Source: Chloroflexota bacterium (lineage in GTDB: Bacteria; Chloroflexota; UBA11872). From it: 64,000 bases of DNA. The position numbers were made by a program, and so were the translations under genes. Below, piece after piece: positions 1 through 64,000 of this stretch. The DNA lies in the NCBI GenBank assembly GCA_034428595.1, contig DAOUHO010000110.1:112-64111 (forward strand). Reading direction: 5' to 3'. The stretch's first letter is position 1. Each line of letters opens with the position of its first letter. The notes under the pieces were generated by a model. The model saw only the letters and a list, made by a program, of their open reading frames with translations. It made no database searches and was not told the DNA's origin.

Positions 1-50
1 ATTCCGTCTCGATGCCGACCGGTCGGTTCATCCCGCGACTCCGCTGGGCG

Positions 51-1007
51 CTATTTCCCGATGGGGGTTCCGACGTCCGCAGCCAGTGCGCGTTCGAGCA
101 CGACCTGGCCCAGCGCGATGTCCCACAGGGCGATGCCCTGCGACTCGAACAGCGTAATCTCGTCTGGGCTGGTTCGACCGGGCGCACGACCGGCCACGAC
201 TCGGCCGAACTCGACCGCTTCGCCCCACTGGAACGCCCCATCCTCGACGGCGCAGATCAGGTCGCCGCACTCAATCTTCGCGCCTTCCAGATCGTCCACG
301 AAGACATGGTCGGTGCGGGCAACCGCGGCGCTGTCCAGCTCCCGATGCTGCGGGTGGTTGGTACCCATGGCGATGACGTGGGCGCCGCGTTCGATCCAGT
401 CGGCCTCGATCACCGGATCGGCGGCGTCGGTCGCCGTAATGACGACCTGCGCCCCCCGAACCGCCGCCTCGGCCGTGCCTGCCGGTTCCAGGTCGACATT
501 CAGCTTGGGCGACATCTCGTCGATGAACTGCTCAACGTTCGCCGGACTGCGCGAGTAGACGCGCACGCGCGCCGACGGCTGCACGGCGCACACGGCCTCG
601 AGCTGGGTCCGCGCCTGCCGGCCCGTGCCGATGATCCCGATGACTTCAACCTCCGCCGGCGCCAGGTATTTCACTGAGACCCCGCTTGCGGCGCCGGTGC
701 GAAGACCGCTCAGGCGTCCGGCTTCGATGACGGCGCTGAGGGACCCGCTGGCCGCGTCAAACAGCACCACCAGAAAGCTGATGCGCCCGCCGGGAACGCT
801 CGGATAGAGCTTGGCGCCCATCGCGCCGAGCTCGGGATCGGCCGCGCCCATGAGCTGCAGCGCGCCATGCGCCGTGCGCGCCCGGCGGCGCCCCACGTTC
901 GCCGACGTCCCGCGGCCCTGCCGCTCGAACGACGCCTCGATGGTTTGCAGCGCCAGGTCCATGTCGGTCAGGCAATCGACGTCCGCTTCGGTCAGATACC
1001 GCGCCAT
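51..1007 (-). CDS. ornithine cyclodeaminase / mu-crystallin family protein
   Basis: 318-aa ORF; family-typical NAD(P)-binding loop (IGIIGTGRQA) and overall OCD/mu-crystallin architecture. Confidence 0.8.
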   Translation of the reverse strand: MARYLTEADVDCLTDMDLALQTIEASFERQGRGTSANVGRRRARTAHGALQLMGAADPELGAMGAKLYPSVPGGRISFLVVLFDAASGSLSAVIEAGRLSGLRTGAASGVSVKYLAPAEVEVIGIIGTGRQARTQLEAVCAVQPSARVRVYSRSPANVEQFIDEMSPKLNVDLEPAGTAEAAVRGAQVVITATDAADPVIEADWIERGAHVIAMGTNHPQHRELDSAAVARTDHVFVDDLEGAKIECGDLICAVEDGAFQWGEAVEFGRVVAGRAPGRTSPDEITLFESQGIALWDIALGQVVLERALAADVGTPIGK

Positions 1008-1074
1008 GTCGCTCCGTTCGCCTCACGTGGGGTTTGCCACCCGCGGAGCCGCAGCCGACGATGCCGCGAACGCC

Positions 1075-1974
1075 ATGGGCTTTCTCGTCGCGCACATTCT
1101 ATTCGTGGTGGGCTTTGCGCTCGCCCTGCGCCGGGCGCAGACCCGCGGCTACGACTTCTTCCTCATGACGGGGATCAACTACGCCACCGGTCTGGTCATC
1201 GGCGTCGCGTGGCTCGCCGTTGCCGGAACCGCGACCGTGGACGCTCCGACCGTGCTGCTGGGCATCGTGCAGGGCGCGCGCTTCTCGCTGGCCGTCGTGG
1301 CCATCTATCTGCTGCTGGTGCGCACGGGCGTTGGCATCACCTTCGTACTGCTGCGCATGTCCGTCATCGTGCCCACCGTGGCCTCGATCGTGTGGTTCGG
1401 CGAACGACCCGACTTCCCGACGCTGCTGGGCATTGCGCTGCTGCTGGCCGCGCTGCCGCTGCTCACGCGCAGCGGCCGCAGCGAGGACGCTCAACTGCGC
1501 ATCTGGTGGTATTGGCCGGTGGTCATCGGCACGCTCGCCGTCACGGGCGCCGGCCTCATCGCCGCCAAAGCCTTCGTCGAGGTCGCCCCGATGGAGAACC
1601 TGCCGCTCTACGCCACCGCCACCTTCTCCGCGGCCACCGCCATCGCGCTGGCGACCTACATCATGCGGCGGCGCATCCAACCCGCACCGAGCCCGGCGGT
1701 CGAGGAGCACGTCTCGCTCGGCCTTGGCCGCGGACTCTTCCGCGAACCGCTGGCGCTCGGGGTCGCGACGGGCGTCGTCAACATGGGTCAGCTGGTCCTC
1801 ATCCTGTTCGCGCTGCGCGACGTGCCGGGGACGATCGTGTTTCCGGCCCAGAGCGCGGGTTCCGCGCTGCTCACCATTGCCGCGGGATACCTGCTGTGGC
1901 ACGAGCGCCACAGCCGCGGGACGTTGGCGGGCGCGGGTCTGGCGGCGGCCGGGCTGGTGCTCGTCAGCGTCTGA
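1075..1974 (+). CDS. DMT (EamA-like) family membrane transporter
   Basis: ~300 aa, ~10 hydrophobic helices in two halves; ATG at 1075 chosen (ORF open from 811 but the upstream part is Arg-rich and abuts the divergent gene). Confidence 0.65.
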   Translation: MGFLVAHILFVVGFALALRRAQTRGYDFFLMTGINYATGLVIGVAWLAVAGTATVDAPTVLLGIVQGARFSLAVVAIYLLLVRTGVGITFVLLRMSVIVPTVASIVWFGERPDFPTLLGIALLLAALPLLTRSGRSEDAQLRIWWYWPVVIGTLAVTGAGLIAAKAFVEVAPMENLPLYATATFSAATAIALATYIMRRRIQPAPSPAVEEHVSLGLGRGLFREPLALGVATGVVNMGQLVLILFALRDVPGTIVFPAQSAGSALLTIAAGYLLWHERHSRGTLAGAGLAAAGLVLVSV

Positions 1975-2046
1975 ATCCGTCCGGGTCTGGCCGCCGCACG
2001 CTTTGGGCGGCTAGCCTAGGCCCGACGGCATTCCTGGAAGCAGCGC

Positions 2047-3189
2047 ATGAAGATCACCAAGCTGCAATGCGACTTCATCTGGACTGGCAGCCGCAACTGG
2101 CTCATCGTGCGCGTGCACACCGACGCGGGCATCACCGGCATCGGCGAGTCCTTTCCGATCGGACCCGATCGCGCGATAGCCGAGACGGTGGACTACTTTC
2201 AGTCTTGGATCGAAGGCTGGGACCCGTTCGACATCGAGCGCGTTTGGCACGAGCTGTACGCCGGTAGCCGCTTTCCCACCGGCTCGATCATCACGTCGGC
2301 CATCAGCGGCATCGACCAGGCGCTCTGGGACATCAAGGGCCGCGCGCTCGACGTGCCGGTCTTTGAGCTACTGGGCGGCAAGGTGCGCGACCGTATCCGC
2401 GTCTATCAGTCGCCGGAAGGTGAGACGCCCACCGACCTCGCCGACGACGCGCGCCGCCTCGTCGAGCGCTACGGCTTCACCGCGCTCAAGATCGGCCCCT
2501 TCGCCGCGGCCGCCGATGCCTGGCCGTGGAGCCGGCAAGTGGACAGCGCCGAAGAGCGCCTGGCGGCCGTTCGCGAGGCCGTTGGCCCCGACATCGACAT
2601 CGGCGTCGACCCCCACGCCAAGATCTTCGAGCCCGTGCGGGCGCTGGAAATGGCCGAGCGACTCAAGCCGCATCGCCCCATGTTCTTCGAAGAGCCGGTG
2701 CGGCCCGAGAACTTCGAGGCCCTGGCCAAGCTCACGGCCAAAAGCCCCATCCCCATCGCCACCGGCGAGGCGGTGTTCACCAAGTTCCAGTTTCGCGACC
2801 TGCTGGCGACGGGCGCCGCCGACATCATCCAGCCCGATGTGGCCGCCACCGGCGGGCTGACGGAGATGAAGAAGATCGCCGCCATGGCCGAGGCGCACTA
2901 TGTCAGCGTGGCGCCGCATAACCCGCTGGGACCCCTGGCGACCACGTCCAACGTGCACTTCGCCGCCACCGCGCCCAACTTTCTCGTACTCGAGTACCAC
3001 GCTGACGACGTGGGCCTGCGGGCCGAGATTCTCCACGAGCCGCTGAAGCTCGAGGACGGCTACGTCGTGCTGCCCGACGCGCCCGGCCTGGGCGTCGAGC
3101 TCAACGAGGAAGTCTTCGAGAAATACCCCTACCGCCCCTGGCGCCGCGGCCGCCCCACCAAGCCCGACGGCATGCTGGCGTTCATTTAG
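2047..3189 (+). CDS. enolase-superfamily dehydratase (mandelate racemase/muconate lactonizing family; galactonate/mannonate-dehydratase-like)
   Basis: 380 aa; N-terminal capping domain plus TIM barrel with enolase-superfamily residues; paralogous to ORF 45177..46376. Confidence 0.85.
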   Translation: MKITKLQCDFIWTGSRNWLIVRVHTDAGITGIGESFPIGPDRAIAETVDYFQSWIEGWDPFDIERVWHELYAGSRFPTGSIITSAISGIDQALWDIKGRALDVPVFELLGGKVRDRIRVYQSPEGETPTDLADDARRLVERYGFTALKIGPFAAAADAWPWSRQVDSAEERLAAVREAVGPDIDIGVDPHAKIFEPVRALEMAERLKPHRPMFFEEPVRPENFEALAKLTAKSPIPIATGEAVFTKFQFRDLLATGAADIIQPDVAATGGLTEMKKIAAMAEAHYVSVAPHNPLGPLATTSNVHFAATAPNFLVLEYHADDVGLRAEILHEPLKLEDGYVVLPDAPGLGVELNEEVFEKYPYRPWRRGRPTKPDGMLAFI

Positions 3190-3255
3190 GACGGGGGCCG
3201 ACGTGTTAATGCTCAGGTTCGAAGATTCGCCTGCGATTTAGGCAAGAACACTGCC

Positions 3256-4122
3256 TCATGCACCAACTCTAACGCTGTAATCAAGCGTCGAAAACTCTTC
3301 GGACTCGAAAGCCGGTGAATTGGGCGACCACGTCAGGCGTCGCGTTGTCTGTGCCAATGTCGGCGCGCTTACGACATATCGCTCATCGTAGCGTCGATAC
3401 ATTGTTGCGAAGAAACTCTCGAAATTGGTTGGTCTGTCACTAGCTGGAAAGTTGGTCATCAGCTCTCCGATACGGCCGGGATGCATGTCAATCAATGCCA
3501 TCGACACTGCCTCATAGCGGCTAACGTCATCGCGAATCCCCAGCCTGCCTGTCATCTCGCACAATGCGGCGTGGAAGCGAATGATTGCCTCGACTGGTTC
3601 GCCGCAGGAGCTGATCGCAACGTCGTTAGGCTTTACTCCCTCGGACTCTTGGTTTGCACGAACGACGAACAAATATCCAAATACGAGTGTTGGATAGATG
3701 ATGTGAATGTTGGTGCATTCGCCAATGGTCTCTTCTAGTCTGTTGGTAAGATTGCGAACGGCACCAGTCATACCCTTGCAGGAAACGGCCAGAACGGGCC
3801 CGATACCCTTTTTTGTGGCAACGATGTCGACGCTCTTGGTCTTCAAACCGCCGAGAACTGTCGCTTCATTGTCGGTAGCTCTTTCCGGGTCGTAGACTAG
3901 TCGACGTTCATTGCGACTGCGTATGACCGTGAACGGCGGTCGCGGTATAAGATCATCGGGATGGAATCCACCCTCGATGACTAATCGGGCAGTCACATAT
4001 TTGTGAAGTGGCCTTATGTGCTGCTGAGTCTGCGTCCGTCCATCGAACTCTGCAAAATGCCTGAATGCATGTAGCCTGTTCGACCAACCTTTTTCTAGAT
4101 GTAGCCTATCGAGGCTAGGCAT
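3256..4122 (-). CDS. putative Type II restriction endonuclease (context-based call)
   Basis: 288 aa; start codon overlaps the stop of the upstream MTase (ATGCCTAG at 4115-4122); same low-GC block; possible D...(D/E)xK arrangement around SVDIVATKK but no named family recognised. Confidence 0.4.
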   Translation of the reverse strand: MPSLDRLHLEKGWSNRLHAFRHFAEFDGRTQTQQHIRPLHKYVTARLVIEGGFHPDDLIPRPPFTVIRSRNERRLVYDPERATDNEATVLGGLKTKSVDIVATKKGIGPVLAVSCKGMTGAVRNLTNRLEETIGECTNIHIIYPTLVFGYLFVVRANQESEGVKPNDVAISSCGEPVEAIIRFHAALCEMTGRLGIRDDVSRYEAVSMALIDMHPGRIGELMTNFPASDRPTNFESFFATMYRRYDERYVVSAPTLAQTTRRLTWSPNSPAFESEEFSTLDYSVRVGA

Positions 4123-5602
4123 AGTGCCTCCAAGTGCGCAACGTGGAGACGGCGTTTTGGATTTCTGAGTTCGGTAGGCGGTGGACTACGCGAGCCGACG
4201 GGATCACGACCCGTGCGGCCTCAGTTGGCTCGAGTTTCAGCAAACCGCCGCCGAGCGCATGGCCTTCAAGCTCGCAACTGAGCTGAACGTACCGCGAACA
4301 CCAGGCGTCATGGATTTCGCCGACGCGGTGCCGATCATGGACACGCACCGCATGCAAGGCGTTGGTGCAGGTCACGCCGGCCGAGTTCCGCACCAGGTTC
4401 GGCGAGAGGCCTGCCATGTACGTCAGGAAGAAATCAGGCACGCGCACGTCAGGTACGGAATACCAGGGCTTGCGCGTGCGGCACTTGTACGCCTCACGAG
4501 CTTGCCATCCCGCCTCGGAGTCGAGATAGTTCAAGACACTCATCGGTGGGTCCACGTCCTTGGGAATACGAAGTAGCAGCATTGGCTCGTCTGAACTCCG
4601 CCAAGCATCGACGGTTTGTGTCGTAAGTTCTCGGCTTGGCAGTACGCGGCTGTTCCGCACCGTTGGGTATAGGAAGGGATTAGGAATACGCCATGTGTTG
4701 ACCTCTGATGGTCGGAGGTGAAAGAACTCGTTCGACCCGCTCACGTAGCCGATTCCAATTGACGCCACAGAGCCGAGCCGCACCGAGTCCATGTGCTTGG
4801 CCACGGCTTGATAAAGCGATCGGGCACTGTCGCTTAGCAGATAGGGTCGCAACCGCCGGTTCCACACGCGCCGCCATTCGTGGACCGGCAGGTGAACGGC
4901 ATGGCGCGGAGGTACGTCGGGAAACTGCAGTTGTTCGAGCGGCGTGAAGCGGATCTCATCCGTTGAGCCGCCGAACCCTTCGGCGAACAACAACCAGCAA
5001 TCTTCGGAGAGCTGCGGAAAAAGCTTGTGGCGAATCGCAACGATATGAATGTCATCAAAGTGCTCGACGAAGTAATCGAGGAGCGGCGCGGCATACGGAG
5101 CGTGGCCAATGGCTGCAGGCACGACGAACGCGAGCCGGCCGCCCGGACGCAAGAGCCCCGCGGTTGCAACGAGAAAAGGCGCCCAGGACGCCGTGAGCCC
5201 TGAAAACTCGACTCCGAGGCTGGCGCACAGCGAGAGGGCACGTTTCCGTACCTCTCCCTTGAACGTCTGGTAGCGAATGAACGGCGGATTGCCGGCTGCG
5301 CTGTCGAAACGTCTGTCCGTGTGCTTGGCCCAGGCGAAGAAGTCACCCTGGTGAATCGTAGTCCACGGTGCTCGTTGCTTAGCCGTAGCTGCGGCTGTGG
5401 CGTCTTGTTCAACGCCGACGCTGTTGCGATGGGCGGCGACGAAGCGCCCATCGCCGCATGATGGATCAAGAAGCCAATCAGTGCTCTTGCGAACGGCCCA
5501 GCGAACCAGCTCGATGGCTACGCCTTCAGGCGTGTAGTACGCACCGCTCGCTTTCTGTGAGCGATCGATCGTAGGGGAACGATAGAGCGTGCGATCAAGC
5601 AA
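4115..5602 (-). CDS. N6-adenine DNA methyltransferase, gamma-class (Eco57I/TaqI-like N-6 DNA methylase family) with C-terminal TRD-like region
   Basis: 495 aa; motif X GAYYTPEGVA, motif I LLDPSCGDGRF, motif IV GNPPFIRY in gamma-class order, then a ~240-aa C-terminal region; region GC visibly lower than flanks. Confidence 0.85.
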   Translation of the reverse strand: MLDRTLYRSPTIDRSQKASGAYYTPEGVAIELVRWAVRKSTDWLLDPSCGDGRFVAAHRNSVGVEQDATAAATAKQRAPWTTIHQGDFFAWAKHTDRRFDSAAGNPPFIRYQTFKGEVRKRALSLCASLGVEFSGLTASWAPFLVATAGLLRPGGRLAFVVPAAIGHAPYAAPLLDYFVEHFDDIHIVAIRHKLFPQLSEDCWLLFAEGFGGSTDEIRFTPLEQLQFPDVPPRHAVHLPVHEWRRVWNRRLRPYLLSDSARSLYQAVAKHMDSVRLGSVASIGIGYVSGSNEFFHLRPSEVNTWRIPNPFLYPTVRNSRVLPSRELTTQTVDAWRSSDEPMLLLRIPKDVDPPMSVLNYLDSEAGWQAREAYKCRTRKPWYSVPDVRVPDFFLTYMAGLSPNLVRNSAGVTCTNALHAVRVHDRHRVGEIHDAWCSRYVQLSCELEGHALGGGLLKLEPTEAARVVIPSARVVHRLPNSEIQNAVSTLRTWRHYA

Positions 5603-5719
5603 GGAACGTCAACACACGACGGCGAGTAGGACACCGGATTGTATGCGAGGCGAGGCGAATGGGCTGGCGGACGCCGGTCAACCGAGCGACGAGTAGAATA
5701 GTTAGCTTGAGGATGGCGG

Positions 5720-6901
5720 CTACCAGGAAACAGAGACCTCCCCCAACAGCCCGCCAATCCGCCCCAGCGTCTCGGGCCGCAGCAGGCCGAAGTTGTAGAC
5801 CGCCACGCGGTCGACGGGCAGTTTCGCGATCCGTTCCAGGCGCGCGGCGAATTCGGGGCCGCCCGGGCCCATCTCGTCGGAGCCCCACAGGCTGACCAAC
5901 AGGTCGATCTCGCGCTTGGCCGACCGGGCCAGCGCCACTTGCGCCTTGGCCTCGTCGGCCTCATCCGTCGGGTCCGGGAGCAGCAGGCCGTCGATCCGCT
6001 CGGACAACTCAGCTAGGCGCAACCCGGTGGGGCCCCAGCCGGCGGAGACGTGGGTCAGACTCAGCCGCGTCCCGGTTCCTCGCAGTGCCCGCTGCACGCC
6101 TTCCACCAGGCGCGTCGCCGATTGCTCGCGGGCTTCCAGGTAGCCGCGGAACTCCTCGTCCGCCTCGCCGCGCGCGGCGACCACGGTCTCCAGGTCGCCG
6201 GACGCTTGTTTGCTCGCAAGACGTTCGCGCAACTCACGCGCCACGTTCTCGCGCACCTCCACGGCGTCCACGCCGTGCGTCCGCGCCGCGGTGAGGCAGT
6301 TCTCGCAAAAGCACAAACCGGCCAGGAATCGGGTCCACGGATCGAGGTCGATCAGGATGCGCTCGCGCACCCATCCATAGGCGAAGTCCGGGTGCCCCGG
6401 CCGCTCCAGCAGCGCGCTGTGCACCGGATACTGCTCGCACAGATCGGCCACCAGCACGGCCAGGTATTCCTGTACGTCCGGGCTCGCCGGGCAGGTTGTG
6501 GCATAGCTGCGCGCGCCGAAGACGTTCTCGATCGCTGTATCCGGATAGGCGCGGGCGATCCACGGCTGGAACATGGCGATCACCCAGGCGTTGAGCTGGA
6601 TGCCGCGCGACGGGGCGTGCTCGGCGGCCTGCGCGTAAGCGCTTAGTACCTCCGGCTCATCAAAGAGGCGGGGCTTGATGCGTCCGTATCGCTCCGCGCG
6701 GGCCGGAAAGTACACCGCGCCCTGCTCGGAGTAGTGAATCGACCGCTCCAGGTTGCGTGGTGCGAAGGTGGAGATGGCGTGGTAGTTGGGGCAGAGCTCG
6801 ATCGCGTTGAATCCCGCGCCACGCAGCCAGTCCAGCGCCGACGCCACGCCCTCGTCGGCCAGGTCCCACGGATAGGCCCAGACGGAGATTCGCGCGCGCA
6901 T
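5720..6901 (-). CDS. hypothetical protein (possible TIM-barrel hydrolase-like fold)
   Basis: 393-aa ORF with host-like GC and codon usage; no motif assigned. Confidence 0.5.
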   Translation of the reverse strand: MRARISVWAYPWDLADEGVASALDWLRGAGFNAIELCPNYHAISTFAPRNLERSIHYSEQGAVYFPARAERYGRIKPRLFDEPEVLSAYAQAAEHAPSRGIQLNAWVIAMFQPWIARAYPDTAIENVFGARSYATTCPASPDVQEYLAVLVADLCEQYPVHSALLERPGHPDFAYGWVRERILIDLDPWTRFLAGLCFCENCLTAARTHGVDAVEVRENVARELRERLASKQASGDLETVVAARGEADEEFRGYLEAREQSATRLVEGVQRALRGTGTRLSLTHVSAGWGPTGLRLAELSERIDGLLLPDPTDEADEAKAQVALARSAKREIDLLVSLWGSDEMGPGGPEFAARLERIAKLPVDRVAVYNFGLLRPETLGRIGGLLGEVSVSW

Positions 6902-6998
6902 GGCAGGCTCCTCAGCGGTCGTGGACCTATCGTAGATTGCCAGGCAGTGGCCGCTGCTACCCGTTCTTCATTGCTGGCATGTATCAATTTCGATACAC

Positions 6999-7358
6999 TT
7001 GGCTCAACCTGTGGACTTGAAGCGCGTCCCGGCGGTCTTCTTTCGTTCGCGGACCGGGGCGGAGCCGATTCGGGACTGGCTGAGATCCCGGGACAAGCAG
7101 GATCGATTCAGGATTGGAACGGACCTCAAGACGGTTGAGTTCGGCTGGCCGATTGGAATGCCGACGTGCCGACCACTTGGCCAGGGCCTCTTCGAGGTGC
7201 GCACCACGCTCGACAACAGGATTGCCCGAGTCTTGTTCTGCATCGGTAACGGACGAATGATCCTGTTGCACGGTTTCATCAAGAAGACGCAGAAGACGCC
7301 GAAGGCAGACCTCGACCTGGCGCGAACACGCAAGCGCGCCTGGGAGGACGCATCGTGA
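6999..7358 (+). CDS. type II toxin, HigB/RelE-like (phage Gp49-like, DUF891 family)
   Basis: 119 aa; family-typical C-terminus ...GRMILLHGFIKKTQKTPKADLDLAR; 4-nt overlap (ATGA) with downstream HTH gene. Confidence 0.75.
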   Translation: MAQPVDLKRVPAVFFRSRTGAEPIRDWLRSRDKQDRFRIGTDLKTVEFGWPIGMPTCRPLGQGLFEVRTTLDNRIARVLFCIGNGRMILLHGFIKKTQKTPKADLDLARTRKRAWEDAS

Positions 7359-7657
7359 CAAATACGGCCAACCCACACCTCGGGTCCACCCTGGATGACC
7401 TGCTCGATTCCGACGGTACTCGCGCTGAAGCCGAGGCCGTTGCGGTCAAGCGCGTCATTGCTTGGCAGATCGACCAGGCGATGGCTGCGGAACGCCTCGG
7501 CAAGGCCGAGATGGCGCGGCGCATGAATACGAGTCGGGCTGCCCTGGACCGCCTGCTCGATCCCGACAATGTCTCGGTGACCCTGCGGACGCTGCACAAG
7601 GCCGCCGCCGCCCTCGACAAGCGACTCGAGATCGAGCTGGTCGACTCCGCAGTCTGA
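7355..7657 (+). CDS. HTH XRE-family antitoxin (HigA-like)
   Basis: 100 aa; helix-turn-helix segment AAERLGKAEMARRMNTSRAALDRLLDP; translationally coupled to the upstream toxin. Confidence 0.75.
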   Translation: MTNTANPHLGSTLDDLLDSDGTRAEAEAVAVKRVIAWQIDQAMAAERLGKAEMARRMNTSRAALDRLLDPDNVSVTLRTLHKAAAALDKRLEIELVDSAV

Positions 7658-7803
7658 CCAGCTCCGAGCGTTTGTCCTGTGTCTGGACAATATCTATTCC
7701 GCGTTGGCTTAACCGGGCGTGGCCTGACTCTTCAGCCGACAGCCGTGCCACCCGTCCATAATGGACCGTCGCGCGTGGCCACTCAGCTCAAGGAAGCAAG
7801 CCG

Positions 7804-8742
7804 ATGAACAACGGTCGAACGATCTATCTGAACGGCCGCTTTGTGCCCGAAGTCGACGCGCGCGTGTCAGTTTTCGACTCGGCGCTGGTGTGGGGCGACA
7901 TGGTGTTCGAGACCACGCGCTCGTTCGCCCATCGCCCGTTCAAGCTGCGCGAGCACCTGGAGCGGCTGGACGCGTCCATGGCCGCCAGCGACATCGACTG
8001 CGGCATGTCGTTGGACGAGCTTGAGGAAGCCACCGACGAGCTCGTGCGTCGCAACGCGCCGCTCTATCCGCCCGACGTCGACTTCACCATCGTGCACAAC
8101 GTGTCGCCGGGCGTCTTCGCGCTGTACGCGGACGCGGCGCCCGAAGCCGGGCGCCCGACGGTGGCGATCCATACCTGGCCGCTGATTCCATACATCGGTC
8201 CGATGGCGGACTGGTTCGACACCGGCGTGAACGCCCACGTGCCGCGGCAGCATGCGATTCCGGGGCGCCTGCTCGATCCCAAGGTCAAGAGCCGCTCGCG
8301 GATGCACTACCGGCTGGCGCTCAACGAGGCCCAGCGGCACGGCGCCGACAACTGGGCGGTGCTGGTCGACGAGGACGGCTACCTGACCGAGGGCACCGGC
8401 TCCAACTTCTTCATCGTTCGCGACGGCGAGCTGCTCACGCCTGAGCCACGGCACATCCTGCGCGGCGTGACGCGGCAGAGCATCCTGAACCTGGCCGCCG
8501 AAATCGGCGTGCCGGTCCACGAGGCCAACCTCGAGCCCTACGACGTCATCGTGGCGCAGGAGGCGTTCTTCGCCTCGACGCCGTTCGTCATCATGCCGGC
8601 CACGCGCTTCAACGACCGCCCTGTCGGCGACGGCGCCGTGGGGCCGATCACGCTGCGCCTGCTCGACGCCTTCAGCGAGACCGTGGGCGTGGACATCGTG
8701 GCGCAGGCCAAGGCCTACGGCCGGCGGCTCCGCGCCGGGTAG
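7804..8742 (+). CDS. class IV aminotransferase (branched-chain amino acid aminotransferase / aminodeoxychorismate lyase family)
   Basis: 312 aa; fold-type IV PLP enzyme architecture; conserved E...LTEGTGSNFF region. Confidence 0.8.
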   Translation: MNNGRTIYLNGRFVPEVDARVSVFDSALVWGDMVFETTRSFAHRPFKLREHLERLDASMAASDIDCGMSLDELEEATDELVRRNAPLYPPDVDFTIVHNVSPGVFALYADAAPEAGRPTVAIHTWPLIPYIGPMADWFDTGVNAHVPRQHAIPGRLLDPKVKSRSRMHYRLALNEAQRHGADNWAVLVDEDGYLTEGTGSNFFIVRDGELLTPEPRHILRGVTRQSILNLAAEIGVPVHEANLEPYDVIVAQEAFFASTPFVIMPATRFNDRPVGDGAVGPITLRLLDAFSETVGVDIVAQAKAYGRRLRAG

Positions 8743-9438
8743 CTAACCGTCGTCGGCGCCACTCCGCAGATTGTGCGTGAGCACGCCCACGACGCCCGCG
8801 GCGAGTCCGCCGGCAATCGGTCCGAGCCAGTAGATCCAGTGCGACTCGAAGTTCCAGTTCACGATGGCGGGACCCAGGCTGCGCGCCGGGTTCATCGAGG
8901 CGCCGGTGATCGGGCCGCCGACCAATATCAAGGCGCCCAGCGTCGCGCCGAGGGCGGCGCCCGCCGCAGTGGCCGGCACCTTGCCGCTCACGGCCACCCC
9001 GATGACCACGGACACCAGCAGGAACGTCAGCACGGCCTCGAGCAGGAATGCCTGCCCGGCGCTCACGTCGGCCGCCGGCAGCGTCATAGCCGTGCCCGGT
9101 CCCATTGGCCAGGTCCAGGCGTGCAGCAGCGCACCGAACAGCCCGCCCGCGATCTGCGCAATGACGTACGGAGGGACTTGCCGCAGCGGGAACTTGCCGA
9201 TGGCCGCCAGGCTCAGCGTCACGGCCGGATTGATGTGGCAGCCGGATACGTGGCCGATGGCATACACCAGACCCGCCAGGATGCAGGCGTGGCCGAAGGC
9301 CGGAATGAGCAGGTCGCCGGCGGCAATGCCGCCGAACCCGACCTGCGCCATGGATGTCGTCATCATGGCGACGAACACGAGCAGCGTCGTGCCGACGAAC
9401 TCGGCCAGCAAGACCCGCGGCTGCAGCGACATGATCAA
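8743..9438 (-). CDS. aquaporin (MIP family, AqpZ-like)
   Basis: 231 aa, 6 TM; both NPA boxes present (SGCHINPAVT and GASMNPARS). Confidence 0.9.
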   Translation of the reverse strand: MIMSLQPRVLLAEFVGTTLLVFVAMMTTSMAQVGFGGIAAGDLLIPAFGHACILAGLVYAIGHVSGCHINPAVTLSLAAIGKFPLRQVPPYVIAQIAGGLFGALLHAWTWPMGPGTAMTLPAADVSAGQAFLLEAVLTFLLVSVVIGVAVSGKVPATAAGAALGATLGALILVGGPITGASMNPARSLGPAIVNWNFESHWIYWLGPIAGGLAAGVVGVLTHNLRSGADDG

Positions 9439-9655
9439 GGGGCAAGTCCCGGTCCTGGTTTCCCGCTCCGCGCCTGCGCGGGGACAGGCTTCGCGGGAGT
9501 GACGACATCTGAGCGGCGAGTCGATGATTCCAGGCCGGCCGCCGCGGTGCCAACAGGATTCGCTTATTGAGATATCATCGCATTAGTAAGCTGCCAATCG
9601 TTGACAATGGGCGCGACCGGCCGGCGTCCATTGCGACCGGCGATCCTGGAGGTCT

Positions 9656-10957
9656 ATGCCTGAACCGCCGCCGCTGACGCACTCGCGCCTGTGGCGACCT
9701 GGCCAGCCCATCAACCGCCGCGCGCTTCTCGGGGCATCGCTCCTTGGCGCGGCGGCGGCGGCAACGACCCCGCTGCTCGCGCAATCGGTAACCGAGGATG
9801 AGATCTCGGAAACCGAGGAGGAAGTGGAGCGCGTCGATAGTGAGCGGCGCGCGGCCGAGGCGCTCGTGGAGGCGTCGATCGCGCGCGAGAGCACGTTGCA
9901 GCAGCAACTGGCCGTCATCGACCGCGACCGCTATCTGGCCGCCGAGCGGCTGCTTGCGGTCAAGCGAGAGCTCGAGACCGTGGAGCTCGAGGTCTTCGAT
10001 ATCAACCAGTCCATCGGCCAGCTCAACGTCGCGCTAGCCAGCGAGACTTCGGTGCTCGAACGGAAGGCGCGATCGCTGTATAAGGCAGGCCGCACGACGT
10101 TGCTGGAAACGGTCCTCGCGGCCGACTCATTCGCCGGCGCGCTTGACCGCGCGGCCTCGCTCGAGCGGTTGCTGGCGCGCGGCGTCGCCGACATCGGCCA
10201 GCTCCGGTTGCGGCGCAGCGAGATTCAGCTGCGCACGGCCGACCTGACGGCGCGCTTGGACCGGCAACAGGAACTGCAAGCCGAGGCCCAGTCGATCGAG
10301 GCTGAGCTGGCGCGCCGGGCCGAGGAACAGCGCGACCTCATCTTCAGCGTGCAGCAGGAGCAGGCGGAGCGCGTGGAGGACGTAAAGGTCTATGAGCGTG
10401 AGGCGGAAGCCATCGCCTACCGCGTCCGGCTCCTGCGAGACATTCGCGAGCGAGAGCTCATTGAGTTGGAGCGACGACGCCGGGCCGCCGAGGCGCTGGA
10501 GCAGGCGCAGCGGTTGGCCCGAGAGGTCATTAGCCAGCAGGGTCCAGGCGCCGCCGGCCCCTATATCTGGCCGCTGCTGGGTCTCATCACCACCGAGTAC
10601 GGCGGGTGCACCTTTGGGCAGTGTCCCCACCTGGGTATGGACATCGCCGCTTCGTCGGGCACGCCCATCGTGGCGGCCAACGACGGCGTGGTGCTGGCCG
10701 CGGGGTTGGTCGTGCCCGGCGACCGGCGCGCCTCATACGGGATGATCGTGGTCATCGCGCACAGTGAGACCGAAGAAACCCTCTACGCGCACCTCGACGA
10801 CCTCACGTGGCCGCCGCCGGTCGCGCCGGGACAGTTCGTGAGCCGCGGCCAGACCATCGGCTTCGTCGGCCTCACCGGGTGGACCACCGGCCCCCACCTG
10901 CACCTTGAGTATCGCGTCGGCGGCGCCGCTAGTGACCCGCGGCGGGTGCTCGTCTAG
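9656..10957 (+). CDS. M23 family peptidoglycan metalloendopeptidase with coiled-coil N-terminal domain (EnvC-like)
   Basis: 433 aa; twin-arginine-like signal (NRRALLGASLLGAAAAA); long heptad-rich region; C-terminal LytM motifs HLGMDIAA ... GPHLHLE. Confidence 0.85.
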   Translation: MPEPPPLTHSRLWRPGQPINRRALLGASLLGAAAAATTPLLAQSVTEDEISETEEEVERVDSERRAAEALVEASIARESTLQQQLAVIDRDRYLAAERLLAVKRELETVELEVFDINQSIGQLNVALASETSVLERKARSLYKAGRTTLLETVLAADSFAGALDRAASLERLLARGVADIGQLRLRRSEIQLRTADLTARLDRQQELQAEAQSIEAELARRAEEQRDLIFSVQQEQAERVEDVKVYEREAEAIAYRVRLLRDIRERELIELERRRRAAEALEQAQRLAREVISQQGPGAAGPYIWPLLGLITTEYGGCTFGQCPHLGMDIAASSGTPIVAANDGVVLAAGLVVPGDRRASYGMIVVIAHSETEETLYAHLDDLTWPPPVAPGQFVSRGQTIGFVGLTGWTTGPHLHLEYRVGGAASDPRRVLV

Positions 10958-10976
10958 CGCCCGCCCGCAGGCCCGC

Positions 10977-11318
10977 TCAGTCCAAGCGCCGGAAGAAGCA
11001 CGTGCGCTCGCCGGTGTGGCAGGCGGGCCCCGCCGGTTGCACCTTCACGACCAGGGCGTCGGCGTCGCAGTCGATGAGGATCGACTCCACCGTCAGCACG
11101 TTGCCCGACGTGGCGCCCTTGTGCCAGAGCTCCTGCCGACTGCGGCTCCAGAACCACGCCTCGCCCGACTCTTGCGTGAGTGCCAGCGATTCGCGATTCA
11201 TGTAGGCCAGCATCAAGACCTCGCCCGTCGTGGCGTCCTGGCAAATGGCGGGCACGAGCCCGCGATCGTCAAATGCGGGCTGGACGGCCTCGGCTGGCGC
11301 GGACGCGGACATTGACAT
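10977..11318 (-). CDS. hisI: phosphoribosyl-AMP cyclohydrolase
   Basis: 113 aa; HisI signature region [27 protein letters not shown]. Confidence 0.85.
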
Positions 11319-11357
11319 CAGGTTGGTCCTCTCGGGCGTGCACGGCCCACCGCTGGG

Positions 11358-12167
11358 CTATACCGCCGCCTTCATCTCCCTGTACTGGCCTTCCATCGTC
11401 CCGTTGACCGCCAGCGTCGCGTCGAGGCCATCCGCCAGCGTCGCCAGCGCGCTGCCGGGTATGGCAGCCAGCACGTAGGAGTCGGGGATTTCGGTAAAGG
11501 TGCGCATGCCGATGCAGCCGAGCGAAATCGACGCCGCGTCGCGCGCCGCCGCCGTCGGCAGCACGCCGCAGGCGGGCCGACCGAACACGCCGTCTTGCGG
11601 ACCGGTCCACAGCGTGCCGCCCAGGCTCTCCTCGAGAAACATCGTCTGCTTGGGCGTCAGCCACAGGATCACGTTGTCGGGTTCGAGCGGAAACGTCGCC
11701 AGGGGGCCGTAGACGGCGCCTTTCGGGCCGGGATCGAAGTGGGGGATGTGCGGGATTTCCTCTTCGCGGATGTAGGCCAGCGAGCACATGTCGCCGACCA
11801 GACCCATCAGCTCTTCCTGCTTGGGCGCCGGCAGCTCGAACCCCATCACCATCGCGCCGATGGGACAGCCCATGTGCGCCGCCTCGTCGGCGAAGAACAC
11901 CTGCTCCTCGGCGCGGCGCCAAAACGTGCAAGCCGATGGCACGGCGTCGGTCCACGCCGCGATCCCTGACGGGGGCGCGTCCACCCGCGCGACCGCCACC
12001 GGCGGATACTCGAGGTCAAGGGCGGACTGAAGTCGGGCGGCCAGATCGGCGTGGGGCGTGGTCGTCATGCTTGCTCCAATGGGGGCGTCAGGCCCGCCGG
12101 CATCAGCAGGTAGGCGCTGCCAGGTTCTTAAGCGGTTCTCATGATGGTGACACAACGTGTTGAACAT
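11358..12167 (-). CDS. DUF169 family protein
   Basis: 269-aa ORF; family-like architecture; an internal Met (MTTTPHADL) about 33 codons in is an alternative start. Confidence 0.55.
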   Translation of the reverse strand: MFNTLCHHHENRLRTWQRLPADAGGPDAPIGASMTTTPHADLAARLQSALDLEYPPVAVARVDAPPSGIAAWTDAVPSACTFWRRAEEQVFFADEAAHMGCPIGAMVMGFELPAPKQEELMGLVGDMCSLAYIREEEIPHIPHFDPGPKGAVYGPLATFPLEPDNVILWLTPKQTMFLEESLGGTLWTGPQDGVFGRPACGVLPTAAARDAASISLGCIGMRTFTEIPDSYVLAAIPGSALATLADGLDATLAVNGTMEGQYREMKAAV

Positions 12168-12218
12168 ATCCCAGACGTGTCGAACAGGGCGTTGATCGCT
12201 GGCGATTGACGCCGTTCG

Positions 12219-12656
12219 CTAGGATGCCGTGGTATGGCATGGACCGCACAGCCCAAACACTTCCAGGCTGTGGCCGGTCACGGCGAATCCAGTCTTGAGC
12301 TCAACCTCGGTGGTGATTGCGTCGAAGCTGCACCGTTCGATGATGTCGACCGTGCCGCATGTTTGGCACACGACGTGGTGCTGATCGGGAGACCGGCGCG
12401 CCAAATAGCGGTGCTGCTCTGGGGAGGGGTGCACCGTTTCCACCGCATCGATGTCCCGCAGCAGGTCCAGCGTCCGGTACACGGTGCTCCGTGAGGCGTC
12501 GCCATCGGATTGCCGCACGGCCATGACCAACTCTTCGGCCGACATGCCTGCCGGCGCCGCATCGATGGCAGCCAGGATCAAACGCCGTTGGTCGGTGACG
12601 CGGCCGCCGGCGTCTCGCAGGGCGGCGAGGGTGCGAGTGATCCAGGTGGACTTCAT
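12219..12656 (-). CDS. Fur family transcriptional regulator (Fur/Zur/PerR-type)
   Basis: 145 aa; winged-helix N-terminus; Zn-site cysteines (VVCQTCG ... LCGPC). Confidence 0.85.
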   Translation of the reverse strand: MKSTWITRTLAALRDAGGRVTDQRRLILAAIDAAPAGMSAEELVMAVRQSDGDASRSTVYRTLDLLRDIDAVETVHPSPEQHRYLARRSPDQHHVVCQTCGTVDIIERCSFDAITTEVELKTGFAVTGHSLEVFGLCGPCHTTAS

Positions 12657-12890
12657 GGCGGAGCGTGCTGGCAGAGGCGCGTAACGCGGAGCGGCGCAGC
12701 CCGATTGTACGGCCTTTTACCACTTCGAGAGAGTTCCAATTCTTACTGAAGTCGCGGGGGTGGGGGCGGTCAAGGGCTTGTTGGCGCCGCGCTTGCGGTG
12801 CGCGTGTTTCCGCCCACCCATTCACGGCCCCGGCGGCTGGCGTGGCACAATTCCCACTGCGCTTCTGACGGCTGAGCCTCACCGCTCGAG

Positions 12891-14135
12891 ATGATCAATC
12901 CCATTCACGCCGCGGCGGGCGCGCTTGTCCTTGGTCGCCTCCATCGGTGGTCCGGCAGCACACTGCGGCTCAAGCTCCCCGACGGCTCGCGGCGCGTCTT
13001 CGGTCCCAGCGAAGCATCGCGCCGGGTGCATGTGGACGTCCACCACGCGCGCTTCTTCACGCGCATGCTCCTGGGCGGTACGACCGGCGCGGGCGAGTCC
13101 TACATGGCCGGCGAATGGTCCAGCGACGACCTGACCGCCCTGCTGCATGAGGCGCTGCGCAACGGTCCGCGCTTGGGGCTCGACTCGCACGCCAGCGTGC
13201 TTGCGCGCCTGCTGAACGCCTGGCGCCATCGGCGGCGGGCCAACACCAAGGCCGGCAGCGAGCGGAACATCCACGCGCACTACGACCTTGGCAACAACTT
13301 CTACCGTCTGTTCCTCGACGAATCGCTCACCTACTCCTGCGCGCGCTGGCCGGAAGGATGTGACGACCTCGCCACGGCCCAGCGAACCAAGATGCAGCAC
13401 ATCTGCGACAAGCTGGACCTGGGCCCCGACCACCACGTCCTTGAGATTGGCAGCGGATGGGGTGGCTTCGCGCTTCACGCTGCCCAAACGACCGGGTGCC
13501 GCGTGACCGGCATCACGATTTCGCGAGAGCAGCTCGAGCTTTCACGAAAGCGTGTCGCCGAAGCGGGCTTGGCCCACCGCGTGGATATCCAGTACTGCGA
13601 CTATCGCGACATCGAGGGGCAATACGACCGCGTGGTCTCCATCGAGATGTTCGAGGCCGTCGGGCGCGCCTACTGGGGTCGCTTCTTCGAGGTCTGCGAG
13701 CGCGTCTTGCGGCCCGGCGGCCGCATGCTCCTGCAGACCATCGCCATACCCGACGCCGACGTCGACCTGCCCTATCGTGGAGCCGGATGGATCAGCCGCT
13801 ACATCTTCCCTGGCGGGCTGTTGCCGGCCATGTGCGAGATCGCCGAGGCTGCGGCGACGCCGCGCGGCGATCTCGCCGTTCGGAAGGTGGATGAGATCGG
13901 TCCGCACTATGTCCGGACCCTGGATACCTGGCGTTCACGCTTTTGGAGCCGCATCGACGACGTGCGGCGGCTGGGATTCGACGAGACCTTCGTGCGGATG
14001 TGGGACTTCTATCTGGCCACGTGCTCGGCGGCGTTTGCCGCCGGGCATACGCGCGATGTCCAGGTGATGCTCGAGCACGTGGGGGAAAGCACAGCGCCCT
14101 CCAGCCAGATCATCGCCTCCCGCGCGGCCTCCTAG
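12891..14135 (+). CDS. cfa: cyclopropane-fatty-acyl-phospholipid synthase family SAM-dependent methyltransferase
   Basis: 414 aa; SAM motif LEIGSGWGGFALHAA; CFA-synthase-like C-terminal region. Confidence 0.8.
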   Translation: MINPIHAAAGALVLGRLHRWSGSTLRLKLPDGSRRVFGPSEASRRVHVDVHHARFFTRMLLGGTTGAGESYMAGEWSSDDLTALLHEALRNGPRLGLDSHASVLARLLNAWRHRRRANTKAGSERNIHAHYDLGNNFYRLFLDESLTYSCARWPEGCDDLATAQRTKMQHICDKLDLGPDHHVLEIGSGWGGFALHAAQTTGCRVTGITISREQLELSRKRVAEAGLAHRVDIQYCDYRDIEGQYDRVVSIEMFEAVGRAYWGRFFEVCERVLRPGGRMLLQTIAIPDADVDLPYRGAGWISRYIFPGGLLPAMCEIAEAAATPRGDLAVRKVDEIGPHYVRTLDTWRSRFWSRIDDVRRLGFDETFVRMWDFYLATCSAAFAAGHTRDVQVMLEHVGESTAPSSQIIASRAAS

Positions 14136-14256
14136 CGGCCCCGGCCAGACATTCATTTGAACGCGGCGCGGAAATCTCTCACCCTTTCTAACGAAGGGCG
14201 CGTCCTGACGCCTGGATCCCGAAAGCAGTCGTGGGTGGAGAAGCCCGAGACCCGTC

Positions 14257-15162
14257 GTGACCTCTGAGGCCGTACCCGCCGTCCGGCGGGACGCTCCCGA
14301 GACGGCATCCTCTTCGCGCAAGTCTGTCGTCGTTCGCAACCTTCCCTTCACGCTTGTGCACCTCTTGGCGTTTGCCGCCATTTGGACGGGCGTGAGTTGG
14401 CCGGCCGTGGTGGTGTGCCTGGGCCTCTACTGGATGCGCGTGTTCTTCATTACCGGCTTCTACCACCGCTATTTCTCCCATCGGAGCTATCGCACCTCGC
14501 GCGTGTTTCAGGCGGTGATCGCGTTTCTCGGCACCACCGCCATGCAGAAGGGGCCGCTGTGGTGGGCCGGTCACCACCGATTTCACCACCGGCACTCGGA
14601 CGACGAGGAGGATGTGCACTCCCCGCTGCACGGGGGCTTCTGGTGGGCGCACATCGGCTGGCTCATCCGCGTGAGCCGCGACGACACGCGCTGGGACGAG
14701 GTCAAGGATTTGGCCCGTTTTCCCGAGTTGCGCTTCTTCGAGAGCCACTACCGGCTCGGCATGGCTGCCTACGCGGGCGGGGTGATTGGCCTTGGATTCT
14801 GGCTGGAGCACTCGTTCCCGCAGACGGGCGTCACCTGGGGGCAGGTGCTCGTGTGGGGCTTCGTCATCAGCACGGTGATGCTGTGGCACACCACCTACCT
14901 CATCAATTCCGGCGCCCACATGTGGGGCGGCCGCCGATTCGATACCAAGGACACCAGTCGCAACAACTTTTGGCTGGCGCTAGTCACCATGGGAGAGGGC
15001 TGGCACAACAACCACCACCGCTATCCCGGGTCCGAGCGCAACGGGTTCTATTGGTACGAAGTCGACGTGACCCATTGGGGACTCACCGTGCTGAGCTGGC
15101 TCGGTTTGGTGTGGGACCTGCGCCGCCCGCCGCGCCACGTCTACGAGAGCGCCTCGCGCTAG
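14257..15162 (+). CDS. acyl-CoA (stearoyl-CoA Delta9-like) fatty acid desaturase
   Basis: 301 aa membrane protein with the three His boxes (HRYFSH, HHRFHHRHSD, HNNHHRYP). Confidence 0.85.
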   Translation: MTSEAVPAVRRDAPETASSSRKSVVVRNLPFTLVHLLAFAAIWTGVSWPAVVVCLGLYWMRVFFITGFYHRYFSHRSYRTSRVFQAVIAFLGTTAMQKGPLWWAGHHRFHHRHSDDEEDVHSPLHGGFWWAHIGWLIRVSRDDTRWDEVKDLARFPELRFFESHYRLGMAAYAGGVIGLGFWLEHSFPQTGVTWGQVLVWGFVISTVMLWHTTYLINSGAHMWGGRRFDTKDTSRNNFWLALVTMGEGWHNNHHRYPGSERNGFYWYEVDVTHWGLTVLSWLGLVWDLRRPPRHVYESASR

Positions 15163-15188
15163 CCGGAAACCCTTGCGCCACCCCGTCC

Positions 15189-15215
15189 GTCATTCCGGCG
15201 GAGGCCGGAATCCAG
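15189..15215. repeat. REP-like hairpin repeat copy (gtcattccggcggaggccggaatccag)
   Basis: 27 nt after desaturase stop; stem TCCGGCG/CGCCGGA. Confidence 0.7.
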
Positions 15216-15386
15216 ACCAGCCCAACCTGGAGCGCGCGAGGTTTCCCCTGGACATCCTTCGCTCGACCGGGGTGTACCAGGGGCGCCATTCGTGGGAATG
15301 CCGGATTCACAAATGGCCGCTTCGGCGCCTCTTGCCCGTTGGCTGGCTTCAGCTAACACTATGAGAACGGCGATCGGAGGGGCATC

Positions 15387-16295
15387 GTGCGCGTAGCGCT
15401 CACCGGCGGCAGCGGCCTCATCGGCGGCGCGGTCACCGCCGCGCTCGAAGCCGAGGGGCATGACGTCATCCATCTCGTCCGTCCGCCCCGTCGTGCCGCC
15501 GAGGGCCAGGTTGCCTGGGACCCGATCGCCGGCACCATCGACGCGGGGGGTCTCGAAGGCCTCGACGCCGTCGTGCACCTGGCCGGTGAGCCGACCACCG
15601 CCTGGCGTTGGACGGCTGCCAAGAAGCGCCGCATTTACGCCAGCCGGGTGGACGGAACGCGGCTGCTGGCGGAAACGCTGGCCGTGCTGCAGTTTCGCCC
15701 CCGCGTCTTCGTGTCCTATTCCGCGGTGGGGTACTACGGTGACCGTGGCGACGAAGTCCTGCGCGAGGACAGCTCGCCTGGGTCGAGTTTCCTGGCGAAA
15801 GTCGCGACCGATTGGGAGGCCGCCGCTCATCCCGCCGCCGGCCGCGAAATCCGGGTGGTGCATCTGCGCGGCGCGCCCGTGGTGGCGGGCCACTCCGCGT
15901 TTCTGACGCGCCAGGCGCCTGCCTTCAAGCTCGGGCTGGGCGGCCCATTGGGCAGCGGCCGCCAATGGTGGCCCTGGGTGGCGCTGGAGGACGTGGTGGG
16001 CGTCGTGCGGCACGTGCTGGCGCGCGACGACCTGCGGGGCCCCATAAACGTCGTGGCCCCGGAGCAGTGCACCAATCTCAAGTTCGCGCGCACCCTGGGT
16101 CGTGTGCTTGGCCGACCGGCCCTGCTGCCGATGCCGTCGCCGGTCCTGCGCGCAATGATGGGTGAGATCGCCGACGAGATGCTGCTGGCCAGCCAACGAG
16201 TCGAGCCCGCTCGACTCATCGCCTCCGGCTACCACTTCCACTTCCCGATGTTGGAGCACGCGCTGCGGCACGCGCTCGGCTGTCCGTCCGCCTGA
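15387..16295 (+). CDS. TIGR01777-family NAD-dependent epimerase/dehydratase (YfcH-like, DUF1731 C-terminus)
   Basis: 302 aa; GTG start 6 nt after GGAGG; N-terminal TGGSGLIGG Rossmann motif. Confidence 0.8.
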   Translation: MRVALTGGSGLIGGAVTAALEAEGHDVIHLVRPPRRAAEGQVAWDPIAGTIDAGGLEGLDAVVHLAGEPTTAWRWTAAKKRRIYASRVDGTRLLAETLAVLQFRPRVFVSYSAVGYYGDRGDEVLREDSSPGSSFLAKVATDWEAAAHPAAGREIRVVHLRGAPVVAGHSAFLTRQAPAFKLGLGGPLGSGRQWWPWVALEDVVGVVRHVLARDDLRGPINVVAPEQCTNLKFARTLGRVLGRPALLPMPSPVLRAMMGEIADEMLLASQRVEPARLIASGYHFHFPMLEHALRHALGCPSA

Positions 16296-16352
16296 GGCTC
16301 GACCGTCGCGCGACGGTGCGCGAGACTGCCCGCGTCCAGCGCTGCTCGACCG

Positions 16353-17480
16353 TTGAGGGAATCCATGCTCAGCACTGAGGGATGTCGGGCGCGCACGCGC
16401 CGCTTGCTCGAACGCGTCGACGCCGACGTGGAGACGCTGGTCGTCACGCGGCCCGAGCACGTCTTCTACCTGGCCAACTACATGCCGTCGCCCAGCGACA
16501 TTCACCATCGCGCGCCGCAATACCTGGTCATCCAACGCGGCGGACCCACGACGCTCATTCTCGATGGGTTCGCCAAGCTCGACGGCGAGCCGGCCGTTGA
16601 TGAGGTCGTCCATGGTCCCTGGCGCGTGGCGGAGCCCGACGAGACCCGCGCCCACTGCACGGCCAGCGCCGCCATCGACCTGATTGGAAAGCTCGGGAGC
16701 CAGATCATCGGCGTCGAGCGTGCCGCGGTGCCCGCCGCCGTCGCCGCCGCGGCGCCCGAGGTTCGAGACATCGAGCCTCACCTCGGCCGCATGCGCCAGG
16801 TCAAGGACCCGGACGAGCTGGAGCTGATCCGCGCCGCCGTGCGGGTCGGCGAGGCCATGCACGCGGCTTCGTGGGAATGTCTGGCGCCCGGCATGCGCGA
16901 GATTGATGCCTACGCCGCCATCGTGACCGCCGGCCTGGAAGTGGCGGAAGGGCCGTTCGTGATGATGTGCGAGTTCATCTCCGGCCCCCGGGTTGTGCCG
17001 CGCCGCGGTGACCCCGGCCCGCGTGTCATGGAGGCCGGTGACAACGTCGTCATGGACCTGTTCCCCTACGTCAACGGCTACCGCTGCGACCTCACCAACA
17101 CCATCACCCTCGGCGGGCGGCCCACGCCGGAGCAGCAGCACGCCTTCGACGCGGTGCACGAGGCGTTGACGGCCTCCGAGGCCATGATTCGGCCCGGCGT
17201 TCGCGCACAGGACATCTACGCCGTGCAGGACGCCGTGCTGCGGCGCGCCAACTCGGACTGGGGACTTCCGGGCCACGCCGGACACTCGCTCGGACTGGAG
17301 CATCCCGAGGCGCCCGATTTCGTGCCCGGCGTCGAAGGCGAGGTGCTGCAGGGCATGGTCATCGCCCTAGAGCCCGGCGCCTACGGCATGCCCTTCCACG
17401 GCGTGCGCCTGGAGCACAACTACCTCGTCACCGCCGACGGTTTGGAGCGGCTCTCCAACCACCGCCTGGGGCTGGTGTAG
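16353..17480 (+). CDS. M24 family metallopeptidase (Xaa-Pro aminopeptidase/creatinase-like)
   Basis: 375 aa; pita-bread fold metal ligands incl. HAGHSLGLEHPE. Confidence 0.85.
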   Translation: MRESMLSTEGCRARTRRLLERVDADVETLVVTRPEHVFYLANYMPSPSDIHHRAPQYLVIQRGGPTTLILDGFAKLDGEPAVDEVVHGPWRVAEPDETRAHCTASAAIDLIGKLGSQIIGVERAAVPAAVAAAAPEVRDIEPHLGRMRQVKDPDELELIRAAVRVGEAMHAASWECLAPGMREIDAYAAIVTAGLEVAEGPFVMMCEFISGPRVVPRRGDPGPRVMEAGDNVVMDLFPYVNGYRCDLTNTITLGGRPTPEQQHAFDAVHEALTASEAMIRPGVRAQDIYAVQDAVLRRANSDWGLPGHAGHSLGLEHPEAPDFVPGVEGEVLQGMVIALEPGAYGMPFHGVRLEHNYLVTADGLERLSNHRLGLV

Positions 17481-17519
17481 CAGAGTCCGAGTAGAGCAGA
17501 GTCTGCGCCTCGTACGAGC

Positions 17520-17957
17520 CTAGAGGTGGACGATTTCGAGGTCGCCCCAATGCTGCTGGAGATACTCCGCCACCAGGCGGCGGTGGCAGTGATCCGGCGT
17601 GTCCTCGCTGCATAGCAAGCATCCGTCAGCGAGTGCCTGTTTCACGGTCGACATTTCCTCTATGCGCCGATCGCCCATCAGCGCAAGGAATTCGCCCTCA
17701 TAGGTTGCCCAATCGCGATGCTCCTTGCGGTACGCGTTGAGCATCTCCTTCGTAGGCGCCAGATCGGGCACGTGGACATAATCCATCCGACAGATCTTGT
17801 CGAGAAAGTACATAAGGTCATCTCGCTTGGCGAAGCCCGCCAGCTGCGAGACGTTGTTCAGCCGCACGTCCACGACTCGCTTCGCGCCCGAATCGAGCAA
17901 GCGCCCAAAGAAATCGGCAGCGGAGGTCTTTGTGAAGCCGATGGTGTAGAGCCTCAA
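17520..17957 (-). CDS. DUF488 family protein (short paralog)
   Basis: 145 aa; MRLYTIGFTK...VVDVR core matches DUF488 (YeaO-like); 4-nt overlap with upstream DUF488 gene. Confidence 0.75.
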   Translation of the reverse strand: MRLYTIGFTKTSAADFFGRLLDSGAKRVVDVRLNNVSQLAGFAKRDDLMYFLDKICRMDYVHVPDLAPTKEMLNAYRKEHRDWATYEGEFLALMGDRRIEEMSTVKQALADGCLLCSEDTPDHCHRRLVAEYLQQHWGDLEIVHL

Positions 17958-18628
17958 AAGTCATTCTCCCAATCGTCGCCACTTGCGATCGGTACCGCGC
18001 CGACATGCGCCACCTTCGCCGCCTGACGGGACAGCGCATCGGCGACCAGATCATCGCGGGAGCGTGGCAGACCACCGTTGCCGCGATCCGCCGTCGCGAA
18101 CATGTCCATCTGCTCGACAGGGGAGAGCTTGTGCAGGCGCAGCAGCCGGTCCATGGCGGCGGCGTGCTCTTCGAGGCTGCCGTCAGCGTGAATGTGCGCC
18201 ACGGCAACACCTCGGTCCACGAGAGCCCTGGCGACCAGCAGGGTGCGGTGACAGTCAAGCGGTTCCTTTTCGGCGCACATCAATGCGATGCGACGCTCAT
18301 CGGCCCCGTGAATGACCTGCCGGATTCCGTCATCGAATGTGTCGCTCTGCGCCAGCCGGTCGTATAGAACGCGTCCGTCGGCGTCATAGCACGACCGGTC
18401 GCTTGGCCGGCCGCCCAACTCTCCACCCATGAAGTCATAGCCGATTCCCACGTTTTCCAGCGCTTCGGACAAGACTCGATGGCTGAAATGGGGTGTGTAG
18501 CGACTGTACGGCGACGACCGAACGTCCGCGACCTCATCGATGCCATGAGCCCGCAGCAACTCCAGAAACGCTTCGAGCGAATGGTTGGAGTGCCCGACGG
18601 TAAACACGGGATGCTGCGTCACACTCAC
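17954..18628 (-). CDS. DUF488 family protein (long paralog)
   Basis: 224 aa; DUF488 signature FTVGHSNHSLEAFLELLRAHGIDEVADVRSSPYSR. Confidence 0.8.
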   Translation of the reverse strand: MSVTQHPVFTVGHSNHSLEAFLELLRAHGIDEVADVRSSPYSRYTPHFSHRVLSEALENVGIGYDFMGGELGGRPSDRSCYDADGRVLYDRLAQSDTFDDGIRQVIHGADERRIALMCAEKEPLDCHRTLLVARALVDRGVAVAHIHADGSLEEHAAAMDRLLRLHKLSPVEQMDMFATADRGNGGLPRSRDDLVADALSRQAAKVAHVGAVPIASGDDWENDF

Positions 18629-18640
18629 GGCACTTCCGCG

Positions 18641-19363
18641 TCAGGGTCTGATGATGGCGGCAATGAGTTTATACGCAAAGCCCTCGAACGGCTCGCCCAG
18701 GCTAATGGTCAGAAACCTATCCTCGTCTACCACGAATGAGCCAGCCCCCAACTCCGCAGCCGCCTTCTCGCTGACGGGGTCGGTTATGCGGAGAGAATAG
18801 TCGTTACCGTGATACTTGAACTTTCCGCGTAACCGATAAGTATTGCTTGCGATGTTTTGCGATATAAGTACTTCTAGTCTATCGATCTTGATAAGGCAAA
18901 GTGAGCTTCTAAGAGAAAAGGCAAGATCCTCTGGTACTCGGTCGTTGAATCCGCTACGGCTGCTATGTCCGTTGTTCCAGAGTGTCTTGGCTTGGTCGGC
19001 CCACTGCGGCAAGTCATCCCAGCGTATACGACCAACTTTGCCCCAGCGGCGTCCTGGATCGAGTAGCCAGTTTTCCTGCTGATACCCGTGAGGGTGTGCG
19101 CGAGAGACTGGCACATTGATGACATCGAGAACGCACGGCTCGCTGCCGTCCATCAGCCGTCGTTCGGCTGCCGAGACTTCCTCGTGCTCTCGATTGCTCA
19201 CTGGCCGCACCCACCCTCCCGGTTGCCTGTTGTCGAGGAGTTGCTTGCCGGCGATACAGCGTCCCCCCAGCTTACGTGAGTTTGCCAGACACACGATGCG
19301 CTTCACGGTACTGGATCGTGCAGAAAACCTGTACGCTCGAAATCGTTCGAACAAGCGCATCAC
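18641..19363 (-). CDS. hypothetical protein, unclassifiable (conserved-looking VCLANSRKLGGRCIAGK segment)
   Basis: 240-aa ORF 12 nt upstream of the DUF488 pair, same strand; markedly lower GC (~45%) and A/T-ending codons; no recognisable motif. Confidence 0.5.
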   Translation of the reverse strand: MMRLFERFRAYRFSARSSTVKRIVCLANSRKLGGRCIAGKQLLDNRQPGGWVRPVSNREHEEVSAAERRLMDGSEPCVLDVINVPVSRAHPHGYQQENWLLDPGRRWGKVGRIRWDDLPQWADQAKTLWNNGHSSRSGFNDRVPEDLAFSLRSSLCLIKIDRLEVLISQNIASNTYRLRGKFKYHGNDYSLRITDPVSEKAAAELGAGSFVVDEDRFLTISLGEPFEGFAYKLIAAIIRP

Positions 19364-19553
19364 GAGCAGTCGTACGAAACACGTCTGAGCGCCAAATGAT
19401 AGCGTTTACACGCTCATGGCCGACGATCCCTGGCAACGATCAATCTCGTGGCCTGCTCGAAGATGTGACGTTCTGGCCGATGATTCGCCTGCCACACAGT
19501 CCCAGATGCGCACAGTCCGCTGGCATAGTCGGAGAGTTGACCACGTTGCGCCC

Positions 19554-20453
19554 ATGCGAGAAGGTCAACGCACCACCAATGAATCTGTGACGGAGGCGGC
19601 GATGGCCGTTGAGGCGGCGACGCGGCAGATTGACGATCGAGACTGGTCGGTGCTGACCCTCGGCGAGCGCATCCGGCAGATCGAGGTCGAGGGCTACCTG
19701 GTCCTACCCGACCTGCTCACGCCCGAGCGGGTGGCGGAGCTCAAGGAGGTCACTGCGACCTGGGAAACCGTCGCCACCGACTACAGCAAGAGCCAGCAGG
19801 TTCGTCCCGGCGTGGAGTTTGCCGGCGGGCTCATCAACGATCTGATCGCCAACCCGCCGACGCTGGAATTCCTGCGCGCGCTCTGCGGACCGGACATCAT
19901 CCTGATGTCGGTGGCCTATGCGCGCTCCGAGCCCGGCCATCCCGGCATCAGCCTGCACACCGACGGCCAGCCCTACGGATCCAAAATCTTCGGCTACGGC
20001 GGCAGCGCGCCCTTCATGGTCCGGGTGCTCTACTACCTCGACGATCTGACGCCCGAGGTCTCGCCGTTTCGCGTCGTGCCGCGGTCCCATCTCGCCTTCC
20101 ACGCCGACGCAAATCCCTATCTCCGCTTCGAGGGCCACCCCGAAGAGGTCATGGTGCCCGCCAAGGCGGGATCTGCCGTGCTGATCAATCACCGCGTGTT
20201 CCACGGCAACTTTCCCAATACGGGCGATCGGCCGCGGGAGATGCTTGCCATCGCCTACCGGCCCGCCTGGGCGGGACCGCAGGGCGACGTGCCGGCCTGG
20301 GACCCCGACGCCGTGGCGGCGCTGCCCGACCACGTGCGCCCGCTGTTCGCCGATCGCAACACCCGTCACTGGCTTCCCGAGGGCGGCAACAAGCCGGCGG
20401 GCATGCAGTCCGAGGCGCCGGGAATGAATCCCAGCCGCTGGGAGATGGCTTAG
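19554..20453 (+). CDS. phytanoyl-CoA dioxygenase (PhyH) family Fe(II)/2-oxoglutarate oxygenase
   Basis: PhyH motifs HTDGQ ... H(RVF)HGNFPN; ORF open from 19416, ATG at 19554 (or 19602) chosen as start. Confidence 0.75.
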   Translation: MREGQRTTNESVTEAAMAVEAATRQIDDRDWSVLTLGERIRQIEVEGYLVLPDLLTPERVAELKEVTATWETVATDYSKSQQVRPGVEFAGGLINDLIANPPTLEFLRALCGPDIILMSVAYARSEPGHPGISLHTDGQPYGSKIFGYGGSAPFMVRVLYYLDDLTPEVSPFRVVPRSHLAFHADANPYLRFEGHPEEVMVPAKAGSAVLINHRVFHGNFPNTGDRPREMLAIAYRPAWAGPQGDVPAWDPDAVAALPDHVRPLFADRNTRHWLPEGGNKPAGMQSEAPGMNPSRWEMA

Positions 20454-20463
20454 CGGTTCGGCG

Positions 20464-21543
20464 CTAGCCCGAGTCGGGCGGCTCGTTGCCCCATTCGTAG
20501 GAAAGCACGCGCACGTTGCGTTCCTGCAGCGGCAGCGCCACGCGGGCGCCGTCCTGGAGGTGCGACTCGTGGAACGCGAGGCCGAGCTCGGTGACCAGGC
20601 GCGCGCGGTCCAGCCCGCAGATCGAGGGCCGGCCGTCGCGAATCGCGGCCACGAGGTCGCCGACAGCCACGCGGCCCGCATCAGCCAGACCGCCTCGGTT
20701 GGGCAATTCCAGCGGCTCGGCCGCCAGGCCTTCGCGGCCGAGGAAGCCGAAGCCCTCGCGCACGCGCCACACCAGGGCGTCGTTGGCATCGTTGGTCACC
20801 AGCAGCCGGCCTTCGGTCCCCAGGACTTCGTAGGCGTGACTCGGCGCGCCCTCGCGCATCACGTGCGCGAACTTGTTCTCGCCCCAGCCGAACATTCCGC
20901 GGCCCGGCGGATCCAGCCGGTCCCGCGCGTCCGGCGGCAGACTGGAGACGTCGTTGACATATCCAGCGGCCCAGGTTGGCTCTGGATGCCCCGCCAGCGT
21001 GAGCATCACGTCCAGCCAGTGGCAGCCGTGGTTGAGCAACTGCGCCAGCCCGAACCCGAACACCGCCTGGACCTCGCCGATCAGCCCGTCCTCCAGCAGC
21101 TTGGCGAGGTGCACGTAGGGCGGCCACCAGGCGCGGTCGAGGCCATAGACCACGCCCACGCCGTTGGCCTCGCACGCGTGGACGATGCGATCGACCTCGT
21201 CCATCGTCGTGCAGAGCGGCTTCTCGAAGAATATCCCTCGCACTCCCGCCGCCGCGGCCTGCTCGCATTGATCGGCGTGCATGGTTTGCCGCGTGGCGAT
21301 GCACACGATGTCGGGATCGACCGCTTCCAGCATGCGCGGGTAGTCGTCGAAATCGGGGATGTGGTCGCCCCAGACCGCCTTGAACGCCCGGCGCGTTTCG
21401 TCGCCGTAGTCGAACACGCCCACAATCTCGGTCTCGGGCACCGCGTCAAACGCCGTCGCCCAGTTGTGGCTCTGGCCCACGCGGTCGAGCATGCGATGGC
21501 AGCCGGAAATCGCCACCCGCAGCGGGCGATCCGAGGTACTCAT
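20464..21543 (-). CDS. Gfo/Idh/MocA family oxidoreductase
   Basis: 359 aa from ATG at 21543 (MSTSDRPLRVAISG...); N-terminal Rossmann fold; the upstream in-frame extension to 22041 is Arg/Gly-rich junk. Confidence 0.85.
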   Translation of the reverse strand: MSTSDRPLRVAISGCHRMLDRVGQSHNWATAFDAVPETEIVGVFDYGDETRRAFKAVWGDHIPDFDDYPRMLEAVDPDIVCIATRQTMHADQCEQAAAAGVRGIFFEKPLCTTMDEVDRIVHACEANGVGVVYGLDRAWWPPYVHLAKLLEDGLIGEVQAVFGFGLAQLLNHGCHWLDVMLTLAGHPEPTWAAGYVNDVSSLPPDARDRLDPPGRGMFGWGENKFAHVMREGAPSHAYEVLGTEGRLLVTNDANDALVWRVREGFGFLGREGLAAEPLELPNRGGLADAGRVAVGDLVAAIRDGRPSICGLDRARLVTELGLAFHESHLQDGARVALPLQERNVRVLSYEWGNEPPDSG

Positions 21544-21554
21544 CTGGGAGCCGC

Positions 21555-22445
21555 CTAGTCTTCCCGGGGCTTGATGTCGTGGTTCATGGCCCACTCGGGG
21601 TAGTACTGGCGCATTTCGGCGCCGGGAGCCGGCGCGCCCAGCGGCTGCGGCGGCATGCGAAACGGTCCGGGCACCGCGATCATTTCGCTCCAGGTATGGA
21701 CCAGTCCCAGCGCGCGTGCGAGCCGCGACGAGGGCACGTTCCAGGTCGAGGTCGTCCACCACACCAGCTTGCCCTGCTCCAGAATCCAGCGCCCTGCCGC
21801 CGCCGCCACCGCCCGCCCCATGCCGCGCAGCTGCTGATCGGGCGCCGAGTCGATGCCGATCTCGAGCAGCTCGTCGCTTTCGACGCGAATCGCCGCCAAC
21901 GAGACCAGCTGGCCGTCGTTGAAAATGCCGAATCCCCCGATCGCCTCGTCCACGAAGCAGTGCCAGAAGATCTTGGGATCGGCCATCGATCGAATCTCCT
22001 CGCCACTGAGATAGACGGGACGCGGGTCGTCCGCTTCGCAAAAGCTCTGCTCGTCGGCCGCCATGCAGAAGTAGGGGCCCCAGCCGGTGAGTCCGTGGGG
22101 AAGCGTGGCCCGGCTGATCTCGTAGGCGCCGTAGATCGAGAAGAGCAGGTCATAGGTCAAGCCGCCGAGGGCCGCCTCTAGCGCCGGCGCCCAATCCGGT
22201 CGGACCGTCACCACGCCGCGGCCCCCGAGCCCCACGGCGAACACCGGGGGCTCAAGCTTCAGGCGCGCGTCCAGAGCGACCACCGGCACCGCCGGAGTCG
22301 CCAACGCCTCCGGCGAGGCCCCCAGCCGCCCTTCCAGCCAGGGCATCAGGTGCTGACGCAATCGCTCAACTGCCATGCAGGTCGGCTCCCGTTGCCGTTG
22401 CCGGGCCGTCGCCGCGGAGCCCGACGCCCCGCCAGCTGCGTTCAC
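21555..22445 (-). CDS. GNAT family N-acetyltransferase
   Basis: acetyl-CoA binding region QQLRGMGRAVAAAA; alternative start ATG at 22376; 12-nt gap to downstream oxidoreductase. Confidence 0.65.
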   Translation of the reverse strand: MNAAGGASGSAATARQRQREPTCMAVERLRQHLMPWLEGRLGASPEALATPAVPVVALDARLKLEPPVFAVGLGGRGVVTVRPDWAPALEAALGGLTYDLLFSIYGAYEISRATLPHGLTGWGPYFCMAADEQSFCEADDPRPVYLSGEEIRSMADPKIFWHCFVDEAIGGFGIFNDGQLVSLAAIRVESDELLEIGIDSAPDQQLRGMGRAVAAAAGRWILEQGKLVWWTTSTWNVPSSRLARALGLVHTWSEMIAVPGPFRMPPQPLGAPAPGAEMRQYYPEWAMNHDIKPRED

Positions 22446-22498
22446 GGGGGGATCGTAGCAGCCGGTTGCAGCCGCGAGGTCGGGGGTCTCTTGAATCC

Positions 22499-22526
22499 GT
22501 CATTCCCGCGAAGGCGGGAGTCCATC
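22499..22526. repeat. REP-like hairpin repeat copy (gtcattcccgcgaaggcgggagtcca)
   Basis: between divergent GNAT and pentapeptide genes. Confidence 0.7.
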
Positions 22527-22605
22527 CTTAAGTCGTCAACCGACGAGTCGAGGGCGTCCGCGGGCGCTGGGACCGCATGCGGCACCCGGATTTGATTGGA
22601 GCCCA

Positions 22606-23493
22606 TTGCCGCCGCGACCGCGCCGCTGGTCGCGGTGTAACCTTGCGGCAGTCGTCGGTGCCCAGAGGTCGCAGGTGAACAACCTCAAGTTCTTGCTCAC
22701 CGCCGGTGGCATCGTGCTGTTCTTCGTGGTGATCAGCGGAATGATGTTCTGGGCGGCCGCCACCTGCGGCGAGGTCATGCGGGCGGAAGCCGAGGCCACG
22801 CCGGTGGCCACGCCCGCCTTGCCGCCAGCCGGAACGCAAGCTGCCGACGAGGGCTTCGGTCCGGTACAACTGATCGGCGTGCTCCTGCTCGGTGGCGGTC
22901 TCTATTACTTCTGGCGCCGCCAGCGATCGCTATACGAGTCCATCAAGGCGCGCGAGGGACCGACCCTAAACACGCGCGTTCGCAGTTCGATCGCCCAGCT
23001 CAACGTCACCGACGAAGGCGAAGCGGTGATCGAGGAGCGCATCCGGGGCATCGAGGAGCTCGGGAAAATCGTGCAGGAGTCTCCGCAGGACTATTGGCCC
23101 GTGATGGAGGTGCTCAGCCGCTATGTGCGCCAAAACGCTCCGCTCGATGCGGAACGCACGGATGACCCCGAAGTCGTCCGCCCGGACGTGCAGATGGCCA
23201 TGACCACGATCGGGGCTCGCCGGCACACGCGGCGCGGCAGTGACCGGCTCAACCTCTCCGAGACGGACCTCCGCGGCGTGCACTTGCCCGGCGCCCACCT
23301 CGAGCGCGTGGACCTCTCAGGGGCGCGACTGGACGGCGCCGTGCTGATCAACGCCCATCTCGAAGAAGCGGATCTGACCGGCGTGAATCTCACGCGCGCG
23401 GATTTGCGCGGCGCTCAGGGTGTTTCCAGCGCCCAGTTGGACGCGGCCATCACCGCCAGCTCGACCCAGCTCCCGGAGGACGTGGCGCCCTAG
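22606..23493 (+). CDS. pentapeptide-repeat protein with N-terminal membrane anchor
   Basis: C-terminal tandem pentapeptide repeats (ETDLRGVHLPGAHLERVDLSGARLDGAVLINAHLEEADLTGVNLTRADLRGAQ); hydrophobic helices near N-terminus; GTG at 22675 is an alternative start. Confidence 0.65.
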   Translation: MPPRPRRWSRCNLAAVVGAQRSQVNNLKFLLTAGGIVLFFVVISGMMFWAAATCGEVMRAEAEATPVATPALPPAGTQAADEGFGPVQLIGVLLLGGGLYYFWRRQRSLYESIKAREGPTLNTRVRSSIAQLNVTDEGEAVIEERIRGIEELGKIVQESPQDYWPVMEVLSRYVRQNAPLDAERTDDPEVVRPDVQMAMTTIGARRHTRRGSDRLNLSETDLRGVHLPGAHLERVDLSGARLDGAVLINAHLEEADLTGVNLTRADLRGAQGVSSAQLDAAITASSTQLPEDVAP

Positions 23494-25403
23494 GATGTCG
23501 TGGAGCGCCGTTCAAGCGTCAACGGCCAGTCAGCCGCGGACGACTCGTCGCCAATGCGCTGATCCATCAGCCCACGCGCCGCGTCCACGATGCCGTCGAC
23601 GCTCAGCCCGTGCGCCGCGCGCAAGCTGTCCGCGGGTCCGTGATCCAGGAAGCGATCCGGCAGGCCCAGGCGGCTCACCGTGATATCGCGCCGGCCGTGG
23701 TCGGCCAGCAACTCGAGCACGGAGCTGCCGAAGCCGCCCATGCGGTTGTGGTCCTCGATCGTCACCACGCGTCCGGTCCGCTCGGCGGCCTCCACGATGA
23801 GGGGCGCGTCCAGCGGCTTGACAAAGCGCGCGTTGACGACCGTGGCGTGAATGCCGTGGTCGGCGGCCAGGATTTCCGCCGCTTGCAGTGCCGGATGCAC
23901 GGCCCACCCAATCGGCAGCAGGGCGATGTCAGCGCCTTCGCGGAGCACCTCGCCGCGACCGATGGGCAGTCGGCGCAGCGGCTCGTCGCAGGGCACCCCG
24001 CGGCCCGCGCCGCGCGAATATCGAATCGCAAATGGCCGATCCGACGCGATGGCGGTTGCCAGCAGGTGCCGGAGCTCGTTCTCGTCCTTGGGCGCCGCCA
24101 CCACAAGGTTTGGAATGGCTCGCAGATAGGCCAGGTCGAGCACCCCGTGATGGGTGCGGCCGTCGTCACCCACGACGCCGGCGCGATCGACGCCCAGCAC
24201 GATCGGCAGCTCCTGAATCGCGATGTCGTGCACGATCTGGTCGAACGCGCGCTGGAGGAAGGTCGAATAGATGCACACCACCGGCCGCAGACCCTGGGTG
24301 GCCAGGCCGGCGGCCAGGGCCAGGGCATGGCTCTCGGCGATGCCCACGTCGTGCACGCGGCCCGGCAGCGCCTGCTGCAGGTCCGCGAGCGCAGTGCCTT
24401 CGAGCATGGCCGCGCTCACGGCAACGAGCCGTGGGTCGTCGCGCGCCAGCTCGGCCAGGGTTTGCGCCAGAACCTTGCTATAGCTCGGTGCGGCGGCGGC
24501 TCCCACCGCCTGAGCCGTGCCCGGCTGATGCAGCGTCACCGGATCGCTTTCCGCGGCGGGGAGGCCCCGGCCTTTCTGCGTGAAGACATGCACGGCGACC
24601 GGTCGACGGAGCGCCTTGGCCGCCTGCAGCGCCTCCTCCAGGGAGCGAAGGTCGTGCCCGTCGATGGGACCCTGATAGGCGAAGCCGAACGCCGCAAAGA
24701 ACTCTTGGGCCGAGCCCGAAGGTGAGGTGGGCGCGGTTTCGCGCTGGGCCGGGGTGAAGCGGCTGTCCGGTGCGGGCGGCGCCCAGTCGTAGTGCCGACC
24801 CTGACCCAAGTTGCGGCCCAGCGCCCCGACGTTCGGCGAGATCGACATCCCGTTGTCGTTCAAAATAAGCACCAGCGGCAAGCCGAGATCGCCCGCATGA
24901 TTGAGCGCCTCGAATACGACGCCCGAGGTGAATGCCCCGTCCCCAATCACCGTGACGACGGAGGCGTCGTCGCCATGGACGCGGCTGGCGAGGGCCACGC
25001 CCGCGCCGGCCGATACGCCCGTGCCGGCGTGCCCGGCGCCGATGACGTCGTGCGGGCTCTCCTCGCGCGCGGCAAATCCCGACAACCCACCCGGTTGGCG
25101 CAAGCTCTTGAAGTCGTCGGCACGTCCCGTGACAAGCTTGTGCGCGTAGGCTTGGTTGCTCGTGTCCCAGATAATCGGGTCCCGGGGGCTTTCAAAGACC
25201 CGGTGCAGGGCCAGCGTCAGCTCGACCACTCCGAGATTCGAGGCGAGATGACCGCCGTTGGCCTGAACCGTGTCGATGATCTCGGCGCGGATCTCGTCGG
25301 CCAGCGCGGCCAGCTCGTCGTCGGCAAGCTGGCGCAAGTCCGCCGGCTCACCCACGCGATCGAGAATTCGGTTCACAATGCCCCCTCGGCCAAGACCGGC
25401 CAA
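23490..25403 (-). CDS. dxs: 1-deoxy-D-xylulose-5-phosphate synthase
   Basis: 637 aa; TPP motif (VIGDGAFTSGVVFEALNHAG) and transketolase-like pyrimidine/C-terminal domains. Confidence 0.9.
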   Translation of the reverse strand: MAGLGRGGIVNRILDRVGEPADLRQLADDELAALADEIRAEIIDTVQANGGHLASNLGVVELTLALHRVFESPRDPIIWDTSNQAYAHKLVTGRADDFKSLRQPGGLSGFAAREESPHDVIGAGHAGTGVSAGAGVALASRVHGDDASVVTVIGDGAFTSGVVFEALNHAGDLGLPLVLILNDNGMSISPNVGALGRNLGQGRHYDWAPPAPDSRFTPAQRETAPTSPSGSAQEFFAAFGFAYQGPIDGHDLRSLEEALQAAKALRRPVAVHVFTQKGRGLPAAESDPVTLHQPGTAQAVGAAAAPSYSKVLAQTLAELARDDPRLVAVSAAMLEGTALADLQQALPGRVHDVGIAESHALALAAGLATQGLRPVVCIYSTFLQRAFDQIVHDIAIQELPIVLGVDRAGVVGDDGRTHHGVLDLAYLRAIPNLVVAAPKDENELRHLLATAIASDRPFAIRYSRGAGRGVPCDEPLRRLPIGRGEVLREGADIALLPIGWAVHPALQAAEILAADHGIHATVVNARFVKPLDAPLIVEAAERTGRVVTIEDHNRMGGFGSSVLELLADHGRRDITVSRLGLPDRFLDHGPADSLRAAHGLSVDGIVDAARGLMDQRIGDESSAADWPLTLERRSTTS

Positions 25404-25543
25404 CTCCCGATGGTGCCTGCTTTATGACTAACGCGCAAAGCCAGCCTGGCGGCGGTCCGATCCCCTCTCCCTTGATGGGAGAGGGCTAGGGTGAGGGTGC
25501 CGGTGCGGAACGCCTCCGCCGCCGTATTGTCGCGGATACCAAC

Positions 25544-26557
25544 GTGACCCATGACCAATCTGGCCGTCGCCCGCGGGTGCTCAGCCTGGTCGAGTTGGCC
25601 GGCCCCGCGGTGGACCGCCTGCGGTGTGTCGCGGACCTCACACTGCGCCCGTGGACCGAGACCCAGGAGCTGGTCGACCCAGTTGAGCTTGCGGGGGAGA
25701 TTGCGGAGCACGGCTACGGCGCCCTCTTCATCGAGGCGGATTTCGTACTTGAGGAAACGATAGTCAGGGCGCCGACGTTGCGGTTCGTGGGGATTTGCCG
25801 CGCCGACGACGCCCACGTCGACCTCGACGCGGCTGCCGCTGCCGGCGTGGTCGTGGCCAACACGCCGGGCCGCAATTCGCAGGCGGTTGCCGAGCTCACG
25901 CTGACGCTCATGCTCAATCTGATGCGCCCGGTGATCGAGGCCTCTCAATTCGTCGCGGACGGCGCTTGGGCCGATCCCACCGCCGGATACTTCGAGTTTC
26001 GTGGCACGGAGCTTGGCGAGCAGACCGTCGGCATCATTGGCCTGGGGGCCATTGGGCGGCGCACGGCCGCGTTGCTGCAACCGTTTGGCTGCCGGATTCT
26101 GGCCAGCGATCCGGCAGTCACCGCGGAGGAAATGCAGGCGCTCGGCTGCACCGCCGCGTCGCTCGACGAGCTTCTCGCCGCTTCAACCATGGTCGCGGTG
26201 CACTGTCCCGCGCTGCCCCAAACACGGGGCCTCATCGATGCCGGCGCCCTGGCCAAGCTGCCGGCCGGGGCGCGCCTGGTCGCCACGACCGGCGAGGGAG
26301 TAGTCGACACCGCGGCACTAGCCGCCGGTCTCAGAGACGGCCGGCTCGACGGCGCCGCCCTCGACGTGTTCGAGACGCACCCGTTGCCTCCCGAGCATCC
26401 CCTGCTTTCGGCGCCGAACGTGATTCTCTTGCCCCACATTGGCGGCGCCACCGACGCCACCGTCACGCGGCACTCCGACATGGTCGTGGACGACTACCTG
26501 CGTTTCCTGGCGGGTGAGCCGCTCCTCAATCCGGTTCCGCCGCACGTGCCTTCATGA
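25544..26557 (+). CDS. D-isomer-specific 2-hydroxyacid dehydrogenase family (phosphoglycerate-dehydrogenase-like)
   Basis: 337 aa; NAD-binding GIIGLGAIGRRTA; catalytic ...HIGGAT... region; GTG start. Confidence 0.85.
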   Translation: MTHDQSGRRPRVLSLVELAGPAVDRLRCVADLTLRPWTETQELVDPVELAGEIAEHGYGALFIEADFVLEETIVRAPTLRFVGICRADDAHVDLDAAAAAGVVVANTPGRNSQAVAELTLTLMLNLMRPVIEASQFVADGAWADPTAGYFEFRGTELGEQTVGIIGLGAIGRRTAALLQPFGCRILASDPAVTAEEMQALGCTAASLDELLAASTMVAVHCPALPQTRGLIDAGALAKLPAGARLVATTGEGVVDTAALAAGLRDGRLDGAALDVFETHPLPPEHPLLSAPNVILLPHIGGATDATVTRHSDMVVDDYLRFLAGEPLLNPVPPHVPS

Positions 26558-28011
26558 CGAGTGGGGCCGCCTATCTCGGAGTCGACATCGGCTCGTCGGG
26601 CACGCGCGTGGTGGCGCTGGATTCAACAGGCAAGATTCGCGCCGTTTCCGCGCGGGCGCGGCCGCGCAAGCCCATGGTCATCACCGACCTCGAGCGCGCC
26701 CTCGACGTCGAGCGGATCTGGTCGGAGGTGGCATCGTGCGTGGCGGAGGTTGCTGCCCAGTGCGGCGGGGTCCGGTCGCTCGGGGTGTGCGCCATGCGCC
26801 AGACCCTCGTCGTGCTGGACGACGCGGATGCGGTGCTCTTCGCCTCGGGCAACGACGACCTGCGAGCGTCGCTGTACGGCGCCGCCATCGACGCCGCCCA
26901 CGGAGACGCCCTCATGCGACAGGCGGGCCGCGCGCTTTCGGTGATCTCATGGCCTGGCAAACTCGCCTGGCTCGAGGCCGAAGCGCCTGAGATCACGGCG
27001 GAAGCCCGCGCGTTGACGACGCTCGAAGGCTGGATCGTCCGCCGAATTACCGGGGCCGAATCAGTCGGATCAGTGAGCGCCGGCGAAACCGGTGCCCGCG
27101 CGATCCCCGAGGGGCGCTGGCTGGACGCTGTGCTGCCCGGTTGGAACCAATCACTGCTCCCGCCGATCGTCGACGCCGCGTGCCGGATATCCGCACGGCA
27201 GGCCCAGGCGCTCGGGCTGCCCCAGGGGCTGCCGGTCGCGATGGGCGTGCCGGACACGCACGCGGCTGAGCTGGGCTCGCGGACGGTGGGCTTCGCCGAC
27301 GGCGACTGTGTGACCGCCGGGTGGAGTCTCACGACCTTGCGGCCGCAAGCGGCATGGGATGCGGAGGCTCCCACCTGGCGCGGTCTTCGCATCGGCGGCG
27401 GCTACCTGGCTGAAAGCAATGCCGGCGACGTGGCGAGCGGCTATGCCTGGCTGAGCCAGGGCGGCGACGGCGAGCTGACCGATCTGGCGAGCCAGACGGA
27501 CTCCGCGGCCGAGCGCGGAATCTTCGCGACGACCGGCGCTCGCGTCATGGACGCGGCGACCGCGGGTCTCGGGGCCGCCGGGGTGGTTTCGCCCATGCCA
27601 TTCCTCGACGGCGTGCCCACGCGCGAGCTGCTGGCCACGGCCGTGCTGGAAGATATCGGCTTTGCCGTGCGGGGAAACCGCGAGCGTCTGCCGTCGCCAA
27701 TCGTGGATGACGCGCCGGTCCGACTCACCGGCGGCTTCGCCGCCGCTCCAGCCGCCGGCCCCATCCTGGCAAACGTGCTCGGCGCGCCGGTGGCGGCCTA
27801 CCCCGGGATTCCGACTACGGCCATCGGCGCGGCGATGTGTGGAGCGGCCGCAGCCGGCGATTTCACCTTTGACGAGGCCGTGGCGCAGTTGGCTCCGGCG
27901 CCACGACTCTACGAGCCGCACCCCTCGGCCGCGCACGCGTACGATGGACACTACGCCTGCTGGGTGGACCTGCGATCCCGGTTGGAGACCTTTGTGCAAG
28001 AGACGCTATGA
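26554..28011 (+). CDS. FGGY family carbohydrate kinase (xylulokinase/ribulokinase-like)
   Basis: 485 aa; N-terminal YLGVDIGSSGTRV motif; ATGA overlap with upstream gene. Confidence 0.8.
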   Translation: MTSGAAYLGVDIGSSGTRVVALDSTGKIRAVSARARPRKPMVITDLERALDVERIWSEVASCVAEVAAQCGGVRSLGVCAMRQTLVVLDDADAVLFASGNDDLRASLYGAAIDAAHGDALMRQAGRALSVISWPGKLAWLEAEAPEITAEARALTTLEGWIVRRITGAESVGSVSAGETGARAIPEGRWLDAVLPGWNQSLLPPIVDAACRISARQAQALGLPQGLPVAMGVPDTHAAELGSRTVGFADGDCVTAGWSLTTLRPQAAWDAEAPTWRGLRIGGGYLAESNAGDVASGYAWLSQGGDGELTDLASQTDSAAERGIFATTGARVMDAATAGLGAAGVVSPMPFLDGVPTRELLATAVLEDIGFAVRGNRERLPSPIVDDAPVRLTGGFAAAPAAGPILANVLGAPVAAYPGIPTTAIGAAMCGAAAAGDFTFDEAVAQLAPAPRLYEPHPSAAHAYDGHYACWVDLRSRLETFVQETL

Positions 28012-28670
28012 ATTCCGCCGAAGCGCGAGCCGCGGTGCTCGAGGCCAGGCAAGCCATGTATCGCGAAGGTCTGGTCGTGGGCACGGCGGGAAATGTCAGC
28101 ATCCGCGCCGACGGCGCCGAGGCCATGCACATCACCCCCAGCCGCATGCCATCCGACGAGACGACGGTCGACGACATCGTGACGGTGACCTTCGACGGCG
28201 ATCCCATCGAGGGCGACCGCATCCCGTCCGTCGAATGCCTCATGCACGGGGCGGTCTATCGGGCGCGGTCGGACGTTCGCGCGGTGGTCCACGCGCACCC
28301 CGTCTTCTCCAGCGTGCTGGCCGTGCGCCATGAGGAAATCCCGCCCATTCTTGACGAGCAGGTCGTGTACGTCGGCGGTGAAGTTGCGGTCAGCGACTAC
28401 GCGCCCTCCGCCACCGAGGAGCTGGCGGAGGCGACCGTGGCCGCCCTGGGTCCGCGAATGGCCGTGCTGTTGGCCAATCACGGCACGCTTGCGGTGGGAT
28501 CCGATCCTGAGCATGCGCTCGAAGTCACCCGGCTGGTCGAGCGTCTGGCTCAAATCTGGTACTTCGCCGACGCCCGACCGGGGAGCCGGCAATTGCCCGA
28601 CGACGTGGCGGCCGCCGAACGCGATATCTTTCACATGCAACGACAGGTTGAGGTCGATCAATGGCGCTGA
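28008..28670 (+). CDS. class II aldolase/adducin family protein (L-fuculose-phosphate aldolase / L-ribulose-5-P 4-epimerase-like)
   Basis: 220 aa; GTAGNVS and metal-binding His cluster (VHAHP); ATGA overlap with kinase gene. Confidence 0.85.
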   Translation: MNSAEARAAVLEARQAMYREGLVVGTAGNVSIRADGAEAMHITPSRMPSDETTVDDIVTVTFDGDPIEGDRIPSVECLMHGAVYRARSDVRAVVHAHPVFSSVLAVRHEEIPPILDEQVVYVGGEVAVSDYAPSATEELAEATVAALGPRMAVLLANHGTLAVGSDPEHALEVTRLVERLAQIWYFADARPGSRQLPDDVAAAERDIFHMQRQVEVDQWR

Positions 28671-29029
28671 AGGTTCCGGGATTCCTCCTGCGGCGGCTGT
28701 ACGTGAAGGGCAGCCTTCGCGCCACGGCCGATGGGTTCGCGTTCAACCTCTCCAACACGCTTGGATCGGGATATGCCCGCCGCATGTTGCCGGTCGCGGT
28801 CAACGGCGTCGAGGTCGACCTGGCGGACTGCTACTTCGTGGTTGACGACGTCGAGCACGGCTTTGCCGAGGTCACGCCGGAGTCACCGTTCAGCCTGGCG
28901 ATGAACATGACGTCAACGCTGGGCGTGCGCGGCGTCACCTTGCCCGACGGCCCGGTCACGCTGCGCCTGGGCTTCGAGGTGCAGGGACTTGGGGATCTGT
29001 CCTTCGAGATCAGCGACGAGGTCGTCTAG
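28661..29029 (+). CDS. hypothetical small protein in sugar operon
   Basis: 122-aa ORF overlapping aldolase stop by 10 nt; no motif recognised. Confidence 0.45.
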   Translation: MALKVPGFLLRRLYVKGSLRATADGFAFNLSNTLGSGYARRMLPVAVNGVEVDLADCYFVVDDVEHGFAEVTPESPFSLAMNMTSTLGVRGVTLPDGPVTLRLGFEVQGLGDLSFEISDEVV

Positions 29030-29070
29030 TCGGCGTCGCGCCGCGGTGAGCGGATTGCGCGCGGGCTAGC

Positions 29071-30054
29071 ATGCGCTGCTTCGTCACCGGTGCCTCCGGC
29101 CAGGTCGGCAGCGCGCTCGTCCGTGCGCTCGTCGGCGAGGGCCACCAGGTCACGGCGCTTGTGCTGCCCGACGACCCATGGGCGGAGCCGGCGTTTGAGG
29201 GGCTGCCGGTCCGCCAATTGACCGGCGACCTGCGGGACTCGGTGTGCTTCCCTCACGAGACCTTCGACTGGGTGTTTCACCTGGCCGCCAACCAATCATT
29301 TCACCGACGCGACCACGGGATCCAGTGGGCGACCAATGTCGAGGGCGTGGCAAATCTCCTCGGCTGGCTGGCGGCGCACCGTCCCAAGCGCTTTGTCCAC
29401 GTCAGCTCGCTCACGACGGTCGGACTTGCCATCCGTCCTGACGCGCCCATGGACGAGACCTCGTCGATTGATGCGGATGGTCGCGGCCTCATGTATGCGG
29501 TCTCCAAGCACGCCGGTGAGCGGCTGGTGCTCGACGCCGTGTCCCGAGGACTTCCGGCCGTGGTGGCGAACCCGGGCACAGTGCTTGGCCCCTGGGACCG
29601 CGGAGCCCACGCCTGGCGCATGCTGCGGCCGCTCGTGCGCGGCTGGGTCCGCGCCGTGCCGCCCGGCGGAAACAATCTCGTCGACGCGCGCGACGTGGCC
29701 AACGGCTTGGTGGCCCTGGCTGAAAGCGCGCGGGTTGGTGAGCGCTATCTGCTCACGGGCTACAACCTCACCTACCGACAGCTCGCTGATCGGGTGGGCC
29801 GCATCGCCGGCAACACCGGCCCCATCGTGACCCTGCCGCGCTGGACGCTTGCGGGCCTCGGATCCGCGGTCGAGTCGCTGTCCGACCGCGTCGGCGTCGC
29901 GCCGCCGATTGCCCGCGATGAAGTCACTGCGGGGACGCACTTCCTCTACTTCGATGCGGCCAAGGCCCGCCGGGAACTGGGCTTCCAGGCGCGACCGCTC
30001 GACGAGACGCTGCACGACACTCTGGAGTGGTATCGCGCGGTCGGAGTCAACTGA
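29071..30054 (+). CDS. NAD-dependent epimerase/dehydratase (extended SDR)
   Basis: 327 aa; TGASGQVGSAL Rossmann motif; YxxxK (YAVSK). Confidence 0.8.
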   Translation: MRCFVTGASGQVGSALVRALVGEGHQVTALVLPDDPWAEPAFEGLPVRQLTGDLRDSVCFPHETFDWVFHLAANQSFHRRDHGIQWATNVEGVANLLGWLAAHRPKRFVHVSSLTTVGLAIRPDAPMDETSSIDADGRGLMYAVSKHAGERLVLDAVSRGLPAVVANPGTVLGPWDRGAHAWRMLRPLVRGWVRAVPPGGNNLVDARDVANGLVALAESARVGERYLLTGYNLTYRQLADRVGRIAGNTGPIVTLPRWTLAGLGSAVESLSDRVGVAPPIARDEVTAGTHFLYFDAAKARRELGFQARPLDETLHDTLEWYRAVGVN

Positions 30055-30080
30055 ATCTCAGGCGCACTTGCTGGACTGCC

Positions 30081-30464
30081 CTACCCCGCGGATTCGTCCA
30101 GAAAGATCGTCTGTCGCGCCTCGCTGGAAAACGCCACCAGCAGCGTCGCTGTGTCCTCGCCGACGTTGCGCGCCTGGTGCCGCGTTCCCTGGGGCACGTG
30201 CAGGAGCGATCCCGCGGACAGCGTGACCGTCCGCGAACCGAGCGTGTGCTCAATCGTGCCCTCGGCGACAAACACCAGCTCGTGGCAGTTGGGGTGGTAG
30301 TGCACCGGATTCGATGAGCCGGGCTCGAACTGGGCGCGCCCAAACGTCATCCCGCTTCCGGGAGTCAGGTCCGCATCCGCCAGCCACTCCAGCGACACGC
30401 CCGGCACGTAGTCGCGCCGGCCATGGCCAACCGTCACCACGCGCGGTTCTTCCGCCTCGCTCAT
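30081..30464 (-). CDS. cupin domain protein
   Basis: 127 aa; cupin motifs G(X)5HYHP(X)4E(L) ... G(X)5P(X)G(X)2H(X)3N. Confidence 0.8.
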   Translation of the reverse strand: MSEAEEPRVVTVGHGRRDYVPGVSLEWLADADLTPGSGMTFGRAQFEPGSSNPVHYHPNCHELVFVAEGTIEHTLGSRTVTLSAGSLLHVPQGTRHQARNVGEDTATLLVAFSSEARQTIFLDESAG

Positions 30465-30595
30465 CGACTCCGCCTCCCGCGTTCGGGGATGCTCACGCGT
30501 CGTGCCAGCCTACGCCACCCCACCCGCCCGCCGCCCGAACGCCACTGCTACGCTGACGACCACTCGATCAGGCACCCATCCCAGGCGCGACACCC

Positions 30596-31459
30596 ATGGC
30601 GGCACAGGCATCCCCCGAACCACCCAAACTCCTTCAGTTGGCCGCGATCAACAGCTTCATGGGCCACCCCAGCCCGGACCGCGAATGGAGCTTCGAACGC
30701 AAGATTGCGGAGGTGGCCGGGGCTGGATTCGACGGGTTCACGGGACGCACGCCGCCGATCACCCGCAGGATGGTGGACGACTCGGGCCTGCTGTTCTGGT
30801 GCACGGCCGACATCGAAACCGCGCGCGACGTCAGGCCCGCGCTGACCGCGGCGCAAGAGGCCGGCGCGGCGACCGTCAATGTGCAGATGGGCAATCACGA
30901 CACGCCCACGCGATCGGCGGTGGCGCTGGCGCGGCGGACGCTGGCCGCGGCCGACGAGATTGGGATCGAGGCGGCGATCGAGGTGCACCGCGACACGGCC
31001 ACCGAGACGCCCGAGAAGGCCTACGCCCTGGCGGACGGCTTCGCCAAGGCCGAAGGCCGGCTGCTGCCCATGGTGTGGGACCACTCGCACCCGGCCGTCA
31101 TCAAGCACCTGCCCCCGCCGTTCGCCGGCCGCCTGCTGGACCGGCCGGAGCTGGTCCAAAACTCGAACTGGTTTCACCTGCGCGCCTTCAACGGGCATCA
31201 CGCCCAGGTGCCGGTCATCGACGCCGACGGCAATCCAACGCCCGAGTTCCACGACTGGATCGAGTTCGTCGACGAGCTCATCAAGCTCTGGCTGGAGGCG
31301 GCGGCCCCCGGCGCCACGCTGTGGACCTGCCCCGAGATGATCGCCAGCGGCTACCGGCTCTCGGTCTTCACGGATAACTGGAGCCAGGCGCTGTTCATAC
31401 GCGACGCCGTCGCCGACGTCTGGCGCCGCCGCCTGCCCGACTGGTCGCCGCCGGCCTAG
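30596..31459 (+). CDS. sugar phosphate isomerase/epimerase-like TIM-barrel protein (xylose-isomerase-like fold)
   Basis: 287 aa; AP-endonuclease-2/xylose-isomerase-like TIM barrel features; moderate. Confidence 0.55.
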   Translation: MAAQASPEPPKLLQLAAINSFMGHPSPDREWSFERKIAEVAGAGFDGFTGRTPPITRRMVDDSGLLFWCTADIETARDVRPALTAAQEAGAATVNVQMGNHDTPTRSAVALARRTLAAADEIGIEAAIEVHRDTATETPEKAYALADGFAKAEGRLLPMVWDHSHPAVIKHLPPPFAGRLLDRPELVQNSNWFHLRAFNGHHAQVPVIDADGNPTPEFHDWIEFVDELIKLWLEAAAPGATLWTCPEMIASGYRLSVFTDNWSQALFIRDAVADVWRRRLPDWSPPA

Positions 31460-31666
31460 GCGCCCACCTGCAGTTCCCAACCATTCGATCCGTGTAGGGG
31501 CGCCCCTAGTGGGCGCCCGTCCTGATCGATCCGGGCAGCCACCAGGGCTGCCCCTACGCCGACTCGACTCTGCCCGGTGGCCCAGGCTGCGTGCAGCCTG
31601 GGAATTCCTCCGCCGCGCCGCCTCACTAAGATGCCGCCAAACATCTGCGCTTTGCAAGGAAACTTA

Positions 31667-31697
31667 CTTGACAGAGAGACACTCAAGTCTTACGATA
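31667..31697 (+). promoter_or_regulatory. hsp20 promoter with HAIR-like inverted repeat (CTTGACA-N7-ACTCAAG) overlapping -35; -10 TACGAT
   Basis: TTGACA(31668-73)-17 nt-TACGAT(31692-97), 55 nt upstream of hsp20 ATG; the inverted repeat matches the HspR operator consensus CTTGAGT-N7-ACTCAAG at 12/14 positions. Confidence 0.5.
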
Positions 31698-31752
31698 CCT
31701 CCGACAGATCGAAACGTCGGTCCGAAAGGCGGACCGCACGGAGGAGGACACG

Positions 31753-32184
31753 ATGGCCACCATTCAGCGTTGGGACCCGTTCCGCGAGTTGCTTGGCATT
31801 CACGACGCCATTGGGCGACCCTGGCGCCGCTCGGCGCTGCCCACGCGCGCATCTTCATGGGTGTTGCCGGTCGACGTCCGCGAGGACGAGAACGCGATCG
31901 ACATCAGCGCGTCGCTGCCCGGCGTCGCCAAGGACGACATCGAGATTTCCGTCGAGCACGGCGTGCTCACCATCCAGGCCAAGAGCGGCGACACGGACGA
32001 GTCGACGGGTGACGGCTACGTGCTCCGCGAGCGGCGCGCCGGTAGCTTCTATCGCGCCCTGCGCCTGTCGGATCGCGTGGACGCCGCGGCCGCCACGTCC
32101 AGCTACGCCGACGGCGTGCTCACGGTGACCGTGCCCAAGCTGGAGGCCAGCAAGCCCAAGCGAATCGAAGTCACGGTCGCGTAA
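31753..32184 (+). CDS. Hsp20/alpha-crystallin family small heat-shock protein
   Basis: 143 aa; alpha-crystallin domain (VDVREDENAIDISASLPGV...GVLTVTVPK); GGAGGA RBS. Confidence 0.9.
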   Translation: MATIQRWDPFRELLGIHDAIGRPWRRSALPTRASSWVLPVDVREDENAIDISASLPGVAKDDIEISVEHGVLTIQAKSGDTDESTGDGYVLRERRAGSFYRALRLSDRVDAAAATSSYADGVLTVTVPKLEASKPKRIEVTVA

Positions 32185-32331
32185 CTCTCCCCCACGGCGG
32201 CGGCCCGAGGGAGGTCGGGCCGCCGCCGGCGCGTTTCCACCCTGCTCCGGCGGCGCGAATAGACGGGCTGGCGCCGCCTCGCTACTTTCTGGGGAGCCGC
32301 CACGAAATCCACGCGGCACGGAGACGCTGCC

Positions 32332-33291
32332 ATGAAGGTGCTGATAGTCCCGCACGCCGACTACTACGTCCTGCCGACGGACGAGCTCCGCGCGGAGTTT
32401 CCCGACGCGACCTTCGTCGAGCCGCAGACCCCCGAGGAGCGGCTGCGCGAGGTCGTCGACTCGGACGCCTTCTACGGCACGCCGACCGGCGACGAAATGC
32501 GCGCGGCCACGCGCCTGCGCTGGATCCACAACCCCGGCATGGGCATCGACCGGCTGATGAAGGTGCCCGAAATCGTCGCCTCCGACGTCGTGATCACCAA
32601 CTCGCCGGGGCCTCACACTAACCCCATGGCCGATCACGCATTCATGTTCATCCTGGCCCTCGCGCACCATCTCATGGAGTCGCTGGACGACCAGCGGCAG
32701 CGCGTGTGGGACACGGTGAAATACAACCACCGCATGCTGCCGCTTGATGGAAGCCGCGTGGGCATCCTCTCGATGGGCGGCGTCGGTCGCGCCGTCGCCC
32801 AGCGCGCGCTGCCCTTCGGCATGCACGTCTCCGCCATGGATCCCAGCCCCACCGACGTACCCGCCGGCGTGCGCAAGGTCTACCCGCCCGAGGAATTGGA
32901 CGAGATGCTTCAGCACACGGACTGGCTGGTCGTCACCTCGCCGTTCATTCCCGCGACCGCCAACCTGATCAATGCCGAGCGCATGGCGCTCATGCCCGCG
33001 GGCTCGCACATCGTCGTCGTGTCGCGCGGTGGGATCGTGAATGAGGACGACTTGGCCGAGGCGCTGCACGGCGGCCACATTGCGGGCGCCGGGATCGACG
33101 CCACGGCCGTTGAGCCGCTGCCGCAGGACAGCCCGCTCTGGACCGCGCCCAACATCCTCATCTCGGCGCACACCTCGGCCTTGAGCACGACGCTTGCCGC
33201 CGAGCGCCAGCAGATCTTCCACGCCAACCTGCGCCGCTTCGCCCAGGACCGCCCGCTGGCGTTCGTGTGCCCCCTCGGCCGGGGATACTAG
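32332..33291 (+). CDS. D-isomer-specific 2-hydroxyacid dehydrogenase family protein
   Basis: 319 aa; NAD-binding GILSMGGVGRAVA; catalytic R/E/H region ...VVVSRGGIV... HTSAL. Confidence 0.85.
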   Translation: MKVLIVPHADYYVLPTDELRAEFPDATFVEPQTPEERLREVVDSDAFYGTPTGDEMRAATRLRWIHNPGMGIDRLMKVPEIVASDVVITNSPGPHTNPMADHAFMFILALAHHLMESLDDQRQRVWDTVKYNHRMLPLDGSRVGILSMGGVGRAVAQRALPFGMHVSAMDPSPTDVPAGVRKVYPPEELDEMLQHTDWLVVTSPFIPATANLINAERMALMPAGSHIVVVSRGGIVNEDDLAEALHGGHIAGAGIDATAVEPLPQDSPLWTAPNILISAHTSALSTTLAAERQQIFHANLRRFAQDRPLAFVCPLGRGY

Positions 33292-33378
33292 GCCGCAGCT
33301 CTACATCCGCGCGCCGAGGCTTGGCTGCCGAGCCCAGCGGTGGGAGCATTGGGGCACGGGCGGGTGGAGGTCGGACCC

Positions 33379-35122
33379 ATGGCGCGTGACGGCAAGGTCA
33401 ATGCCGGGAAGCTGAGCGACCTCGCGCCCGGCCGCTGCCACAGCCTGCGCGTCAACGGGCGCACGCTGGTGCTGGTCCGCGACGGCGACGCCGTGCACGC
33501 GCTCGACAATCGCTGCCCCCACATGGGATTTCCGCTCGACCGCGGCAGCGTGGACGACGGAATCCTGACCTGCCACTGGCACCACGCGCGCTTCGACGTG
33601 ACCACCGGCGGCACGTTCGATCTTTGGGCCGACGATGCGCCGGCATTCCCGACCGAGGTTATCGACGGCGAAGTCTGGATCGACCTGCGGGTCGATCGCG
33701 ACGAGCTGGCGCATCACCGTCGCCGTCTGCGCGACGGCTTGGAGCGGAACCTGTCCCTCGTCATCGCCAAGGCGGTGATTGGCCTGCTGGAAGCCGGCGC
33801 GGACGCGCGCGAGCCGTTCCGAATCGGGCTGGATTTCGGCGTGCGCTACCTGGCGGAAGGCTGGGGTCAGGGGCTCACGGTGCTCACCTGCATGATGAAC
33901 TTGCTGCCCCGGTTGCCGCGCGACCAGCACGCCCGAGCGCTGTTTCATGGGCTGTCGAACGTAGCGAGCGACTGCGCCGGAGCCGCGCCGCGCTTCCCTG
34001 CCGGACCGCTGCCCGACGCCCCCGCCGATCCCGCCGCGCTCAAGCGCTTGGTTCCGGCGCTCCGTCGAGGTTCGCGACGCCACGGGCGCGGAGCGCTGCC
34101 TGCTGACCGCCGTGCGGGCGGGCTTCGAGCCGGAGGCCCTGGCCGACATGCTCTTCGCCGCCGCGACCGACCATCGCTACCTGTCCAGCGGACACGTGCT
34201 CGACTTCACCAACAAGGCGCTGGAGGCGCTGGACATCGCGGGTTGGGACCTCGCCGGGGGCGTGCTCGCGTCGCTCGCGCGGGGCTACGCCAACGCGCAG
34301 CGCATGGAGGAGTCCAACGCCTGGCGGCGGCCGCACGACCTGGTGGTGATCCTCGAGGCGGCGTTCCGCGAGATTCCAGACGTATCCGCCCGGGTCGATC
34401 CAACCCCGTGGCCTGAACGCGCGGCGCTTGTCGACACCGTGCTGGGCGACGATCCCAACGCCATCGCCGACTCGCTCACCGCCGCGCTGCGCTCAGGCGT
34501 TGGCCCGGTGCAACTGGCGGAGGCCGTGGTTCAAGCGGCGGTCACTCGTGTTGCTCGGTTTCACGTCAGCAACGAGTTCGGCGACTGGGACCGCGCGCTG
34601 CACACGCTGTCGTTTGCCAACGCGGTTCGCTGCGGCTTGATACGGTCGCCCTCCCGCGAGCTGGTGCGCGGCGTCTACGACGCGGCCATGAGCGTCTACC
34701 TCGACCGCTTCCTCAACGTGCCGCCCGCCCGTGTACCGAGCCTCAATGGCCAGTCGCCGGCTCCGGGACCCGACCTGCTGCGGCAGCTTCCGGACATCCT
34801 GGACCGGCGGCAGCAGGTCGATGACGCCGCGCGGCTGGTGATCGAGTACCGGGCCGGCAATGGACACGACGACGATCTGCGGGCAGGTCTGGGCTGCGCG
34901 CTGATGCGCGAGGACCGCAACTTCCACACCATCCAGTCGATCGAGGCGGCGATGCGGCAGTTCGACCGAACGACGAAATCCGAAGACGCCACGCTGGCGC
35001 TGGTGGCCGGCGCGCGCTATCTCGCGGCGCACGCGCCAACGGTGCGCGCGCAGGGCCAAACGTTCCAGATCGCCCAGCGCCTCCACCGCGGCGAAGCGCT
35101 CTACGAGGAATCGCCGGCCTGA
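33379..35122 (+). pseudogene. Rieske [2Fe-2S] domain protein fused to a large alpha-helical C-terminal domain, interrupted by an apparent +1 frameshift near 34066-34072
   Basis: Frame 1 (33379-~34068) gives a Rieske domain (CPHMGFPL...CHWHHARF) plus sensible sequence to ...ALKRLVPAL; it then becomes Arg/Gly junk until 34416; frame 2 is sensible from ~34067 (VEVRDATGAERCLL...) to the stop at 35122; no start candidate in frame 2 before GTG 34112. Confidence 0.5.
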
Positions 35123-35130
35123 CACTCTCT

Positions 35131-35214
35131 GTCATTCCGAGCCGCAGGCGAGGAATCAAAGGGGCAGGGAACAAGCACCGCGTCCTTAGATTCCTCACGT
35201 TCGTTCGGAATGAC
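35131..35214. repeat. inverted pair of degenerate REP-like copies (gtcattccgagccgcaggcgaggaatc ... gattcctcacgttcgttcggaatgac)
   Basis: two copies in opposite orientation 31 nt apart, between convergent genes. Confidence 0.6.
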
Positions 35215-35240
35215 ACGTCAAGCCCGCCCCAACGAACCCC

Positions 35241-36365
35241 TTAGGCCGTCCCGTTCGTCGGCAGCTCGGCGAAGTCGAAGAGCTTCAGCGCCGTCTCGCC
35301 CATGATCTTGCGTTTCGTCTCCGCGGGAAACGGCTTGATCATCACCTCCCGCGGGTGGTCGAAGTCGTGGTGCGGCCAGTCCGAGGCGAAGACCACGTGG
35401 TCCCTGCCATCGATCAGGTCGATCAGCGTCACCAGGTCTTGTGGCCGCTCCGGCTCCTCGACCGGCTGCGTGCAGAAGTAGAACTCGCGGATGTAGTGGC
35501 TTGGCGGCTTCGTGAGCAGGGGCGCCTGGTGCCGCAGCTCGTGATACTCCTTGTCCAGGTGCCACAGGACGTAGGGCACCCACGACACGCCGCCCTCCGT
35601 GAACACGACGTTGAGGTCCGGGAAGCGCACCGGCATGCCGGTCTCGATCATGCTGAAAATGTTGGCCATCAATGCGAACCCGTGCTCCACCGAGTGCCGT
35701 CCCAGCTGGGTCGCGAACTGCTCGGTGTTGAAGGGGAAGTTGGTGTGCAGGATCCCGCCGACGCTGTGCAGCATCACGGGGCAGCCGGTTTCCTGGGCGG
35801 CCTCGAAGATCGGGTCATACATCGTGTGGCCCCACAGGGGGCGGACCGCGCAGGTCGGCAGGAACACGCCGACGAAGCCCTTCGTCGAGCCGTATTTGCG
35901 AATCTCTCGGGCGGCGTCCTCCGGGTCCTGCGGCGCCGCAAGCACGGTGCCGTACAACCCCCGCGCCGGGTCCACCCAGTTCTCCGCCAGCCAGGCGTTG
36001 AAGGCCCGGGCCACCGCCGCCGCGAAGTCGGCCTGCGGCAGGACGGCCATGCGCAGCAGGAAGTCGGGAAATAGAATCCCGATGTCGATGGACATGGCGT
36101 CCAGGTCCTCGCGCATCTGGTCGGCGGTCGCCACCGTGCGGTGCGTGAGGCCGCGTCCCGGCACCGGCAGGTCGAAGGGCGTGCTGGGCGCGTAGCCCGG
36201 AGCCTCCAGGTAGCGGCGCGGCACGTCGCCCAGATGTTCCAGGGCTACTCGCCACGGCTCGTCGCAATAGGGCGCCAGCGCTTCCGGCGGATCGTTGGCG
36301 TGCACATCGCAGTCGACGATGACGAGGTCGTTGACCGTGAGCGGACGTTCGCGCTGGATCGCCAT
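35241..36365 (-). CDS. amidohydrolase-2 family metal-dependent hydrolase (ACMSD/lactonase-type TIM barrel)
   Basis: 374 aa; N-terminal DCDVH metal motif, ...HSVG..., C-terminal FASDWPHHD. Confidence 0.85.
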   Translation of the reverse strand: MAIQRERPLTVNDLVIVDCDVHANDPPEALAPYCDEPWRVALEHLGDVPRRYLEAPGYAPSTPFDLPVPGRGLTHRTVATADQMREDLDAMSIDIGILFPDFLLRMAVLPQADFAAAVARAFNAWLAENWVDPARGLYGTVLAAPQDPEDAAREIRKYGSTKGFVGVFLPTCAVRPLWGHTMYDPIFEAAQETGCPVMLHSVGGILHTNFPFNTEQFATQLGRHSVEHGFALMANIFSMIETGMPVRFPDLNVVFTEGGVSWVPYVLWHLDKEYHELRHQAPLLTKPPSHYIREFYFCTQPVEEPERPQDLVTLIDLIDGRDHVVFASDWPHHDFDHPREVMIKPFPAETKRKIMGETALKLFDFAELPTNGTA

Positions 36366-36468
36366 GAATGTGCTCGTTGGCTCGCGTGAGTCGGATTCTA
36401 GCCCGGAACGATCGCTACATGCAGACTCGCGCGCCCTGGTTGGGGGCGGCCATTTCCACTTGGCGGGT

Positions 36469-38742
36469 CTAGTTTGGTCCCGCCGTCGGCGCGCTTCCGG
36501 TTGCGGGGATCGTCTGGTACGCCACCGATTCCGGGATATCCGGATCGGTTGTCAGCGTGATGGCGTCCGAGTAGCGGACCGCGTGCGTCCCACCTCCGAC
36601 CCAGGCCCAATTCTTGCCGAATGCGTTGAACGTCTGGCGCGGCGCGGCGAGCGTGAGTTGGTGAGAGCCGGGGCTGAGCGTTTGCTCGTTGCCGGCGTGG
36701 TCGGAGAGATAGATGGCCTCGGCGGATGGATCCTCGCTGGCGGTAAACGCAAGCGTCAGATCGATCGGTGCGCGGTTGCGGTTGTACAGCACGCTGGTTG
36801 TGAACCCAGGTCCTGGCAGATCGATCCGGACCGGCCCCGCGTACGCATTGGCCGCGCGCTCGCCACGAATGTCCGGCCGCTTCGTGCGCTCGGGATGTTG
36901 CCGGGTGACATGCGACATATAGCGCACGGCTACTCGCGCCCCCTGCCCTGAGATTTGCGTCAGCGGGTAGTTGATGAGCTTGTGGAGCGCAATTTCGTCG
37001 GCGCCGCCGACAAGGGCGTTGGCGACCGCCTGAATGATGAAGTGCGCCACATCCGTGTCGTCGAAGAACGCGCCCAGCCCGGGATCGTCCTGCAGGCCCA
37101 TCTCCATCACGATCAGTTGGCGGCTCCCGGCCAGGGGGTCCGGCTCGCCCACCGTTGTTGAGAGATCGTCGAGCGCCGCGCGGTAGTTGGCGGTCATCTC
37201 GTATACCCGCTCGGGCTCCTTGTGCAGCGTCAGGGATACGTCATGGAACAGGAAGTTCTTGGCGACCAGAGCCTCGCGATCGGTCTGCCCGGCCAGGAAT
37301 CTCACCCAGCCGTCCCAAAACTGCATCTGCCTCGGTGTGTTGTCACAGCTCCGGTCGACGACGCTGAGCGAGGGAAAAATCAGGCGCGCCCCAGGGTCGG
37401 CGGCGATCACGGCGTCGTACGCCACCTGCACGAGACGGTAGAGCAGGCGCTCGCGCTCGGCGTCGTCGATTTCGTCCGCGGCGGCTGGACCCGAGCCGCC
37501 GGTGCGCTCCACCCATCGCTGGTGGGGTTCGCCGCCCCAGGCATAGCCCGGCATCCGCGGGCGACAGATATCCGGCTCGTTCGATGGGATCCAGCGCGAG
37601 ATCGGATTCAGGCCCGACGCCGGCCTGGCGGAGGCTCCGTCGAGCGGCCGACGGCTCTCGACCACGCCGCGGACGAAACGGCCAAAGTGGTTCTGCGGAT
37701 CGTCGGCCGGCAGCTCCAGCCCGCTGGGCGGGTTGAATTTCGCGGGCTCGGACGACCCGCCGCCCGCGTACGCCGGCGTGAACTGAAGCAGTCCAACGAC
37801 CTCCCTCGAGACGCGGAAGTTGCGGTCGGTGGCGATCGTGGGCAGTGCGGCGTCGCTGTACGCGTCCAGGCTGCTCCAGATGAACTGCTCCCGGTCCCAC
37901 CAGAGCCCAAGGCGGTTCATGTGGTCGATGCCGGCGGCGACACCCTGCTCGCTGGCCAGGGTGCAGCCGAATCCGCGGTCGATTCCTCTGACCGTGCCGG
38001 GGAGATCGTCCGAAATGCTGGACGCTTGATCGGCCAGCGCGAATTCCTCGAGTACGACGGCGCCGCTTGGCAGGCGGCTGGGCCGGCCCTGGAAATACCT
38101 CTTGTAGTTCTGCCCCAACACGCCAAGGCGAACACGCCCACCCACGTTTTCAAGGCCAAGATTGGTGAAGAGATTTCGAATCTTGCCGGCAATGCTGCGC
38201 GGCTGGGATCGCGCGTCACCCGCCTGTAGGGCTGGATGGGCGGTGATGAATGCCGCAATCGTGGGATCAACCGCCGTCGTGCGGCTGTATTGAGGCCAGC
38301 CGTCGAATTCGAGCTTCGTCGCGTTCGAGAAGCTGCGTGACACGGACGGCCCGGACACGATGAGATCGACGATCGGCGCCAGGCGCGGCGCGCCGCCGGC
38401 CAGCGGTTGGACGAACATCGCGCAGGCGAAGAGCTGATACCAGTTGTTGGCGTCGTGCCACACGCGGCTGATCGGGGGACCGTACCAGGCATGGCCGCCG
38501 GCCGAGTCGTAGAGCGACCAGAATCTCGGCCCGGCAGGGTCGTCGCGGACGTAATACCCCGACAGCCCTCCGTCGATCGGGAAGAACGCCCCGTCCACCG
38601 TCTCGATCGCATCCGGCGGGAGCAACTGCTCAGCGCCGAGGGCCGGTGGCGACGTCGAGATTCGGGCAATGGCGCCAGCGCCAAGCGCCGCCATCACGGC
38701 GAAGAGCCGACGCCGACTCAGAATGGCCATGCGTCTTGGCAT
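36469..38742 (-). CDS. secreted (Tat-signal) large protein with clan GH-A-like glycoside hydrolase domain
   Basis: 758 aa from ATG 38742 (MPRRMAILSRRRLFAVMAALGAGAIA = twin-arginine signal); C-terminal half has acid/base-like WIPSNEPD (NEP motif) and nucleophile-like LIVMEMG; the ORF's upstream extension to 38916 overlaps the MMPL gene. Confidence 0.6.
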   Translation of the reverse strand: MPRRMAILSRRRLFAVMAALGAGAIARISTSPPALGAEQLLPPDAIETVDGAFFPIDGGLSGYYVRDDPAGPRFWSLYDSAGGHAWYGPPISRVWHDANNWYQLFACAMFVQPLAGGAPRLAPIVDLIVSGPSVSRSFSNATKLEFDGWPQYSRTTAVDPTIAAFITAHPALQAGDARSQPRSIAGKIRNLFTNLGLENVGGRVRLGVLGQNYKRYFQGRPSRLPSGAVVLEEFALADQASSISDDLPGTVRGIDRGFGCTLASEQGVAAGIDHMNRLGLWWDREQFIWSSLDAYSDAALPTIATDRNFRVSREVVGLLQFTPAYAGGGSSEPAKFNPPSGLELPADDPQNHFGRFVRGVVESRRPLDGASARPASGLNPISRWIPSNEPDICRPRMPGYAWGGEPHQRWVERTGGSGPAAADEIDDAERERLLYRLVQVAYDAVIAADPGARLIFPSLSVVDRSCDNTPRQMQFWDGWVRFLAGQTDREALVAKNFLFHDVSLTLHKEPERVYEMTANYRAALDDLSTTVGEPDPLAGSRQLIVMEMGLQDDPGLGAFFDDTDVAHFIIQAVANALVGGADEIALHKLINYPLTQISGQGARVAVRYMSHVTRQHPERTKRPDIRGERAANAYAGPVRIDLPGPGFTTSVLYNRNRAPIDLTLAFTASEDPSAEAIYLSDHAGNEQTLSPGSHQLTLAAPRQTFNAFGKNWAWVGGGTHAVRYSDAITLTTDPDIPESVAYQTIPATGSAPTAGPN

Positions 38743-38869
38743 CTCGCTCGTTGCTCCGATCCTGCGGCGAAACCACAAACGACGGGAGGCGATTCCGCAC
38801 CATCCGAGAGCTTCGGAGTCTGCGAACTCGCGCCCGGCTGCACCCGGCGGGCGGCTGACGAGCTTGCCT

Positions 38870-41218
38870 CTAGGGGGCGACGCCTGATTCGTCCACTTCA
38901 GTTGAAGACGCCGCATTCAAGCGCACCGGCCACAAGCTCCAGCGGCGCAGCAGGATTACTAGGCTGGGCACGAACAGCGCGCGCACCACGAACGTATCCA
39001 GCAGCACGCCCAGCATGACGGCGAATCCCAGCTGGAAGATGTCGCGCAGGGGCAGCGTGGCCAGGATCGAGAAGGTGCCCGCCAGGATCAGCCCCGCCGA
39101 GGTGATGACGCCGCCGGTGCGGGCCACGGCCAGGCGCGTGCCCTCGACCAGGCCGCGCGCGCGAATCTCCTCGCGGACCCGCGTCATGATCAGGATGTTG
39201 TAGTCGGCCCCCAGTGCGGCCAGGAAGATGAACATCCAGACGGCGTTCTGATAGCCCACGCCGGGATGTCCCATCAGGTTCTGGAAGATCACCACCGAGA
39301 TCCCCAGCGCGGAGAGAAAGCTCAGCAGCACGCTGCCGATGAGGTAGGTAGCGGCCACCAGGCTGCGCAGCAGCAGCAGCAGGATGATCCAGATCAAGAC
39401 CACCACGATCGGGCCGACAAACCGCACGTCGGTGTTGACTGAAGCCCACGCGTCGGTTTGCAGCGCGGTTGCGCCGCCGACCAGCACCTCGGCGTCGGCC
39501 AGGCTGGTGCCCTCGACCGCGCTCCGCGCCGCCGCGCGAATTTCGTCGATGCGCTCGATGGCCGGGATGTCGTAGGGATCGTCCTCCATCACGACATCCA
39601 AACGGGCGGTGGTCCCGTCGGGCGAGAGGAAGCGGCGCGCGGCCAAAAGGGCCTCCATGACCGCTTGCGTCTGCGGGTCGGCGTTCGCCGGCGGACGGGC
39701 CGTCGGTGCGCCAGACGGCGGCCCGTCCTGGAGGAATCCCGGGGGCAGGTTGGCGATGGCCGACTGGAGCACGCCGAGATCCACCGTGGGCGGCTCGCCC
39801 GTGGGCCGGGTGGGCCCGCTCACGCGCGCGACGCCTGGAATGTCGGCGACGACCTGGGCCACGCGGTCGACGTCCACCAGGCTGGCCAAGACGTTGTCGG
39901 TGCTGAGATAGACGTTGGTAGGCGCCAGATTCCCGGCGCCGAACGCGTCGTCCATGATCTGGGCGCCGATCTTGGACTCGGCGCTGTCCGGAAAGCCGTC
40001 GATGAAGCTGAAGCTCGGCTTGATGGTCGGCGCGCCGGCGGCGAAGACCACCAGCAGCACCAACGTGGCCGTGAAGGTGGCGACGGGCCGGCGGGCCACG
40101 AGATCGGCCACGCGCGACCAGATGCGGGAGTGCTCCGTGCCGGTCACCTGCATGCGCCCGGGCCAGAACGCCGCGCGTCCCAGCAGCACCGCCATGGCGG
40201 GGATCAACGTGAGCCCGCTGAGCAGCATCAGGAATATCGCCAGCGCGAGCACCGGCCCCAGCGTCTGAAACGACCCGAAGGTGGCCAGCAGGAGCGCCAG
40301 CATGGCCGCGATCGTGGTGCCCGCGCTTGATGCGATCGCCGGCCCCACTCGGCGCAGCGCCACCTGCATGGCGCGCCATCGGTCCGGTTGCTGCCGCAGC
40401 TCCTCGCGGTAGCGGGCGACGATGAAGAGCGTGAAATCGGTGCCGGCGCCGAACATGAGCACCGACATCAACGCCGTTACCTGGCTGTTGAGCACCAGCC
40501 CGGCGTTGGCGGCCAGGGTCGCGACCAGCGACTGGGCGATGACCAGGGTCAGGCCCACCCCCGCCAGCGGCAGCAGCGCCAATGCCGGCGAGCGATAGAT
40601 CAGCAGGAGCAGCACCAGCACCAGCAGCACCGTGAACAGCGTCACGCGGAAGTCGATCTCGGAGAACACCTCGACCGCGTCGGAGATGATGCCTGCGGGA
40701 CCGGTGATGGCGACGGTCAGGCCGGCGTCGGCGGTGCCGTCGCGCGCCTGGTCTCGAATCCAGCCGATGGACTCGCGGAAGCCCTCCTCCGCCGGCGATC
40801 CGCGGATCGTCACGATCGTCGTGACGGTGGTGCCGTCCGGCGCAAGCAGCGAGCTCGCCGCCGCGGGCGAGGAGGTGCTCAGCGCGAGCACGTTTTGGAT
40901 TTCGGGCGGGGCGTCGTCCGCTTGCAGCGCCTCGTCCACCCGCGCCACCGCCGCCAAATCCGAGTCGGACAGCCCTCCCGGTTGATGGAAGACGACGATC
41001 GCCGGAATTCCTTGCCCGCGCGGGAATTTCTCGCGGACCAGTTGGAGGACGCGCAGGGACTCCGAGCCATCCGGGAGGAAGTTCTCCTGCTCGTTGGTGG
41101 TGACGTCCGACAGCGGCGGCGCGGTGACGACCACGGCGGCGCCGACGACGATCCAGACGGCGATGACCACCGCCGCGCGCCGCCAGTTGGTGGCGAAGCT
41201 GGCAACTAGCCCAAACAT
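38870..41218 (-). CDS. MMPL family (RND superfamily) membrane transporter
   Basis: 782 aa; two 6-TM bundles each preceded by periplasmic domains; typical MMPL sequence features. Confidence 0.85.
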   Translation of the reverse strand: MFGLVASFATNWRRAAVVIAVWIVVGAAVVVTAPPLSDVTTNEQENFLPDGSESLRVLQLVREKFPRGQGIPAIVVFHQPGGLSDSDLAAVARVDEALQADDAPPEIQNVLALSTSSPAAASSLLAPDGTTVTTIVTIRGSPAEEGFRESIGWIRDQARDGTADAGLTVAITGPAGIISDAVEVFSEIDFRVTLFTVLLVLVLLLLIYRSPALALLPLAGVGLTLVIAQSLVATLAANAGLVLNSQVTALMSVLMFGAGTDFTLFIVARYREELRQQPDRWRAMQVALRRVGPAIASSAGTTIAAMLALLLATFGSFQTLGPVLALAIFLMLLSGLTLIPAMAVLLGRAAFWPGRMQVTGTEHSRIWSRVADLVARRPVATFTATLVLLVVFAAGAPTIKPSFSFIDGFPDSAESKIGAQIMDDAFGAGNLAPTNVYLSTDNVLASLVDVDRVAQVVADIPGVARVSGPTRPTGEPPTVDLGVLQSAIANLPPGFLQDGPPSGAPTARPPANADPQTQAVMEALLAARRFLSPDGTTARLDVVMEDDPYDIPAIERIDEIRAAARSAVEGTSLADAEVLVGGATALQTDAWASVNTDVRFVGPIVVVLIWIILLLLLRSLVAATYLIGSVLLSFLSALGISVVIFQNLMGHPGVGYQNAVWMFIFLAALGADYNILIMTRVREEIRARGLVEGTRLAVARTGGVITSAGLILAGTFSILATLPLRDIFQLGFAVMLGVLLDTFVVRALFVPSLVILLRRWSLWPVRLNAASSTEVDESGVAP

Positions 41219-41392
41219 CTAGGGCAACCCTATGTCGGCGGTATTCGTCGGATTGTGAACAAATGTACGAAGCCTGACCGATCCGGTCTTCCGCGCGACG
41301 CCGCGACATCGGAGAATCGGCCCATGAGGGACGGGTTCCACGCTCGCACGAAACTGCCGTGGCGCGCGGCGCTGCGCCAACTGCTGGCCTTC

Positions 41393-41419
41393 GTCATTCC
41401 GGCGAAAGCCGGAATCCAG
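41393..41419. repeat. REP-like hairpin repeat copy (gtcattccggcgaaagccggaatccag)
   Basis: between MMPL start and Ldh_2 end. Confidence 0.7.
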
Positions 41420-41639
41420 TCCGCGTTTCGCCGACTCCTGAAGCTCCTCGTTGACCCCATTGGACCCCGAGGCGTCGGTCCCATTCCTTCCGGCCCCAGG
41501 CCCCACGTCCCGGTGCGGGGCGCCTGGGAGTCCGCCTGCGGTTGGGAGGCGCGCTGGAACGTGTGGCTGGCCAGCCCCTCCAGCCCTATGTGGCGCGGCG
41601 ACGGAGAGCAGCCCCACCGCCGCTAATCCTGGCGAAACG

Positions 41640-42686
41640 TCAAGCGATAGCCAGCCCGAGCGACGCGGCGCTGTCCACCAGGTCCTGCCACACGTCGTCG
41701 TGCAACGGAATTCCCTCGCGCTCGCGCTCCAGGCGGGTGCGGGCTTCGAGGTCGCCGGGCGCCAGCACTTCACTGAACCCGGGCGCCGGATCCGCCGCGT
41801 GAACCTGGTCGACCAGCCGCCTCGCGCCGCTCAGATACGTGTCCATCTCGCGGAAGAGATCGGCCTGCGCGACCAGCATCGTCACGCCCTGGTGGCGCAT
41901 GATGTCGCCCCCGCGTGTCTCCTCGGCAAAGTCATCCGATCCGGAGAAGATGCGTCCCAGGAACTCGGCGGCCATCATCAGCGCGTAGCCCTTGTGCGCC
42001 CCGAAGGGAATATGGGCGCCGCCGTTGAAGAACGCCTGCGGATCGGTCGTTGGATTGCCCTCGGCGTCGACGATGGAGCCCGGCGGCAGCGTCTCGCCGC
42101 GCTGCTGGGCGTTGACCACCTTCACCCCCGAGAGCGCCGTGGTCGCGAAGTCGAACATCATCGGCGGCGCGCCGGCGACGGGAAAGCCCATGGCGATCGG
42201 GTTGGTGTGCAGCACGCGCGTGCGGCTGCCGTAAGGCACCGTCTGCGGGTCGACGGCGCCGAAGCCGCCGGCGCAGACCAGCGAGACCAGGCCCTCCGCC
42301 GCGGCCATCTCCACGTAGTGCCCCAGCCGTCCGATGTGGTGCGATTGGACCAGCGAAATGATCGCCAGTCCGGAAGCGGCCGCCTTGCGGATGCCGAGCT
42401 CGGCTCCGTACTTCGCCGCCACCTGCCCGAACGTCCAGTTGCCCGTGACCAGCGCCCCGGCGTCGAGGTCTTTGATGGCTTCCGGCCGCGCGCGTGGCAG
42501 CAGTTGATCGGCCTTGATCGCGTCGACGTACCCCGAAAGCTGGGTGACCCCGTGCGTCACGACGCCGCTCATGTCGGCAATGACCAGGTGATTCGCCACG
42601 TCCACTGCGTTCTCGTTTGATGCGCCGGCGGCGCCCAGGATCTCGAGCACGATCCGCCGCAGTTCCCCCGCCTGTTTCGTGACCAT
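41640..42686 (-). CDS. Ldh_2 family oxidoreductase (malate/L-lactate/L-sulfolactate dehydrogenase type 2)
   Basis: 348 aa; family-typical ...HHIGRLGHY... and HKGYALM segments. Confidence 0.85.
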   Translation of the reverse strand: MVTKQAGELRRIVLEILGAAGASNENAVDVANHLVIADMSGVVTHGVTQLSGYVDAIKADQLLPRARPEAIKDLDAGALVTGNWTFGQVAAKYGAELGIRKAAASGLAIISLVQSHHIGRLGHYVEMAAAEGLVSLVCAGGFGAVDPQTVPYGSRTRVLHTNPIAMGFPVAGAPPMMFDFATTALSGVKVVNAQQRGETLPPGSIVDAEGNPTTDPQAFFNGGAHIPFGAHKGYALMMAAEFLGRIFSGSDDFAEETRGGDIMRHQGVTMLVAQADLFREMDTYLSGARRLVDQVHAADPAPGFSEVLAPGDLEARTRLEREREGIPLHDDVWQDLVDSAASLGLAIA

Positions 42687-42785
42687 GGCTTCGTCCTCCG
42701 CTCCCGCGCTCGCTACGACCGCCTGCTACCGATGGTGCGCGATGCAATGCCCGGCCGCCACCGGGTAGTCGGTCATTGTGGGGCC

Positions 42786-42810
42786 GTCATTCCCGCGGAG
42801 GCGGGAATCC
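42786..42810. repeat. REP-like hairpin repeat copy (gtcattcccgcggaggcgggaatcc)
   Basis: between Ldh_2 start and SBP end. Confidence 0.7.
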
Positions 42811-42969
42811 ACGCTCCACCTCACCAGGGGACGCACGGGATTCTCGCAGGCATCCTTCGCCTGACTAGGTCTTTCGAAAGTCTCCGGCGTGGATGCGCCA
42901 GGCCGACACTTCAGCAATTGGCGCGACGAGGCCTCGATATGACGACCTTCGTGAATTTCGCGGCCGCGG

Positions 42970-44196
42970 CTAATTCTCGAAGGGCACCACGTCGACCTCC
43001 TCGATCCGCTCGTCCGTCGTGTAGCGCCACACGCCGATGTAGCCGCGGCGCAGGTCGCCGTTGTGGTCCCAATCCAGCGTCGCGGCGGCGCCGTCATAGT
43101 CGATCTCGCCGCCGGCGCCGAGGATCTCGAGCGCCCGCGCAATGCCTTCCGGCCCCGCGTACACGACGTCGCCCGGTCCACCACCCACCGCGCGCAGCTG
43201 GTCGCGGATCGCGGCGCCGTCAGTTCTTCCGGCAGCCTCCGCGGCCAGCGCCAGCGCGATGGTGGCGTCGTAGGCCTCCCGCGCATACGAGCCCTCCGGC
43301 GGCTCGCCGTAGGCGTCCACGTAGGCCGCCTCCCACCGAGCAGCTGACTCGCTGGCCGGCGGGGCAGCCGGCCCGGTGCCATACATGCCGCCCAGCGCGG
43401 CCCCTCCAATCGCCTGGACCAAGGCCGGGCTCTTGACGCCGTCGCTGAAGACGAACTGGTCGAAGATCCCGTGGTCGAGCGCCTCGCGCAGAATGACTTC
43501 AGTCTCCGTCGAGAGGACGATCAGGATCAGGGCCTGGGCGCCGGCGGCGGCGGACTGCCGCAGGGCGTCGGCGAATTCGGTTTGCCCCGGCTCGACGGCT
43601 ACGGCGGTGATGGCGCCCTCCCAGGCATCTTCAAAGGACTGGATCAATCCCTGGCCCCAGGCGTCATTGCGGTAGATCGCGCCCACGTTGTCGAAGCCCC
43701 GCTCCCGCGCGACTCGCGCCAGAACCGGTCCTTGCGCCACGTCGGAGAGGGCGGTCCGGAAGAAGAAGTCGCTGTCTGAAGCGTCGGTCAACCGCGGCGA
43801 GGTGGCCGCGGGGCTGACGACGGGAATCCGGGCCGGGCCGGCCACGCGCTCGACCACGGCCAGCGAGTTGGCGCTGGTGCTGGGACCGACGAGCGCGTGC
43901 ACGCCTTCATCCTCGATCAGGCGGCGCGCTTCCTTGACCGCTGTCTCCGGGTCGAGCGCGGTGTCGCCGACCGCTGTTTCGACCGGACGGCCAAACACGC
44001 CGCCGGCTTGGTTGAGGTGCGTCACCGCCAACTCGAAGGCCCGCTGCCGATCCTGGGCGTTCTGCGGCGACCCGGCGCTGATGTATGTCAGCAGCCCAAG
44101 CTTCAGCGGCTCTGTGGGCGCCTCGCCGCAGGCGGCCAGGGAGACCGAGAGCAGGCCCGCCGCCAATACCCAGGCAGCGCACAATTTGATTGACAT
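42970..44196 (-). CDS. ABC transporter substrate-binding lipoprotein, Leu/Ile/Val-binding (Peripla_BP_6) family
   Basis: 408 aa from ATG 44196; lipobox LAAC; type-I periplasmic binding fold features. Confidence 0.8.
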   Translation of the reverse strand: MSIKLCAAWVLAAGLLSVSLAACGEAPTEPLKLGLLTYISAGSPQNAQDRQRAFELAVTHLNQAGGVFGRPVETAVGDTALDPETAVKEARRLIEDEGVHALVGPSTSANSLAVVERVAGPARIPVVSPAATSPRLTDASDSDFFFRTALSDVAQGPVLARVARERGFDNVGAIYRNDAWGQGLIQSFEDAWEGAITAVAVEPGQTEFADALRQSAAAGAQALILIVLSTETEVILREALDHGIFDQFVFSDGVKSPALVQAIGGAALGGMYGTGPAAPPASESAARWEAAYVDAYGEPPEGSYAREAYDATIALALAAEAAGRTDGAAIRDQLRAVGGGPGDVVYAGPEGIARALEILGAGGEIDYDGAAATLDWDHNGDLRRGYIGVWRYTTDERIEEVDVVPFEN

Positions 44197-44280
44197 AACG
44201 CCTCTGTTCTCAGTGGCCGGGCGCCGGTGATGTGCCGCGGCGCTCACTCCCCGGACGCACAGCCGCAAGGCGTCGCTCCA

Positions 44281-45117
44281 TCACTCGAGCCCCAGCAGCT
44301 CCAGCGAGTTGCGATGGATGATCCCTTCGAGCACCTCGTCGGGGATCCGCGGCAAGTTCGTGCCCTCGACCTGGTGATTTAAGCGGCGCATGTCGTCCAT
44401 GCCCTCCTGTGGCGTCCACAGCGGGAAGTCGGAACCGAACAGCAGCTTGTCGGCCACGCCCCACTCGACCATCAGCACCAGGGCCTCCCAGGCCTGATAG
44501 GGCCGCACCCAGCCCCCGCCCGAGACGTCGGCGTAGACGTTGGCGTGCTTGCGAATGACCACCGCGCAGTCACGCTGCCAGGGATGCGCCATGTGCGCGA
44601 TCACGAACTTCAGGTCGGGGAACGCCTGCGCCACCTCGTCGATCAGCAGGGGATGGCTGTACTTCAGAATCGCCCGCGGATTCGGCTGCGTCCCCATGTG
44701 CGACAGGATCGGCAGTCCCATTCGCTGGGCCTTCTCGTAGAGGGCGAAGTAGACCGGATCGGCGGGATTGAAGTGCGCCAGCATGGGATAAATCTTGATT
44801 CCGCGCAGGCCGAGGTCGACGCCGCGATCGATCTCGTCGAGATAGCCGTCCTCGGTGGGGTCGATGCCCATGAACCCGATGAGCTTGTCCGGGTCCCTGG
44901 CCACCCAGTCGGCGGTGAAGTCGTTGGGACTCAGCATGCCGCAGGCCAGGGCCCGCACCCCGAACACGATGGCCCTATCCACCGCGCGCATGGCCTCGGC
45001 ATAGGTCTCGAACGGCAGCGGCTGCATGGGCGCATACCCCGCCCGCACGTCCGCCCGGCGCGAGGCCGCGCTCACGTGATCCGGCTGCAGGCAGTGCGTG
45101 TGGACGTCGACGATCAT
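44281..45117 (-). CDS. amidohydrolase-2 family hydrolase (sugar-lactonase/LigI-like), paralog A
   Basis: 278 aa; IVDVHTHC ... HMAHPW ... GSDFP metal-ligand pattern; ~85% aa identity to ORF 46445..47287. Confidence 0.85.
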   Translation of the reverse strand: MIVDVHTHCLQPDHVSAASRRADVRAGYAPMQPLPFETYAEAMRAVDRAIVFGVRALACGMLSPNDFTADWVARDPDKLIGFMGIDPTEDGYLDEIDRGVDLGLRGIKIYPMLAHFNPADPVYFALYEKAQRMGLPILSHMGTQPNPRAILKYSHPLLIDEVAQAFPDLKFVIAHMAHPWQRDCAVVIRKHANVYADVSGGGWVRPYQAWEALVLMVEWGVADKLLFGSDFPLWTPQEGMDDMRRLNHQVEGTNLPRIPDEVLEGIIHRNSLELLGLE

Positions 45118-45176
45118 TGAGATTCCTTCCGTGCTTGCGCGTTCAAACCCTTACGCAGCGTCAGCCGGAAATACCC

Positions 45177-46376
45177 TCACCGCAGCTGATCGAGCCCCTT
45201 GAACGACGGCACGTTCAGCCGGAGCGTGGGTCGGTGGAGGTCGTAGAGGTCCATCGGTTGGTAGGGGTGGTCCTTGGCGGCCTCTTCGTTGAACTCCACG
45301 CCCAGGCCCGGCCGATCCGGAATTTCCAGCCACCCGTCCTCGACCTTCAGCGGGTTCTTGCACACCTCGAACCGCCAAGGCTCCGGCGGGAAATGCTCCA
45401 GCGTCAGGAAGTTGGGAACGCAGGCCGCCATCTGCACCGCCGAGGCGTAGGACACCTCGCCGTTGGGGTTGTGCGGGGCGAACGCGGCGTAGTGCGAGTC
45501 CGCGATGGCCGCGATCTTGCGCGCCTCCAGCATCCCGCCGCAGTGGGCCATGTCCGGCTGCACGATGTCGGCGCCCCCGTGCGCCAGCAGCTGCTGAAAG
45601 CTGAAGATCGTGAACAGGCGCTCGCCCGTGGCGATCGGAATGTTGAGCTTGCTGCGGACGTAGGCCATGGCGTCCAGGTCTTCGTGGGGGATGGGCTCCT
45701 CGAAGAAGCTGATGTTGTACTCCTCCACCGCCTTGCCCGCGCGCACGGCGTTGCCCACGGTGTTGAAGATGCCGTTGCAGTCGATGTAGAGGTCGATGTC
45801 GGGACCCACCGCCTCGCGCACCGCGCCCACGGCGTCGACGCCGGTGTTGAGGATGTTGTTGTCCATGCGATAGAAGTCGATGCCCTCGCGCCCGCCCCAC
45901 GGGTTGAACTTCATCCCCTGCACGCCCAGCTTCAGCGCGGCCTTGGCGGCCTCGGCCATGTCCTCCGGGCTCATGCCCTGCCGGTACCAGGCGTTGGCGT
46001 AGAGCTTCACCCGGTCCCGCACCTTGCCGCCGAGCAGCTCGTAGACGGGCACGCCGAGCGCCTTGCCCTTGATGTCCCACATGGCCGTCTCGACGCCGCT
46101 GATCGCGCTCGTCAGCACCGCCCCACCCCCGTAAAACGCCCGCCGGTACAGCTCCTGGAAGTGCTTCTCGATCTCGAATGGGTCCTTGCCCATGAGATAG
46201 CGCTTCAGCTCGTGCACGGCGGTCTCGGCCGTCGCCGACCGGCCTTCGAGGGTGGCCTCCCCGATGCCGTGCAGACCGTCCACGTCGGTCTCGATCTTGA
46301 CGATCAACCAGTTCCGCCACGACCCGCCGACGAGAAAGGTCTTGATGTCAGTGATTTTTCTTGGTCGCATGGGCAT
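45177..46376 (-). CDS. enolase-superfamily dehydratase/cycloisomerase (mandelate racemase/muconate lactonizing family)
   Basis: 399 aa; KxK and metal-ligand D/E/D pattern (DLYIDCNG ... FFEEP ... IVQPD); paralog of 2047..3189. Confidence 0.85.
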   Translation of the reverse strand: MPMRPRKITDIKTFLVGGSWRNWLIVKIETDVDGLHGIGEATLEGRSATAETAVHELKRYLMGKDPFEIEKHFQELYRRAFYGGGAVLTSAISGVETAMWDIKGKALGVPVYELLGGKVRDRVKLYANAWYRQGMSPEDMAEAAKAALKLGVQGMKFNPWGGREGIDFYRMDNNILNTGVDAVGAVREAVGPDIDLYIDCNGIFNTVGNAVRAGKAVEEYNISFFEEPIPHEDLDAMAYVRSKLNIPIATGERLFTIFSFQQLLAHGGADIVQPDMAHCGGMLEARKIAAIADSHYAAFAPHNPNGEVSYASAVQMAACVPNFLTLEHFPPEPWRFEVCKNPLKVEDGWLEIPDRPGLGVEFNEEAAKDHPYQPMDLYDLHRPTLRLNVPSFKGLDQLR

Positions 46377-46444
46377 GCAGCTCCTTGGCGAGAGTCGCCG
46401 GATTTGAGGTGGTGGTTCGGGCGCGGCTTAGACGTGTCCGCCGA

Positions 46445-47287
46445 TCAGTCGAGCCCCAGGAGTTCCAGGGTATTGCGGTGGATGATTCCCTCGATCACGT
46501 CGTCCGGGATGCGCGGCAGGTTCGTTCCCTCCACCTGCTCGTTGAGGCGGCGCATCTTCCCCATGCCCTCCTCGGGCGTCCAGAACGGGAAGTCCGAACC
46601 GAAGAGCAGCTTGTCGGCCACGCCCCACTCGACCATCAGCACCAGGGCTTCCCAGGCCGAGTAGGGGCGTACCCAGCCCGCGCCCGAGACGTCGGCGTAG
46701 ACGTTGGCGTGCTTGCGGATGACGACCGCGCAATCGCGCTGCCACGGATGCGCCATGTGCGCGATGACGATCCTGAGGTCCGGGAATGCCTGCGCGACCT
46801 CGTCGAACAGCAGCGGATGACTGTATTTGAGGATGGCCCGCGGATTGGGCTGTGTGCCCATGTGCGACAGGATCGGCAGACCCAGGCGCTGGGCCTTCTC
46901 GTAAAGGGCGTAGTACACCGGGTCTGCCGGGTTGAAGTGCGACAGCGTCGGATAGATCTTGATCCCGCGCAGGCCGAGGTCGACGCTGCGGTCGATCTCG
47001 TCGAGGTAGCCGTCCTCGGTCGGGTCGATGCCCATGAATCCGATGATCCTGTCGGGGTCCCTCGCCGCCCACTCGGCGGTGAAGTCGTTGGGACTGAGGG
47101 CGCCGGCCGCCCGGGCGCGCACCCCAAAGACAATGGATTTGTCCACGACGCGCATGGCCTCGGCGTAGTCTTCGAATAGCAGCGGCTGCATCGGCGGATA
47201 CCCGGCCCGCTCGTCGGCGCGGCGCGAGGCCTCGCTCACGTGATCCGGCTGCAGGCAGTGCGTGTGAATGTCGATGATCACGGGCAA
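46445..47287 (-). CDS. amidohydrolase-2 family hydrolase (sugar-lactonase/LigI-like), paralog B
   Basis: 280 aa; same motifs as paralog A; nucleotide identity ~80% over the whole gene. Confidence 0.85.
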   Translation of the reverse strand: MPVIIDIHTHCLQPDHVSEASRRADERAGYPPMQPLLFEDYAEAMRVVDKSIVFGVRARAAGALSPNDFTAEWAARDPDRIIGFMGIDPTEDGYLDEIDRSVDLGLRGIKIYPTLSHFNPADPVYYALYEKAQRLGLPILSHMGTQPNPRAILKYSHPLLFDEVAQAFPDLRIVIAHMAHPWQRDCAVVIRKHANVYADVSGAGWVRPYSAWEALVLMVEWGVADKLLFGSDFPFWTPEEGMGKMRRLNEQVEGTNLPRIPDDVIEGIIHRNTLELLGLD

Positions 47288-47333
47288 ACCCTCCGTGCGT
47301 GTGTGTGCGGATTTTCGGAAAACGTCAGTAGTC

Positions 47334-48188
47334 TCATCCCTTCACCGCGCCGGCGGTGATTCCCCGCACGAGCCCCCGCTGCAAGATCAGCACGATGATG
47401 AAGATCGGCACCGCCGACAGCGTCGAGGCCGACATCGCCACCGCCCAGTCGGTCGCCGTCTGCTCCGCCGTGAACGTCGTGCTCACGCCGATCGGCAGCG
47501 TCTTGACGTCCGAGGTGGTGGTGAAAACCAGGGCGAAGAGGAACTCGTTCCAGGCCAGGATGAATGCAAACAGCGCAGTTGCCACGATGCCGGGAACCGA
47601 GAGCGGCAGAATCACGCGAAAGAGCGCTCCCAGGCGGCTCGCGCCGTCCACCATGGCCGCTTCCTCCAGGTCGCGCGGCAGCGACTGAAAGTAGCTGCGC
47701 AGCAGCCACAGACAGAACGGCACCGAAAACGTCGTATAGGTGATGATCAGCGCGATCAGATTGTTGGCGAGATTCAGCGTCACGACGATTTTGAAGAGCG
47801 GAATCAGCAGCAGCACCGACGGCACCGTATAGGTCAGCAGCGCGAACCGGCCGATGGACTCGCTGCCGGGGAAGCGCAGCCTGGCGAGGCTATAGGCGCC
47901 GAGCGTCGCGACCACGATGGATACGACCGTGGTCCCCGTCGCGACCATCAGGCTGTTGAGCGCGAAACGCAGGAAGACCGGGTCGAACGCCACCACGGCC
48001 ATGTGGTCCCCGACGAATGCGCGGGGGAGCAGGATTTCCCCAAGGTCTCGCCGAAGAAAGGTCTCCACGGGGCTGATCGCCCCCACGACCATGAAGTAGA
48101 TCGGGAACACGGCGAGAAACGAAAGCACCAGGCCGAGCAAGGCGCGCGGACGATGGTTCGCCGTCAGGATTTTGGCGACGCGCTTCAC
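47334..48188 (-). CDS. carbohydrate ABC transporter permease (MalG-like)
   Basis: 284 aa, 6 TM; EAA loop (LEEAAMVDGASRLGALFRVILP). Confidence 0.9.
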   Translation of the reverse strand: MKRVAKILTANHRPRALLGLVLSFLAVFPIYFMVVGAISPVETFLRRDLGEILLPRAFVGDHMAVVAFDPVFLRFALNSLMVATGTTVVSIVVATLGAYSLARLRFPGSESIGRFALLTYTVPSVLLLIPLFKIVVTLNLANNLIALIITYTTFSVPFCLWLLRSYFQSLPRDLEEAAMVDGASRLGALFRVILPLSVPGIVATALFAFILAWNEFLFALVFTTTSDVKTLPIGVSTTFTAEQTATDWAVAMSASTLSAVPIFIIVLILQRGLVRGITAGAVKG

Positions 48189-49099
48189 CGTTGCGTCTCT
48201 TCCTCGACCCAGCCGACGCGCAGCATGATCAATGACAGCAGCACCACCAGCACCACCATCACGGCGGCAATGGCGGAGCTCATGCCGACGTTGTACTCCC
48301 GGAAGCCTGCGGTGAATACCTGCATCGGCAGCGTCAGGGTCGCCCGCGCCGGTCCCCCGCCGGTGAGCAGGTACACCATGTCAAAGGAGTTGAAGGTCCA
48401 GATGGTGCGCAGCACCAGCACGATGACCAGGACGTAGCGCAGCGCCGGCACCGTGATGTTCCAGAACATCTGCCACGCCGACGCCCCGTCGACCTTCGCG
48501 GCCTCGTACCAGTCCTCGGGGATCGTCTGCAGGCCCGCCAGCAGTACCAGGAAGGTCCACGGGAGACCCTTCCAAGTGTAGACGGCGATCAGGGAGATCA
48601 TCGCCGTGACGCCTTCGGACAGCCAGGCGATTGGCTCGTCGATGATGTGCAGCAGCTGCAGGAACGCGTTGATGGGCCCGAATTGCGGATGGAGCAGCCA
48701 GACCCACACGAAGGCCGTCACGAACGACGGAATCACCCACGGCAGGATGTTGAGCGTGCGGAAGAGCCCGCGGCCGCGATAGCTGGCGTTCACGGCGAGG
48801 GCGATGATCATGCCGATGATCACCTCGCCGGCCACGGCGCCGGCCGTTAGCACCACACTGTTGACGACGACCTTCCAGAAGGCGCCATCGGACACCAACC
48901 GCACGAAATTGTCGAGCCCCACAAACTCGGCGGGATCGTTGGGCCGCAGCAGGCTCTCTTTGAAGAACGCCAGCCACATCGTCGAGATCATGGGGTAGAG
49001 CACGACGGCGGCAATGAGCGCGACGGTAGGCAACAGCAGCCCTATACCCAGCAGCCGCTCGGAATTGCGCAGGCTGAGGCCTCGAATACCCCACCTCAC
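48185..49099 (-). CDS. carbohydrate ABC transporter permease (MalF-like)
   Basis: 304 aa, 6 TM; EAA loop (YEAAKVDGASAWQMFWNITVP); 4-nt overlap with downstream permease gene. Confidence 0.9.
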   Translation of the reverse strand: MRWGIRGLSLRNSERLLGIGLLLPTVALIAAVVLYPMISTMWLAFFKESLLRPNDPAEFVGLDNFVRLVSDGAFWKVVVNSVVLTAGAVAGEVIIGMIIALAVNASYRGRGLFRTLNILPWVIPSFVTAFVWVWLLHPQFGPINAFLQLLHIIDEPIAWLSEGVTAMISLIAVYTWKGLPWTFLVLLAGLQTIPEDWYEAAKVDGASAWQMFWNITVPALRYVLVIVLVLRTIWTFNSFDMVYLLTGGGPARATLTLPMQVFTAGFREYNVGMSSAIAAVMVVLVVLLSLIMLRVGWVEEETQR

Positions 49100-49166
49100 C
49101 GTTGTATGCAGGGGGCGGGCCCGCAGCTAGCGCTGACGGCCCGCCCCCGAAACTGCACTTGATCGA

Positions 49167-50657
49167 CTAGTTTTCGTCGATCACCTTTTGGACTTCGGCC
49201 TCGGCCCACGCGGCGGCGTCCTCGGGGCTCTCACCGTCGAACACCATGATGAACATGTCCTTCACGATGTTCCGGGCGGTGACGGTCCCGAGAAGCTCCG
49301 AGCCCTTGGACCCGTACTTCGATCCGCCGACCCACGCCATCTGCGAGGCGTCCACGCCCGCGCGGATGATGTGCGCCACCGGTGCGATGCGCGGGTGGCC
49401 CCAATACTCGTCGCTGTTCTGCACGTCCACGTGCGTCGGCGCCCAGCCGATCACCGTGCTCTGGAACCACTCCTGGTAGTTCTCGCGAGCGAAGAGCTCG
49501 GCGAAGAACTCCGCCATGCGGTCGGGGTAGTCCGTCTGCGTGGTGATGTTGAGGATATTCATCCCCGCCAACCCGGCGCCCGTGCCCGCCACGCTCGGCT
49601 GCGCGACGGCGGAAACCTGTTCCAGCATTTCCGGCTTGTCGGCCAGGAAGGTGCCGGAGAACGAGGTCGACGAGACCATGTGCGCCGTGGCGCCGCGAAT
49701 GAACTCCGTCCGACCGTCGCCTTCGTGGCGGGCTGCCGCGCCCGGCGCCGAAACGTCGTCCAGGGCCTTCGCCAGCTTGAGCGCCGCGATGGTGCCCGGG
49801 CTGTTGACGGAGTTGTTGCCGTTCTCGTCGAAGACGTACGCGTCATGCGCCGGCATCAAGCTCCACGCCATCTTGGGATGGGCGTCCAGCAAGTAGGTGA
49901 AGTAGCCGTAGATGTCCGGCGGGTTGTTCAGTGCCTGGGCGTTCGCCAGGATGTTGTCCCACGATGTCGGGTCCGGCAGACCGTGCTGCGCGTAGAGGTC
50001 GCTGCGGTAGTACAGGATGTGGGGCCACAGGAACTGCGGCACGCCGTAGTTCACCCCGTCCACCGCGGTCGCGTTGAGGTCGTTCTCGCCGAAGATGTCG
50101 CGCCCCATCAGGTCCAGCGCGTCCGTCGCCGGCGCGACGATCTCTTGCCCAGACCAGCTCCAGGTCGCATCCGGCTGGCTCCAGACCATGTCCGGCAGCG
50201 TGCCGGCGGCTTTGGCCGCCAGGATCTTCGGCTCCGTCTCGCGGAACGGCACCACTTCGCGGTTCATTCGCACGTCCGCTGAAATGCCGGCGCGGGCGAA
50301 CCAGGCGTCCTGCGCCGCCACGCCCAGCGGCCGCGTCTCAAAGTCCCAGAACGAGATGTCGAGGATTTCGCGCTCGACCATGACTTCCTCGACGACCCGC
50401 TGGGTAATGACCTGCTGGACCGGAACTTCCTTGATGACTTCCTGCGTGACGATCTTCTCGACCGACACTTCCTTGATGACTTCCTTGGTGACCACCGTCT
50501 CGACCGGGACCTCCTTGATGACTTCCTTGGTGACGACTTCCGTTTCGCCGCAGGCGCCCAGGATCATCGCGACGGTCGCGGTTCCACCGGCTGCCGCGGC
50601 CAGGCGGAACAATCGCCGTCGACTCAGCGCCCCGCTTCGACTAAAGGTCTCTTTCAT
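49167..50657 (-). CDS. carbohydrate ABC transporter substrate-binding lipoprotein (SBP family 1) with N-terminal 14-aa tandem-repeat linker
   Basis: 496 aa from ATG 50657; Tat-like RRRLF plus lipobox LGAC; four VVTKEVIKEVPVE-type repeats before the SBP_bac_1 domain. Confidence 0.85.
   Translation of the reverse strand: MKETFSRSGALSRRRLFRLAAAAGGTATVAMILGACGETEVVTKEVIKEVPVETVVTKEVIKEVSVEKIVTQEVIKEVPVQQVITQRVVEEVMVEREILDISFWDFETRPLGVAAQDAWFARAGISADVRMNREVVPFRETEPKILAAKAAGTLPDMVWSQPDATWSWSGQEIVAPATDALDLMGRDIFGENDLNATAVDGVNYGVPQFLWPHILYYRSDLYAQHGLPDPTSWDNILANAQALNNPPDIYGYFTYLLDAHPKMAWSLMPAHDAYVFDENGNNSVNSPGTIAALKLAKALDDVSAPGAAARHEGDGRTEFIRGATAHMVSSTSFSGTFLADKPEMLEQVSAVAQPSVAGTGAGLAGMNILNITTQTDYPDRMAEFFAELFARENYQEWFQSTVIGWAPTHVDVQNSDEYWGHPRIAPVAHIIRAGVDASQMAWVGGSKYGSKGSELLGTVTARNIVKDMFIMVFDGESPEDAAAWAEAEVQKVIDEN
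50364..50546 (-). repeat. coding tandem repeat (4 x ~42 nt) giving (T/K)(V/I)VT(K/Q)EVIKEV(P/S)VE units in the SBP linker
   Basis: nucleotide-level direct repeats cttgatgacttcct(t/g)g(g/c)tgac... visible on the plus strand. Confidence 0.7.
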
Positions 50658-51001
50658 CCTTTGCTCCTCTGCTCTCGCGGGGCGCATGAGGTCGCCGCCG
50701 CACAACTAGTCAACACAAACACAACGTTGGCTGGGAGAATATCGCCTGGGCGCGTTCGGGAGCCGCGGGGCGCATTGAAGAAGGTGCCCTTCCGGCACCG
50801 ACCGGCATTGGCCTGGTTACAGCCACCGCGCAATCGAATTCGCCTGCGCCCGTTTACGGTAATTTGGCGATGGCGCTGTATATCACGAAGCTGGTTGACG
50901 CTACAACCGCGGCGGAATCTGAGTAGCCCCGCATGACGAGTGCGCCGCCCGCGCTCCGCATGCCACACTGCGCCCATAGGACCGTGGACCGAGGTGCGGC
51001 G

Positions 51002-51859
51002 ATGGACCCGAGTTGCTTGGAATTCGCACTTACCGACTCCGAGGCGGCGACCTTCGAGCGCGATGGATTTCTGATCGTCGAGGACGCGCTCAGCGACGCC
51101 AAGGTCGCCGAGCTAAGCGAGCTGCTCGACCGCCTGGTCGCGGGTGAGGGCATCACGCACACGCCACACGGCAGCCGCGCCGGTCGCGTCAACGCCATCG
51201 ACGTCGCCGGGCTGGACCCCGCCTTGATCGACCTCGTGGATCACCCGCGCACGCTGCCCAAGGTCTGGGGAATCCTGGGCTGGAACATCCACCTCTATCA
51301 CAGCCACTACATCATGGCCGGGCAGATTGACCGGCCGGCCAACGGGGACGCGGAGGCCACGCTCGGCTGGCACCAGGACTCCGGTCGCATCAACCAGGAC
51401 GTCGAAACCAATCCCCGACCGCGCCTGTCACTCAAGGTGGCCTACTTCCTCAGCGACGCCAGCGAGCCCGACCGCGGCAACTTTTGGGTGCTGCCCGGCA
51501 GCCACCTGCGGAATGAAATTGAGATTCCCGCGTCCGGTCGCGGCCAGCCGGACGGCGCCATGCCCGTGTGCGTGCCGCCCGGCACGTCGGTGCTCTTCGA
51601 CCGACGGCTCTGGCACGCCGGATCGCCCAACTACGCGCCCATCGTTCGCAAGGCGCTGTTCTACGGCTATTCCCACCGCTGGGTGCACGCCCGCGATGAG
51701 GTGACGATTCCGCCCGACCTATGGGAGGCGGCCGATCCCATCCGACGGCAACTGCTGGGTTACGCCACCGGCCAGCACGGCCGCACGTCACCAACAGACG
51801 AGGATGTGCCGCTGAGAGGGTGGCTGGAGCAGCATCAGCCCGCCGTGGCGGCTCGCTAG
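51002..51859 (+). CDS. phytanoyl-CoA dioxygenase (PhyH) family oxygenase
   Basis: 286 aa from ATG 51002; HxD (WHQDSG) ... H (LWHAGSPN) iron ligands. Confidence 0.8.
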   Translation: MDPSCLEFALTDSEAATFERDGFLIVEDALSDAKVAELSELLDRLVAGEGITHTPHGSRAGRVNAIDVAGLDPALIDLVDHPRTLPKVWGILGWNIHLYHSHYIMAGQIDRPANGDAEATLGWHQDSGRINQDVETNPRPRLSLKVAYFLSDASEPDRGNFWVLPGSHLRNEIEIPASGRGQPDGAMPVCVPPGTSVLFDRRLWHAGSPNYAPIVRKALFYGYSHRWVHARDEVTIPPDLWEAADPIRRQLLGYATGQHGRTSPTDEDVPLRGWLEQHQPAVAAR

Positions 51860-51915
51860 GAAAACTCCGCACTCGATCTCTTTCCCCTCGAAGAAGACCT
51901 TTGCGTAACCCCTTC

Positions 51916-52109
51916 GTCATTCCCGCGAAGCATGTCCCCGCGACGGCGGGGAGCGGGAATCTAGCGGACGCCCAACCTGTTAACCCATGCGTAGGGGCGA
52001 CGCATGCGTCGCCCCTACCTCTATCTTGAAGGGTCTCCGACGGCGGGAATCTAGCGGCCGCTCAACCTGTTAGCCCACGCGCAGGGGCGGTTCGCGAACC
52101 GCCCTTGGC
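51916..52109. repeat. composite: REP-like hairpin element followed by two tandem ~75-nt units, each ending in a perfect GC-rich hairpin
   Basis: unit 1 ~51940-52019 ends in hairpin gtaggggcgacgcATGcgtcgcccctac (51991-52018); unit 2 ~52039-52109 ends in ggggcggttcgcgaaccgccc (52084-52104); shared core cgacggcggg(gagcgg)gaatctagcgg.cgc.caacctgtta.ccca.gcg.agggg; sits between convergent PhyH genes. Confidence 0.7.
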
Positions 52110-52154
52110 TGGTCTTGCGCGTGTCTCGTCAGCCAGCGGACAGGGCGTTGCCGC

Positions 52155-53150
52155 CTACGCGCAGAGCGGGTGGTTGATATCCCAGCGCAGACCGGTGGTC
52201 TCCGGCGGATGGGCCACGAGTCGCTCGTGCGCCTCCAGCCATTGCCGCCGCCATTCGCGGTGGTCGCGCAGCTCGGATTCAGGATTCGAGCGGCTGCGGG
52301 CGATGAACCCCGGCAGATAGCCGCGGCCCGAGGGCTCGTCCGGGTGCTGATAGCGCAGGTCCAGGCTCATGCGCACGCCGTTGCCCAGGTTCGGCATCGC
52401 GCCGTGCATCAGGTGGCGGGAGAACACGATCACCGATCCGGCGCGCACCGGCAGCGGCTGCGTGCGTTCCTTGGACATGATGCCGTCGGGAAGATGGACG
52501 CCGCTCGAAGGGTTGGGACAGTGCTGCGCCAGGCCCTGGCGATGGCTGCCCGGAGCGATCTTCAAGCAGCCGTCGTCCGCCATCGCGTCGCTCAGGGCCA
52601 CCCACGCGGTGATCATCTCGGTGTCGTCGGCCTCGCGTGACTGCACCGCGTGGTCCTGATGCCACGGCGTCGCGCGCCCCAGGGCATCGTCCTGCGCCAG
52701 GAACCGCTCGGGAACCTTGAGTCGCGCATGCTGAATCGGACAGGAATAGATCTCGGGTCCGACAAACGGCTCGACCACGTCCAGCAGCCGCGGGTGGCGC
52801 AGCAGGTCGAACGCGGGCTTGCCTAGGTAGGGGGCCCGGTCCGCCGTGGCGACCGTGGTCGGCCGGATCGAGGGATCGAACGGCGACGGGTCGATCTCGC
52901 CAGCGTGCTCGGCGAGGTAGATCAGCTTCGCGTTCAGGTCGCCGTCGGGCGGCCACGCCGCCAGTTGCTCCGGCGTCAGTTCCTCGAGCGCCAGGCGGTT
53001 GGCGATGCGCTCGAAGTCCTCGAACAGCGGTGCGAAGTCGCGTTCGGGATCGAACACGTCCTCGAAGATCACCCAGCCCTCGTGCTCGAAGTGCGCCAGC
53101 TTCGCCGCCAGCTCCTCAGTGCTCTCGACCTGCGCCGTTTCTACGGCCAT
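52155..53150 (-). CDS. phytanoyl-CoA dioxygenase (PhyH) family oxygenase
   Basis: 331 aa; HxD (WHQDHA) ... H (LMHGAMPN). Confidence 0.75.
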   Translation of the reverse strand: MAVETAQVESTEELAAKLAHFEHEGWVIFEDVFDPERDFAPLFEDFERIANRLALEELTPEQLAAWPPDGDLNAKLIYLAEHAGEIDPSPFDPSIRPTTVATADRAPYLGKPAFDLLRHPRLLDVVEPFVGPEIYSCPIQHARLKVPERFLAQDDALGRATPWHQDHAVQSREADDTEMITAWVALSDAMADDGCLKIAPGSHRQGLAQHCPNPSSGVHLPDGIMSKERTQPLPVRAGSVIVFSRHLMHGAMPNLGNGVRMSLDLRYQHPDEPSGRGYLPGFIARSRSNPESELRDHREWRRQWLEAHERLVAHPPETTGLRWDINHPLCA

Positions 53151-53278
53151 GTGTCGTTCCCCAGGCTGCTACGGATCCCGCACGGATCAGGATACGCCAA
53201 CGCGCACAGCCGTCTTCGCTGCCCGCTATGCAAAGCCTCGGCGCAACTTCACGTCAAGTCCCCCGCCATCGCCGCCCG

Positions 53279-53305
53279 TCACTCCGGCGGAAGCCGGAGT
53301 CCAGG
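53279..53305. repeat. REP-like hairpin repeat copy, variant (gtcactccggcggaagccggagtccag)
   Basis: between PhyH start and chrA end. Confidence 0.65.
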
Positions 53306-53399
53306 CCCGCCCAACTCGCGACTGGCCGCGACGGCCGAATTGAACGAGCGTGGGGATGTCTCTGAAACCGAACCCCGTCCCATATTCGCGGCGGCCCGG

Positions 53400-54452
<1,053 letters not shown>

Positions 54453-54744
54453 GGCGATGTGGGCGGCGGGACCGCCGAAGCCCAGAACCCCGAGCTTGAG
54501 GAAGAGCGCCGAAACCTCACGCAGCGCGCCGCGGCGCTCAGACGGTGTCGTGACCGGTCAACTCCTTCGCCAGGGGACTGACTTCGCGCGGATCCCAATG
54601 GTGGGTTCGCAGTTGTAGCAGGCAGCAACCGTCGTCTGGGTTTTCCGCGCGCCGGAGAGCCACCGTGGGCGGGCCGTTCCGCTAAACTCAGCCACTCGCG
54701 CGCGGCTCCAGAGCGCGGCGTCGCCCACCACGAACGAGAGCGCC

Positions 54745-56244
54745 ATGCCACGGATCAATTGCCTGTCGATGCTGCTCGATGACGACGTTGCCGACTGCAA
54801 CACGCTCGCGTGGCGGGTCGAGCCGGCGGTGCCCGACCCGGCCAATCCGCTCCTCGAGCCGCACTTCCCCTGGGACAGCGGATCGGTGTTCGCCCACGGC
54901 ACCTTCGTCAAGGACCCCATCGACGGCCTGTGGAAGGGCTGGCATCTCTCCACGCCCGCGGGCGAGGAGAAATTCGAAGCCTTCCGGCGCCTCACCTACT
55001 GCGAGTCCGAAGACGGCGTCAACTGGACCCGGCCCGAGCTCGATATTGCCCCCCAGCCCGGTTATCCCAAGACCAACATCATCTTCGACCACGACTCCGG
55101 CGGCGCGTCGCAGTTTGCGTCCGTGCTCATCCACCCGGACGCCGAGCCCGAGCGGCGCTACGAGATGTTCGCCATGCGCGTGCCCGGCCGGCCCGAGGGC
55201 ATCGGCGCGCCGTTCATCCCCGGCATCCCGCGCCGGACCGGAGAGGATCGGCACCCGACGGCTGTCTACCGCTACTTCTCAGCCGACGGCATCCATTGGA
55301 CCGCCCAGGAAGGCCCGCTGCTCGAGGTGATGACGATTGGCAACCGCATGATCATGCCCTACACCACGCCCATCGGCGGGGCCGACCACTCGGCTTACTT
55401 CAAGGCCGAGGACGGCGGCTACGAGCTGATCCAGAAGGTCGGCACGACGATGCATCCCGGCGGGCTGATTCCCTACGACTGCTTCCCGATGGGCCGCCGC
55501 GTCATCGGCCGCCGCACCAGCCCGAATGGATCGGACTGGTCCCCGATCGAGGTCATCATCGAGCCCGATTGGAAGGACGCCCAGGACCTGCAGTTCATGG
55601 AGCTGGCCCCGCTGAAGGTGAAGGGCGGGCATCTGGGACTGCTCTGCTGCTACAACCTGCGCGAGCAGACGATCAACTGGCAGTTCGCCGGCAGCGCCGA
55701 CCGCCGCATCTGGGAGCGTCCGGCGCGCCGCCCCACGCTCGAAAATGCGCCGCTCGGCGACTACGGCGGCGGCATGCTCTGGCCCACCCACAGCTTCATC
55801 GAGCACGAGGGCCGCGTCTACATGTACTACGGCGCGCTCGAAGGGATCCACGGCGACATTTACTCCGACCAGCCGTCGCTCCACATCTTCAACGGCGCGC
55901 TTTGCCGCGCCAGTTGGGAGCTCGATCGCTACTGGGCCGCGGTGTCCGCCGCGGGCGGCGTGAATGTCGGCACGCTGACCACCCACCCGTTGCCGGTCGC
56001 CGGCAAGCAGCTCCTGCTCAACGCGGCCACCTCCACGGTTGGCCCGGGCGAGCTCGCGGTCGAGTTGCTCGACCCCGAGGGCAACCCGATCGAGGGTTTC
56101 AGTCGCGACGACTACGTGGCCTGGAGCGGCGACGCCAAGGCGCAGCCGGCGCGCTGGACGGGCGGCAGCGTGGCCCCGCGCGACGACGTGGCCGCCAAGT
56201 TCTACCTGCGCCGCTCGCGGCTGTACGGCTTTGCCTGGGAATAG
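54745..56244 (+). CDS. BNR/Asp-box repeat beta-propeller protein, putative glycosidase
   Basis: 499 aa; Asp-box motifs SEDGVNWT, SADGIHWT, PNGSDWSP; adjacent to GH127 gene. Confidence 0.55.
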   Translation: MPRINCLSMLLDDDVADCNTLAWRVEPAVPDPANPLLEPHFPWDSGSVFAHGTFVKDPIDGLWKGWHLSTPAGEEKFEAFRRLTYCESEDGVNWTRPELDIAPQPGYPKTNIIFDHDSGGASQFASVLIHPDAEPERRYEMFAMRVPGRPEGIGAPFIPGIPRRTGEDRHPTAVYRYFSADGIHWTAQEGPLLEVMTIGNRMIMPYTTPIGGADHSAYFKAEDGGYELIQKVGTTMHPGGLIPYDCFPMGRRVIGRRTSPNGSDWSPIEVIIEPDWKDAQDLQFMELAPLKVKGGHLGLLCCYNLREQTINWQFAGSADRRIWERPARRPTLENAPLGDYGGGMLWPTHSFIEHEGRVYMYYGALEGIHGDIYSDQPSLHIFNGALCRASWELDRYWAAVSAAGGVNVGTLTTHPLPVAGKQLLLNAATSTVGPGELAVELLDPEGNPIEGFSRDDYVAWSGDAKAQPARWTGGSVAPRDDVAAKFYLRRSRLYGFAWE

Positions 56245-56347
56245 CGCCGGCCGCACCACCGAGCCGCGCTGGCGGCTGGCGGGCGCCGTCGACACGACCG
56301 ACAGCCCCCATGCCCGCCTGCGTCCCGTGCCGATTCACGCCGTCACC

Positions 56348-58234
56348 ATGGGCGACGGCTTCTGGAAACCGCGCCTGGAAGGCAACCGCCAATCCGGCAT
56401 CGCCGCGTTCCTCGCCTGGCTGGATGAGGACGGGCAGGTCGCGCCCTTCCGTGCCTACGCGCACTACGCGCGCACCGGCGACTCATCTCGCATCGCCGGC
56501 GCGCTCGACACGATGCGAGCCGTCTTCGAGGGCCGCAACAGCCGCCGCATGCGCCACACCTGGCGCGCGGCGGTGATGAAGGTGGTTGAAGGGTGCGCCT
56601 TCACGCTGCAATCCGTCGACGATCCGGCGCTTCGCGACATCATGGACGAGCTGGTCACCGGCATCGTCGCCGCGCACGACAGCGACGAGTTCTGGCAGGG
56701 GTACTACGGCGACGACTTCGAGTCTTCCTATCAGCTCGCCACGCCTGGCCACCTGATCCAGGCGGCCGTCGCGCACCACCGGACCACCGGGCAAACCAAT
56801 TTCCTCGACGTGGCCGTCCGTGTGGCGGACGCGGTGGCGGCCAAGTTCGAGGGGCGCGCGTTTGCCGAGCACGCCTGCATCGAAATGGGCCTGGCGGAGC
56901 TTTGGCGCGCGACCGGTGAACCACGAATCCTCAGGTACGCGACGCACTTCGCGGCGCTCCTCATGCAACAGGAGCCGGAGATCGGCCCTCACACCGGCGA
57001 GGGCCGCTGGCGCCACTTCGATTGCCACGTCGTGCGGCAAACCTATCTGCCCGCCGGCGCGGCCGACCTGCTGGCGGAGCGGCATGATCCGGCGCTCCAT
57101 GCCCAGTTGCTCGCCATCTGGCGCGACATGATGCGCGGCAAGCTGCAAGTCACCGGGCATCTCGCGGTGGATCACTGGATGCCCGAGCGCATCACGCCGG
57201 AGGCCTTCGCGCTCACGGAGGGCGCGCTCGGCAACGTGCTTGACCACATCAATCACGGCTTCGAACTGTGCGAGAGCGTCGGCAACGTCATGTGGAGCTG
57301 GCGCATGCTCATGCTCGGTGCGGACGCCGCATATGCGGACCAGATTGAGCGGGCGCTCTACAACAGTCTGCTGCCGCACGTCGGCCTCGACGACCGCAGC
57401 TGGTTCTATCTGTGCCCCATGGCGTCGGATGGCGACCACCCGGCCCGCAACGCTTGGGGCAACCCGGCGACCGGCTGCTGCGGGGCAAACGCGGTCCGGT
57501 TCATGCCCTCGGTGCCGTCCTACCTGTTCTCCACGTCCGAAGACGGCGTGTGGGTCCACCTCTACGACGCCTGCCGCATGGACTGGCATCTGCCGGACGG
57601 CTCGCCGATTAGCGTGGACGTGCGCACCAGATATCCGTGGAGCGGCGACGTTGAGGTTCAAGTCGGCGTCGACGAGCCTGCTGAGATCACCGTGCACCTG
57701 CGCATACCCGGCTGGTGCGATGGCGCGCGAGCCGCCGTCAACGGAGAGCCGGTCGCCGACCCAATTGCCAGGGGGTCGTATCTCGCGCTGCGGCGCACCT
57801 GGATGGACGGCGACGTGATCACGCTCGACCTGCCGATGCCGGTGGTTGGCATGGAGGCCGATCCTCGGGCCGAGGAATTCCGCGGCAAGACCGCCCTGAT
57901 GCGCGGGCCGTTGCTCTACTGCTTCGAGGGCGTCGACAACGTTGCGACGAGCGTTCGCGACCTCGCTGTCGAGCCGGGCTCGGCCATTCGACCCTTCGCG
58001 CCCGATACCGAACCCGAGGCGCTGTATCAGCCGGCCGCGGACGTGCCCACGTTTCTGCCGCGCGACCGACCCGATCTCCTGGGCGGCGTCACCGTGCTCC
58101 AAGGTCCCGCTGCCGGTCGCGACGCCGGCGCCGATCTCACGGCCATTCCCTTCTACGCCTGGTCCAACCGCGAACCGACGCCCATGACCGTGTGGGTCGA
58201 TTGGACCGACGCCGAGGAACGTCGAGAGCGGTAG
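56348..58234 (+). CDS. glycoside hydrolase family 127 (DUF1680; beta-L-arabinofuranosidase-like)
   Basis: ~628 aa from ATG 56348 (ORF open from 56039 but overlaps upstream gene); GH127-like Cys pair (GCCGANAVRF) and overall DUF1680 architecture. Confidence 0.7.
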   Translation: MGDGFWKPRLEGNRQSGIAAFLAWLDEDGQVAPFRAYAHYARTGDSSRIAGALDTMRAVFEGRNSRRMRHTWRAAVMKVVEGCAFTLQSVDDPALRDIMDELVTGIVAAHDSDEFWQGYYGDDFESSYQLATPGHLIQAAVAHHRTTGQTNFLDVAVRVADAVAAKFEGRAFAEHACIEMGLAELWRATGEPRILRYATHFAALLMQQEPEIGPHTGEGRWRHFDCHVVRQTYLPAGAADLLAERHDPALHAQLLAIWRDMMRGKLQVTGHLAVDHWMPERITPEAFALTEGALGNVLDHINHGFELCESVGNVMWSWRMLMLGADAAYADQIERALYNSLLPHVGLDDRSWFYLCPMASDGDHPARNAWGNPATGCCGANAVRFMPSVPSYLFSTSEDGVWVHLYDACRMDWHLPDGSPISVDVRTRYPWSGDVEVQVGVDEPAEITVHLRIPGWCDGARAAVNGEPVADPIARGSYLALRRTWMDGDVITLDLPMPVVGMEADPRAEEFRGKTALMRGPLLYCFEGVDNVATSVRDLAVEPGSAIRPFAPDTEPEALYQPAADVPTFLPRDRPDLLGGVTVLQGPAAGRDAGADLTAIPFYAWSNREPTPMTVWVDWTDAEERRER

Positions 58235-58512
58235 ACCGAGAGACGCCCACCGCTGTTGGGGGGGCGCATGCCCGCCTGGCTCGTCAGTCTTCGCCCGCCG
58301 GTGACTGACGGCGCGCTCCGTCAGCCTTGTCGACACGTATATTGCGCGTCCGGCGCAGTGACGGTTGACCAACAGCGAAATAGCCGACGCTCCCTGCAAC
58401 TGCGTCGAACGCGCGTCAGCACCGCTGCGCACGAGCCGTAGGGCTCGGCGCCGCGTCCGCGAAGTGGCGGCGGATTGAAGGGCGAGGCGGACCAACGCGA
58501 GCAGCTTCTCGA

Positions 58513-58544
58513 ACGATTCCATTTATTGCGACTATATGTCAATA
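58513..58544 (+). promoter_or_regulatory. znuA promoter (-35 TTGCGA, 17-nt spacer, -10 TATATT) overlapping palindrome TTATTG-N11-CAATAA; candidate Fur-family (Zur) operator
   Basis: AT-rich island atttattgcgactatatgtcaataaatgtatattgcgcc ~55-85 nt upstream of znuA ATG; TATTGCG direct repeat at 58514-20 and 58541-47. Confidence 0.45.
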
Positions 58545-58597
58545 AATGTATATTGCGCCTAGATCTCAATAAGGAGGTCTCTATCGGAGGTTGGTCA

Positions 58598-59737
58598 ATG
58601 AGATTCGGCATCGCGCTCGTCGCGCTTTTCGGCGTGCTGGTCCTGGCAATGGCCTGTGGGGACAGCGACAGGACTTCGGAGCGCCTCACGGGCACCGCGA
58701 CCCCAACGCTATCGGCCAACGAAGGATCAGAGTCTGGCGACGAAAGTTCGGAGCGCCTCACGGTCATCGCGACCATCTACCCGCTGGGGTACTTCGCCGA
58801 GCGCGTCGGCGGTGACCGGGCCGAAGTCACCGTGCTCGTTGACCCCGGCGTTGAAGCACACGGCTACGAGCTCACATCGTCCGAATTGCTGAAGCTTGGC
58901 GACGCGGACGTGATCGTGATGAATGGGCTCGGTCTCGAGCCATGGATGGATCGGGCGATGGAGGCTGTCGAAGTTGACCTTTCGGCACTGGTCGTGGAAG
59001 CGGCCGACCCGGGGCTGGCCATGGAGGGCGAAGTCCATATGCACGACGACGAAGAGGAGCACCACGACGATGAGGAAGGTGAGCACGCCGACGAAGAGGG
59101 GCACCACGACGACGAGGATGCCGACGAAGAAGGTCACCACGACGACGAGGACGACGGTGACCATGGCGACGAGCACGCCGACGAACACGGCCACGGCGAC
59201 GAGGCGAGCGGACTCGATCCCCACTTCTGGCTCAGCCCGACGACGGCTGCGCGACAGGTCGAGCGCATCCGTGACGCATTCATCACGGTGGATGCGGCCA
59301 ACACCGCCACCTACCGGCAGAACGCGGACGAGCTGATCGCCGATTTGAATGAGCTCGATCAGGGATTCGCCGAGGGCCTCGCCGCTTGCAAGCACGATCA
59401 CTTCGTGACCTCGCACGCGGCCTATGGCTATCTGGCCGCGCAATACGGCATTGAGCAAATCGCGTTGGCCGGATTCTCCCCACAAGTAGAGCCCTCGCCG
59501 CAGCGGCTAGCCAGCGTGGCGGACCGCGTGACCGACCTGGGCTTGGGGCATGTCCTGGTCGAGCCGGTGCTCAGTGACCGCCTGGCGCAGACGATCGCCC
59601 GCGAAACCGACATTGAGCTCCTCATCATCCACGCCATCGAGAGCGTGACGGCGAACGAGCTCGAGGCGCACGGTGATTACTTCGGCCTCATGCGCGACAA
59701 CCTGGCGAATCTCAGGGTCGCGTTGGAATGTGAATAA
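58598..59737 (+). CDS. znuA: zinc ABC transporter substrate-binding lipoprotein (ZnuA/TroA family) with His/Asp/Glu-rich loop
   Basis: 379 aa; GGAGG 7 nt upstream; lipobox LAMAC; 56-aa acidic His-rich loop HMHDDEEEHHDDEEGEH...HGHGDE (nt 59036-59203). Confidence 0.8.
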   Translation: MRFGIALVALFGVLVLAMACGDSDRTSERLTGTATPTLSANEGSESGDESSERLTVIATIYPLGYFAERVGGDRAEVTVLVDPGVEAHGYELTSSELLKLGDADVIVMNGLGLEPWMDRAMEAVEVDLSALVVEAADPGLAMEGEVHMHDDEEEHHDDEEGEHADEEGHHDDEDADEEGHHDDEDDGDHGDEHADEHGHGDEASGLDPHFWLSPTTAARQVERIRDAFITVDAANTATYRQNADELIADLNELDQGFAEGLAACKHDHFVTSHAAYGYLAAQYGIEQIALAGFSPQVEPSPQRLASVADRVTDLGLGHVLVEPVLSDRLAQTIARETDIELLIIHAIESVTANELEAHGDYFGLMRDNLANLRVALECE

Positions 59738-60509
59738 CGTCCGCCCGTCGCCGCCTCCCGTCATCGAATGGGATCGCGTGACCTTCGCGTACGGCGAGGC
59801 GGTGGCGGTGGAGGACGTATCACTCACCATCCATGCCGGCGAGCTGGCGGCGATCTTGGGACCCAACGGCAGCGGCAAGAGCACCCTGATCCGGCTTGCC
59901 CTCGGTCTGCTCCGCCCGCTAGCGGGATCGGTACGGCTCTTCGGGCGCAATGCCCAGGACTTTGCCGATTGGGGCCGCGTCGGCTACATGCCGCAGGTGG
60001 TGGCCGGGGCCTGGCGCGACTTTCCCGTCACCGTCGCCGAAACGGTGGCCCAGGGGGCGTATCGCGGCATCTCCCCCTTCGCGCTGTTTCATCGCTCCGA
60101 GCGCCCCGAGGTCATCGAGGCGCTCGAGGCGGTGGACATGGCTTCCTACAAGGGACGGCGTCTGTCGCAACTCTCCGTCGGCCAACAGCAGCGCGTGCTC
60201 TTGGCCCGGGCGCTCGTGCGTCAGCCCGAGCTGATCGTGCTCGACGAGCCGGCGGCCGGCATTGACGTGTCCGGCGAGGAGCAGCTGTACGCCGTGCTCC
60301 GCGACCTCAATCGCGAGCGCAACATCACCATCGTGCTGGTGTCGCACGACATTGGGGCCATGCTGCGCGAGGCCAGCACCGTCGCCTGCATGAACCGCAC
60401 CCTGGTCCGTCACGGGCCGCCCCACGAGCTCACCAACGGTGAAATGGCCATGCTCTACGGCGCGCCCGTCAACGTGCTGGTCCACGACGCGCTCCACGAA
60501 CACCGCTAG
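59730..60509 (+). CDS. znuC: zinc ABC transporter ATP-binding protein
   Basis: GTG start overlapping znuA stop; Walker A GPNGSGKST, signature LSVGQQQR, Walker B LIVLDEPAAGID. Confidence 0.8.
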   Translation: MNNVRPSPPPVIEWDRVTFAYGEAVAVEDVSLTIHAGELAAILGPNGSGKSTLIRLALGLLRPLAGSVRLFGRNAQDFADWGRVGYMPQVVAGAWRDFPVTVAETVAQGAYRGISPFALFHRSERPEVIEALEAVDMASYKGRRLSQLSVGQQQRVLLARALVRQPELIVLDEPAAGIDVSGEEQLYAVLRDLNRERNITIVLVSHDIGAMLREASTVACMNRTLVRHGPPHELTNGEMAMLYGAPVNVLVHDALHEHR

Positions 60510-60511
60510 TC

Positions 60512-61402
60512 ATGCCCTCGATCTTTCTCTACGAGTTCATGCTGCGCGCCCTCGCCGGCGGCGTGCTCGTGGGCATGCTGGCGCCCACGCTCGGGGTATT
60601 CGTCGTGCTGCGGCGTTTTTCGCTCATTGCCGACACGCTCGCGCACGTGGCGCTGATGGGCGTGGCCGTGGGACTGGCGACCAATACGTTTCCGTCGGTG
60701 GTGGCGCTGGTGGCGGCCTCTCTTGGGGCCATCATTGTCGAGCAGTTGCGTTCGCGCGGTCGGCTGCCGGGCGACATGGCCATGGCCGTGGTGCTGTACG
60801 GGTCCCTCGCGTTTGCCGTCGTCGTTATTGGGATTGCCGGCGGCTTCAATGTCGACCTCTTCTCATTCCTGTTTGGCTCCATTCTCAGCGTGTCCCCGCT
60901 GGACCTGTGGCTCCTGGCCGGGATCACAGTCGCCGTGGTGCTGTTTGTCGGAGTGTTCTTCATCGACCTGGCGCAGATTGCCTTCGATGACGATCTGGCG
61001 AAGGTCAACGGGGTGCGGACCGGCGAGCTCAACCTGGCGCTGGCGGTATTGACGGGCGCCACCATCACCTTGTCCATGCGGGTCGTCGGCGTCCTGCTGG
61101 TGGGCGCCATGCTCGTGGTGCCGGTGATGGTTGGGCTGCGACTGGCGCGCGGTCTGCGGACCGCCATGCTCGCGGCCATCGTCGCGGGTGTGATCAGCGC
61201 CATCGTGGGGTTGACCATCGCGTTCTACGTCGACGCCTCGGCCGGCGGCGCGACCGTGCTCACGGCCCTGGGTCTGCTGGCGCTGGCCCATCTTTGGGTG
61301 GCCCTGCGGCGCTGGCGCCGCGGCGGGGGCGCCGGGCTTCCCGTTTCAGCGAGCCAAAACGGCCCGCCGGGTCGCCAGCACCAGCATCACCATCGTCATT
61401 GA
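60512..61402 (+). CDS. znuB: zinc ABC transporter permease (ABC-3 family) with His-rich C-terminal tail
   Basis: 296 aa, ~8 TM; tail ...SQNGPPGRQHQHHHRH. Confidence 0.8.
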   Translation: MPSIFLYEFMLRALAGGVLVGMLAPTLGVFVVLRRFSLIADTLAHVALMGVAVGLATNTFPSVVALVAASLGAIIVEQLRSRGRLPGDMAMAVVLYGSLAFAVVVIGIAGGFNVDLFSFLFGSILSVSPLDLWLLAGITVAVVLFVGVFFIDLAQIAFDDDLAKVNGVRTGELNLALAVLTGATITLSMRVVGVLLVGAMLVVPVMVGLRLARGLRTAMLAAIVAGVISAIVGLTIAFYVDASAGGATVLTALGLLALAHLWVALRRWRRGGGAGLPVSASQNGPPGRQHQHHHRH

Positions 61403-61844
61403 GCGCAGCCGGCGCGCGCTGATCGCCCCGGACGCGCGAAATCACGGTCGTGGCCGTACGCGCGTCAACGCGTCGGTCCGTCGTCGCGTGACATTGGACT
61501 GAGCCCCTTCAATCCCACGGCTCGGCTTAGCGCGCCAGCCGTAGCTGGGGACGCCCGACCGGGAATGGCCTCAGCCGCCCCCGCGAGTCGTTGAGCGGTG
61601 AATGATGACTTCGAAGTTGCTGCCGCGTTTCGTCATCGAATCGGATCACTTGTCGCTCGGCATCCACGCGAGGGCTGCGACCGCTGGGGAAGAGCGGCTT
61701 CGTTTATATGTGCCCGGCGCCATCAGGATCAGTCCGGATTTTCCGCGAGTCCCAGGATATGGCGGCGCCAATGAGACACACTCGCGATTGACGCTCTATA
61801 GTGACACTGCGTGTCGAAATACTTGTGCCGCCGGAGCCTAGTCA

Positions 61845-62927
61845 ATGAGATTCCGCATCGTGATCGTCGCAATTCTTGGAGCGCTGTTACTCACCGCCGC
61901 CTGCGGCGAAAGCGACACCACCTCCGACCGTCTCCAAGTCGTTGCCACGGTCTATCCGCTGGGTTATTTCGCCGAGCGTATCGGCGGAGACCGGGCCGAG
62001 GTCAACGTGCTGGTCGGGCCGGGGCTCGAGGCGCATGGATTCGAGCCCACGTCATCCGATCTGCTGGCTCTCGGCGACGCGGACGTGATCGTCATGAACG
62101 GGATCGGGCTTGAGCCCTGGATGGATGGGGCGATCGACGCCATTGGCGACGACCTGACCGCGGTTGTCGTGGAGGCGTCGGACCCGGCCCAGGCCATGGA
62201 AGGCGAAGTCCACGCCCACGGCGAGGAAGAGGGCGACCACGGCGATGAGGAAGCCGATGAGGAAGGCGACCACGGCGACGAGGAAGCCGATGAGGAAGGC
62301 GACCACGGCGACGAGGACGCCGACGCGGACGCTGACCACGACGAAGCAGAAGGCGAACACGGCGACGAAGAAGAGGGCGACCACGGGGATGAGGAAAGCG
62401 AACTCGACCCCCACATGTGGCTGAGCCCCACGCTGGCCGCCCATCAGGTCGAGCGCATCCGCGACGCCTTTATCGCGGCGGACGCGGACAACGCCGACGG
62501 CTACCGGCAGCGCGCGGACGAGGTGATCGCCGAGCTAGACGCGCTGGACCACGAGTTTGAGGAGAGCCTCGGCGCCTGCAAGCACGATCACTTCGTGACG
62601 TCGCACGCGGCCTACGGATATCTGGCCGCGCAGTTTGGCCTGGAGCAGATCGCGGTTGCCGGGCTGTCCGCCGACGTGGCGCCGTCGCCGCAGCGGTTGG
62701 CCAACGTGACCGACCGCGTGACCGAGTTGGGCCTGGGGCATGTCATGGTCGAGCCGGTGCTGAGCGACCGCCTGGCACAGACGATTGCCCGCGAAACCGG
62801 CATCGAGCTTCTCTCCATCCACGCTATCGGCAGCGTGACGGAGAACGAGCTCGAGGCGCACGGCGACTACTTCGGCCTCATGCGCGACAATCTCGCCAAT
62901 CTCAAGGTCGCGTTGGAATGTGAATGA
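61845..62927 (+). CDS. znuA: zinc ABC transporter substrate-binding lipoprotein (second copy), His/Asp/Glu-rich loop with internal 33-nt repeat
   Basis: 360 aa; lipobox LTAAC; loop HAHGEEEGDHGDEEADEEGDHGDEEADEEGDHGDEDADADADHDEAEGEHGDEEEGDHGDEE; ~80% identical to first ZnuA outside the loop. Confidence 0.8.
   Translation: MRFRIVIVAILGALLLTAACGESDTTSDRLQVVATVYPLGYFAERIGGDRAEVNVLVGPGLEAHGFEPTSSDLLALGDADVIVMNGIGLEPWMDGAIDAIGDDLTAVVVEASDPAQAMEGEVHAHGEEEGDHGDEEADEEGDHGDEEADEEGDHGDEDADADADHDEAEGEHGDEEEGDHGDEESELDPHMWLSPTLAAHQVERIRDAFIAADADNADGYRQRADEVIAELDALDHEFEESLGACKHDHFVTSHAAYGYLAAQFGLEQIAVAGLSADVAPSPQRLANVTDRVTELGLGHVMVEPVLSDRLAQTIARETGIELLSIHAIGSVTENELEAHGDYFGLMRDNLANLKVALECE
62247..62312 (+). 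repeat. coding direct repeat 2 x 33 nt (gaggaagccgatgaggaaggcgaccacggcgac) within znuA-2 metal-binding loop
   Basis: perfect tandem copies read directly. Confidence 0.8.
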
Positions 62928-63700
62928 CGTCCGCCCCGCCGCCGCCTCCCGTCATCGAATGGGATGAAGTGACCTTCGCGTACGGCGAGGCGGTGGCGGT
63001 GGAGGACGTGTCGCTCACCATCCACGCCGGCGAATTGGCGGCGATCTTGGGGCCCAACGGCAGCGGCAAGAGCACGCTGATTCGTCTGGCCCTCGGTCTG
63101 CTGCACCCGACCTCCGGCACCGTGCGACTGTTCGGGCGCGATGCCGAGGACTTCGCCGATTGGGACCGCGTCGGCTACATGCCGCAGGTGGTGGCCGGGG
63201 CCTGGCGCGACTTTCCGGTCACCGTCGCTGAGACGGTGGCCCACGGGGCCTACCGCGGCATTGCCCCGTTTGCGCTGTTTCACCGCTCCAAGCGGCCCGA
63301 GGTCGTGGCGGCGCTTGAAGCGGTTGGCATGGCCGGCTACATGGGCCGTCGCCTGTCGGAGCTTTCCGTCGGTCAGCAGCAACGGGTGCTGCTGGCCCGG
63401 GCGCTTGTGCGTCGCCCCGAGTTGATCGTGTTGGACGAACCCGCGGCCGGTGTTGACGTCTCGGGCGAGGAGCAACTGTACGCCGTGCTCCGTGACCTCA
63501 ACCGGCAGCGCAACATCACCATCGTGCTCGTGTCGCACGATATTGGGGCCATGCTGCGCGAGGCCAGCACGCTGGCTTGCATGAACCGCACGCTGGTTCG
63601 GCACGGCCCGCCCCATGAGCTCACCAGCGAAGAAATCGCCATGCTCTATGGCGTGCCGGTCGACGTGCTGGTGCACGACGCGCTCCACGAACACCGCTAG
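62924..63700 (+). CDS. znuC: zinc ABC transporter ATP-binding protein (second copy)
   Basis: 258 aa; ATGA overlap with znuA-2; ~90% aa identity with first ZnuC. Confidence 0.85.
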   Translation: MTSAPPPPPVIEWDEVTFAYGEAVAVEDVSLTIHAGELAAILGPNGSGKSTLIRLALGLLHPTSGTVRLFGRDAEDFADWDRVGYMPQVVAGAWRDFPVTVAETVAHGAYRGIAPFALFHRSKRPEVVAALEAVGMAGYMGRRLSELSVGQQQRVLLARALVRRPELIVLDEPAAGVDVSGEEQLYAVLRDLNRQRNITIVLVSHDIGAMLREASTLACMNRTLVRHGPPHELTSEEIAMLYGVPVDVLVHDALHEHR

Positions 63701-63702
63701 CC

Positions 63703-64000
63703 GTGCCCGCCATCCTGCTCTACGAGTTCATGGTGCGCGCCCTTGTCGGCGGCGTGCTGGTAGGGATCCTGGCGCCCACGCTTGGCGTCTTCATCGTGCT
63801 GCGGCGCTTTTCGCTGATCGCCGAGACGCTGGCGCACGTGGCGCTCATGGGCGTGGCCGTGGGATTGGCCACGAACACATTCCCGTCGGTGGTGGCTCTC
63901 GTGGCGGCGTCCCTTGGGGCGATCCTCGTCGAGCAGCTCCGCTCCCGCGGTCGGCTGCCCGGCGACGTGGCCATGGCCGTGGTGCTGTACGGCGCGCTCG
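63703..64000 (+). CDS. znuB: zinc ABC transporter permease (second copy), 5' part only (runs off window)
   Basis: GTG 63703 then VPAILLYEFMVRALVGGVLVGILAPTLGVFIVLRRFSLIAETLAHVALMG..., near-identical to first ZnuB N-terminus. Confidence 0.8.
   Translation, partial: MPAILLYEFMVRALVGGVLVGILAPTLGVFIVLRRFSLIAETLAHVALMGVAVGLATNTFPSVVALVAASLGAILVEQLRSRGRLPGDVAMAVVLYGAL

Follow-up and report, generated by a model that had tools for sequence, protein, structure and literature searches.

The dispersed hairpins in the 64,000-nt stretch of DNA analyzed here (the window) are copies of an already described pan-bacterial repeat, known as the Neisseria dRS3/NTS, the CGTC-tagged REP and the Ssn-related motif (SRM). 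The sponge-associated Chloroflexota bacterium that carries them is a new host for this known element. We consider it very probable that the hairpins are SRMs (NTS/dRS3, CGTC-1 REP, RPE-6), i.e. directional sites that are orphan and non-autonomous and that come from SRM-ssn-SRM units. In unrelated genomes the window's own sequences flank ssn genes heads-outward, forming an IS-like SRM-ssn-SRM unit. The proper label for the hairpins is SRM/NTS-like (CGTC-REP) sites, and their expected partner is a GIY-YIG Ssn nuclease rather than a RAYT.

Anatomy of the hairpin family

We found five copies of a canonical form, CGTC-ATTCCSGC-GRAR-GSCGGAAT-CCA, in which an unpaired CGTC tag is followed by an 8-bp stem (ATTCCSGC/GSCGGAAT) closed by a 4-nt GRAR loop, and then by a CCA tail. 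All five fit the scheme CGTC / ATTCCSGC (or ACTCCGGC) / GRAR / complementary arm / CCA. In two further, long copies the loop itself encloses a second hairpin, and the window also holds a heads-out dimer formed by a variant and a single 3' half copy. An earlier note on this DNA had described a 7-bp stem with a 3-nt loop; its consensus, GTCAYTCCSGCGRARSCGSGGRRTCC, was mis-parsed and has zero matches even when 3 mismatches are allowed. The places it gave for the repeats were nonetheless right to within 1-2 nt in exact-copy, repeat-family and covariance-model searches, and its long copy, inverted pair and half copy are as it described them, while a further long copy on the minus strand (9455-9505) had been overlooked.

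Several searches delimit the family. A search for exact copies with up to 3 mismatches returned 4 sites, versus 0 in 100 shuffles, and a repeat search of the window grouped five copies into one family. A covariance model built from this family gave five hits of 46-49 bits (E ~1e-11 to 1e-12), with everything else at 13 bits or below; Rfam had no match to the hairpins. The tag is CGTC or TGTC in every tagged copy, and the five canonical, two long and two variant copies all keep the GTC that precedes the stem and the C that follows it. The stem also covaries outside the window: of 144 viral-contig copies, 143 have complementary bases at the two S positions (Fisher P 9e-32) and 143 at the Y/R pair (Fisher P 6e-10), and one orthologous copy changes from CCGGC/GCCGG to CCCGC/GCGGG between relatives. 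Nine of the ten copies are intergenic in a window that is 9.5% non-coding (P ~6e-9). The proposal of a REP-type dispersed hairpin family with a strong intergenic preference is thus borne out, except that "always intergenic" does not hold for the copy at 41392-41419, which lies in frame in an ORF.

Four of the canonical copies, all on the plus strand, lie between genes. The copy at 15188-15215 (CGTCATTCCGGCGGAGGCCGGAATCCAG; 48.8 bits; DNA hairpin dG -8.9) is in sense orientation, 26 nt past the stop of an FA_desaturase gene. That at 22498-22525 (CGTCATTCCCGCGAAGGCGGGAGTCCAT; 46.5 bits; one T.G stem position) lies between divergent GNAT and pentapeptide-repeat genes, and its ~75-nt 3' flank is common to two copies in the relative L122, which makes it part of a composite repeat. 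The copy at 42785-42812 (CGTCATTCCCGCGGAGGCGGGAATCCAC; 47.2 bits) sits between two minus-strand genes (the start of Ldh_2 and the stop of Peripla_BP), antisense to both, and its orthologues in L122 and L128 have a CCGGC/GCCGG stem instead. The copy at 53277-53304 (CGTCACTCCGGCGGAAGCCGGAGTCCAG; 46.7 bits), which carries a compensated stem change from T-A to C-G, is likewise between two minus-strand genes and antisense to both.

The remaining copies depart from this form. The long copy at 9455-9505 (minus strand) reads CGTC-ACTCCCGC-GAAG-CCTG-[TCCCCGCGCAGGCGCGGA]-GCGGGAAA-CCA and ends 17 nt upstream of the start of a MIP (aquaporin-family) gene, in sense orientation within a divergent promoter region. 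It is 86% complementary to 51914-51964, where the other long copy lies (51915-51964, plus strand; CGTC-ATTCCCGC-GAAG-CATG-[TCCCCGCGACGGCGGGGA]-GCGGGAAT-CTA; DNA dG -16.5), starting 56 nt past the stop of a PhyH gene and between convergent genes. The 5'-truncated copy at 52039-52060 (plus strand; GACGGCGGGAATCTAG...) retains only the 3' C of the conserved GTC/C positions; its ~35-nt 3' flank is as in 51915-51999, and it is therefore part of a 47-nt direct repeat (51953-51999 / 52043-52089). Most copies are singletons, and the sole dimer, at 35130-35215, is heads-out (HH), with the tags outside; HH dimers are the commonest paired form of CGTC REPs (PMC3733652). Its two hairpins, 35130-35160 on the plus strand (TGTC-ATTCCGAGCC..GGCGAGGAAT) and 35186-35215 on the minus strand (TGTC-ATTCCGAAC..GTGAGGAAT), are 25 nt apart, score 12-13 bits, and each hold a conserved tandem G.A/A.G mismatch. 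Together they make a REPIN-like unit of ~86 nt between convergent genes, which occurs twice in L128 and is absent from L122.

A copy translated in frame

The fifth canonical copy (41392-41419, plus strand; CGTCATTCCGGCGAAAGCCGGAATCCAG; 49.3 bits) lies in a conserved ORF of 100 aa and unknown function (41324-41626, plus strand), which is divergent from an MMPL transporter gene and is called as a gene in relatives. The copy is translated in frame as VIPAKAGIQ, and five related genomes have it at the orthologous site. The ORF has no Pfam match. In its conserved C-terminal block, variable sites are distributed 3/1/16 over the three codon positions, and its orthologues show an in-frame duplication of the element and an in-frame loop insertion. 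The very sequence of this copy also flanks ssn genes in metagenome loci.

Occurrence outside the window

The hairpin had been taken to be genome-specific. It is not, because the same 26-nt sequence is found in more than 120 unrelated viral contigs (among the matches listed), at loci with a GC content of 0.32-0.72, and in many phyla; the flanks of the viral-contig copies are not conserved. The long form, too, has copies in many groups, namely in metagenome-assembled genomes (MAGs) of Chloroflexota, Beta-, Gamma-, Delta- and Zetaproteobacteria, Acidimicrobiales, Nitrospirales, Cyanobacteria, Acidobacteriota and Saccharibacteria. The hairpins are unsuitable as a species-specific marker. At a finer scale, several copies have stayed at the same orthologous site in lineages whose proteins are 84-92% identical, which argues that these copies were not recently mobile; some window copies may be old and evolving in place.

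Association with ssn genes

SsnA is a single-domain GIY-YIG nuclease of ~95 aa (PMC11893778, Chenal et al. 2025, Nat Commun), and ssn products are classed as cd10448 GIY-YIG proteins of ~95 aa (PMC11893778). At loci selected by the motif, all six of the small GIY-YIG genes were flanked heads-out by hairpins of matching subtypes, long forms included. When viral loci were chosen by Ssn homology only, a tagged hairpin lay no more than 150 nt away in 26 of 37, and in 17 of these both sides carried one. Metagenome loci chosen by Ssn homology gave the same picture, with 73 of the best 80 flanked and 47/72 flanked on both sides; no contig of the source sample was among these 80. The proteins at flanked ssn loci match PF01541 (GIY-YIG). 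An ssn homologue flanked by SRM-like repeats was also found in a Dehalococcoidia MAG (L220), and in a deltaproteobacterial MAG the hairpins beside ssn genes are long forms. Conversely, among the 10 inverted pairs enclosing 0.3-3 kb in the loci examined, no gene family other than GIY-YIG nucleases recurred inside, and none of the pairs enclosed a transposase. The SRM-ssn-SRM architecture is independently reproduced by these counts.

Neither the 64-kb window (tblastn, and Pfam on predicted proteins) nor ~100 kb of syntenic DNA from relatives contains an ssn gene, and Ssn action in the Chloroflexota host is for that reason a candidate only. Genes of the ssn, RAYT and IS110 types are all missing from the window, which makes its copies orphan sites. 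We infer that these copies are non-autonomous and descend from SRM-ssn-SRM units.

The published biochemistry suggests what such sites might do. SsnA of N. meningitidis, two other Neisseria species and Wolbachia binds the folded hairpin when the tagged strand is single-stranded, and this binding depends both on the stem's sequence and on the C that directly follows the stem (PMC11893778). It cuts a few nt 5' of the tag, for which the GTC 5' of the palindrome is needed, and is inactive on the complementary strand, on dsDNA and on RNA, the RNA form not being bound (PMC11893778). In Neisseria the outcome is strand-specific restriction of ssDNA and less recombination of incoming motif-bearing DNA; across genomes, ssn is present in 81% of those with more than 200 SRMs (PMC11893778). 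Each window copy would then be a directional DNA hairpin site composed of a CGTC tag, an 8-bp stem, a GRAR tetraloop or nested hairpin, and a CCA tail. If the host bacterium encodes an Ssn, the window copies would mark cut points of its top-strand ssDNA.

How closely the copies match the published definitions can be stated directly. Four of the five canonical copies differ from the NTS consensus, CGTCATTCCCGCGMAVGCGGGAATCYRG (PMC11893778), by at most 3 substitutions, three of them by at most 2. The published SRM search pattern, HGTCWYN(0-2)YYVSBRHN(0-5)WNVSBRGN(0-2)RNCYNB (PMC11893778), matches two of the five, including the copy at 22498, against a background of 0.7 hits per shuffled window; the three misses, which have GGAG or GGAA loops, are due only to the G at the first loop position. 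Three copies have the stem CCGGC, versus CCCGC in Neisseria. As an altered stem sequence abolished the activity of the Neisseria enzyme (PMC11893778), a cognate enzyme variant would be needed for these copies.

Alternative explanations

Could the hairpins instead act mainly on RNA, as 3'-end stabilizers, terminators or processing sites of upstream genes? The copies at 15188, 35130, 35215 and 51915 are in sense orientation 8-56 nt past a stop codon, the RNA hairpins are stable, and many REPs are transcribed, as argued in PMC3733652. However, no T-run follows the copies examined (3' flanks GACCAG, TCCTTA, GTCCGC, CGCTCC and GGCCCG). The copies at 42785 and 53277 are antisense to both neighbors, that at 41392 follows the stop of an upstream gene to which it is antisense, and those at 9455 and 22498 lie in divergent promoter regions. 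Moreover, the sequence is near-identical, unpaired tag and tail included, across genomes of 32-72% GC, which speaks for a sequence-specific protein partner over a generic RNA stem. Given also that SsnA acts on ssDNA and does not bind the RNA form, and that Rfam is without a match, the terminator or RNA-stability role that had been suggested is not favored, and we regard it as quite unlikely.

A smaller chance still, and a slim one, attaches to the hairpins being chiefly landing sites for IS110-family elements or phage integrases, much as filamentous phages of Neisseria use dRS3-type attachment sites. IS elements are known to target REPs (PMC3733652), and in the relative L124 an IS110-family transposase gene (DEDD_Tnp_IS110 + Transposase_20) lies in the intergenic region of the variant dimer, abutting a half-unit stem at the position expected for the tag. 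The case is an isolated one, however, the window encodes no IS110 gene, and exploitation by an IS explains neither how the repeats arose nor why they are conserved.

Least probable of all is a classical REP family mobilized by a RAYT (IS200-like Y1 transposase) encoded elsewhere in the genome, which the short GC-rich intergenic hairpins and the one REPIN-like heads-out dimer would fit, but against which stand the unpaired tag (CGTC/TGTC, not GTAG), the finding that in no species do CGTC repeats flank a tyrosine transposase (PMC3733652), and the inverted pairs of 0.3-3 kb, none of the 10 with a transposase inside. The window itself is free of RAYT genes, as had been claimed (Pfam scans of its 50 predicted proteins returned no Y1_Tnp domain), and the gene that the motif flanks encodes the GIY-YIG ssDNA nuclease SsnA, so that the suggestion of RAYT targets is not upheld.

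The long form

In the long-form loop the second hairpin occurs at a fixed point, preceded by the conserved linker CG[AG]AG(AG)CCTG. We parsed 131 long-form copies and found 54 different inner hairpins in at least 8 phylum-level groups. Dehalococcoidia MAGs have two MITE families whose copies differ only in carrying either the short loop or one of two different inner modules. Loop extensions leave SsnA cleavage intact in vitro (PMC11893778), with which a role of long forms as functional sites is consistent. It is conceivable, though we think it unlikely, that the long form is a modular pan-phylum subclass whose inner module is inserted or exchanged by Ssn-linked cutting and joining of ssDNA. 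If true, inner-module exchange would be the first trace of strand transfer, and hence of transposition, left by the Ssn nucleases. Another possibility is that the inner module adjusts specificity to suit distinct Ssn clades. With this window, the Ssn/SRM hosts come to include a sponge-symbiont lineage of the Chloroflexota. The window's GGAG loops, G.A-mismatch subfamily, nested long forms and in-frame coding copy are natural variants for probing Ssn specificity.

Comparison with known systems

The GTAG tetranucleotide at the hairpin foot defines RAYT-associated REPs. Such GTAG-tagged REP/REPIN-RAYT systems are reportedly those of Nunvar 2010, Bertels & Rainey 2011 and Ton-Hoang 2012. They differ from the system considered here in that the enzyme is HUH-Y1 rather than GIY-YIG and the tag GTAG rather than CGTC; transposition is undemonstrated for Ssn. 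The two are alike in having a small nuclease gene between inverted hairpins and many orphan intergenic copies, a hairpin whose recognized form is ssDNA, and an orientation set by an unpaired tag of 4 nt at the foot of the stem.

The Rickettsia palindromic elements (RPEs) are described as inserted in frame in genes (Ogata et al. 2000, as cited in PMC3733652). The copy at 41392 resembles them in being translated in frame, and tolerated, in a conserved ORF, but its host protein is a 100-aa hypothetical.

The CGTC-tagged REPs have the tag CGTC (or TGTC/CCTC), an 8-bp stem with A-T pairs at positions 1-2, a 4-nt loop and a tail of about CCA, and CGTC-1 is the same as Neisseria dRS3 and Rickettsia RPE-6 (PMC3733652, Di Nocera, De Gregorio, Rocco 2013). 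The window copies resemble CGTC-1 in the tag, in an 8-bp stem that opens with two A-T pairs, in loop length (4 nt) and CCA tail, and in forming heads-out dimers and preferring intergenic DNA; unusual loop lengths are mentioned in PMC3733652. The differences are that the host is a member of the Chloroflexota, whereas that survey listed CGTC repeats for Proteobacteria, Chlorobi, Bacteroidetes, Spirochaetes and Thermotogae, not Chloroflexi, and that the conclusion of no dedicated enzyme (PMC3733652) is superseded by the 2025 Ssn work and by the ssn-flanking counts given here.

Finally, relative to NTS/SRM, the window is without an ssn gene, its host phylum is absent from the main text of PMC11893778, its GGAG/GGAA loops and nested long forms fall outside the search pattern of that study, and one of its copies is fixed in frame in a protein. 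The likenesses are a near-same sequence, a hairpin with oriented non-palindromic flanks, a mostly intergenic location, clustering around genes and, at the ssn loci, identical copies on both sides of the ssn gene.

Anatomy of the hairpin family in the window

The earlier note described dispersed hairpins by a consensus string that, because its stem and loop had been mis-parsed, matches nothing in the window at up to 3 mismatches; an observed copy sequence and a covariance model were used as queries in its place. The elements themselves are real. The canonical copy at 15188-15215, CGTCATTCCGGCGGAGGCCGGAATCCAG, finds 4 sites at up to 3 mismatches, against 0 in 100 shuffles, and a repeat search of the window grouped 5 copies as one family (D8). 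The covariance model, made from 15 members of the family and scanned over the window without filters, scored exactly 5 sites at 46-49 bits, with E about 1e-11 to 1e-12. A large gap separates these canonical sites from the 2 long and 2 variant copies, which lie in the noise at about 12 bits. No Rfam family was matched in the window at gathering thresholds.

In a canonical copy, an 8-bp stem (ATTCCSGC/GSCGGAAT) closes a 4-nt GRAR loop, with CGTC unpaired on the 5' side and CCA unpaired on the 3' side; the DNA hairpin has a dG of about -9 kcal/mol. In the long copies of the window, a second hairpin of 7 bp is nested after the loop (dG -10 to -16). One of these, a 51-nt copy on the minus strand at 9455-9505 that is 86% complementary to 51914-51964, is a sixth locus that had gone unnoticed and came from the repeat search. 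At 35130-35215, two copies of a variant subfamily with a conserved tandem G.A mismatch form a heads-out dimer (tags facing outward).

Location and orientation

We mapped genes from GC3 and checked the map by Pfam and by gene calls in syntenic contigs. The hairpins had been called always intergenic, which holds for 9 of the 10 copies (non-coding DNA is 9.5% of the window; P about 6e-9) and fails for the copy at 41392-41419, which lies inside an ORF. Orientation relative to neighbouring genes is inconsistent among the window copies: four lie downstream of a stop codon, in sense; those at 42785 and 53277 are antisense to both neighbours; the 41392 copy follows the stop of a gene to which it is antisense; and two lie between divergent gene starts. 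No T-run was found 3' of the hairpin at the copies examined. An interpretation of stem and CCA tail as a tRNA-like minihelix was discarded, since the copies are oriented independently of transcription and have a known partner at the DNA level. A replication-strand bias was also considered and dropped: 8 of the 10 window copies are on the + strand (negative GC skew), but there is no link between motif orientation and GC skew in 92 viral loci (51 vs 41, P 0.35), and along one 3.3-Mb Dehalococcoidia contig motif orientation switches between local clusters.

The gene map contains several further features. A low-GC island at 3256-5602 (-), with GC about 0.61, encodes an Eco57I-like N6-adenine methyltransferase of 495 aa next to a 288-aa ORF that matches nothing in Pfam, and is probably a horizontally acquired restriction-modification module. 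A second low-GC stretch (17954-19363, -; GC about 0.61) encodes adjacent DUF488 and DuOB (dual OB-fold) proteins. A znuA-type zinc ABC transporter operon is present as a tandem duplicate (58475-61402 and 61845-63996, 75-89% identity), and the His/Asp/Glu-rich repeat tracts of its two ZnuA proteins (59026-59210; 62180-62406) form the largest direct-repeat family in the repeat search. Relatives have a single Rieske-domain gene of ~580 aa where the window, at 33340-35122 (+), has two ORFs that overlap in different frames (33340-34416; 34112-35122), as would be expected of a frameshifted pseudogene or of an error in the assembly.

A copy within a conserved coding sequence

The exceptional copy at 41392-41419 lies in a 100-aa ORF (41324-41626, +) that has no Pfam match, is divergent from an MMPL transporter gene, and has a counterpart called as a gene in related contigs. 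The copy occupies the orthologous position in 5 genomes, with 84-100% identity between the neighbouring Ldh_2 proteins, and in all five an uninterrupted frame leads from a conserved ATG across the repeat (translated as VIPAKAGIQ) to a conserved C-terminus. In one relative the repeat unit is duplicated in frame (54 nt), and a second relative has the long form, exactly +24 nt. The six differences between the window copy and that of L128, a syntenic contig, are all at third codon positions and synonymous, yet a C.C mismatch arises in the stem. Within the conserved C-terminal block, variable sites at codon positions 1/2/3 number 3/1/16, and the third-position rate there (0.47) equals that of Ldh_2 (0.49). 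The open frame, the synonymous changes and the codon-position pattern therefore identify the ORF as a real coding sequence that took up the repeat. Its C-terminus is Trp-rich (VPVRGAWESACGWEARWNxWLASPSSPMWRGDGE) and almost invariant in 5 relatives, and in the relative L123 the ORF is still linked to MMPL although Ldh_2 has moved away.

Variable occupancy in relatives

Repeat occupancy varies between syntenic contigs. The orthologous copies between Ldh_2 and MMPL differ by lineage: the stem has a compensated change, the copy is tandemly duplicated, a nested long form is present, or the sequence is decaying. L128 has the variant dimer (~86 nt) at two places and L122 has none, which is the only presence/absence contrast that is usable; for a filled-versus-empty comparison of a canonical copy, the intergenic DNA of L122 around 14696 is too diverged to align. 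In the syntenic contig L124, an IS110-family element (transposase gene at 18093-19034, -; junctions near 18060 and 19200) adjoins one half of the variant dimer. The IS110 gene is inserted downstream of an Amidohydro_2 gene, and the junction reads …CTCGGAGT followed by ATCTGTG…, so that the stem of the variant half is directly abutted where the GAC tag would be expected.

Long forms and composite repeats

We parsed 131 long copies, which have the linker CG[AG]AG(AG)CCTG in common. Their inner hairpins are of 54 different sequences, and in 42 of these folding starts at the first base. In two Dehalococcoidia MAGs the repeat lies within two MITE-like families with terminal inverted repeats, and otherwise identical MITEs differ in the loop, which is either short or holds one of two inner modules. 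This long-form modularity is the one feature for which we found no description in the main texts of PMC3733652 and PMC11893778. The MITE-like families (MAGs CBDHCU01 and CBDCTY01; e.g. loci L132, L167 and L169, within L129-L245) are abundant, are ~140 and ~190 nt long, each with an internal hairpin, and have the terminal inverted repeats TTATACCAAT...TTGGTATAA and CCCAAATCCCCCACCT...AGGTGGTGGATCTGGG.

Some hairpins form the 5' end of a ~100-nt composite repeat that ends in GCGCNCAGATGTCAA (window 22498-22600; L122 14620-14722 and 18900-19024). The end CAGATGTC also lies directly 5' of the long copy at 9455-9505 (window 9506-9520), and a mosaic or tandem arrangement like that of BIMEs or NIMEs is suggested. 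At 6-12 nt on the 3' side of hairpins in the window (15216-15240, 51965-51985, 52061-52075, 53305-53320) and in other Chloroflexota MAGs (L161, L178, L195, L202, L208, L239, L241) there is a recurrent short motif, (G)CCCAAC(C/T)(T)G or TCGAACCTGG; none was seen at the viral-contig copies. A perfect GC-rich palindrome, GGGGCGACGCATGCGTCGCCCC, is found at 51990-52017, between convergent PhyH genes and within the duplicated segment 51953-52089, and the equivalent gap between genes in L122 and in L128 holds a similar CCAGGCTGCGCGCAGCCTGG hairpin.

The family is widespread

The earlier note regarded the family as genome-specific. This does not hold: a scan of viral contigs with GTCAYTCCSGCGRARGCSGGARTCCA returned at least 120 stretches, from loci ranging from 32 to 72% GC that share one base on each side, and only that, outside the motif. 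Across 144 copies from viral contigs, the two S positions of the stem are complementary in 143, as are the Y/R positions in 143. A single scan of a genome collection with the long form, with taxa taken from record titles, included among the matches listed many Dehalococcoidia/Chloroflexota MAGs, together with Beta-, Gamma-, Delta- and Zetaproteobacteria, Acidimicrobiales, Nitrospirales, Oscillatoriales, Acidobacteriota, Sedimentisphaerales and Saccharibacteria. The window was itself obtained from a metagenome of the sponge Petrosia ficiformis (JGI 3300002734, GCA_001753005.1), and the NCBI names of proteins that share a 90% cluster with its own assign the organism to Chloroflexota.

The hairpins belong to a CGTC-tagged REP family associated with Ssn nucleases

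A REP-like nature had been correctly recognised; the partner is not the RAYT (IS200-like Y1) transposase that had been proposed. We sought a transposase enclosed by inverted pairs of the repeat in the fetched loci and found small GIY-YIG genes instead: genes within pairs 0.3-3 kb apart are mostly ordinary, and the sole family seen more than once is a ~95-aa GIY-YIG protein. Each of the 6 small GIY-YIG genes in the motif-selected loci lies between heads-out copies of the repeat, one ~17 nt ahead of the start codon and the other 3-20 nt beyond the stop codon, with the same subtype on both sides, long forms included. Such proteins are Ssn nucleases, for which NCBIfam has no model, and the association of their genes with the repeat is already published: at least one Ssn-related motif (SRM) lies near 71% of ssn homologues, and 42% are flanked by SRMs on both sides (Chenal et al. 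2025, PMC11893778). When we re-tested the association on loci picked by Ssn homology alone, the tagged hairpin was present in 26 of 37 viral loci (on both sides in 17 of these 26) and in 73 of the best 80 metagenome loci (both sides, 47/72). Among the hairpins flanking ssn is a sequence identical to that of the window copy at 41392.

As the earlier note had said of RAYT, Pfam scans of the window proteins detected no Y1 transposase. The 64-kb window likewise has no ssn and no IS110 gene, and its copies are therefore orphan sites. The best 80 metagenome Ssn loci include no contig from the source sample; a Dehalococcoidia MAG locus, L220, does have ssn, with SRM-like repeats on its flanks.

The evidence from this analysis is the sequence-level match and the ssn association. 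SRMs are the broader class around the NTS, CGTCATTCCCGCGMAVGCGGGAATCYRG (PMC11893778). Four of the 5 canonical window copies are within 3 substitutions of the NTS consensus, and 2 of the 5 pass the published degenerate SRM regex; the other three fail because GGAG/GGAA loops break one position. SsnA binds the hairpin solely as ssDNA, on the tagged strand alone, cleaves a few nucleotides upstream of it, tolerates loop changes and extensions, and in N. meningitidis reduces transformation by NTS-bearing DNA (PMC11893778). By analogy with what has been demonstrated elsewhere, an Ssn acting in this bacterium would recognise the folded ssDNA hairpin and then cut upstream.

The window hairpins also match family 1 of the CGTC-tagged REP superfamily, with its CGTC/TGTC tag, 8-bp stem opening with two A-T pairs, 4-nt loop, CCA tail and heads-out dimers (Di Nocera et al. 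2013, PMC3733652). No associated transposase was found for CGTC repeats in that study, which equates family 1 with Neisseria dRS3 and with Rickettsia RPE-6. Judged by sequence, the window hairpins thus belong to a described and very widespread family whose partner is the Ssn nuclease.

Follow-up and report, generated by a model that had tools for sequence, protein, structure and literature searches.

The three genes that occupy positions 17520-19363 of the window, the 64,000-nucleotide stretch of DNA analyzed here, are by sequence an instance of PDC-M45, a three-gene cassette already listed as a candidate phage defence system. The locus is another copy of a known candidate and not a new kind of system. 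We consider DNA-directed conflict, whether against phages or against plasmids, the most likely function of the cassette, and we infer both this role and the mechanism set out below; to the combined reading, PDC-M45 identity together with such a role, we would assign a probability of roughly one half.

PDC-M45 is a phage defence candidate corresponding to the three-family cassette CAS_00153 in supplementary table 8 of Payne, Hughes, Fineran and Jackson (2024, bioRxiv 10.1101/2024.01.29.577857). In that work candidates were defined by lying inside BREX, DISARM or type I restriction-modification (R-M) systems, and PDC-M45 is among the 145 candidates lacking experimental trial (Payne et al. 2024, bioRxiv 10.1101/2024.01.29.577857). 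All three window proteins match the corresponding PADLOC models end to end and well above threshold: the product of gene A matches PDC-M45A (PDLC04653) at 4e-83, with residues 19-239 aligned to model positions 3-224 of 230, the product of gene B matches PDC-M45B (PDLC04657) at 2.3e-74, and that of gene C matches PDC-M45C (PDLC04658) at 4.1e-71. The genes are adjacent, in the same order and on one strand, and homologous cassettes sit within Hma and BREX systems, the kind of embedding by which the candidate was defined. The window cassette itself departs from that definition, being neither within nor beside a defence system; its immediate neighbours are genes for PhyH and for an M24 peptidase. 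Its host differs as well: whereas the RefSeq genomes that yielded PDC-M45 are mostly those of cultured bacteria, the genome here is uncultured, high in GC and Chloroflexota-like.

A preliminary description of this DNA treated the locus as an uncharacterised module with an unclassifiable 240-aa protein. In so far as "uncharacterised" means unrecognised, neither label is supported: the protein belongs to Pfam DuOB, and the trio corresponds to PDC-M45. Our literature search for "PDC-M45", and for "DuOB" in the protein sense, found no paper. Burroughs and Aravind are said to have predicted, in 2023, DNA-end processing in virus-host conflict.

The genes and their products

The three open reading frames (ORFs) lie tightly packed on the minus strand, as originally described, and we recovered all of them: gene C, a short DUF488 gene (17520-17957; 145 aa, TTG start); gene B, a long DUF488 gene (17954-18628; 224 aa, GTG start); and gene A, the DuOB gene (18641-19363). 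The longest ORF for gene A encodes 240 aa from a GTG at 19363, or 239 aa if the ATG at 19360 is the start, and the core matched by Pfam begins at about 19303. Read directly from the sequence, the spacer between A and B is the expected 12 nt (18629-18640), and B and C overlap on the minus strand at 17954-17957. The overlap has the 4-nt length given earlier but not the letters, reading TTGA in place of ATGA; it combines the TGA stop of B with the TTG start of C. This overlap suggests translational coupling of B and C, and a zero-gap or overlapping B/C junction is found again in many homologous loci. The flanking genes are also as reported, a convergent M24 peptidase gene (16353-17480, plus strand) on one side and a divergent PhyH gene, with its actual start at about 19554, on the other; epimerase and GFO oxidoreductase genes are further neighbours in the window. 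Gene A and the divergent PhyH gene are separated by an intergenic stretch (19364-19553) that we presume, from its position only, to hold the operon's promoter; a search of positions 17300-19750 for a sigma-70-like promoter and an intrinsic terminator found neither.

Genes A, B and C are co-transcribed and form a real, conserved operon. All three are under purifying selection, with dN/dS values of 0.15-0.29 against three syntenic relatives (0.16-0.20 for B). The preliminary description had allowed that the 240-aa ORF might prove to lack conserved homologs; homologues of gene A form 2745 clusters at 50% identity. Conservation and the dN/dS values together rule out chance or spurious ORFs.

The 240-aa protein, previously thought to hold no motif that could be placed, matches Pfam PF22557, DuOB (Dual OB), with an E-value of 7.6e-66 and a score of 222.6 bits, where the cut-off is 27, and it covers the model completely (positions 1-210 of 210). 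Its AF2 model (pLDDT 89) contains two beta-barrels, as a dual OB-fold should, and resembles the OB folds of MCM10, RPA, CST, PriB, SSB, RMI2 and BRCA2. RPA, SSB, RMI2 and CST are OB-fold binders of single-stranded DNA (ssDNA) or DNA ends that work with RecQ-type helicases, and DuOB is likewise found fused to RecQ, RQC and HRDC domains. Residues S10, C17, W32, R34, E78, N79 and T175 are invariant in the wider family, W32, R34, W88, W110, Y212 and K213 are among the conserved aromatic and basic positions, and the N-terminal extension is kept in close homologues of 239-245 aa. The predicted fold, these aromatic and basic positions and the fusions to RecQ/HRDC suggest that A probably binds ssDNA or DNA ends, and it is predicted to be the targeting component of the cassette. 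Sequence searches of the PDB returned no meaningful relative for A (for which a profile search was used), B or C, and no NCBIfam model matched any of the three.

Both of the shorter proteins belong to DUF488, in agreement with the preliminary description: against PF04343, which has a cut-off of 22.2 bits, B scores 84.2 bits (E-value 1.4e-23) and C scores 79.6 bits (3.9e-22). C also passes PF22751, the DUF488-N3a model, at 47.1 bits against a cut-off of 27, and belongs to the "active N3" subclade. B reaches only 14 bits with the same model and scores under the cut-off of both N3 models, so that the general DUF488 model is the only one it passes; its domain spans residues 17-132 and is followed by a C-terminal extension of about 90 aa. 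Among 74 orthologues of B, residues C118, E120, P123, L124, C126, H127 and R128 are invariant, and the invariant residues of C are C116, E118, C124, H125, R126 and R127. The AF2 model of C (pLDDT 88) has a Rossmann-like alpha/beta fold of the kind shared by PTP/DSP phosphatases and diphthine-synthase-like methylases. Its structural relatives are cysteine phosphatases on the one hand and tetrapyrrole or diphthine methylases on the other, a mixture in line with the definition of the rhodanese-phosphatase superfamily. In this model the invariant C116 ends the strand formed by residues 112-116, and the invariant C124-H125-R126 begins the helix formed by residues 125-137. By sequence and model, B and C are small alpha/beta enzymes of the cysteine-phosphatase/rhodanese fold type, with a predicted activity. 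The cysteine phosphatase loop is C-X5-R, whereas the DUF488 pair carries C-x-E-x5-C-H-R; we list this difference in the spacing of Cys and Arg against the mechanism proposed below. DUF488 is a large family with E. coli YeaO among its members, and we know of none with a known activity; among the DUF488 papers listed (25 of 31) the name serves as an annotation label only.

The pairing of two paralogues brings to mind an abortive-infection or toxin-antitoxin-like module, in which one DUF488 protein would be toxic to host nucleic acids and its paralogue, or DuOB, would restrain it until infection. Such a module would be in keeping with the tight coupling of the paralogues through overlapping stop and start codons, with the division of DUF488-N3 into "active" and "inactive" subclades in Pfam, and with the HigB-like and CcdAB modules found among the neighbours. 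The invariant Cys/His/Arg motif is complete in B and in C, however, and neither therefore looks like an inactive inhibitor; B, moreover, falls under the cut-off of both N3 models. We regard this explanation as very improbable. As a candidate in its own right, the idea that B is an inactive paralogue was rejected, its catalytic-looking motif being invariant.

Conservation, variant cassettes and genomic context

The preliminary description proposed a fixed multi-component system, possibly directed at nucleic acids, and both proposals are in accord with what we find in other genomes. All 80 genome loci examined, out of 80, keep the A-B-C order and the common strand, and five of eight IMG/VR loci keep the order. 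Far from never neighbouring DUF488, an outcome that had also been contemplated, DuOB is accompanied by a long and a short DUF488 gene in every one of those 80 genome loci, which span Chloroflexota, Nitrospirota, Alphaproteobacteria, Binatia, Thermodesulfobacteriota, Latescibacterota and other groups. DuOB and DUF488 are also fused in single chains (P0131 and P0262); elsewhere DUF488 genes come after a RecQ/RQC/HRDC-DuOB fusion, and B-type and C-type DUF488 genes after an AAA_13 ABC ATPase-DuOB fusion. The OB fold of A and the fusions of DuOB to RecQ/HRDC and to an ABC ATPase are consistent with a nucleic-acid-directed role. The distribution of the cassette is patchy, with 358 matches in 185,579 species genomes, and the identities of C are at odds with taxonomy, being 72-73% in Thermodesulfobacteriota and Binatia and 56-59% in many Dehalococcoidia.

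A variant cassette, found on Citrobacter pCF1807-5 (positions 2444-4107, in the order A-C-DUF4326), on Acinetobacter pApiAE13b and on IMG/VR contigs, consists of DuOB, a short DUF488 and an mSLOG-DUF4326 protein. Like the window cassette it is tightly packed on one strand; its DuOB is 30-42% identical to A and its short DUF488 52-59% identical to C. Unlike the window cassette, it has no long DUF488, the short DUF488 being followed by the DUF4326 protein (with an mSLOG domain in locus L083), and it is plasmid-borne, whereas the window cassette is chromosomal.

The mSLOG-DUF4326 protein that takes the place of B raises another possibility, that the cassette processes ADP-ribose or another nucleotide-derived adduct on ssDNA. 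The target of DuOB would then be ssDNA carrying a modification, such as a base ADP-ribosylated in the manner of DarT, and enzymes of the DUF488 and DUF4326 types would remove or trim the ribose-phosphate, so that the system might be an antidote to DNA-modifying toxins or a plasmid anti-defence function that shields incoming ssDNA. Iyer, Burroughs and Aravind (2022, PMC9503650) proposed that terminal phosphates on the ribose of ADP-ribose are processed by DUF4326, and they discuss domains of the SLOG superfamily, to which mSLOG belongs, as possible sensors for ligands derived from NAD+/ADPr. That the variant is carried by small and mobilisable plasmids, with partition, transfer and toxin-antitoxin genes close by, would suit this explanation, and one neighbour representative gives a match to DarG. 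Yet neither SLOG nor DUF4326 is present in the window's version, the neighbours do not consistently include an ADP-ribosyltransferase, and embedding within BREX and Hma points to host defence, not anti-defence. A search of 50,697 GenBank phage records for a DuOB homologue, which likewise speaks against the proposal, found none. We judge it improbable.

The preliminary description also suspected a link to defence islands, and here the picture is divided, for the link holds elsewhere but not at this locus. The cassette is embedded in the order HmaB-[ABC]-HmaC at four loci (L046, L048, L064 and L073) and in the order BrxC-PglX-[ABC]-PglZ-BrxL at two (L084 and L088); it adjoins type II R-M genes at five loci, type IIG genes at two, and a type III CBASS with an integrase on an Agrobacterium plasmid. 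Carriage on plasmids was seen for 22 plasmids, and an A-B-C copy lies at 31284-33128 of Agrobacterium pAt1D1108a. Together with the recurrent GC deficit described below and the identities that depart from taxonomy, we count these settings in favour of a role in conflict; what follows counts against it. A clear defence neighbour is present in only about 13 of the 80 genome loci, and the neighbours in the window and in most Dehalococcoidia loci are metabolic, not defensive. Two of the eight "viral" IMG/VR contigs are BREX operons and are thus not evidence of phage carriage. Among the BFVD viral structures no match reached E <= 0.001, the hits being weak OB folds of the SSB or LEF-3-like kind.

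Composition and history of the locus

The dip in GC content that first drew attention to these genes is genuine, although it is shallower than was stated. GC content is 59.1% in the block and averages 67.0% over the window, which places the block below the 5th percentile of same-size windows. For the 240-aa ORF, said to be at about 45%, we measure 55.3%, and 40% is reached only in the 100 nt at 18800-18899; the DUF488 genes were put at 58-60%, and B is at 63.0%. Third-position GC (GC3) is 0.61 in A (z = -3.3), 0.73 in B and 0.77 in C, compared with 0.84 +/- 0.07 in the other genes. The block is the second-lowest GC region of the window, the lowest being the R-M genes at 3.2-5.6 kb, and cassette GC is below flank GC in 69 of 76 loci.

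These figures bear on the earlier proposal that the operon was acquired horizontally. Its foreign-looking composition is evident here and in the 69 other loci, but recent acquisition is not supported, the cassette being present at the identical chromosomal site, with the same housekeeping flanks, in three related Chloroflexota genomes, the closest syntenic genomes being Chloroflexota metagenome-assembled genomes (MAGs). A search for insertion scars in the form of flanking direct or inverted repeats found none that was suggestive, just short, chance-level pairs. Nor is the supposed link of the cassette to the R-M genes 12 kb away supported: about ten housekeeping genes intervene, and a single island shared with the R-M genes was rejected on this account. 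The cassette accordingly lies outside any defence island in the window.

A stable syntenic chromosomal site in the window's clade would fit a housekeeping role too. In that case the cassette would serve DNA repair or end cleaning without any immune role, with DuOB binding ssDNA gaps or ends and the DUF488 pair stripping blocking phosphates or adducts. The fusion of DuOB to the classical repair domains RecQ, RQC and HRDC lends itself to this explanation, as do the purifying selection on the cassette, its mostly metabolic neighbours and its position among housekeeping genes in many Dehalococcoidia as well as in the window's clade. Against it stand the patchy distribution, with identities incongruent with taxonomy, and a GC deficit that recurs from locus to locus, as well as the location of the cassette inside Hma and BREX operons and on small plasmids beside toxin-antitoxin genes. 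Gene A, in addition, is far more diverged than its flanks: its dS is 1.25-1.74 against 0.30-0.39 in two of the syntenic genomes (L003 and L010) and 1.25 against 0.58-0.67 in the third (L002). With these observations in hand, we think a purely housekeeping function unlikely.

A possible mechanism and its significance

If the cassette does act in DNA-directed conflict, DuOB would recognise ssDNA or DNA ends, either exposed during phage or plasmid replication or made by a helicase, and would recruit both DUF488 enzymes. The invariant C-x-E...C-H-R loop of each DUF488 protein is predicted to lie at a strand-to-helix junction, the position of the catalytic loop in cysteine phosphatases, and the pair may carry out cysteine-dependent hydrolysis or transfer of the phosphate on a terminal sugar-phosphate of nucleic acid. 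An end processed in this way could no longer be replicated, ligated or packaged. In this scheme C, the short DUF488, would be the constant catalytic partner, whereas the long DUF488 (B) occupies a slot that other variants fill with the mSLOG-DUF4326 protein, a member of the same enzyme clade.

More speculatively, the cassette could be an immune effector with a chemistry new to defence, in which an OB-fold sensor loads two cysteine-dependent enzymes of phosphatase fold onto ssDNA or ends for a two-step modification or removal of the terminal ribose or deoxyribose phosphate, the second slot being interchangeable between long DUF488 and mSLOG-DUF4326 and gene A being swapped between alleles in a fixed locus. 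Allele swapping of A within a fixed locus would account for a dS that exceeds the values of the adjoining genes by a factor of about 2 to 6. We put this fuller proposal forward tentatively and hold it to be somewhat doubtful.

What the locus does show is how common the cassette is among Chloroflexota and Dehalococcoidia, and that its DuOB gene diverges much faster than its partners do; otherwise it adds little beyond one more instance of PDC-M45. At the level of the family, the DuOB-DUF488 trio offers a comparatively clean setting for finding a DUF488 activity, being only 1.8 kb in length, rigidly conserved, present inside BREX and Hma operons, and plasmid-borne in cultivable hosts. If the proposed DNA-end or ribose-phosphate chemistry is true, the trio would represent a new enzymatic mechanism for bacterial immunity or DNA repair and would provide a function for three Pfam families.

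Layout and identity of the cassette

Three minus-strand genes make up the cassette: in the ORF list, A spans 18641-19363 (240 aa at most), B, the long DUF488 gene, 17954-18628 (224 aa, GTG start), and C, the short DUF488 gene, 17520-17957 (145 aa, TTG start). As read from the sequence, A and B are spaced by 12 bases, and B and C share four, which are TTGA and not the ATGA of the preliminary description. C faces a convergent M24 peptidase gene (16353-17480, plus strand), and on the other side A is divergent from a PhyH gene; the ORF listed for the latter begins at 19416, which is too far upstream, since its homologues start at about 19554. A 714-aa ORF (15159-17303, minus strand), which runs opposite the epimerase and M24 peptidase genes, was rejected as a high-GC artefact.

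Protein A, at first thought unclassifiable, matches Pfam PF22557, "DuOB, dual OB-containing domain", over its full length (E 7.6e-66). B and C both pass Pfam DUF488, and C additionally passes the "active DUF488-N3" model. In PADLOC-DB the three proteins match PDC-M45A (4e-83), PDC-M45B (2.3e-74), and PDC-M45C (4.1e-71), with alignments that span almost the full models; no NCBIfam model matched A, B, or C, and no sequence relative of any of them was found in the PDB. PDC-M45, a PADLOC phage defence candidate, is the three-family cassette CAS_00153 in a supplementary table (Payne et al. 2024, bioRxiv 10.1101/2024.01.29.577857). We put the probability that the cassette is PDC-M45 at about 95%. 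It carries every sequence-level feature of PDC-M45, DuOB, and DUF488, but at the window site it is not embedded in a defence system, its immediate neighbours being housekeeping genes. On the exact-match contig (L001) the public gene call for DuOB, 493-1062, gives 189 aa and drops the conserved N-terminal C-L-A-N-S-R-K strand; automatic annotation thus truncates the gene.

GC content is 55.3% in A, 63.0% in B, and 58.9% in C, or 59.1% for the block against 67.0% for the window; this is below the 5th percentile of equal-size windows, and only 3.2-5.6 kb is lower. The sharp dip described earlier is therefore real but smaller than claimed, A having been put at about 45%, whereas 40% is reached only over 100 nt (18800-18899). 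GC3 is 0.61 in A (z = -3.3), 0.73 in B, and 0.77 in C, against 0.84 +/- 0.07 in other genes. The window's lowest GC (0.53-0.59) lies in a type II restriction-modification (R-M) pair, which consists of a methyltransferase gene (4115-5602, minus strand; PADLOC MTase_II, 4.5e-93; Pfam Eco57I-type) and a 288-aa ORF (3256-4122, minus strand) with only a weak REase_II match (2.9e-06). Two adjacent ORFs of 393 and 228 aa (5720-7690, minus strand) have no Pfam or PADLOC match. The R-M island noted 12 kb away is genuine, but it is separate from the cassette. AT skew, near zero across the window, has outliers at 47501-49000 and 60501-61000 (+0.20 to +0.29, and -0.47).

Conservation and history

DuOB gave 2585 matches in a word-indexed search and 2745 clusters at 50% identity in an exhaustive one, of which 535 had E <= 1e-30. 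Among 185,579 species genomes, a pattern scan returned 358 loci, from which the 80 best were retrieved. Among these, 69 are from Chloroflexota or Dehalococcoidia metagenome-assembled genomes (MAGs); the remaining 11 come from Nitrospirota, Alphaproteobacteria, Binatia, Thermodesulfobacteriota, Latescibacterota, Holophagales, Steroidobacteraceae, and one Bifidobacteriaceae MAG. All 80 keep the order A-B-C on a single strand with tiny gaps (one is interrupted by a contig end), in accord with the multi-component module first proposed. In seven, all from one Chloroflexota genome group, A is tandemly duplicated (L022, L049, L050, L052, L063, L067, and L068; about 9175-10660 in most). The identity of C is discordant with taxonomy, at 72-73% in Thermodesulfobacteriota, Binatia, and Nitrospirales and 56-59% in many Dehalococcoidia. 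The foreign-looking composition also holds up: of 76 loci, 69 have a cassette with lower GC than the 20 kb around it (mean difference -3.5 points, extreme -14.6). The trio is mobile across phyla, conserved, selected, and co-linear.

Both flanks of the window cassette recur in three Chloroflexota MAGs (L002, L003, and L010), so the cassette stood between the PhyH and M24 peptidase genes before these genomes split, and a recent insertion is rejected. With these relatives as reference, A, B, and C have dN/dS values of 0.15-0.29 and are therefore functional genes. The three have not diverged equally: relative to L003 and L010, the flanking proteins are 87-95% identical, B 82-83%, and C 85-86%, but A only 67-69%. 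Synonymous divergence (dS) across all three relatives is 1.25-1.74 for A and 0.43-0.64 for B and C; for the flanks it is 0.30-0.39 with L003 and L010 and 0.58-0.67 with L002. In these genomes A has about two to six times the dS of B, C, and the neighbouring housekeeping genes, which suggests that its allele was replaced while the locus stayed fixed. The alternative is a codon-usage artefact.

Neighbours, variants, and fusions elsewhere

A minority of loci show a clear link to defence, about 13 of the 80 genome loci having an obvious defence neighbour by simple count. In L046, L048, L064, and the fragment L073 the cassette is flanked by HmaB and HmaC, and in L084 and L088 a type 1 BREX operon contains it between PglX and PglZ. 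A Vsr-C5-methyltransferase and type II restriction-enzyme pair directly precedes it in five Chloroflexota loci (four of the A-duplication group, and L045, with a single A); type IIG enzymes adjoin it in L017 and L042, and a MADS-like protein in L058. Agrobacterium plasmid pAt1D1108a has it flanked on one side by a type III CBASS and its HTH/ImmA pair and on the other by TcmP/DUF5131 genes; an integrase is encoded farther along. Most Dehalococcoidia loci have metabolic neighbours, among them an AMP-binding enzyme and a phosphotriesterase-family protein; a rival reading makes the cassette a housekeeping repair module. In L015 (9281-9945), as in about six other Dehalococcoidia loci, the cassette is immediately preceded by a small ORF and a gene for a HigB-like toxin, whose Pfam score of 27.7 bits barely passes the cut-off; we read the small ORF, which has no Pfam match, as a HigA-like antitoxin.

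Twenty-two plasmids carry DuOB; no GenBank phage record does. Small Citrobacter and Acinetobacter plasmids (pCF1807-5, L090 4986-6649; pApiAE13b, L091 4998-6686) and three IMG/VR contigs (L082, L083, and L087) carry a variant order of DuOB, short C-type DUF488, and DUF4326, the third protein in L083 being an mSLOG-DUF4326 fusion; on the small plasmids the variant adjoins ParA, CcdAB, and replication genes. Since the variants retain the C-type protein, C is the constant enzyme and the B slot can be swapped with a sister-family member. DUF4326 is a proposed rhodanese-phosphatase-superfamily domain acting on terminal phosphates of ADP-ribose ribose (Iyer, Burroughs and Aravind, PMC9503650), and a second rival reading is a module for processing ADP-ribose or nucleotide adducts, possibly anti-defence on plasmids.

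DuOB is also fused to DUF488 (homologues P0131 and P0262), an HTH domain (P0237), RecQ/RQC/HRDC/HTH_40 (P0178, P0204, and P0182), and an AAA_13 ABC ATPase (P0165). Downstream of the ABC ATPase fusion gene are DUF488 genes of both the B and the C type, and downstream of one RecQ-side fusion are fragments of DUF488 genes.

Predicted structures and function

AlphaFold2 predicts A (pLDDT 89) as two halves rich in strands. Among homologues of 30-55% identity, A8, S10, C17, A19, G20, W32, R34, E78, N79, and T175 are invariant and C6, N9, D61, Q76, W88, W110, D122, D176, Y212, and K213 nearly so; this combination of a polar cluster with aromatic and basic side chains suggests a specific nucleic-acid or nucleotide ligand. 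The matches of the C model (pLDDT 88) fall into two groups, cysteine phosphatases and tetrapyrrole or diphthine methylases, and Burroughs and Aravind reportedly defined the rhodanese-phosphatase superfamily in 2023 by a mixture of the two. Invariant C116, E118, C124, H125, and R126 of C are placed in the loop between strand 112-116 and helix 125-137, in the topological place of the cysteine-phosphatase catalytic loop, although the residue spacing differs. B retains the motif (C118, E120, C126, H127, and R128, invariant in 74 orthologues), and both paralogues therefore look catalytically competent.

The trio pairs one OB-fold protein with two phosphatase-fold proteins, sometimes embedded in known defence operons, and in some homologues DuOB is joined to DNA helicase or ABC ATPase modules. 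The early suggestion that the module may be nucleic-acid directed was sound. We lean slightly toward a conflict role; an abortive-infection or toxin-antitoxin arrangement is a further rival, beside those of repair and adduct processing. In a conflict role, DuOB might recognise single-stranded DNA or DNA ends and position the DUF488 pair. The pair, we speculate with some doubt, could hydrolyse or transfer a phosphate of a terminal sugar-phosphate in a cysteine-dependent reaction, which would block replication, ligation, or packaging of invading DNA.

The cassette belongs to an already known candidate defence family, and the finding is not new. The interest of the window locus is modest; the DuOB-DUF488 family is still a good target for experiment.

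Follow-up and report, generated by a model that had tools for sequence, protein, structure and literature searches.

It is well known that a bacterium may possess more than one zinc importer. ZnuA from Synechocystis coordinates zinc via three histidines, with no known protein carboxylate at the fourth position, while the Bacillus subtilis protein YcdH is regulated by Zur and AdcA from Streptococcus pneumoniae by AdcR. In AdcA, a lipoprotein, the zinc site is composed of three histidines (H63, H140, and H204) and Glu279, and a His-rich loop aids uptake under zinc restriction (PMC7858048). In Paracoccus denitrificans, Zur controls two zinc ABC importers, ZnuABC and AztABCD (PMC6689063).

Here we analyzed a 64-kb stretch (64,000 nt; hereafter the window) from a sponge-associated Chloroflexota bacterium, in which two znuA-znuC-znuB gene sets follow one another. 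Literature searches retrieved no publication describing this locus or znu operons in tandem. We conclude, with a probability of roughly 75%, that the two sets encode paralogous, separately transcribed zinc ABC importers of cluster A-I (i.e., metal ABC importers of the ZnuABC/AdcABC/AztABC kind), which originated from an old tandem duplication of an A-C-B operon and are both under purifying selection. A duplication of the znu operon within a clade of sponge-associated Chloroflexota is part of the best explanation. The locus is a fairly ordinary instance of paralogous metal transporters, and the general picture of such systems is unchanged.

Two znu gene sets in tandem

The two sets lie on the same strand and are co-linear, from 58598 to 61402 and from 61845 to the window end, as described in the first-pass annotation:

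58598..59737, plus strand: znuA1, lipoprotein-type zinc-binding protein (A1), 379 aa (Pfam ZnuA E = 1.2e-77)
59730..60509, plus strand: znuC1, ABC ATPase, GTG start, overlapping the end of A1 by 8 nt
60512..61402, plus strand: znuB1, ABC-3 permease, 296 aa, with a His-rich C-terminal tail (QHQHHHRH)
61403..61844, no strand: inter-operon spacer, conserved in relatives over its last 95-200 nt only
61845..62927, plus strand: znuA2, lipoprotein-type zinc-binding protein (A2), 360 aa (Pfam ZnuA E = 1e-76)
62924..63700, plus strand: znuC2, ABC ATPase, with an ATG overlapping the A2 stop codon (ATGA)
63703..64000, plus strand: znuB2, ABC-3 permease, first 99 codons only in the window

Pfam assigns ZnuA, ABC_tran and ABC-3 in both gene sets; PF01297 covers 261/263 profile positions in each binding protein, and each is adjoined by an ABC ATPase (PF00005) and an ABC-3 permease (PF00950), B2 being partly visible. 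Both operons had been taken as complete, and the first is indeed whole, but only 99 codons of znuB2 fall within the window. Likewise, the spacing of the units is as originally described, but the spacer is 442 nt long rather than 440 bp; it contains a weak hairpin and T-tract at 61681-61697. A 79-aa open reading frame in the spacer (61602-61841) was rejected as a gene, as it shows no conservation in relatives. At the start of znuC1, an ATA (59734-59736) does replace the ATG of copy 2 and a GTG (59730) is used instead, but this GTG lies 4 nt upstream and not 6, and a 1-nt deletion downstream puts the frame back.

By BLASTN, 58763-60809 and 61938-64000 share 82.0% identity over 2072 nt (E = 0), far beyond chance, with a longest exact run of 51 nt, and no further copy of the unit was detected elsewhere in the 64-kb window. 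At the protein level, A1 and A2 are 74.9% identical over 350 aligned residues, and the previous estimate of about 90% for ZnuC and ZnuB is close to the values obtained here (88.0% for C; 88.9% for B over 99 residues). Thus the whole A-C-B unit is truly duplicated in tandem, with diverged His/Asp/Glu loops.

Such an arrangement could in principle be produced by an assembler that joined two strain variants in tandem, or that collapsed or expanded a repeat. The three contigs of this organism all end inside znuB2, within about 30 nt of one another, and where they overlap the window they are 100% identical to it, and hence not independent of it; for the same reason the contigs L001 and L002, which are 100% identical to the window, were not counted as independent support. 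An exact-match search of the metagenome collection for a contig continuing past the znuB2 break returned the known contig only. However, the copies differ by 18% in DNA, their longest shared exact run is short, and the 442-nt sequence separating them is unique. Further, the six genes appear in the same order, with B2 complete, in assemblies of other lineages, and one of these assemblies has a contig name styled like that of a long-read assembler, as far as a name format can tell. The co-linearity predicted for relatives is found in L011/L048, L055, and L056, where the six genes occupy the same chromosomal site after a GH127 gene, and the syntenic loci L011, L055, and L056 contain a full-length znuB2 of 285-294 aa. 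The 18% DNA difference together with the same order in other assemblies and lineages therefore argues that the duplication is not an assembly artefact, an explanation that we consider exceedingly improbable.

Age of the duplication and history of the locus

The first-pass annotation proposed that the duplication was recent and was followed by fast diversification of the loops. In support of this, the loop repeats look fresh, including the exact 2 x 33-nt tandem repeat that had been noted in copy 2 and was recovered here (62247-62312, TRF period 33), and loop length turns over fast among orthologues. However, the divergence of the scaffold and of the C and B genes predates the split between species. 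The dS between the copies is 0.48-0.70, compared with 0.26-0.42 between the window and its L011 orthologues, and because the copies are thus more diverged than orthologues of another species, the duplication is not recent. Similarly, 61 sites favor orthology of copy 1 with copy 1 and of copy 2 with copy 2, compared with 3 favoring concerted evolution. Several lineages have orthologues of each copy, all A1 orthologues share an N-terminal tether and the Glu at the fourth-ligand position (see below), and in phylogenetic trees the znu duplication predates the diversification of at least seven species-level lineages. In these trees, the copy-2 clade (window and L011) has 94-100% bootstrap support and a copy-1-type clade, comprising L011 copy 1, L003, L015, and L016, has 100%; window copy 1 joins the latter at a node with no more than 73%. 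Taken together, a recent origin is very unlikely, and the old duplication is the reading that we follow here. The dN/dS of the znu copies, 0.12-0.19, further indicates that both have been maintained.

Close relatives have two binding-protein genes (A1-A2-C1-B1) and make do with one C-B pair, which speaks for the second permease and ATPase being dispensable; in some relatives, one C-B pair or one whole copy has been lost without replacement. We could not derive A1-A2-C1-B1 from the six-gene order in one step, whether by deletion or by unequal crossover; it takes a minimum of two events, or else recombination between lineages. This series of six-, four-, and three-gene loci in uncultured sponge symbionts could serve to ask which part of a zinc ABC importer is under selection.

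Binding proteins, metal specificity and regulation

The two binding proteins differ, among other things, in the following features:

58676..58747, plus strand: 24-codon N-terminal tether, found in the A1 lineage only, with a direct repeat of 72-nt period (SERLTGTA / SERLTVIA)
59036..59212, plus strand: A1 His/Asp/Glu loop, 59 aa, with 13 His, three HH pairs and repeat arrays
62211..62402, plus strand: A2 His/Asp/Glu loop, 64 aa, with 8 His and no HH pair

ZnuA1 has Cys20 within a lipobox-like motif. Based on the alignment to AdcA (PDB 7jj8), whose three His ligands align with His in both proteins, the predicted zinc ligands are H88, H209, H273, and E348 in ZnuA1, and H64, H190, and H254 in ZnuA2, where Gly329 occupies the position of AdcA Glu279. 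Among 120 homologues, this fourth position is Glu in 72, Gly in 35, Ala in 6, and Asp in 4, and some A2 orthologues have Glu or Ala; given this variation across the family, the position may be tolerant rather than adaptive. The tether had been interpreted as a 69-nt duplication in copy 1. However, the direct repeat has a period of 72 nt (30/36 matches), and the 24-codon insertion is common to all A1 orthologues rather than private to this copy. The A1 loop is hypervariable, ranging from 31 to 110 aa among orthologues.

Neither protein reaches the curated NCBIfam cut-offs, with 171-173 bits vs. 350 for AztC, 117-125 vs. 268 for ZnuA, and 154-157 vs. 700 for AdcA; we therefore rejected naming them as AztC, ZnuA or AdcA, and metal specificity rests on the ligand pattern and loop chemistry. 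Both copies have zinc-type features, i.e., three His ligands and a His/acidic loop between the first and second ligand-bearing segments. It is conceivable that one of the systems imports Mn, Fe or another divalent metal instead of zinc, as there are sub-threshold NCBIfam matches to Mn-type proteins (e.g., MntC of Deinococcus) and the coordination spheres of A1 and A2 differ. Mn/Fe proteins of cluster A-I, such as PsaA, MntC, and TroA, have a His2-Glu-Asp (or His3-Asp) site and no known His-rich loop. This assignment fails for both copies, each of which has three His plus Glu or Gly and a long loop. The three-His pattern with a long His/acidic loop is typical of zinc-specific members, the best matches among solved structures are AdcA and YcdH, both zinc proteins (E about 1e-48), and a zur-type candidate box is present at both promoters, all of which makes different metals highly improbable.

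The regions upstream of both operons are AT-rich, as claimed earlier (47% G+C in the 120 nt before A1 and 56% before A2, compared with 67% in the window), and each is indeed preceded by its own putative promoter, in the form of one sigma-70-like site:

58526..58554, plus strand: promoter-like site of operon 1, TTGCGA, 17-nt spacer, TATATT; block conserved in all A1 orthologues
58526..58542, no strand: candidate Zur box 1a, TTGCGACTATATGTCAA, 72 nt upstream of the A1 start; 13.4 bits, best match in the window
58553..58569, no strand: weaker candidate box 1b, TTGCGCCTAGATCTCAA, 45 nt upstream of the A1 start; score 7.2
61773..61802, plus strand: promoter-like site of operon 2, GAGACA, 18-nt spacer, TATAGT
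61801..61817, no strand: candidate Zur box 2, GTGACACTGCGTGTCGA, 44 nt upstream of the A2 start; 12.8 bits, third-best match in the window

Each promoter-like site overlaps a candidate 17-bp palindrome. Single znu operons in outgroups are headed by a Fur-family (zur-like) gene and preceded by boxes of the form TTGATAC-N3-GTATCAA, and a matrix built solely from boxes upstream of these zur-like genes was scanned over the 64-kb window. It yielded three matches of at least 12.8 bits, compared with 0.28 expected, and both znuA promoters are among these top three. Box 1a is found at the identical position in every A1 orthologue, as is box 2 in all A2 orthologues, and the two-box layout before A1 resembles that of the outgroup zur promoters. 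No zur gene adjoins the znu locus; the window has just one Fur-family gene, at 12219-12656 on the minus strand, whose product shares 29% identity with the zur-like proteins of the outgroups. An Rfam scan of the whole window at gathering thresholds produced no match, and so neither leader carries a riboswitch or other known RNA. Since both promoters carry the same type of box, a common regulator is likelier than a different one for each. With the candidate Zur operator for Chloroflexota, TTGATAC-N3-GTATCAA, the zinc regulons of these genomes could be predicted.

Based on these features, we hypothesize that, when zinc is sufficient, a Fur-family (Zur-type) repressor would occupy the 17-bp palindromes over each promoter, two at operon 1 and one at operon 2, as comparative footprinting suggests, and that both operons would be expressed when zinc is scarce. 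The binding proteins would be exported and, judging by the motif, probably lipid-anchored at Cys20. If the proteins behave like ZnuA and AdcA, their long loop, acidic and rich in His, may collect Zn2+ and hand it to the three-histidine site, after which each binding protein would dock on its own ABC-3 permease for import powered by the ATPase, as is general in this family. In A1, the fourth ligand would be a carboxylate (Glu348), the loop is rich in HH pairs, and a tether of 24 residues is present; A2 has Gly329 at the fourth position, a single-His loop and no tether.

Whether these differences matter is a separate question. Both systems may simply perform one job, by redundancy or dosage, with the differences between A1 and A2 reflecting neutral drift. 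The shared type of candidate box, the variability of the fourth-ligand position, and the relatives that dropped one C-B pair or one whole copy with nothing in its place would all fit this explanation. However, all A1 orthologues keep the tether, the DPHFW motif, the Glu and the HH-rich loop, A2 keeps an outgroup-like state, and both A genes stay even where one C-B pair was lost. The conservation of the A1 hallmarks and the retention of both A genes thus point to selection on two different binding proteins, and, because the differences are conserved within each paralogue lineage, to different zinc-capture properties rather than mere redundancy, which we regard as unlikely. Functional specialization of the two binding proteins is plausible, as judged from their sequences. 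The Glu/Gly swap at the fourth ligand and the two vs. one candidate boxes fit the earlier idea of two affinity regimes or different regulation, and are leads in that direction.

A more specific division of labour conserved across species, in which the two operate as distinct zinc-capture devices differing in affinity, kinetics or access to zinc pools of the sponge host, is advanced here only tentatively. A1 would be the device with the long tether and two candidate boxes, its loop being HH-rich and expandable and its site of the His3-Glu type; A2, without a tether and with one candidate box, would have a single-His loop and a His3-only site. If this were true, repeat slippage would tune loop length as a fast-evolving capacity dial, and the relatives with two A genes and one C-B pair would show that the unit under selection is the binding proteins rather than the permeases. 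In any case, these proteins and their orthologues offer useful material, namely a naturally occurring Glu/Gly swap in the fourth-ligand position and loops whose length, 31-110 residues, changes through expansion of repeats.

Comparison with described zinc importers

Of the NCBIfam models, AztC, AztA, and AztB score best for the proteins described here, yet the scores are below their cut-offs, and a tblastn search with the AztD-like domain found no aztD in the window. The two Paracoccus systems are distant paralogues at separate loci, whereas the systems in this study form a tandem pair. Synechocystis and E. coli ZnuA (PDB 1pq4 and 2osv) belong to the same fold family and likewise have a His-rich flexible loop, and the fourth position of the Synechocystis protein resembles that of A2; however, both are periplasmic proteins of diderm bacteria, and A1 and A2 miss the NCBIfam ZnuA cut-off (117-125 vs. 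268). B. subtilis YcdH (PDB 2o1e, E = 1.4e-47) resembles the proteins described here, as a zinc-binding lipoprotein of the Gram-positive type whose loop is acidic and His-rich, but together with YceA and YcdI it forms a single operon, and its loop is short.

The best solved relative of the binding proteins is S. pneumoniae AdcA (PDB 7jj8, E = 4.5e-49), whose pattern of three His plus Glu279 is that of A1. AdcA contains a ZinT-like C-terminal domain, whereas only the ZnuA domain was found in A1 and A2, whose sequences terminate with the binding-protein fold; the AdcA loop is about 17 aa long, compared with 59-64 aa in A1 and A2. In addition, AdcA has AdcR, as opposed to the candidate Fur-family control proposed here. 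In S. pneumoniae, two binding-protein paralogues, AdcA and AdcAII, work with AdcCB, much as A1 and A2 stand beside a single C-B pair in the A1-A2-C-B relatives; unlike the Adc system, however, the locus described here has the whole operon duplicated in tandem.

Two operons in tandem and their age

A first-pass annotation of this window had proposed a recent tandem duplication of a znuA-znuC-znuB unit, and the duplication itself is borne out: both sets encode the same Pfam families (listed below), and BLASTN aligned 58763-60809 with 61938-64000 at 82.0% identity across 2072 nt, while finding no third copy of the unit elsewhere in the 64-kb window. Protein identity between copies 1 and 2 is 75% in the ZnuA scaffold, 88% in ZnuC and 89% in the portion of ZnuB that is visible.

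Genes of the two operons (window coordinates; all six genes on the same strand)
58598-59737: znuA1, binding protein (Pfam ZnuA PF01297, E about 1e-77)
59730-60509: znuC1, ATPase, GTG start (Pfam ABC_tran)
60512-61402: znuB1, permease (Pfam ABC-3)
442 nt between znuB1 and znuA2: spacer
61845-62927: znuA2, binding protein (Pfam ZnuA PF01297, E about 1e-77)
62924-63700: znuC2, ATPase (Pfam ABC_tran)
63703 to window end: znuB2, permease, 99 codons visible (Pfam ABC-3)

Most of the finer details of that annotation also stand. Copy 2 has its exact 2 x 33-nt repeat at 62247-62312, and the regions upstream of the two operons are indeed AT-rich (47% and 56% G+C vs 67% for the window), with one promoter-like site apiece (two found vs 0.4 expected). 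The N-terminal repeat of copy 1, given as 69 nt, has an actual period of 72 nt. In znuC1, ATA does replace ATG and GTG serves as the start, but the GTG precedes the ATA by 4 nt rather than 6 nt; the reading frame is regained by a 1-nt deletion further downstream.

The A2 protein is also encoded on JGI contig PetF_10004855 (sample 3300002734) and on one NCBI metagenome contig, but neither differs from the window (100% identity), so they do not constitute independent evidence. All three contigs end inside znuB2, and an exact-match search of the metagenome collection found no continuation beyond this break. The nearest genomes are Chloroflexota MAGs, many of which, judging by contig and MAG names, we take to be derived from marine sponges. 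The six-gene order A1-C1-B1-A2-C2-B2 follows the same GH127 gene in related loci from other assemblies, namely L011 plus L048 (MAG COS3_bin_17), L055 (63-kb ENA contig) and L056 (80-kb ENA contig), and znuB2 is complete in all of them. Given this order in other lineages, the 18% DNA difference between copies 1 and 2, their longest shared exact run of 51 nt and the unique spacer, it is very unlikely that the tandem pair arose as an assembly artefact.

The duplication is not recent, however. Between window and L011, 61 sites support 1-1 / 2-2 orthology, compared with 3 for concerted evolution and 6 that are crossed, and dS between copies (0.48 for C, 0.51 for B, 0.70 for the A scaffold) exceeds that between window and L011 orthologues (0.26-0.42). 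In neighbour-joining trees, copy 2 of the window groups with copy 2 of L011 at 94-100% bootstrap, and L011 copy 1, L003, L015 and L016 form a copy-1-type clade at 100%, to which copy 1 of the window attaches with 73% support or less. Values of dN/dS are 0.12-0.19 from copy to copy and 0.05-0.24 from orthologue to orthologue; thus, both copies are under purifying selection.

Other arrangements occupy the same chromosomal site in related loci, as follows; attempts to derive the four-gene arrangement from the six-gene one in a single step failed.

Other arrangements at the site
A1-A2-C1-B1: L003, L004, L015, L016, L057, L058
A1-C-B: L017
Single A2-like A-C-B, then a CDF gene: L005, L006, L007

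At every six-gene locus with a visible flank, genes for a Cu/Zn superoxide dismutase and a CDF cation-efflux protein lie past znuB2 on the opposite strand (L011 5819-7660; L055 13102-14946; L056 7463-9165), a region that falls beyond the window end. Neither gene occurs at the four-gene loci, and of the two only the CDF gene is found where there is a single operon. Two importers together with these two genes look like a small putative zinc-homeostasis island.

Candidate regulatory sites

More distant Chloroflexota carry a Fur-family gene directly 5' of znuA (Pfam FUR E = 1e-26), with one or two copies of TTGATAC-N3-GTATCAA / TTGATAC-N3-GTATTGA upstream of it; an adjacent regulator of this family is absent from the window's clade. 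A position matrix built from the outgroup boxes only was scanned over the window, and its best three matches were at 58526 (13.4 bits), 12147 (13.3 bits) and 61801 (12.8 bits), i.e., 3 matches of at least 12.8 bits vs 0.28 in block shuffles. With a weaker second candidate at 58553, the boxes stand at -72 and -45 from the A1 start codon and at -44 from that of A2 in every orthologue. In promoter 1 the -35 hexamer and spacer overlap with the 58526 box, and in promoter 2 the 61801 box begins where the -10 hexamer ends. From this comparison across lineages we infer that one Zur-type protein would repress both operons.

The remaining match (12147-12163, GTGACACAACGTGTTGA, 13.3 bits) lies between a Fur-family gene (12219-12656, minus strand; Pfam FUR E = 4e-23; 29% identity with the zur-like proteins of the outgroups) and a DUF169 gene downstream of it (11358-12068, minus strand). 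This Fur-family gene may encode the Zur of this organism; alternatively, the DUF169 gene may be part of the zinc regulon.

Metal sites, loops and tethers

A1 and A2 each have a signal peptide ending in a ...A-[MA]-A-C motif with Cys20, which resembles a lipobox. The first-pass claim of divergent loops is upheld: both are very long, acidic and His-rich, but the A1 loop (59 aa) has 13 His and three HH pairs, whereas that of A2 (64 aa) has 8 His and no HH. The best solved relatives are zinc proteins, S. pneumoniae AdcA (7jj8, E = 4.5e-49) and B. subtilis YcdH (2o1e). The zinc ligands of AdcA are His63, His140, His204 and Glu279 (PMC7858048); in HMMER alignments to AdcA, these correspond to H88, H209, H273 and E348 in A1, and to H64, H190, H254 and G329 in A2. 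Since the scores of the window proteins fall short of the NCBIfam equivalog cut-offs of AztC, AdcA and ZnuA alike, both systems are filed as predicted members of the zinc subgroup of cluster A-I importers, without a named equivalog.

In all A1 orthologues the lipobox is followed by a 24-residue tether, (E/D)EEGHH repeats come after an HMH motif, a DPHFW motif is present and the fourth-ligand position holds Glu. A2 orthologues and the single-copy outgroups have DPHMW, mostly lack the tether and mostly have Gly in the fourth position. Judged by the states that A2 shares with these outgroups, A1 is the derived paralogue. Of 120 homologues, 72 have E in the fourth position, 35 have G, 6 have A and 4 have D. 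Their loops are 31 to 126 residues long, and most of this variation comes from the number of repeat copies; contig breaks and N runs in other assemblies are located in these loops. These sequence features would fit a conserved split of roles, in which one binding protein is tethered and HH-rich with a His3-Glu site and the other has His3 only, but we regard this as a tentative reading with roughly one chance in four of being correct.

A 158-nt stretch is repeated at ~77% identity in several genes of related loci (L011 10282-10439 and 12666-12823; three places in L015). Its occurrence in the window (50382-50539, minus strand) is within ORF 49167-50705 and codes for a tether of repetitive (V/I)TKEVIKEVPVE sequence right after the lipobox-like cysteine. 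This suggests that repetitive tethers, like that of A1, may be common to surface-anchored proteins of the clade. Permeases of the clade have a C-terminal extension of ~20 residues ending in a poly-His tail, e.g., NGPPGHRHHHHH, or QHQHHHRH in the window (61340-61399, the end of znuB1; also in ZnuB of L003-L007, L011 and L015-L017), which is absent from the outgroup ZnuB proteins (274 aa) and could be a built-in zinc-binding tail.

AztD-like inserts and known paralogous importers

Giant binding proteins of the ZnuA family, 750-840 aa long, are encoded at related Dehalococcoidia/Chloroflexota loci (L037 8171-10540; L019 7221-9560; L028 8357-10606; L036 5979-8363; further genes in L031, L032, L038, L039, L041, L046 and L047). 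Within the His-rich loop, flanked on either side by (EDEHGH)n repeats, they contain a ~390-aa domain matching NCBIfam AztD (E = 3e-38, covering 3-354 of 356 profile positions and short of the curated cut-off) and PDB 6cmk (E = 5e-18); the loci listed here are those in which the insert itself was checked. At most of the loci a zur-like gene lies upstream, with neither znuC nor znuB adjoining. Protein clusters listed as related to the giant protein number at least 120 (696-1376 aa, mainly from Chloroflexota), and they are annotated at source only as zinc ABC binding proteins. AztD is a zinc chaperone, and the AztC loop was reported to be necessary for zinc transfer from it (PMC6689063); literature searches on AztD turned up no description of a ZnuA-AztD fusion.

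Other organisms with paralogous zinc importers are well documented, such as Paracoccus with ZnuABC plus AztABCD (PMC6689063) and pneumococcus with AdcA plus AdcAII (PMC7858048).
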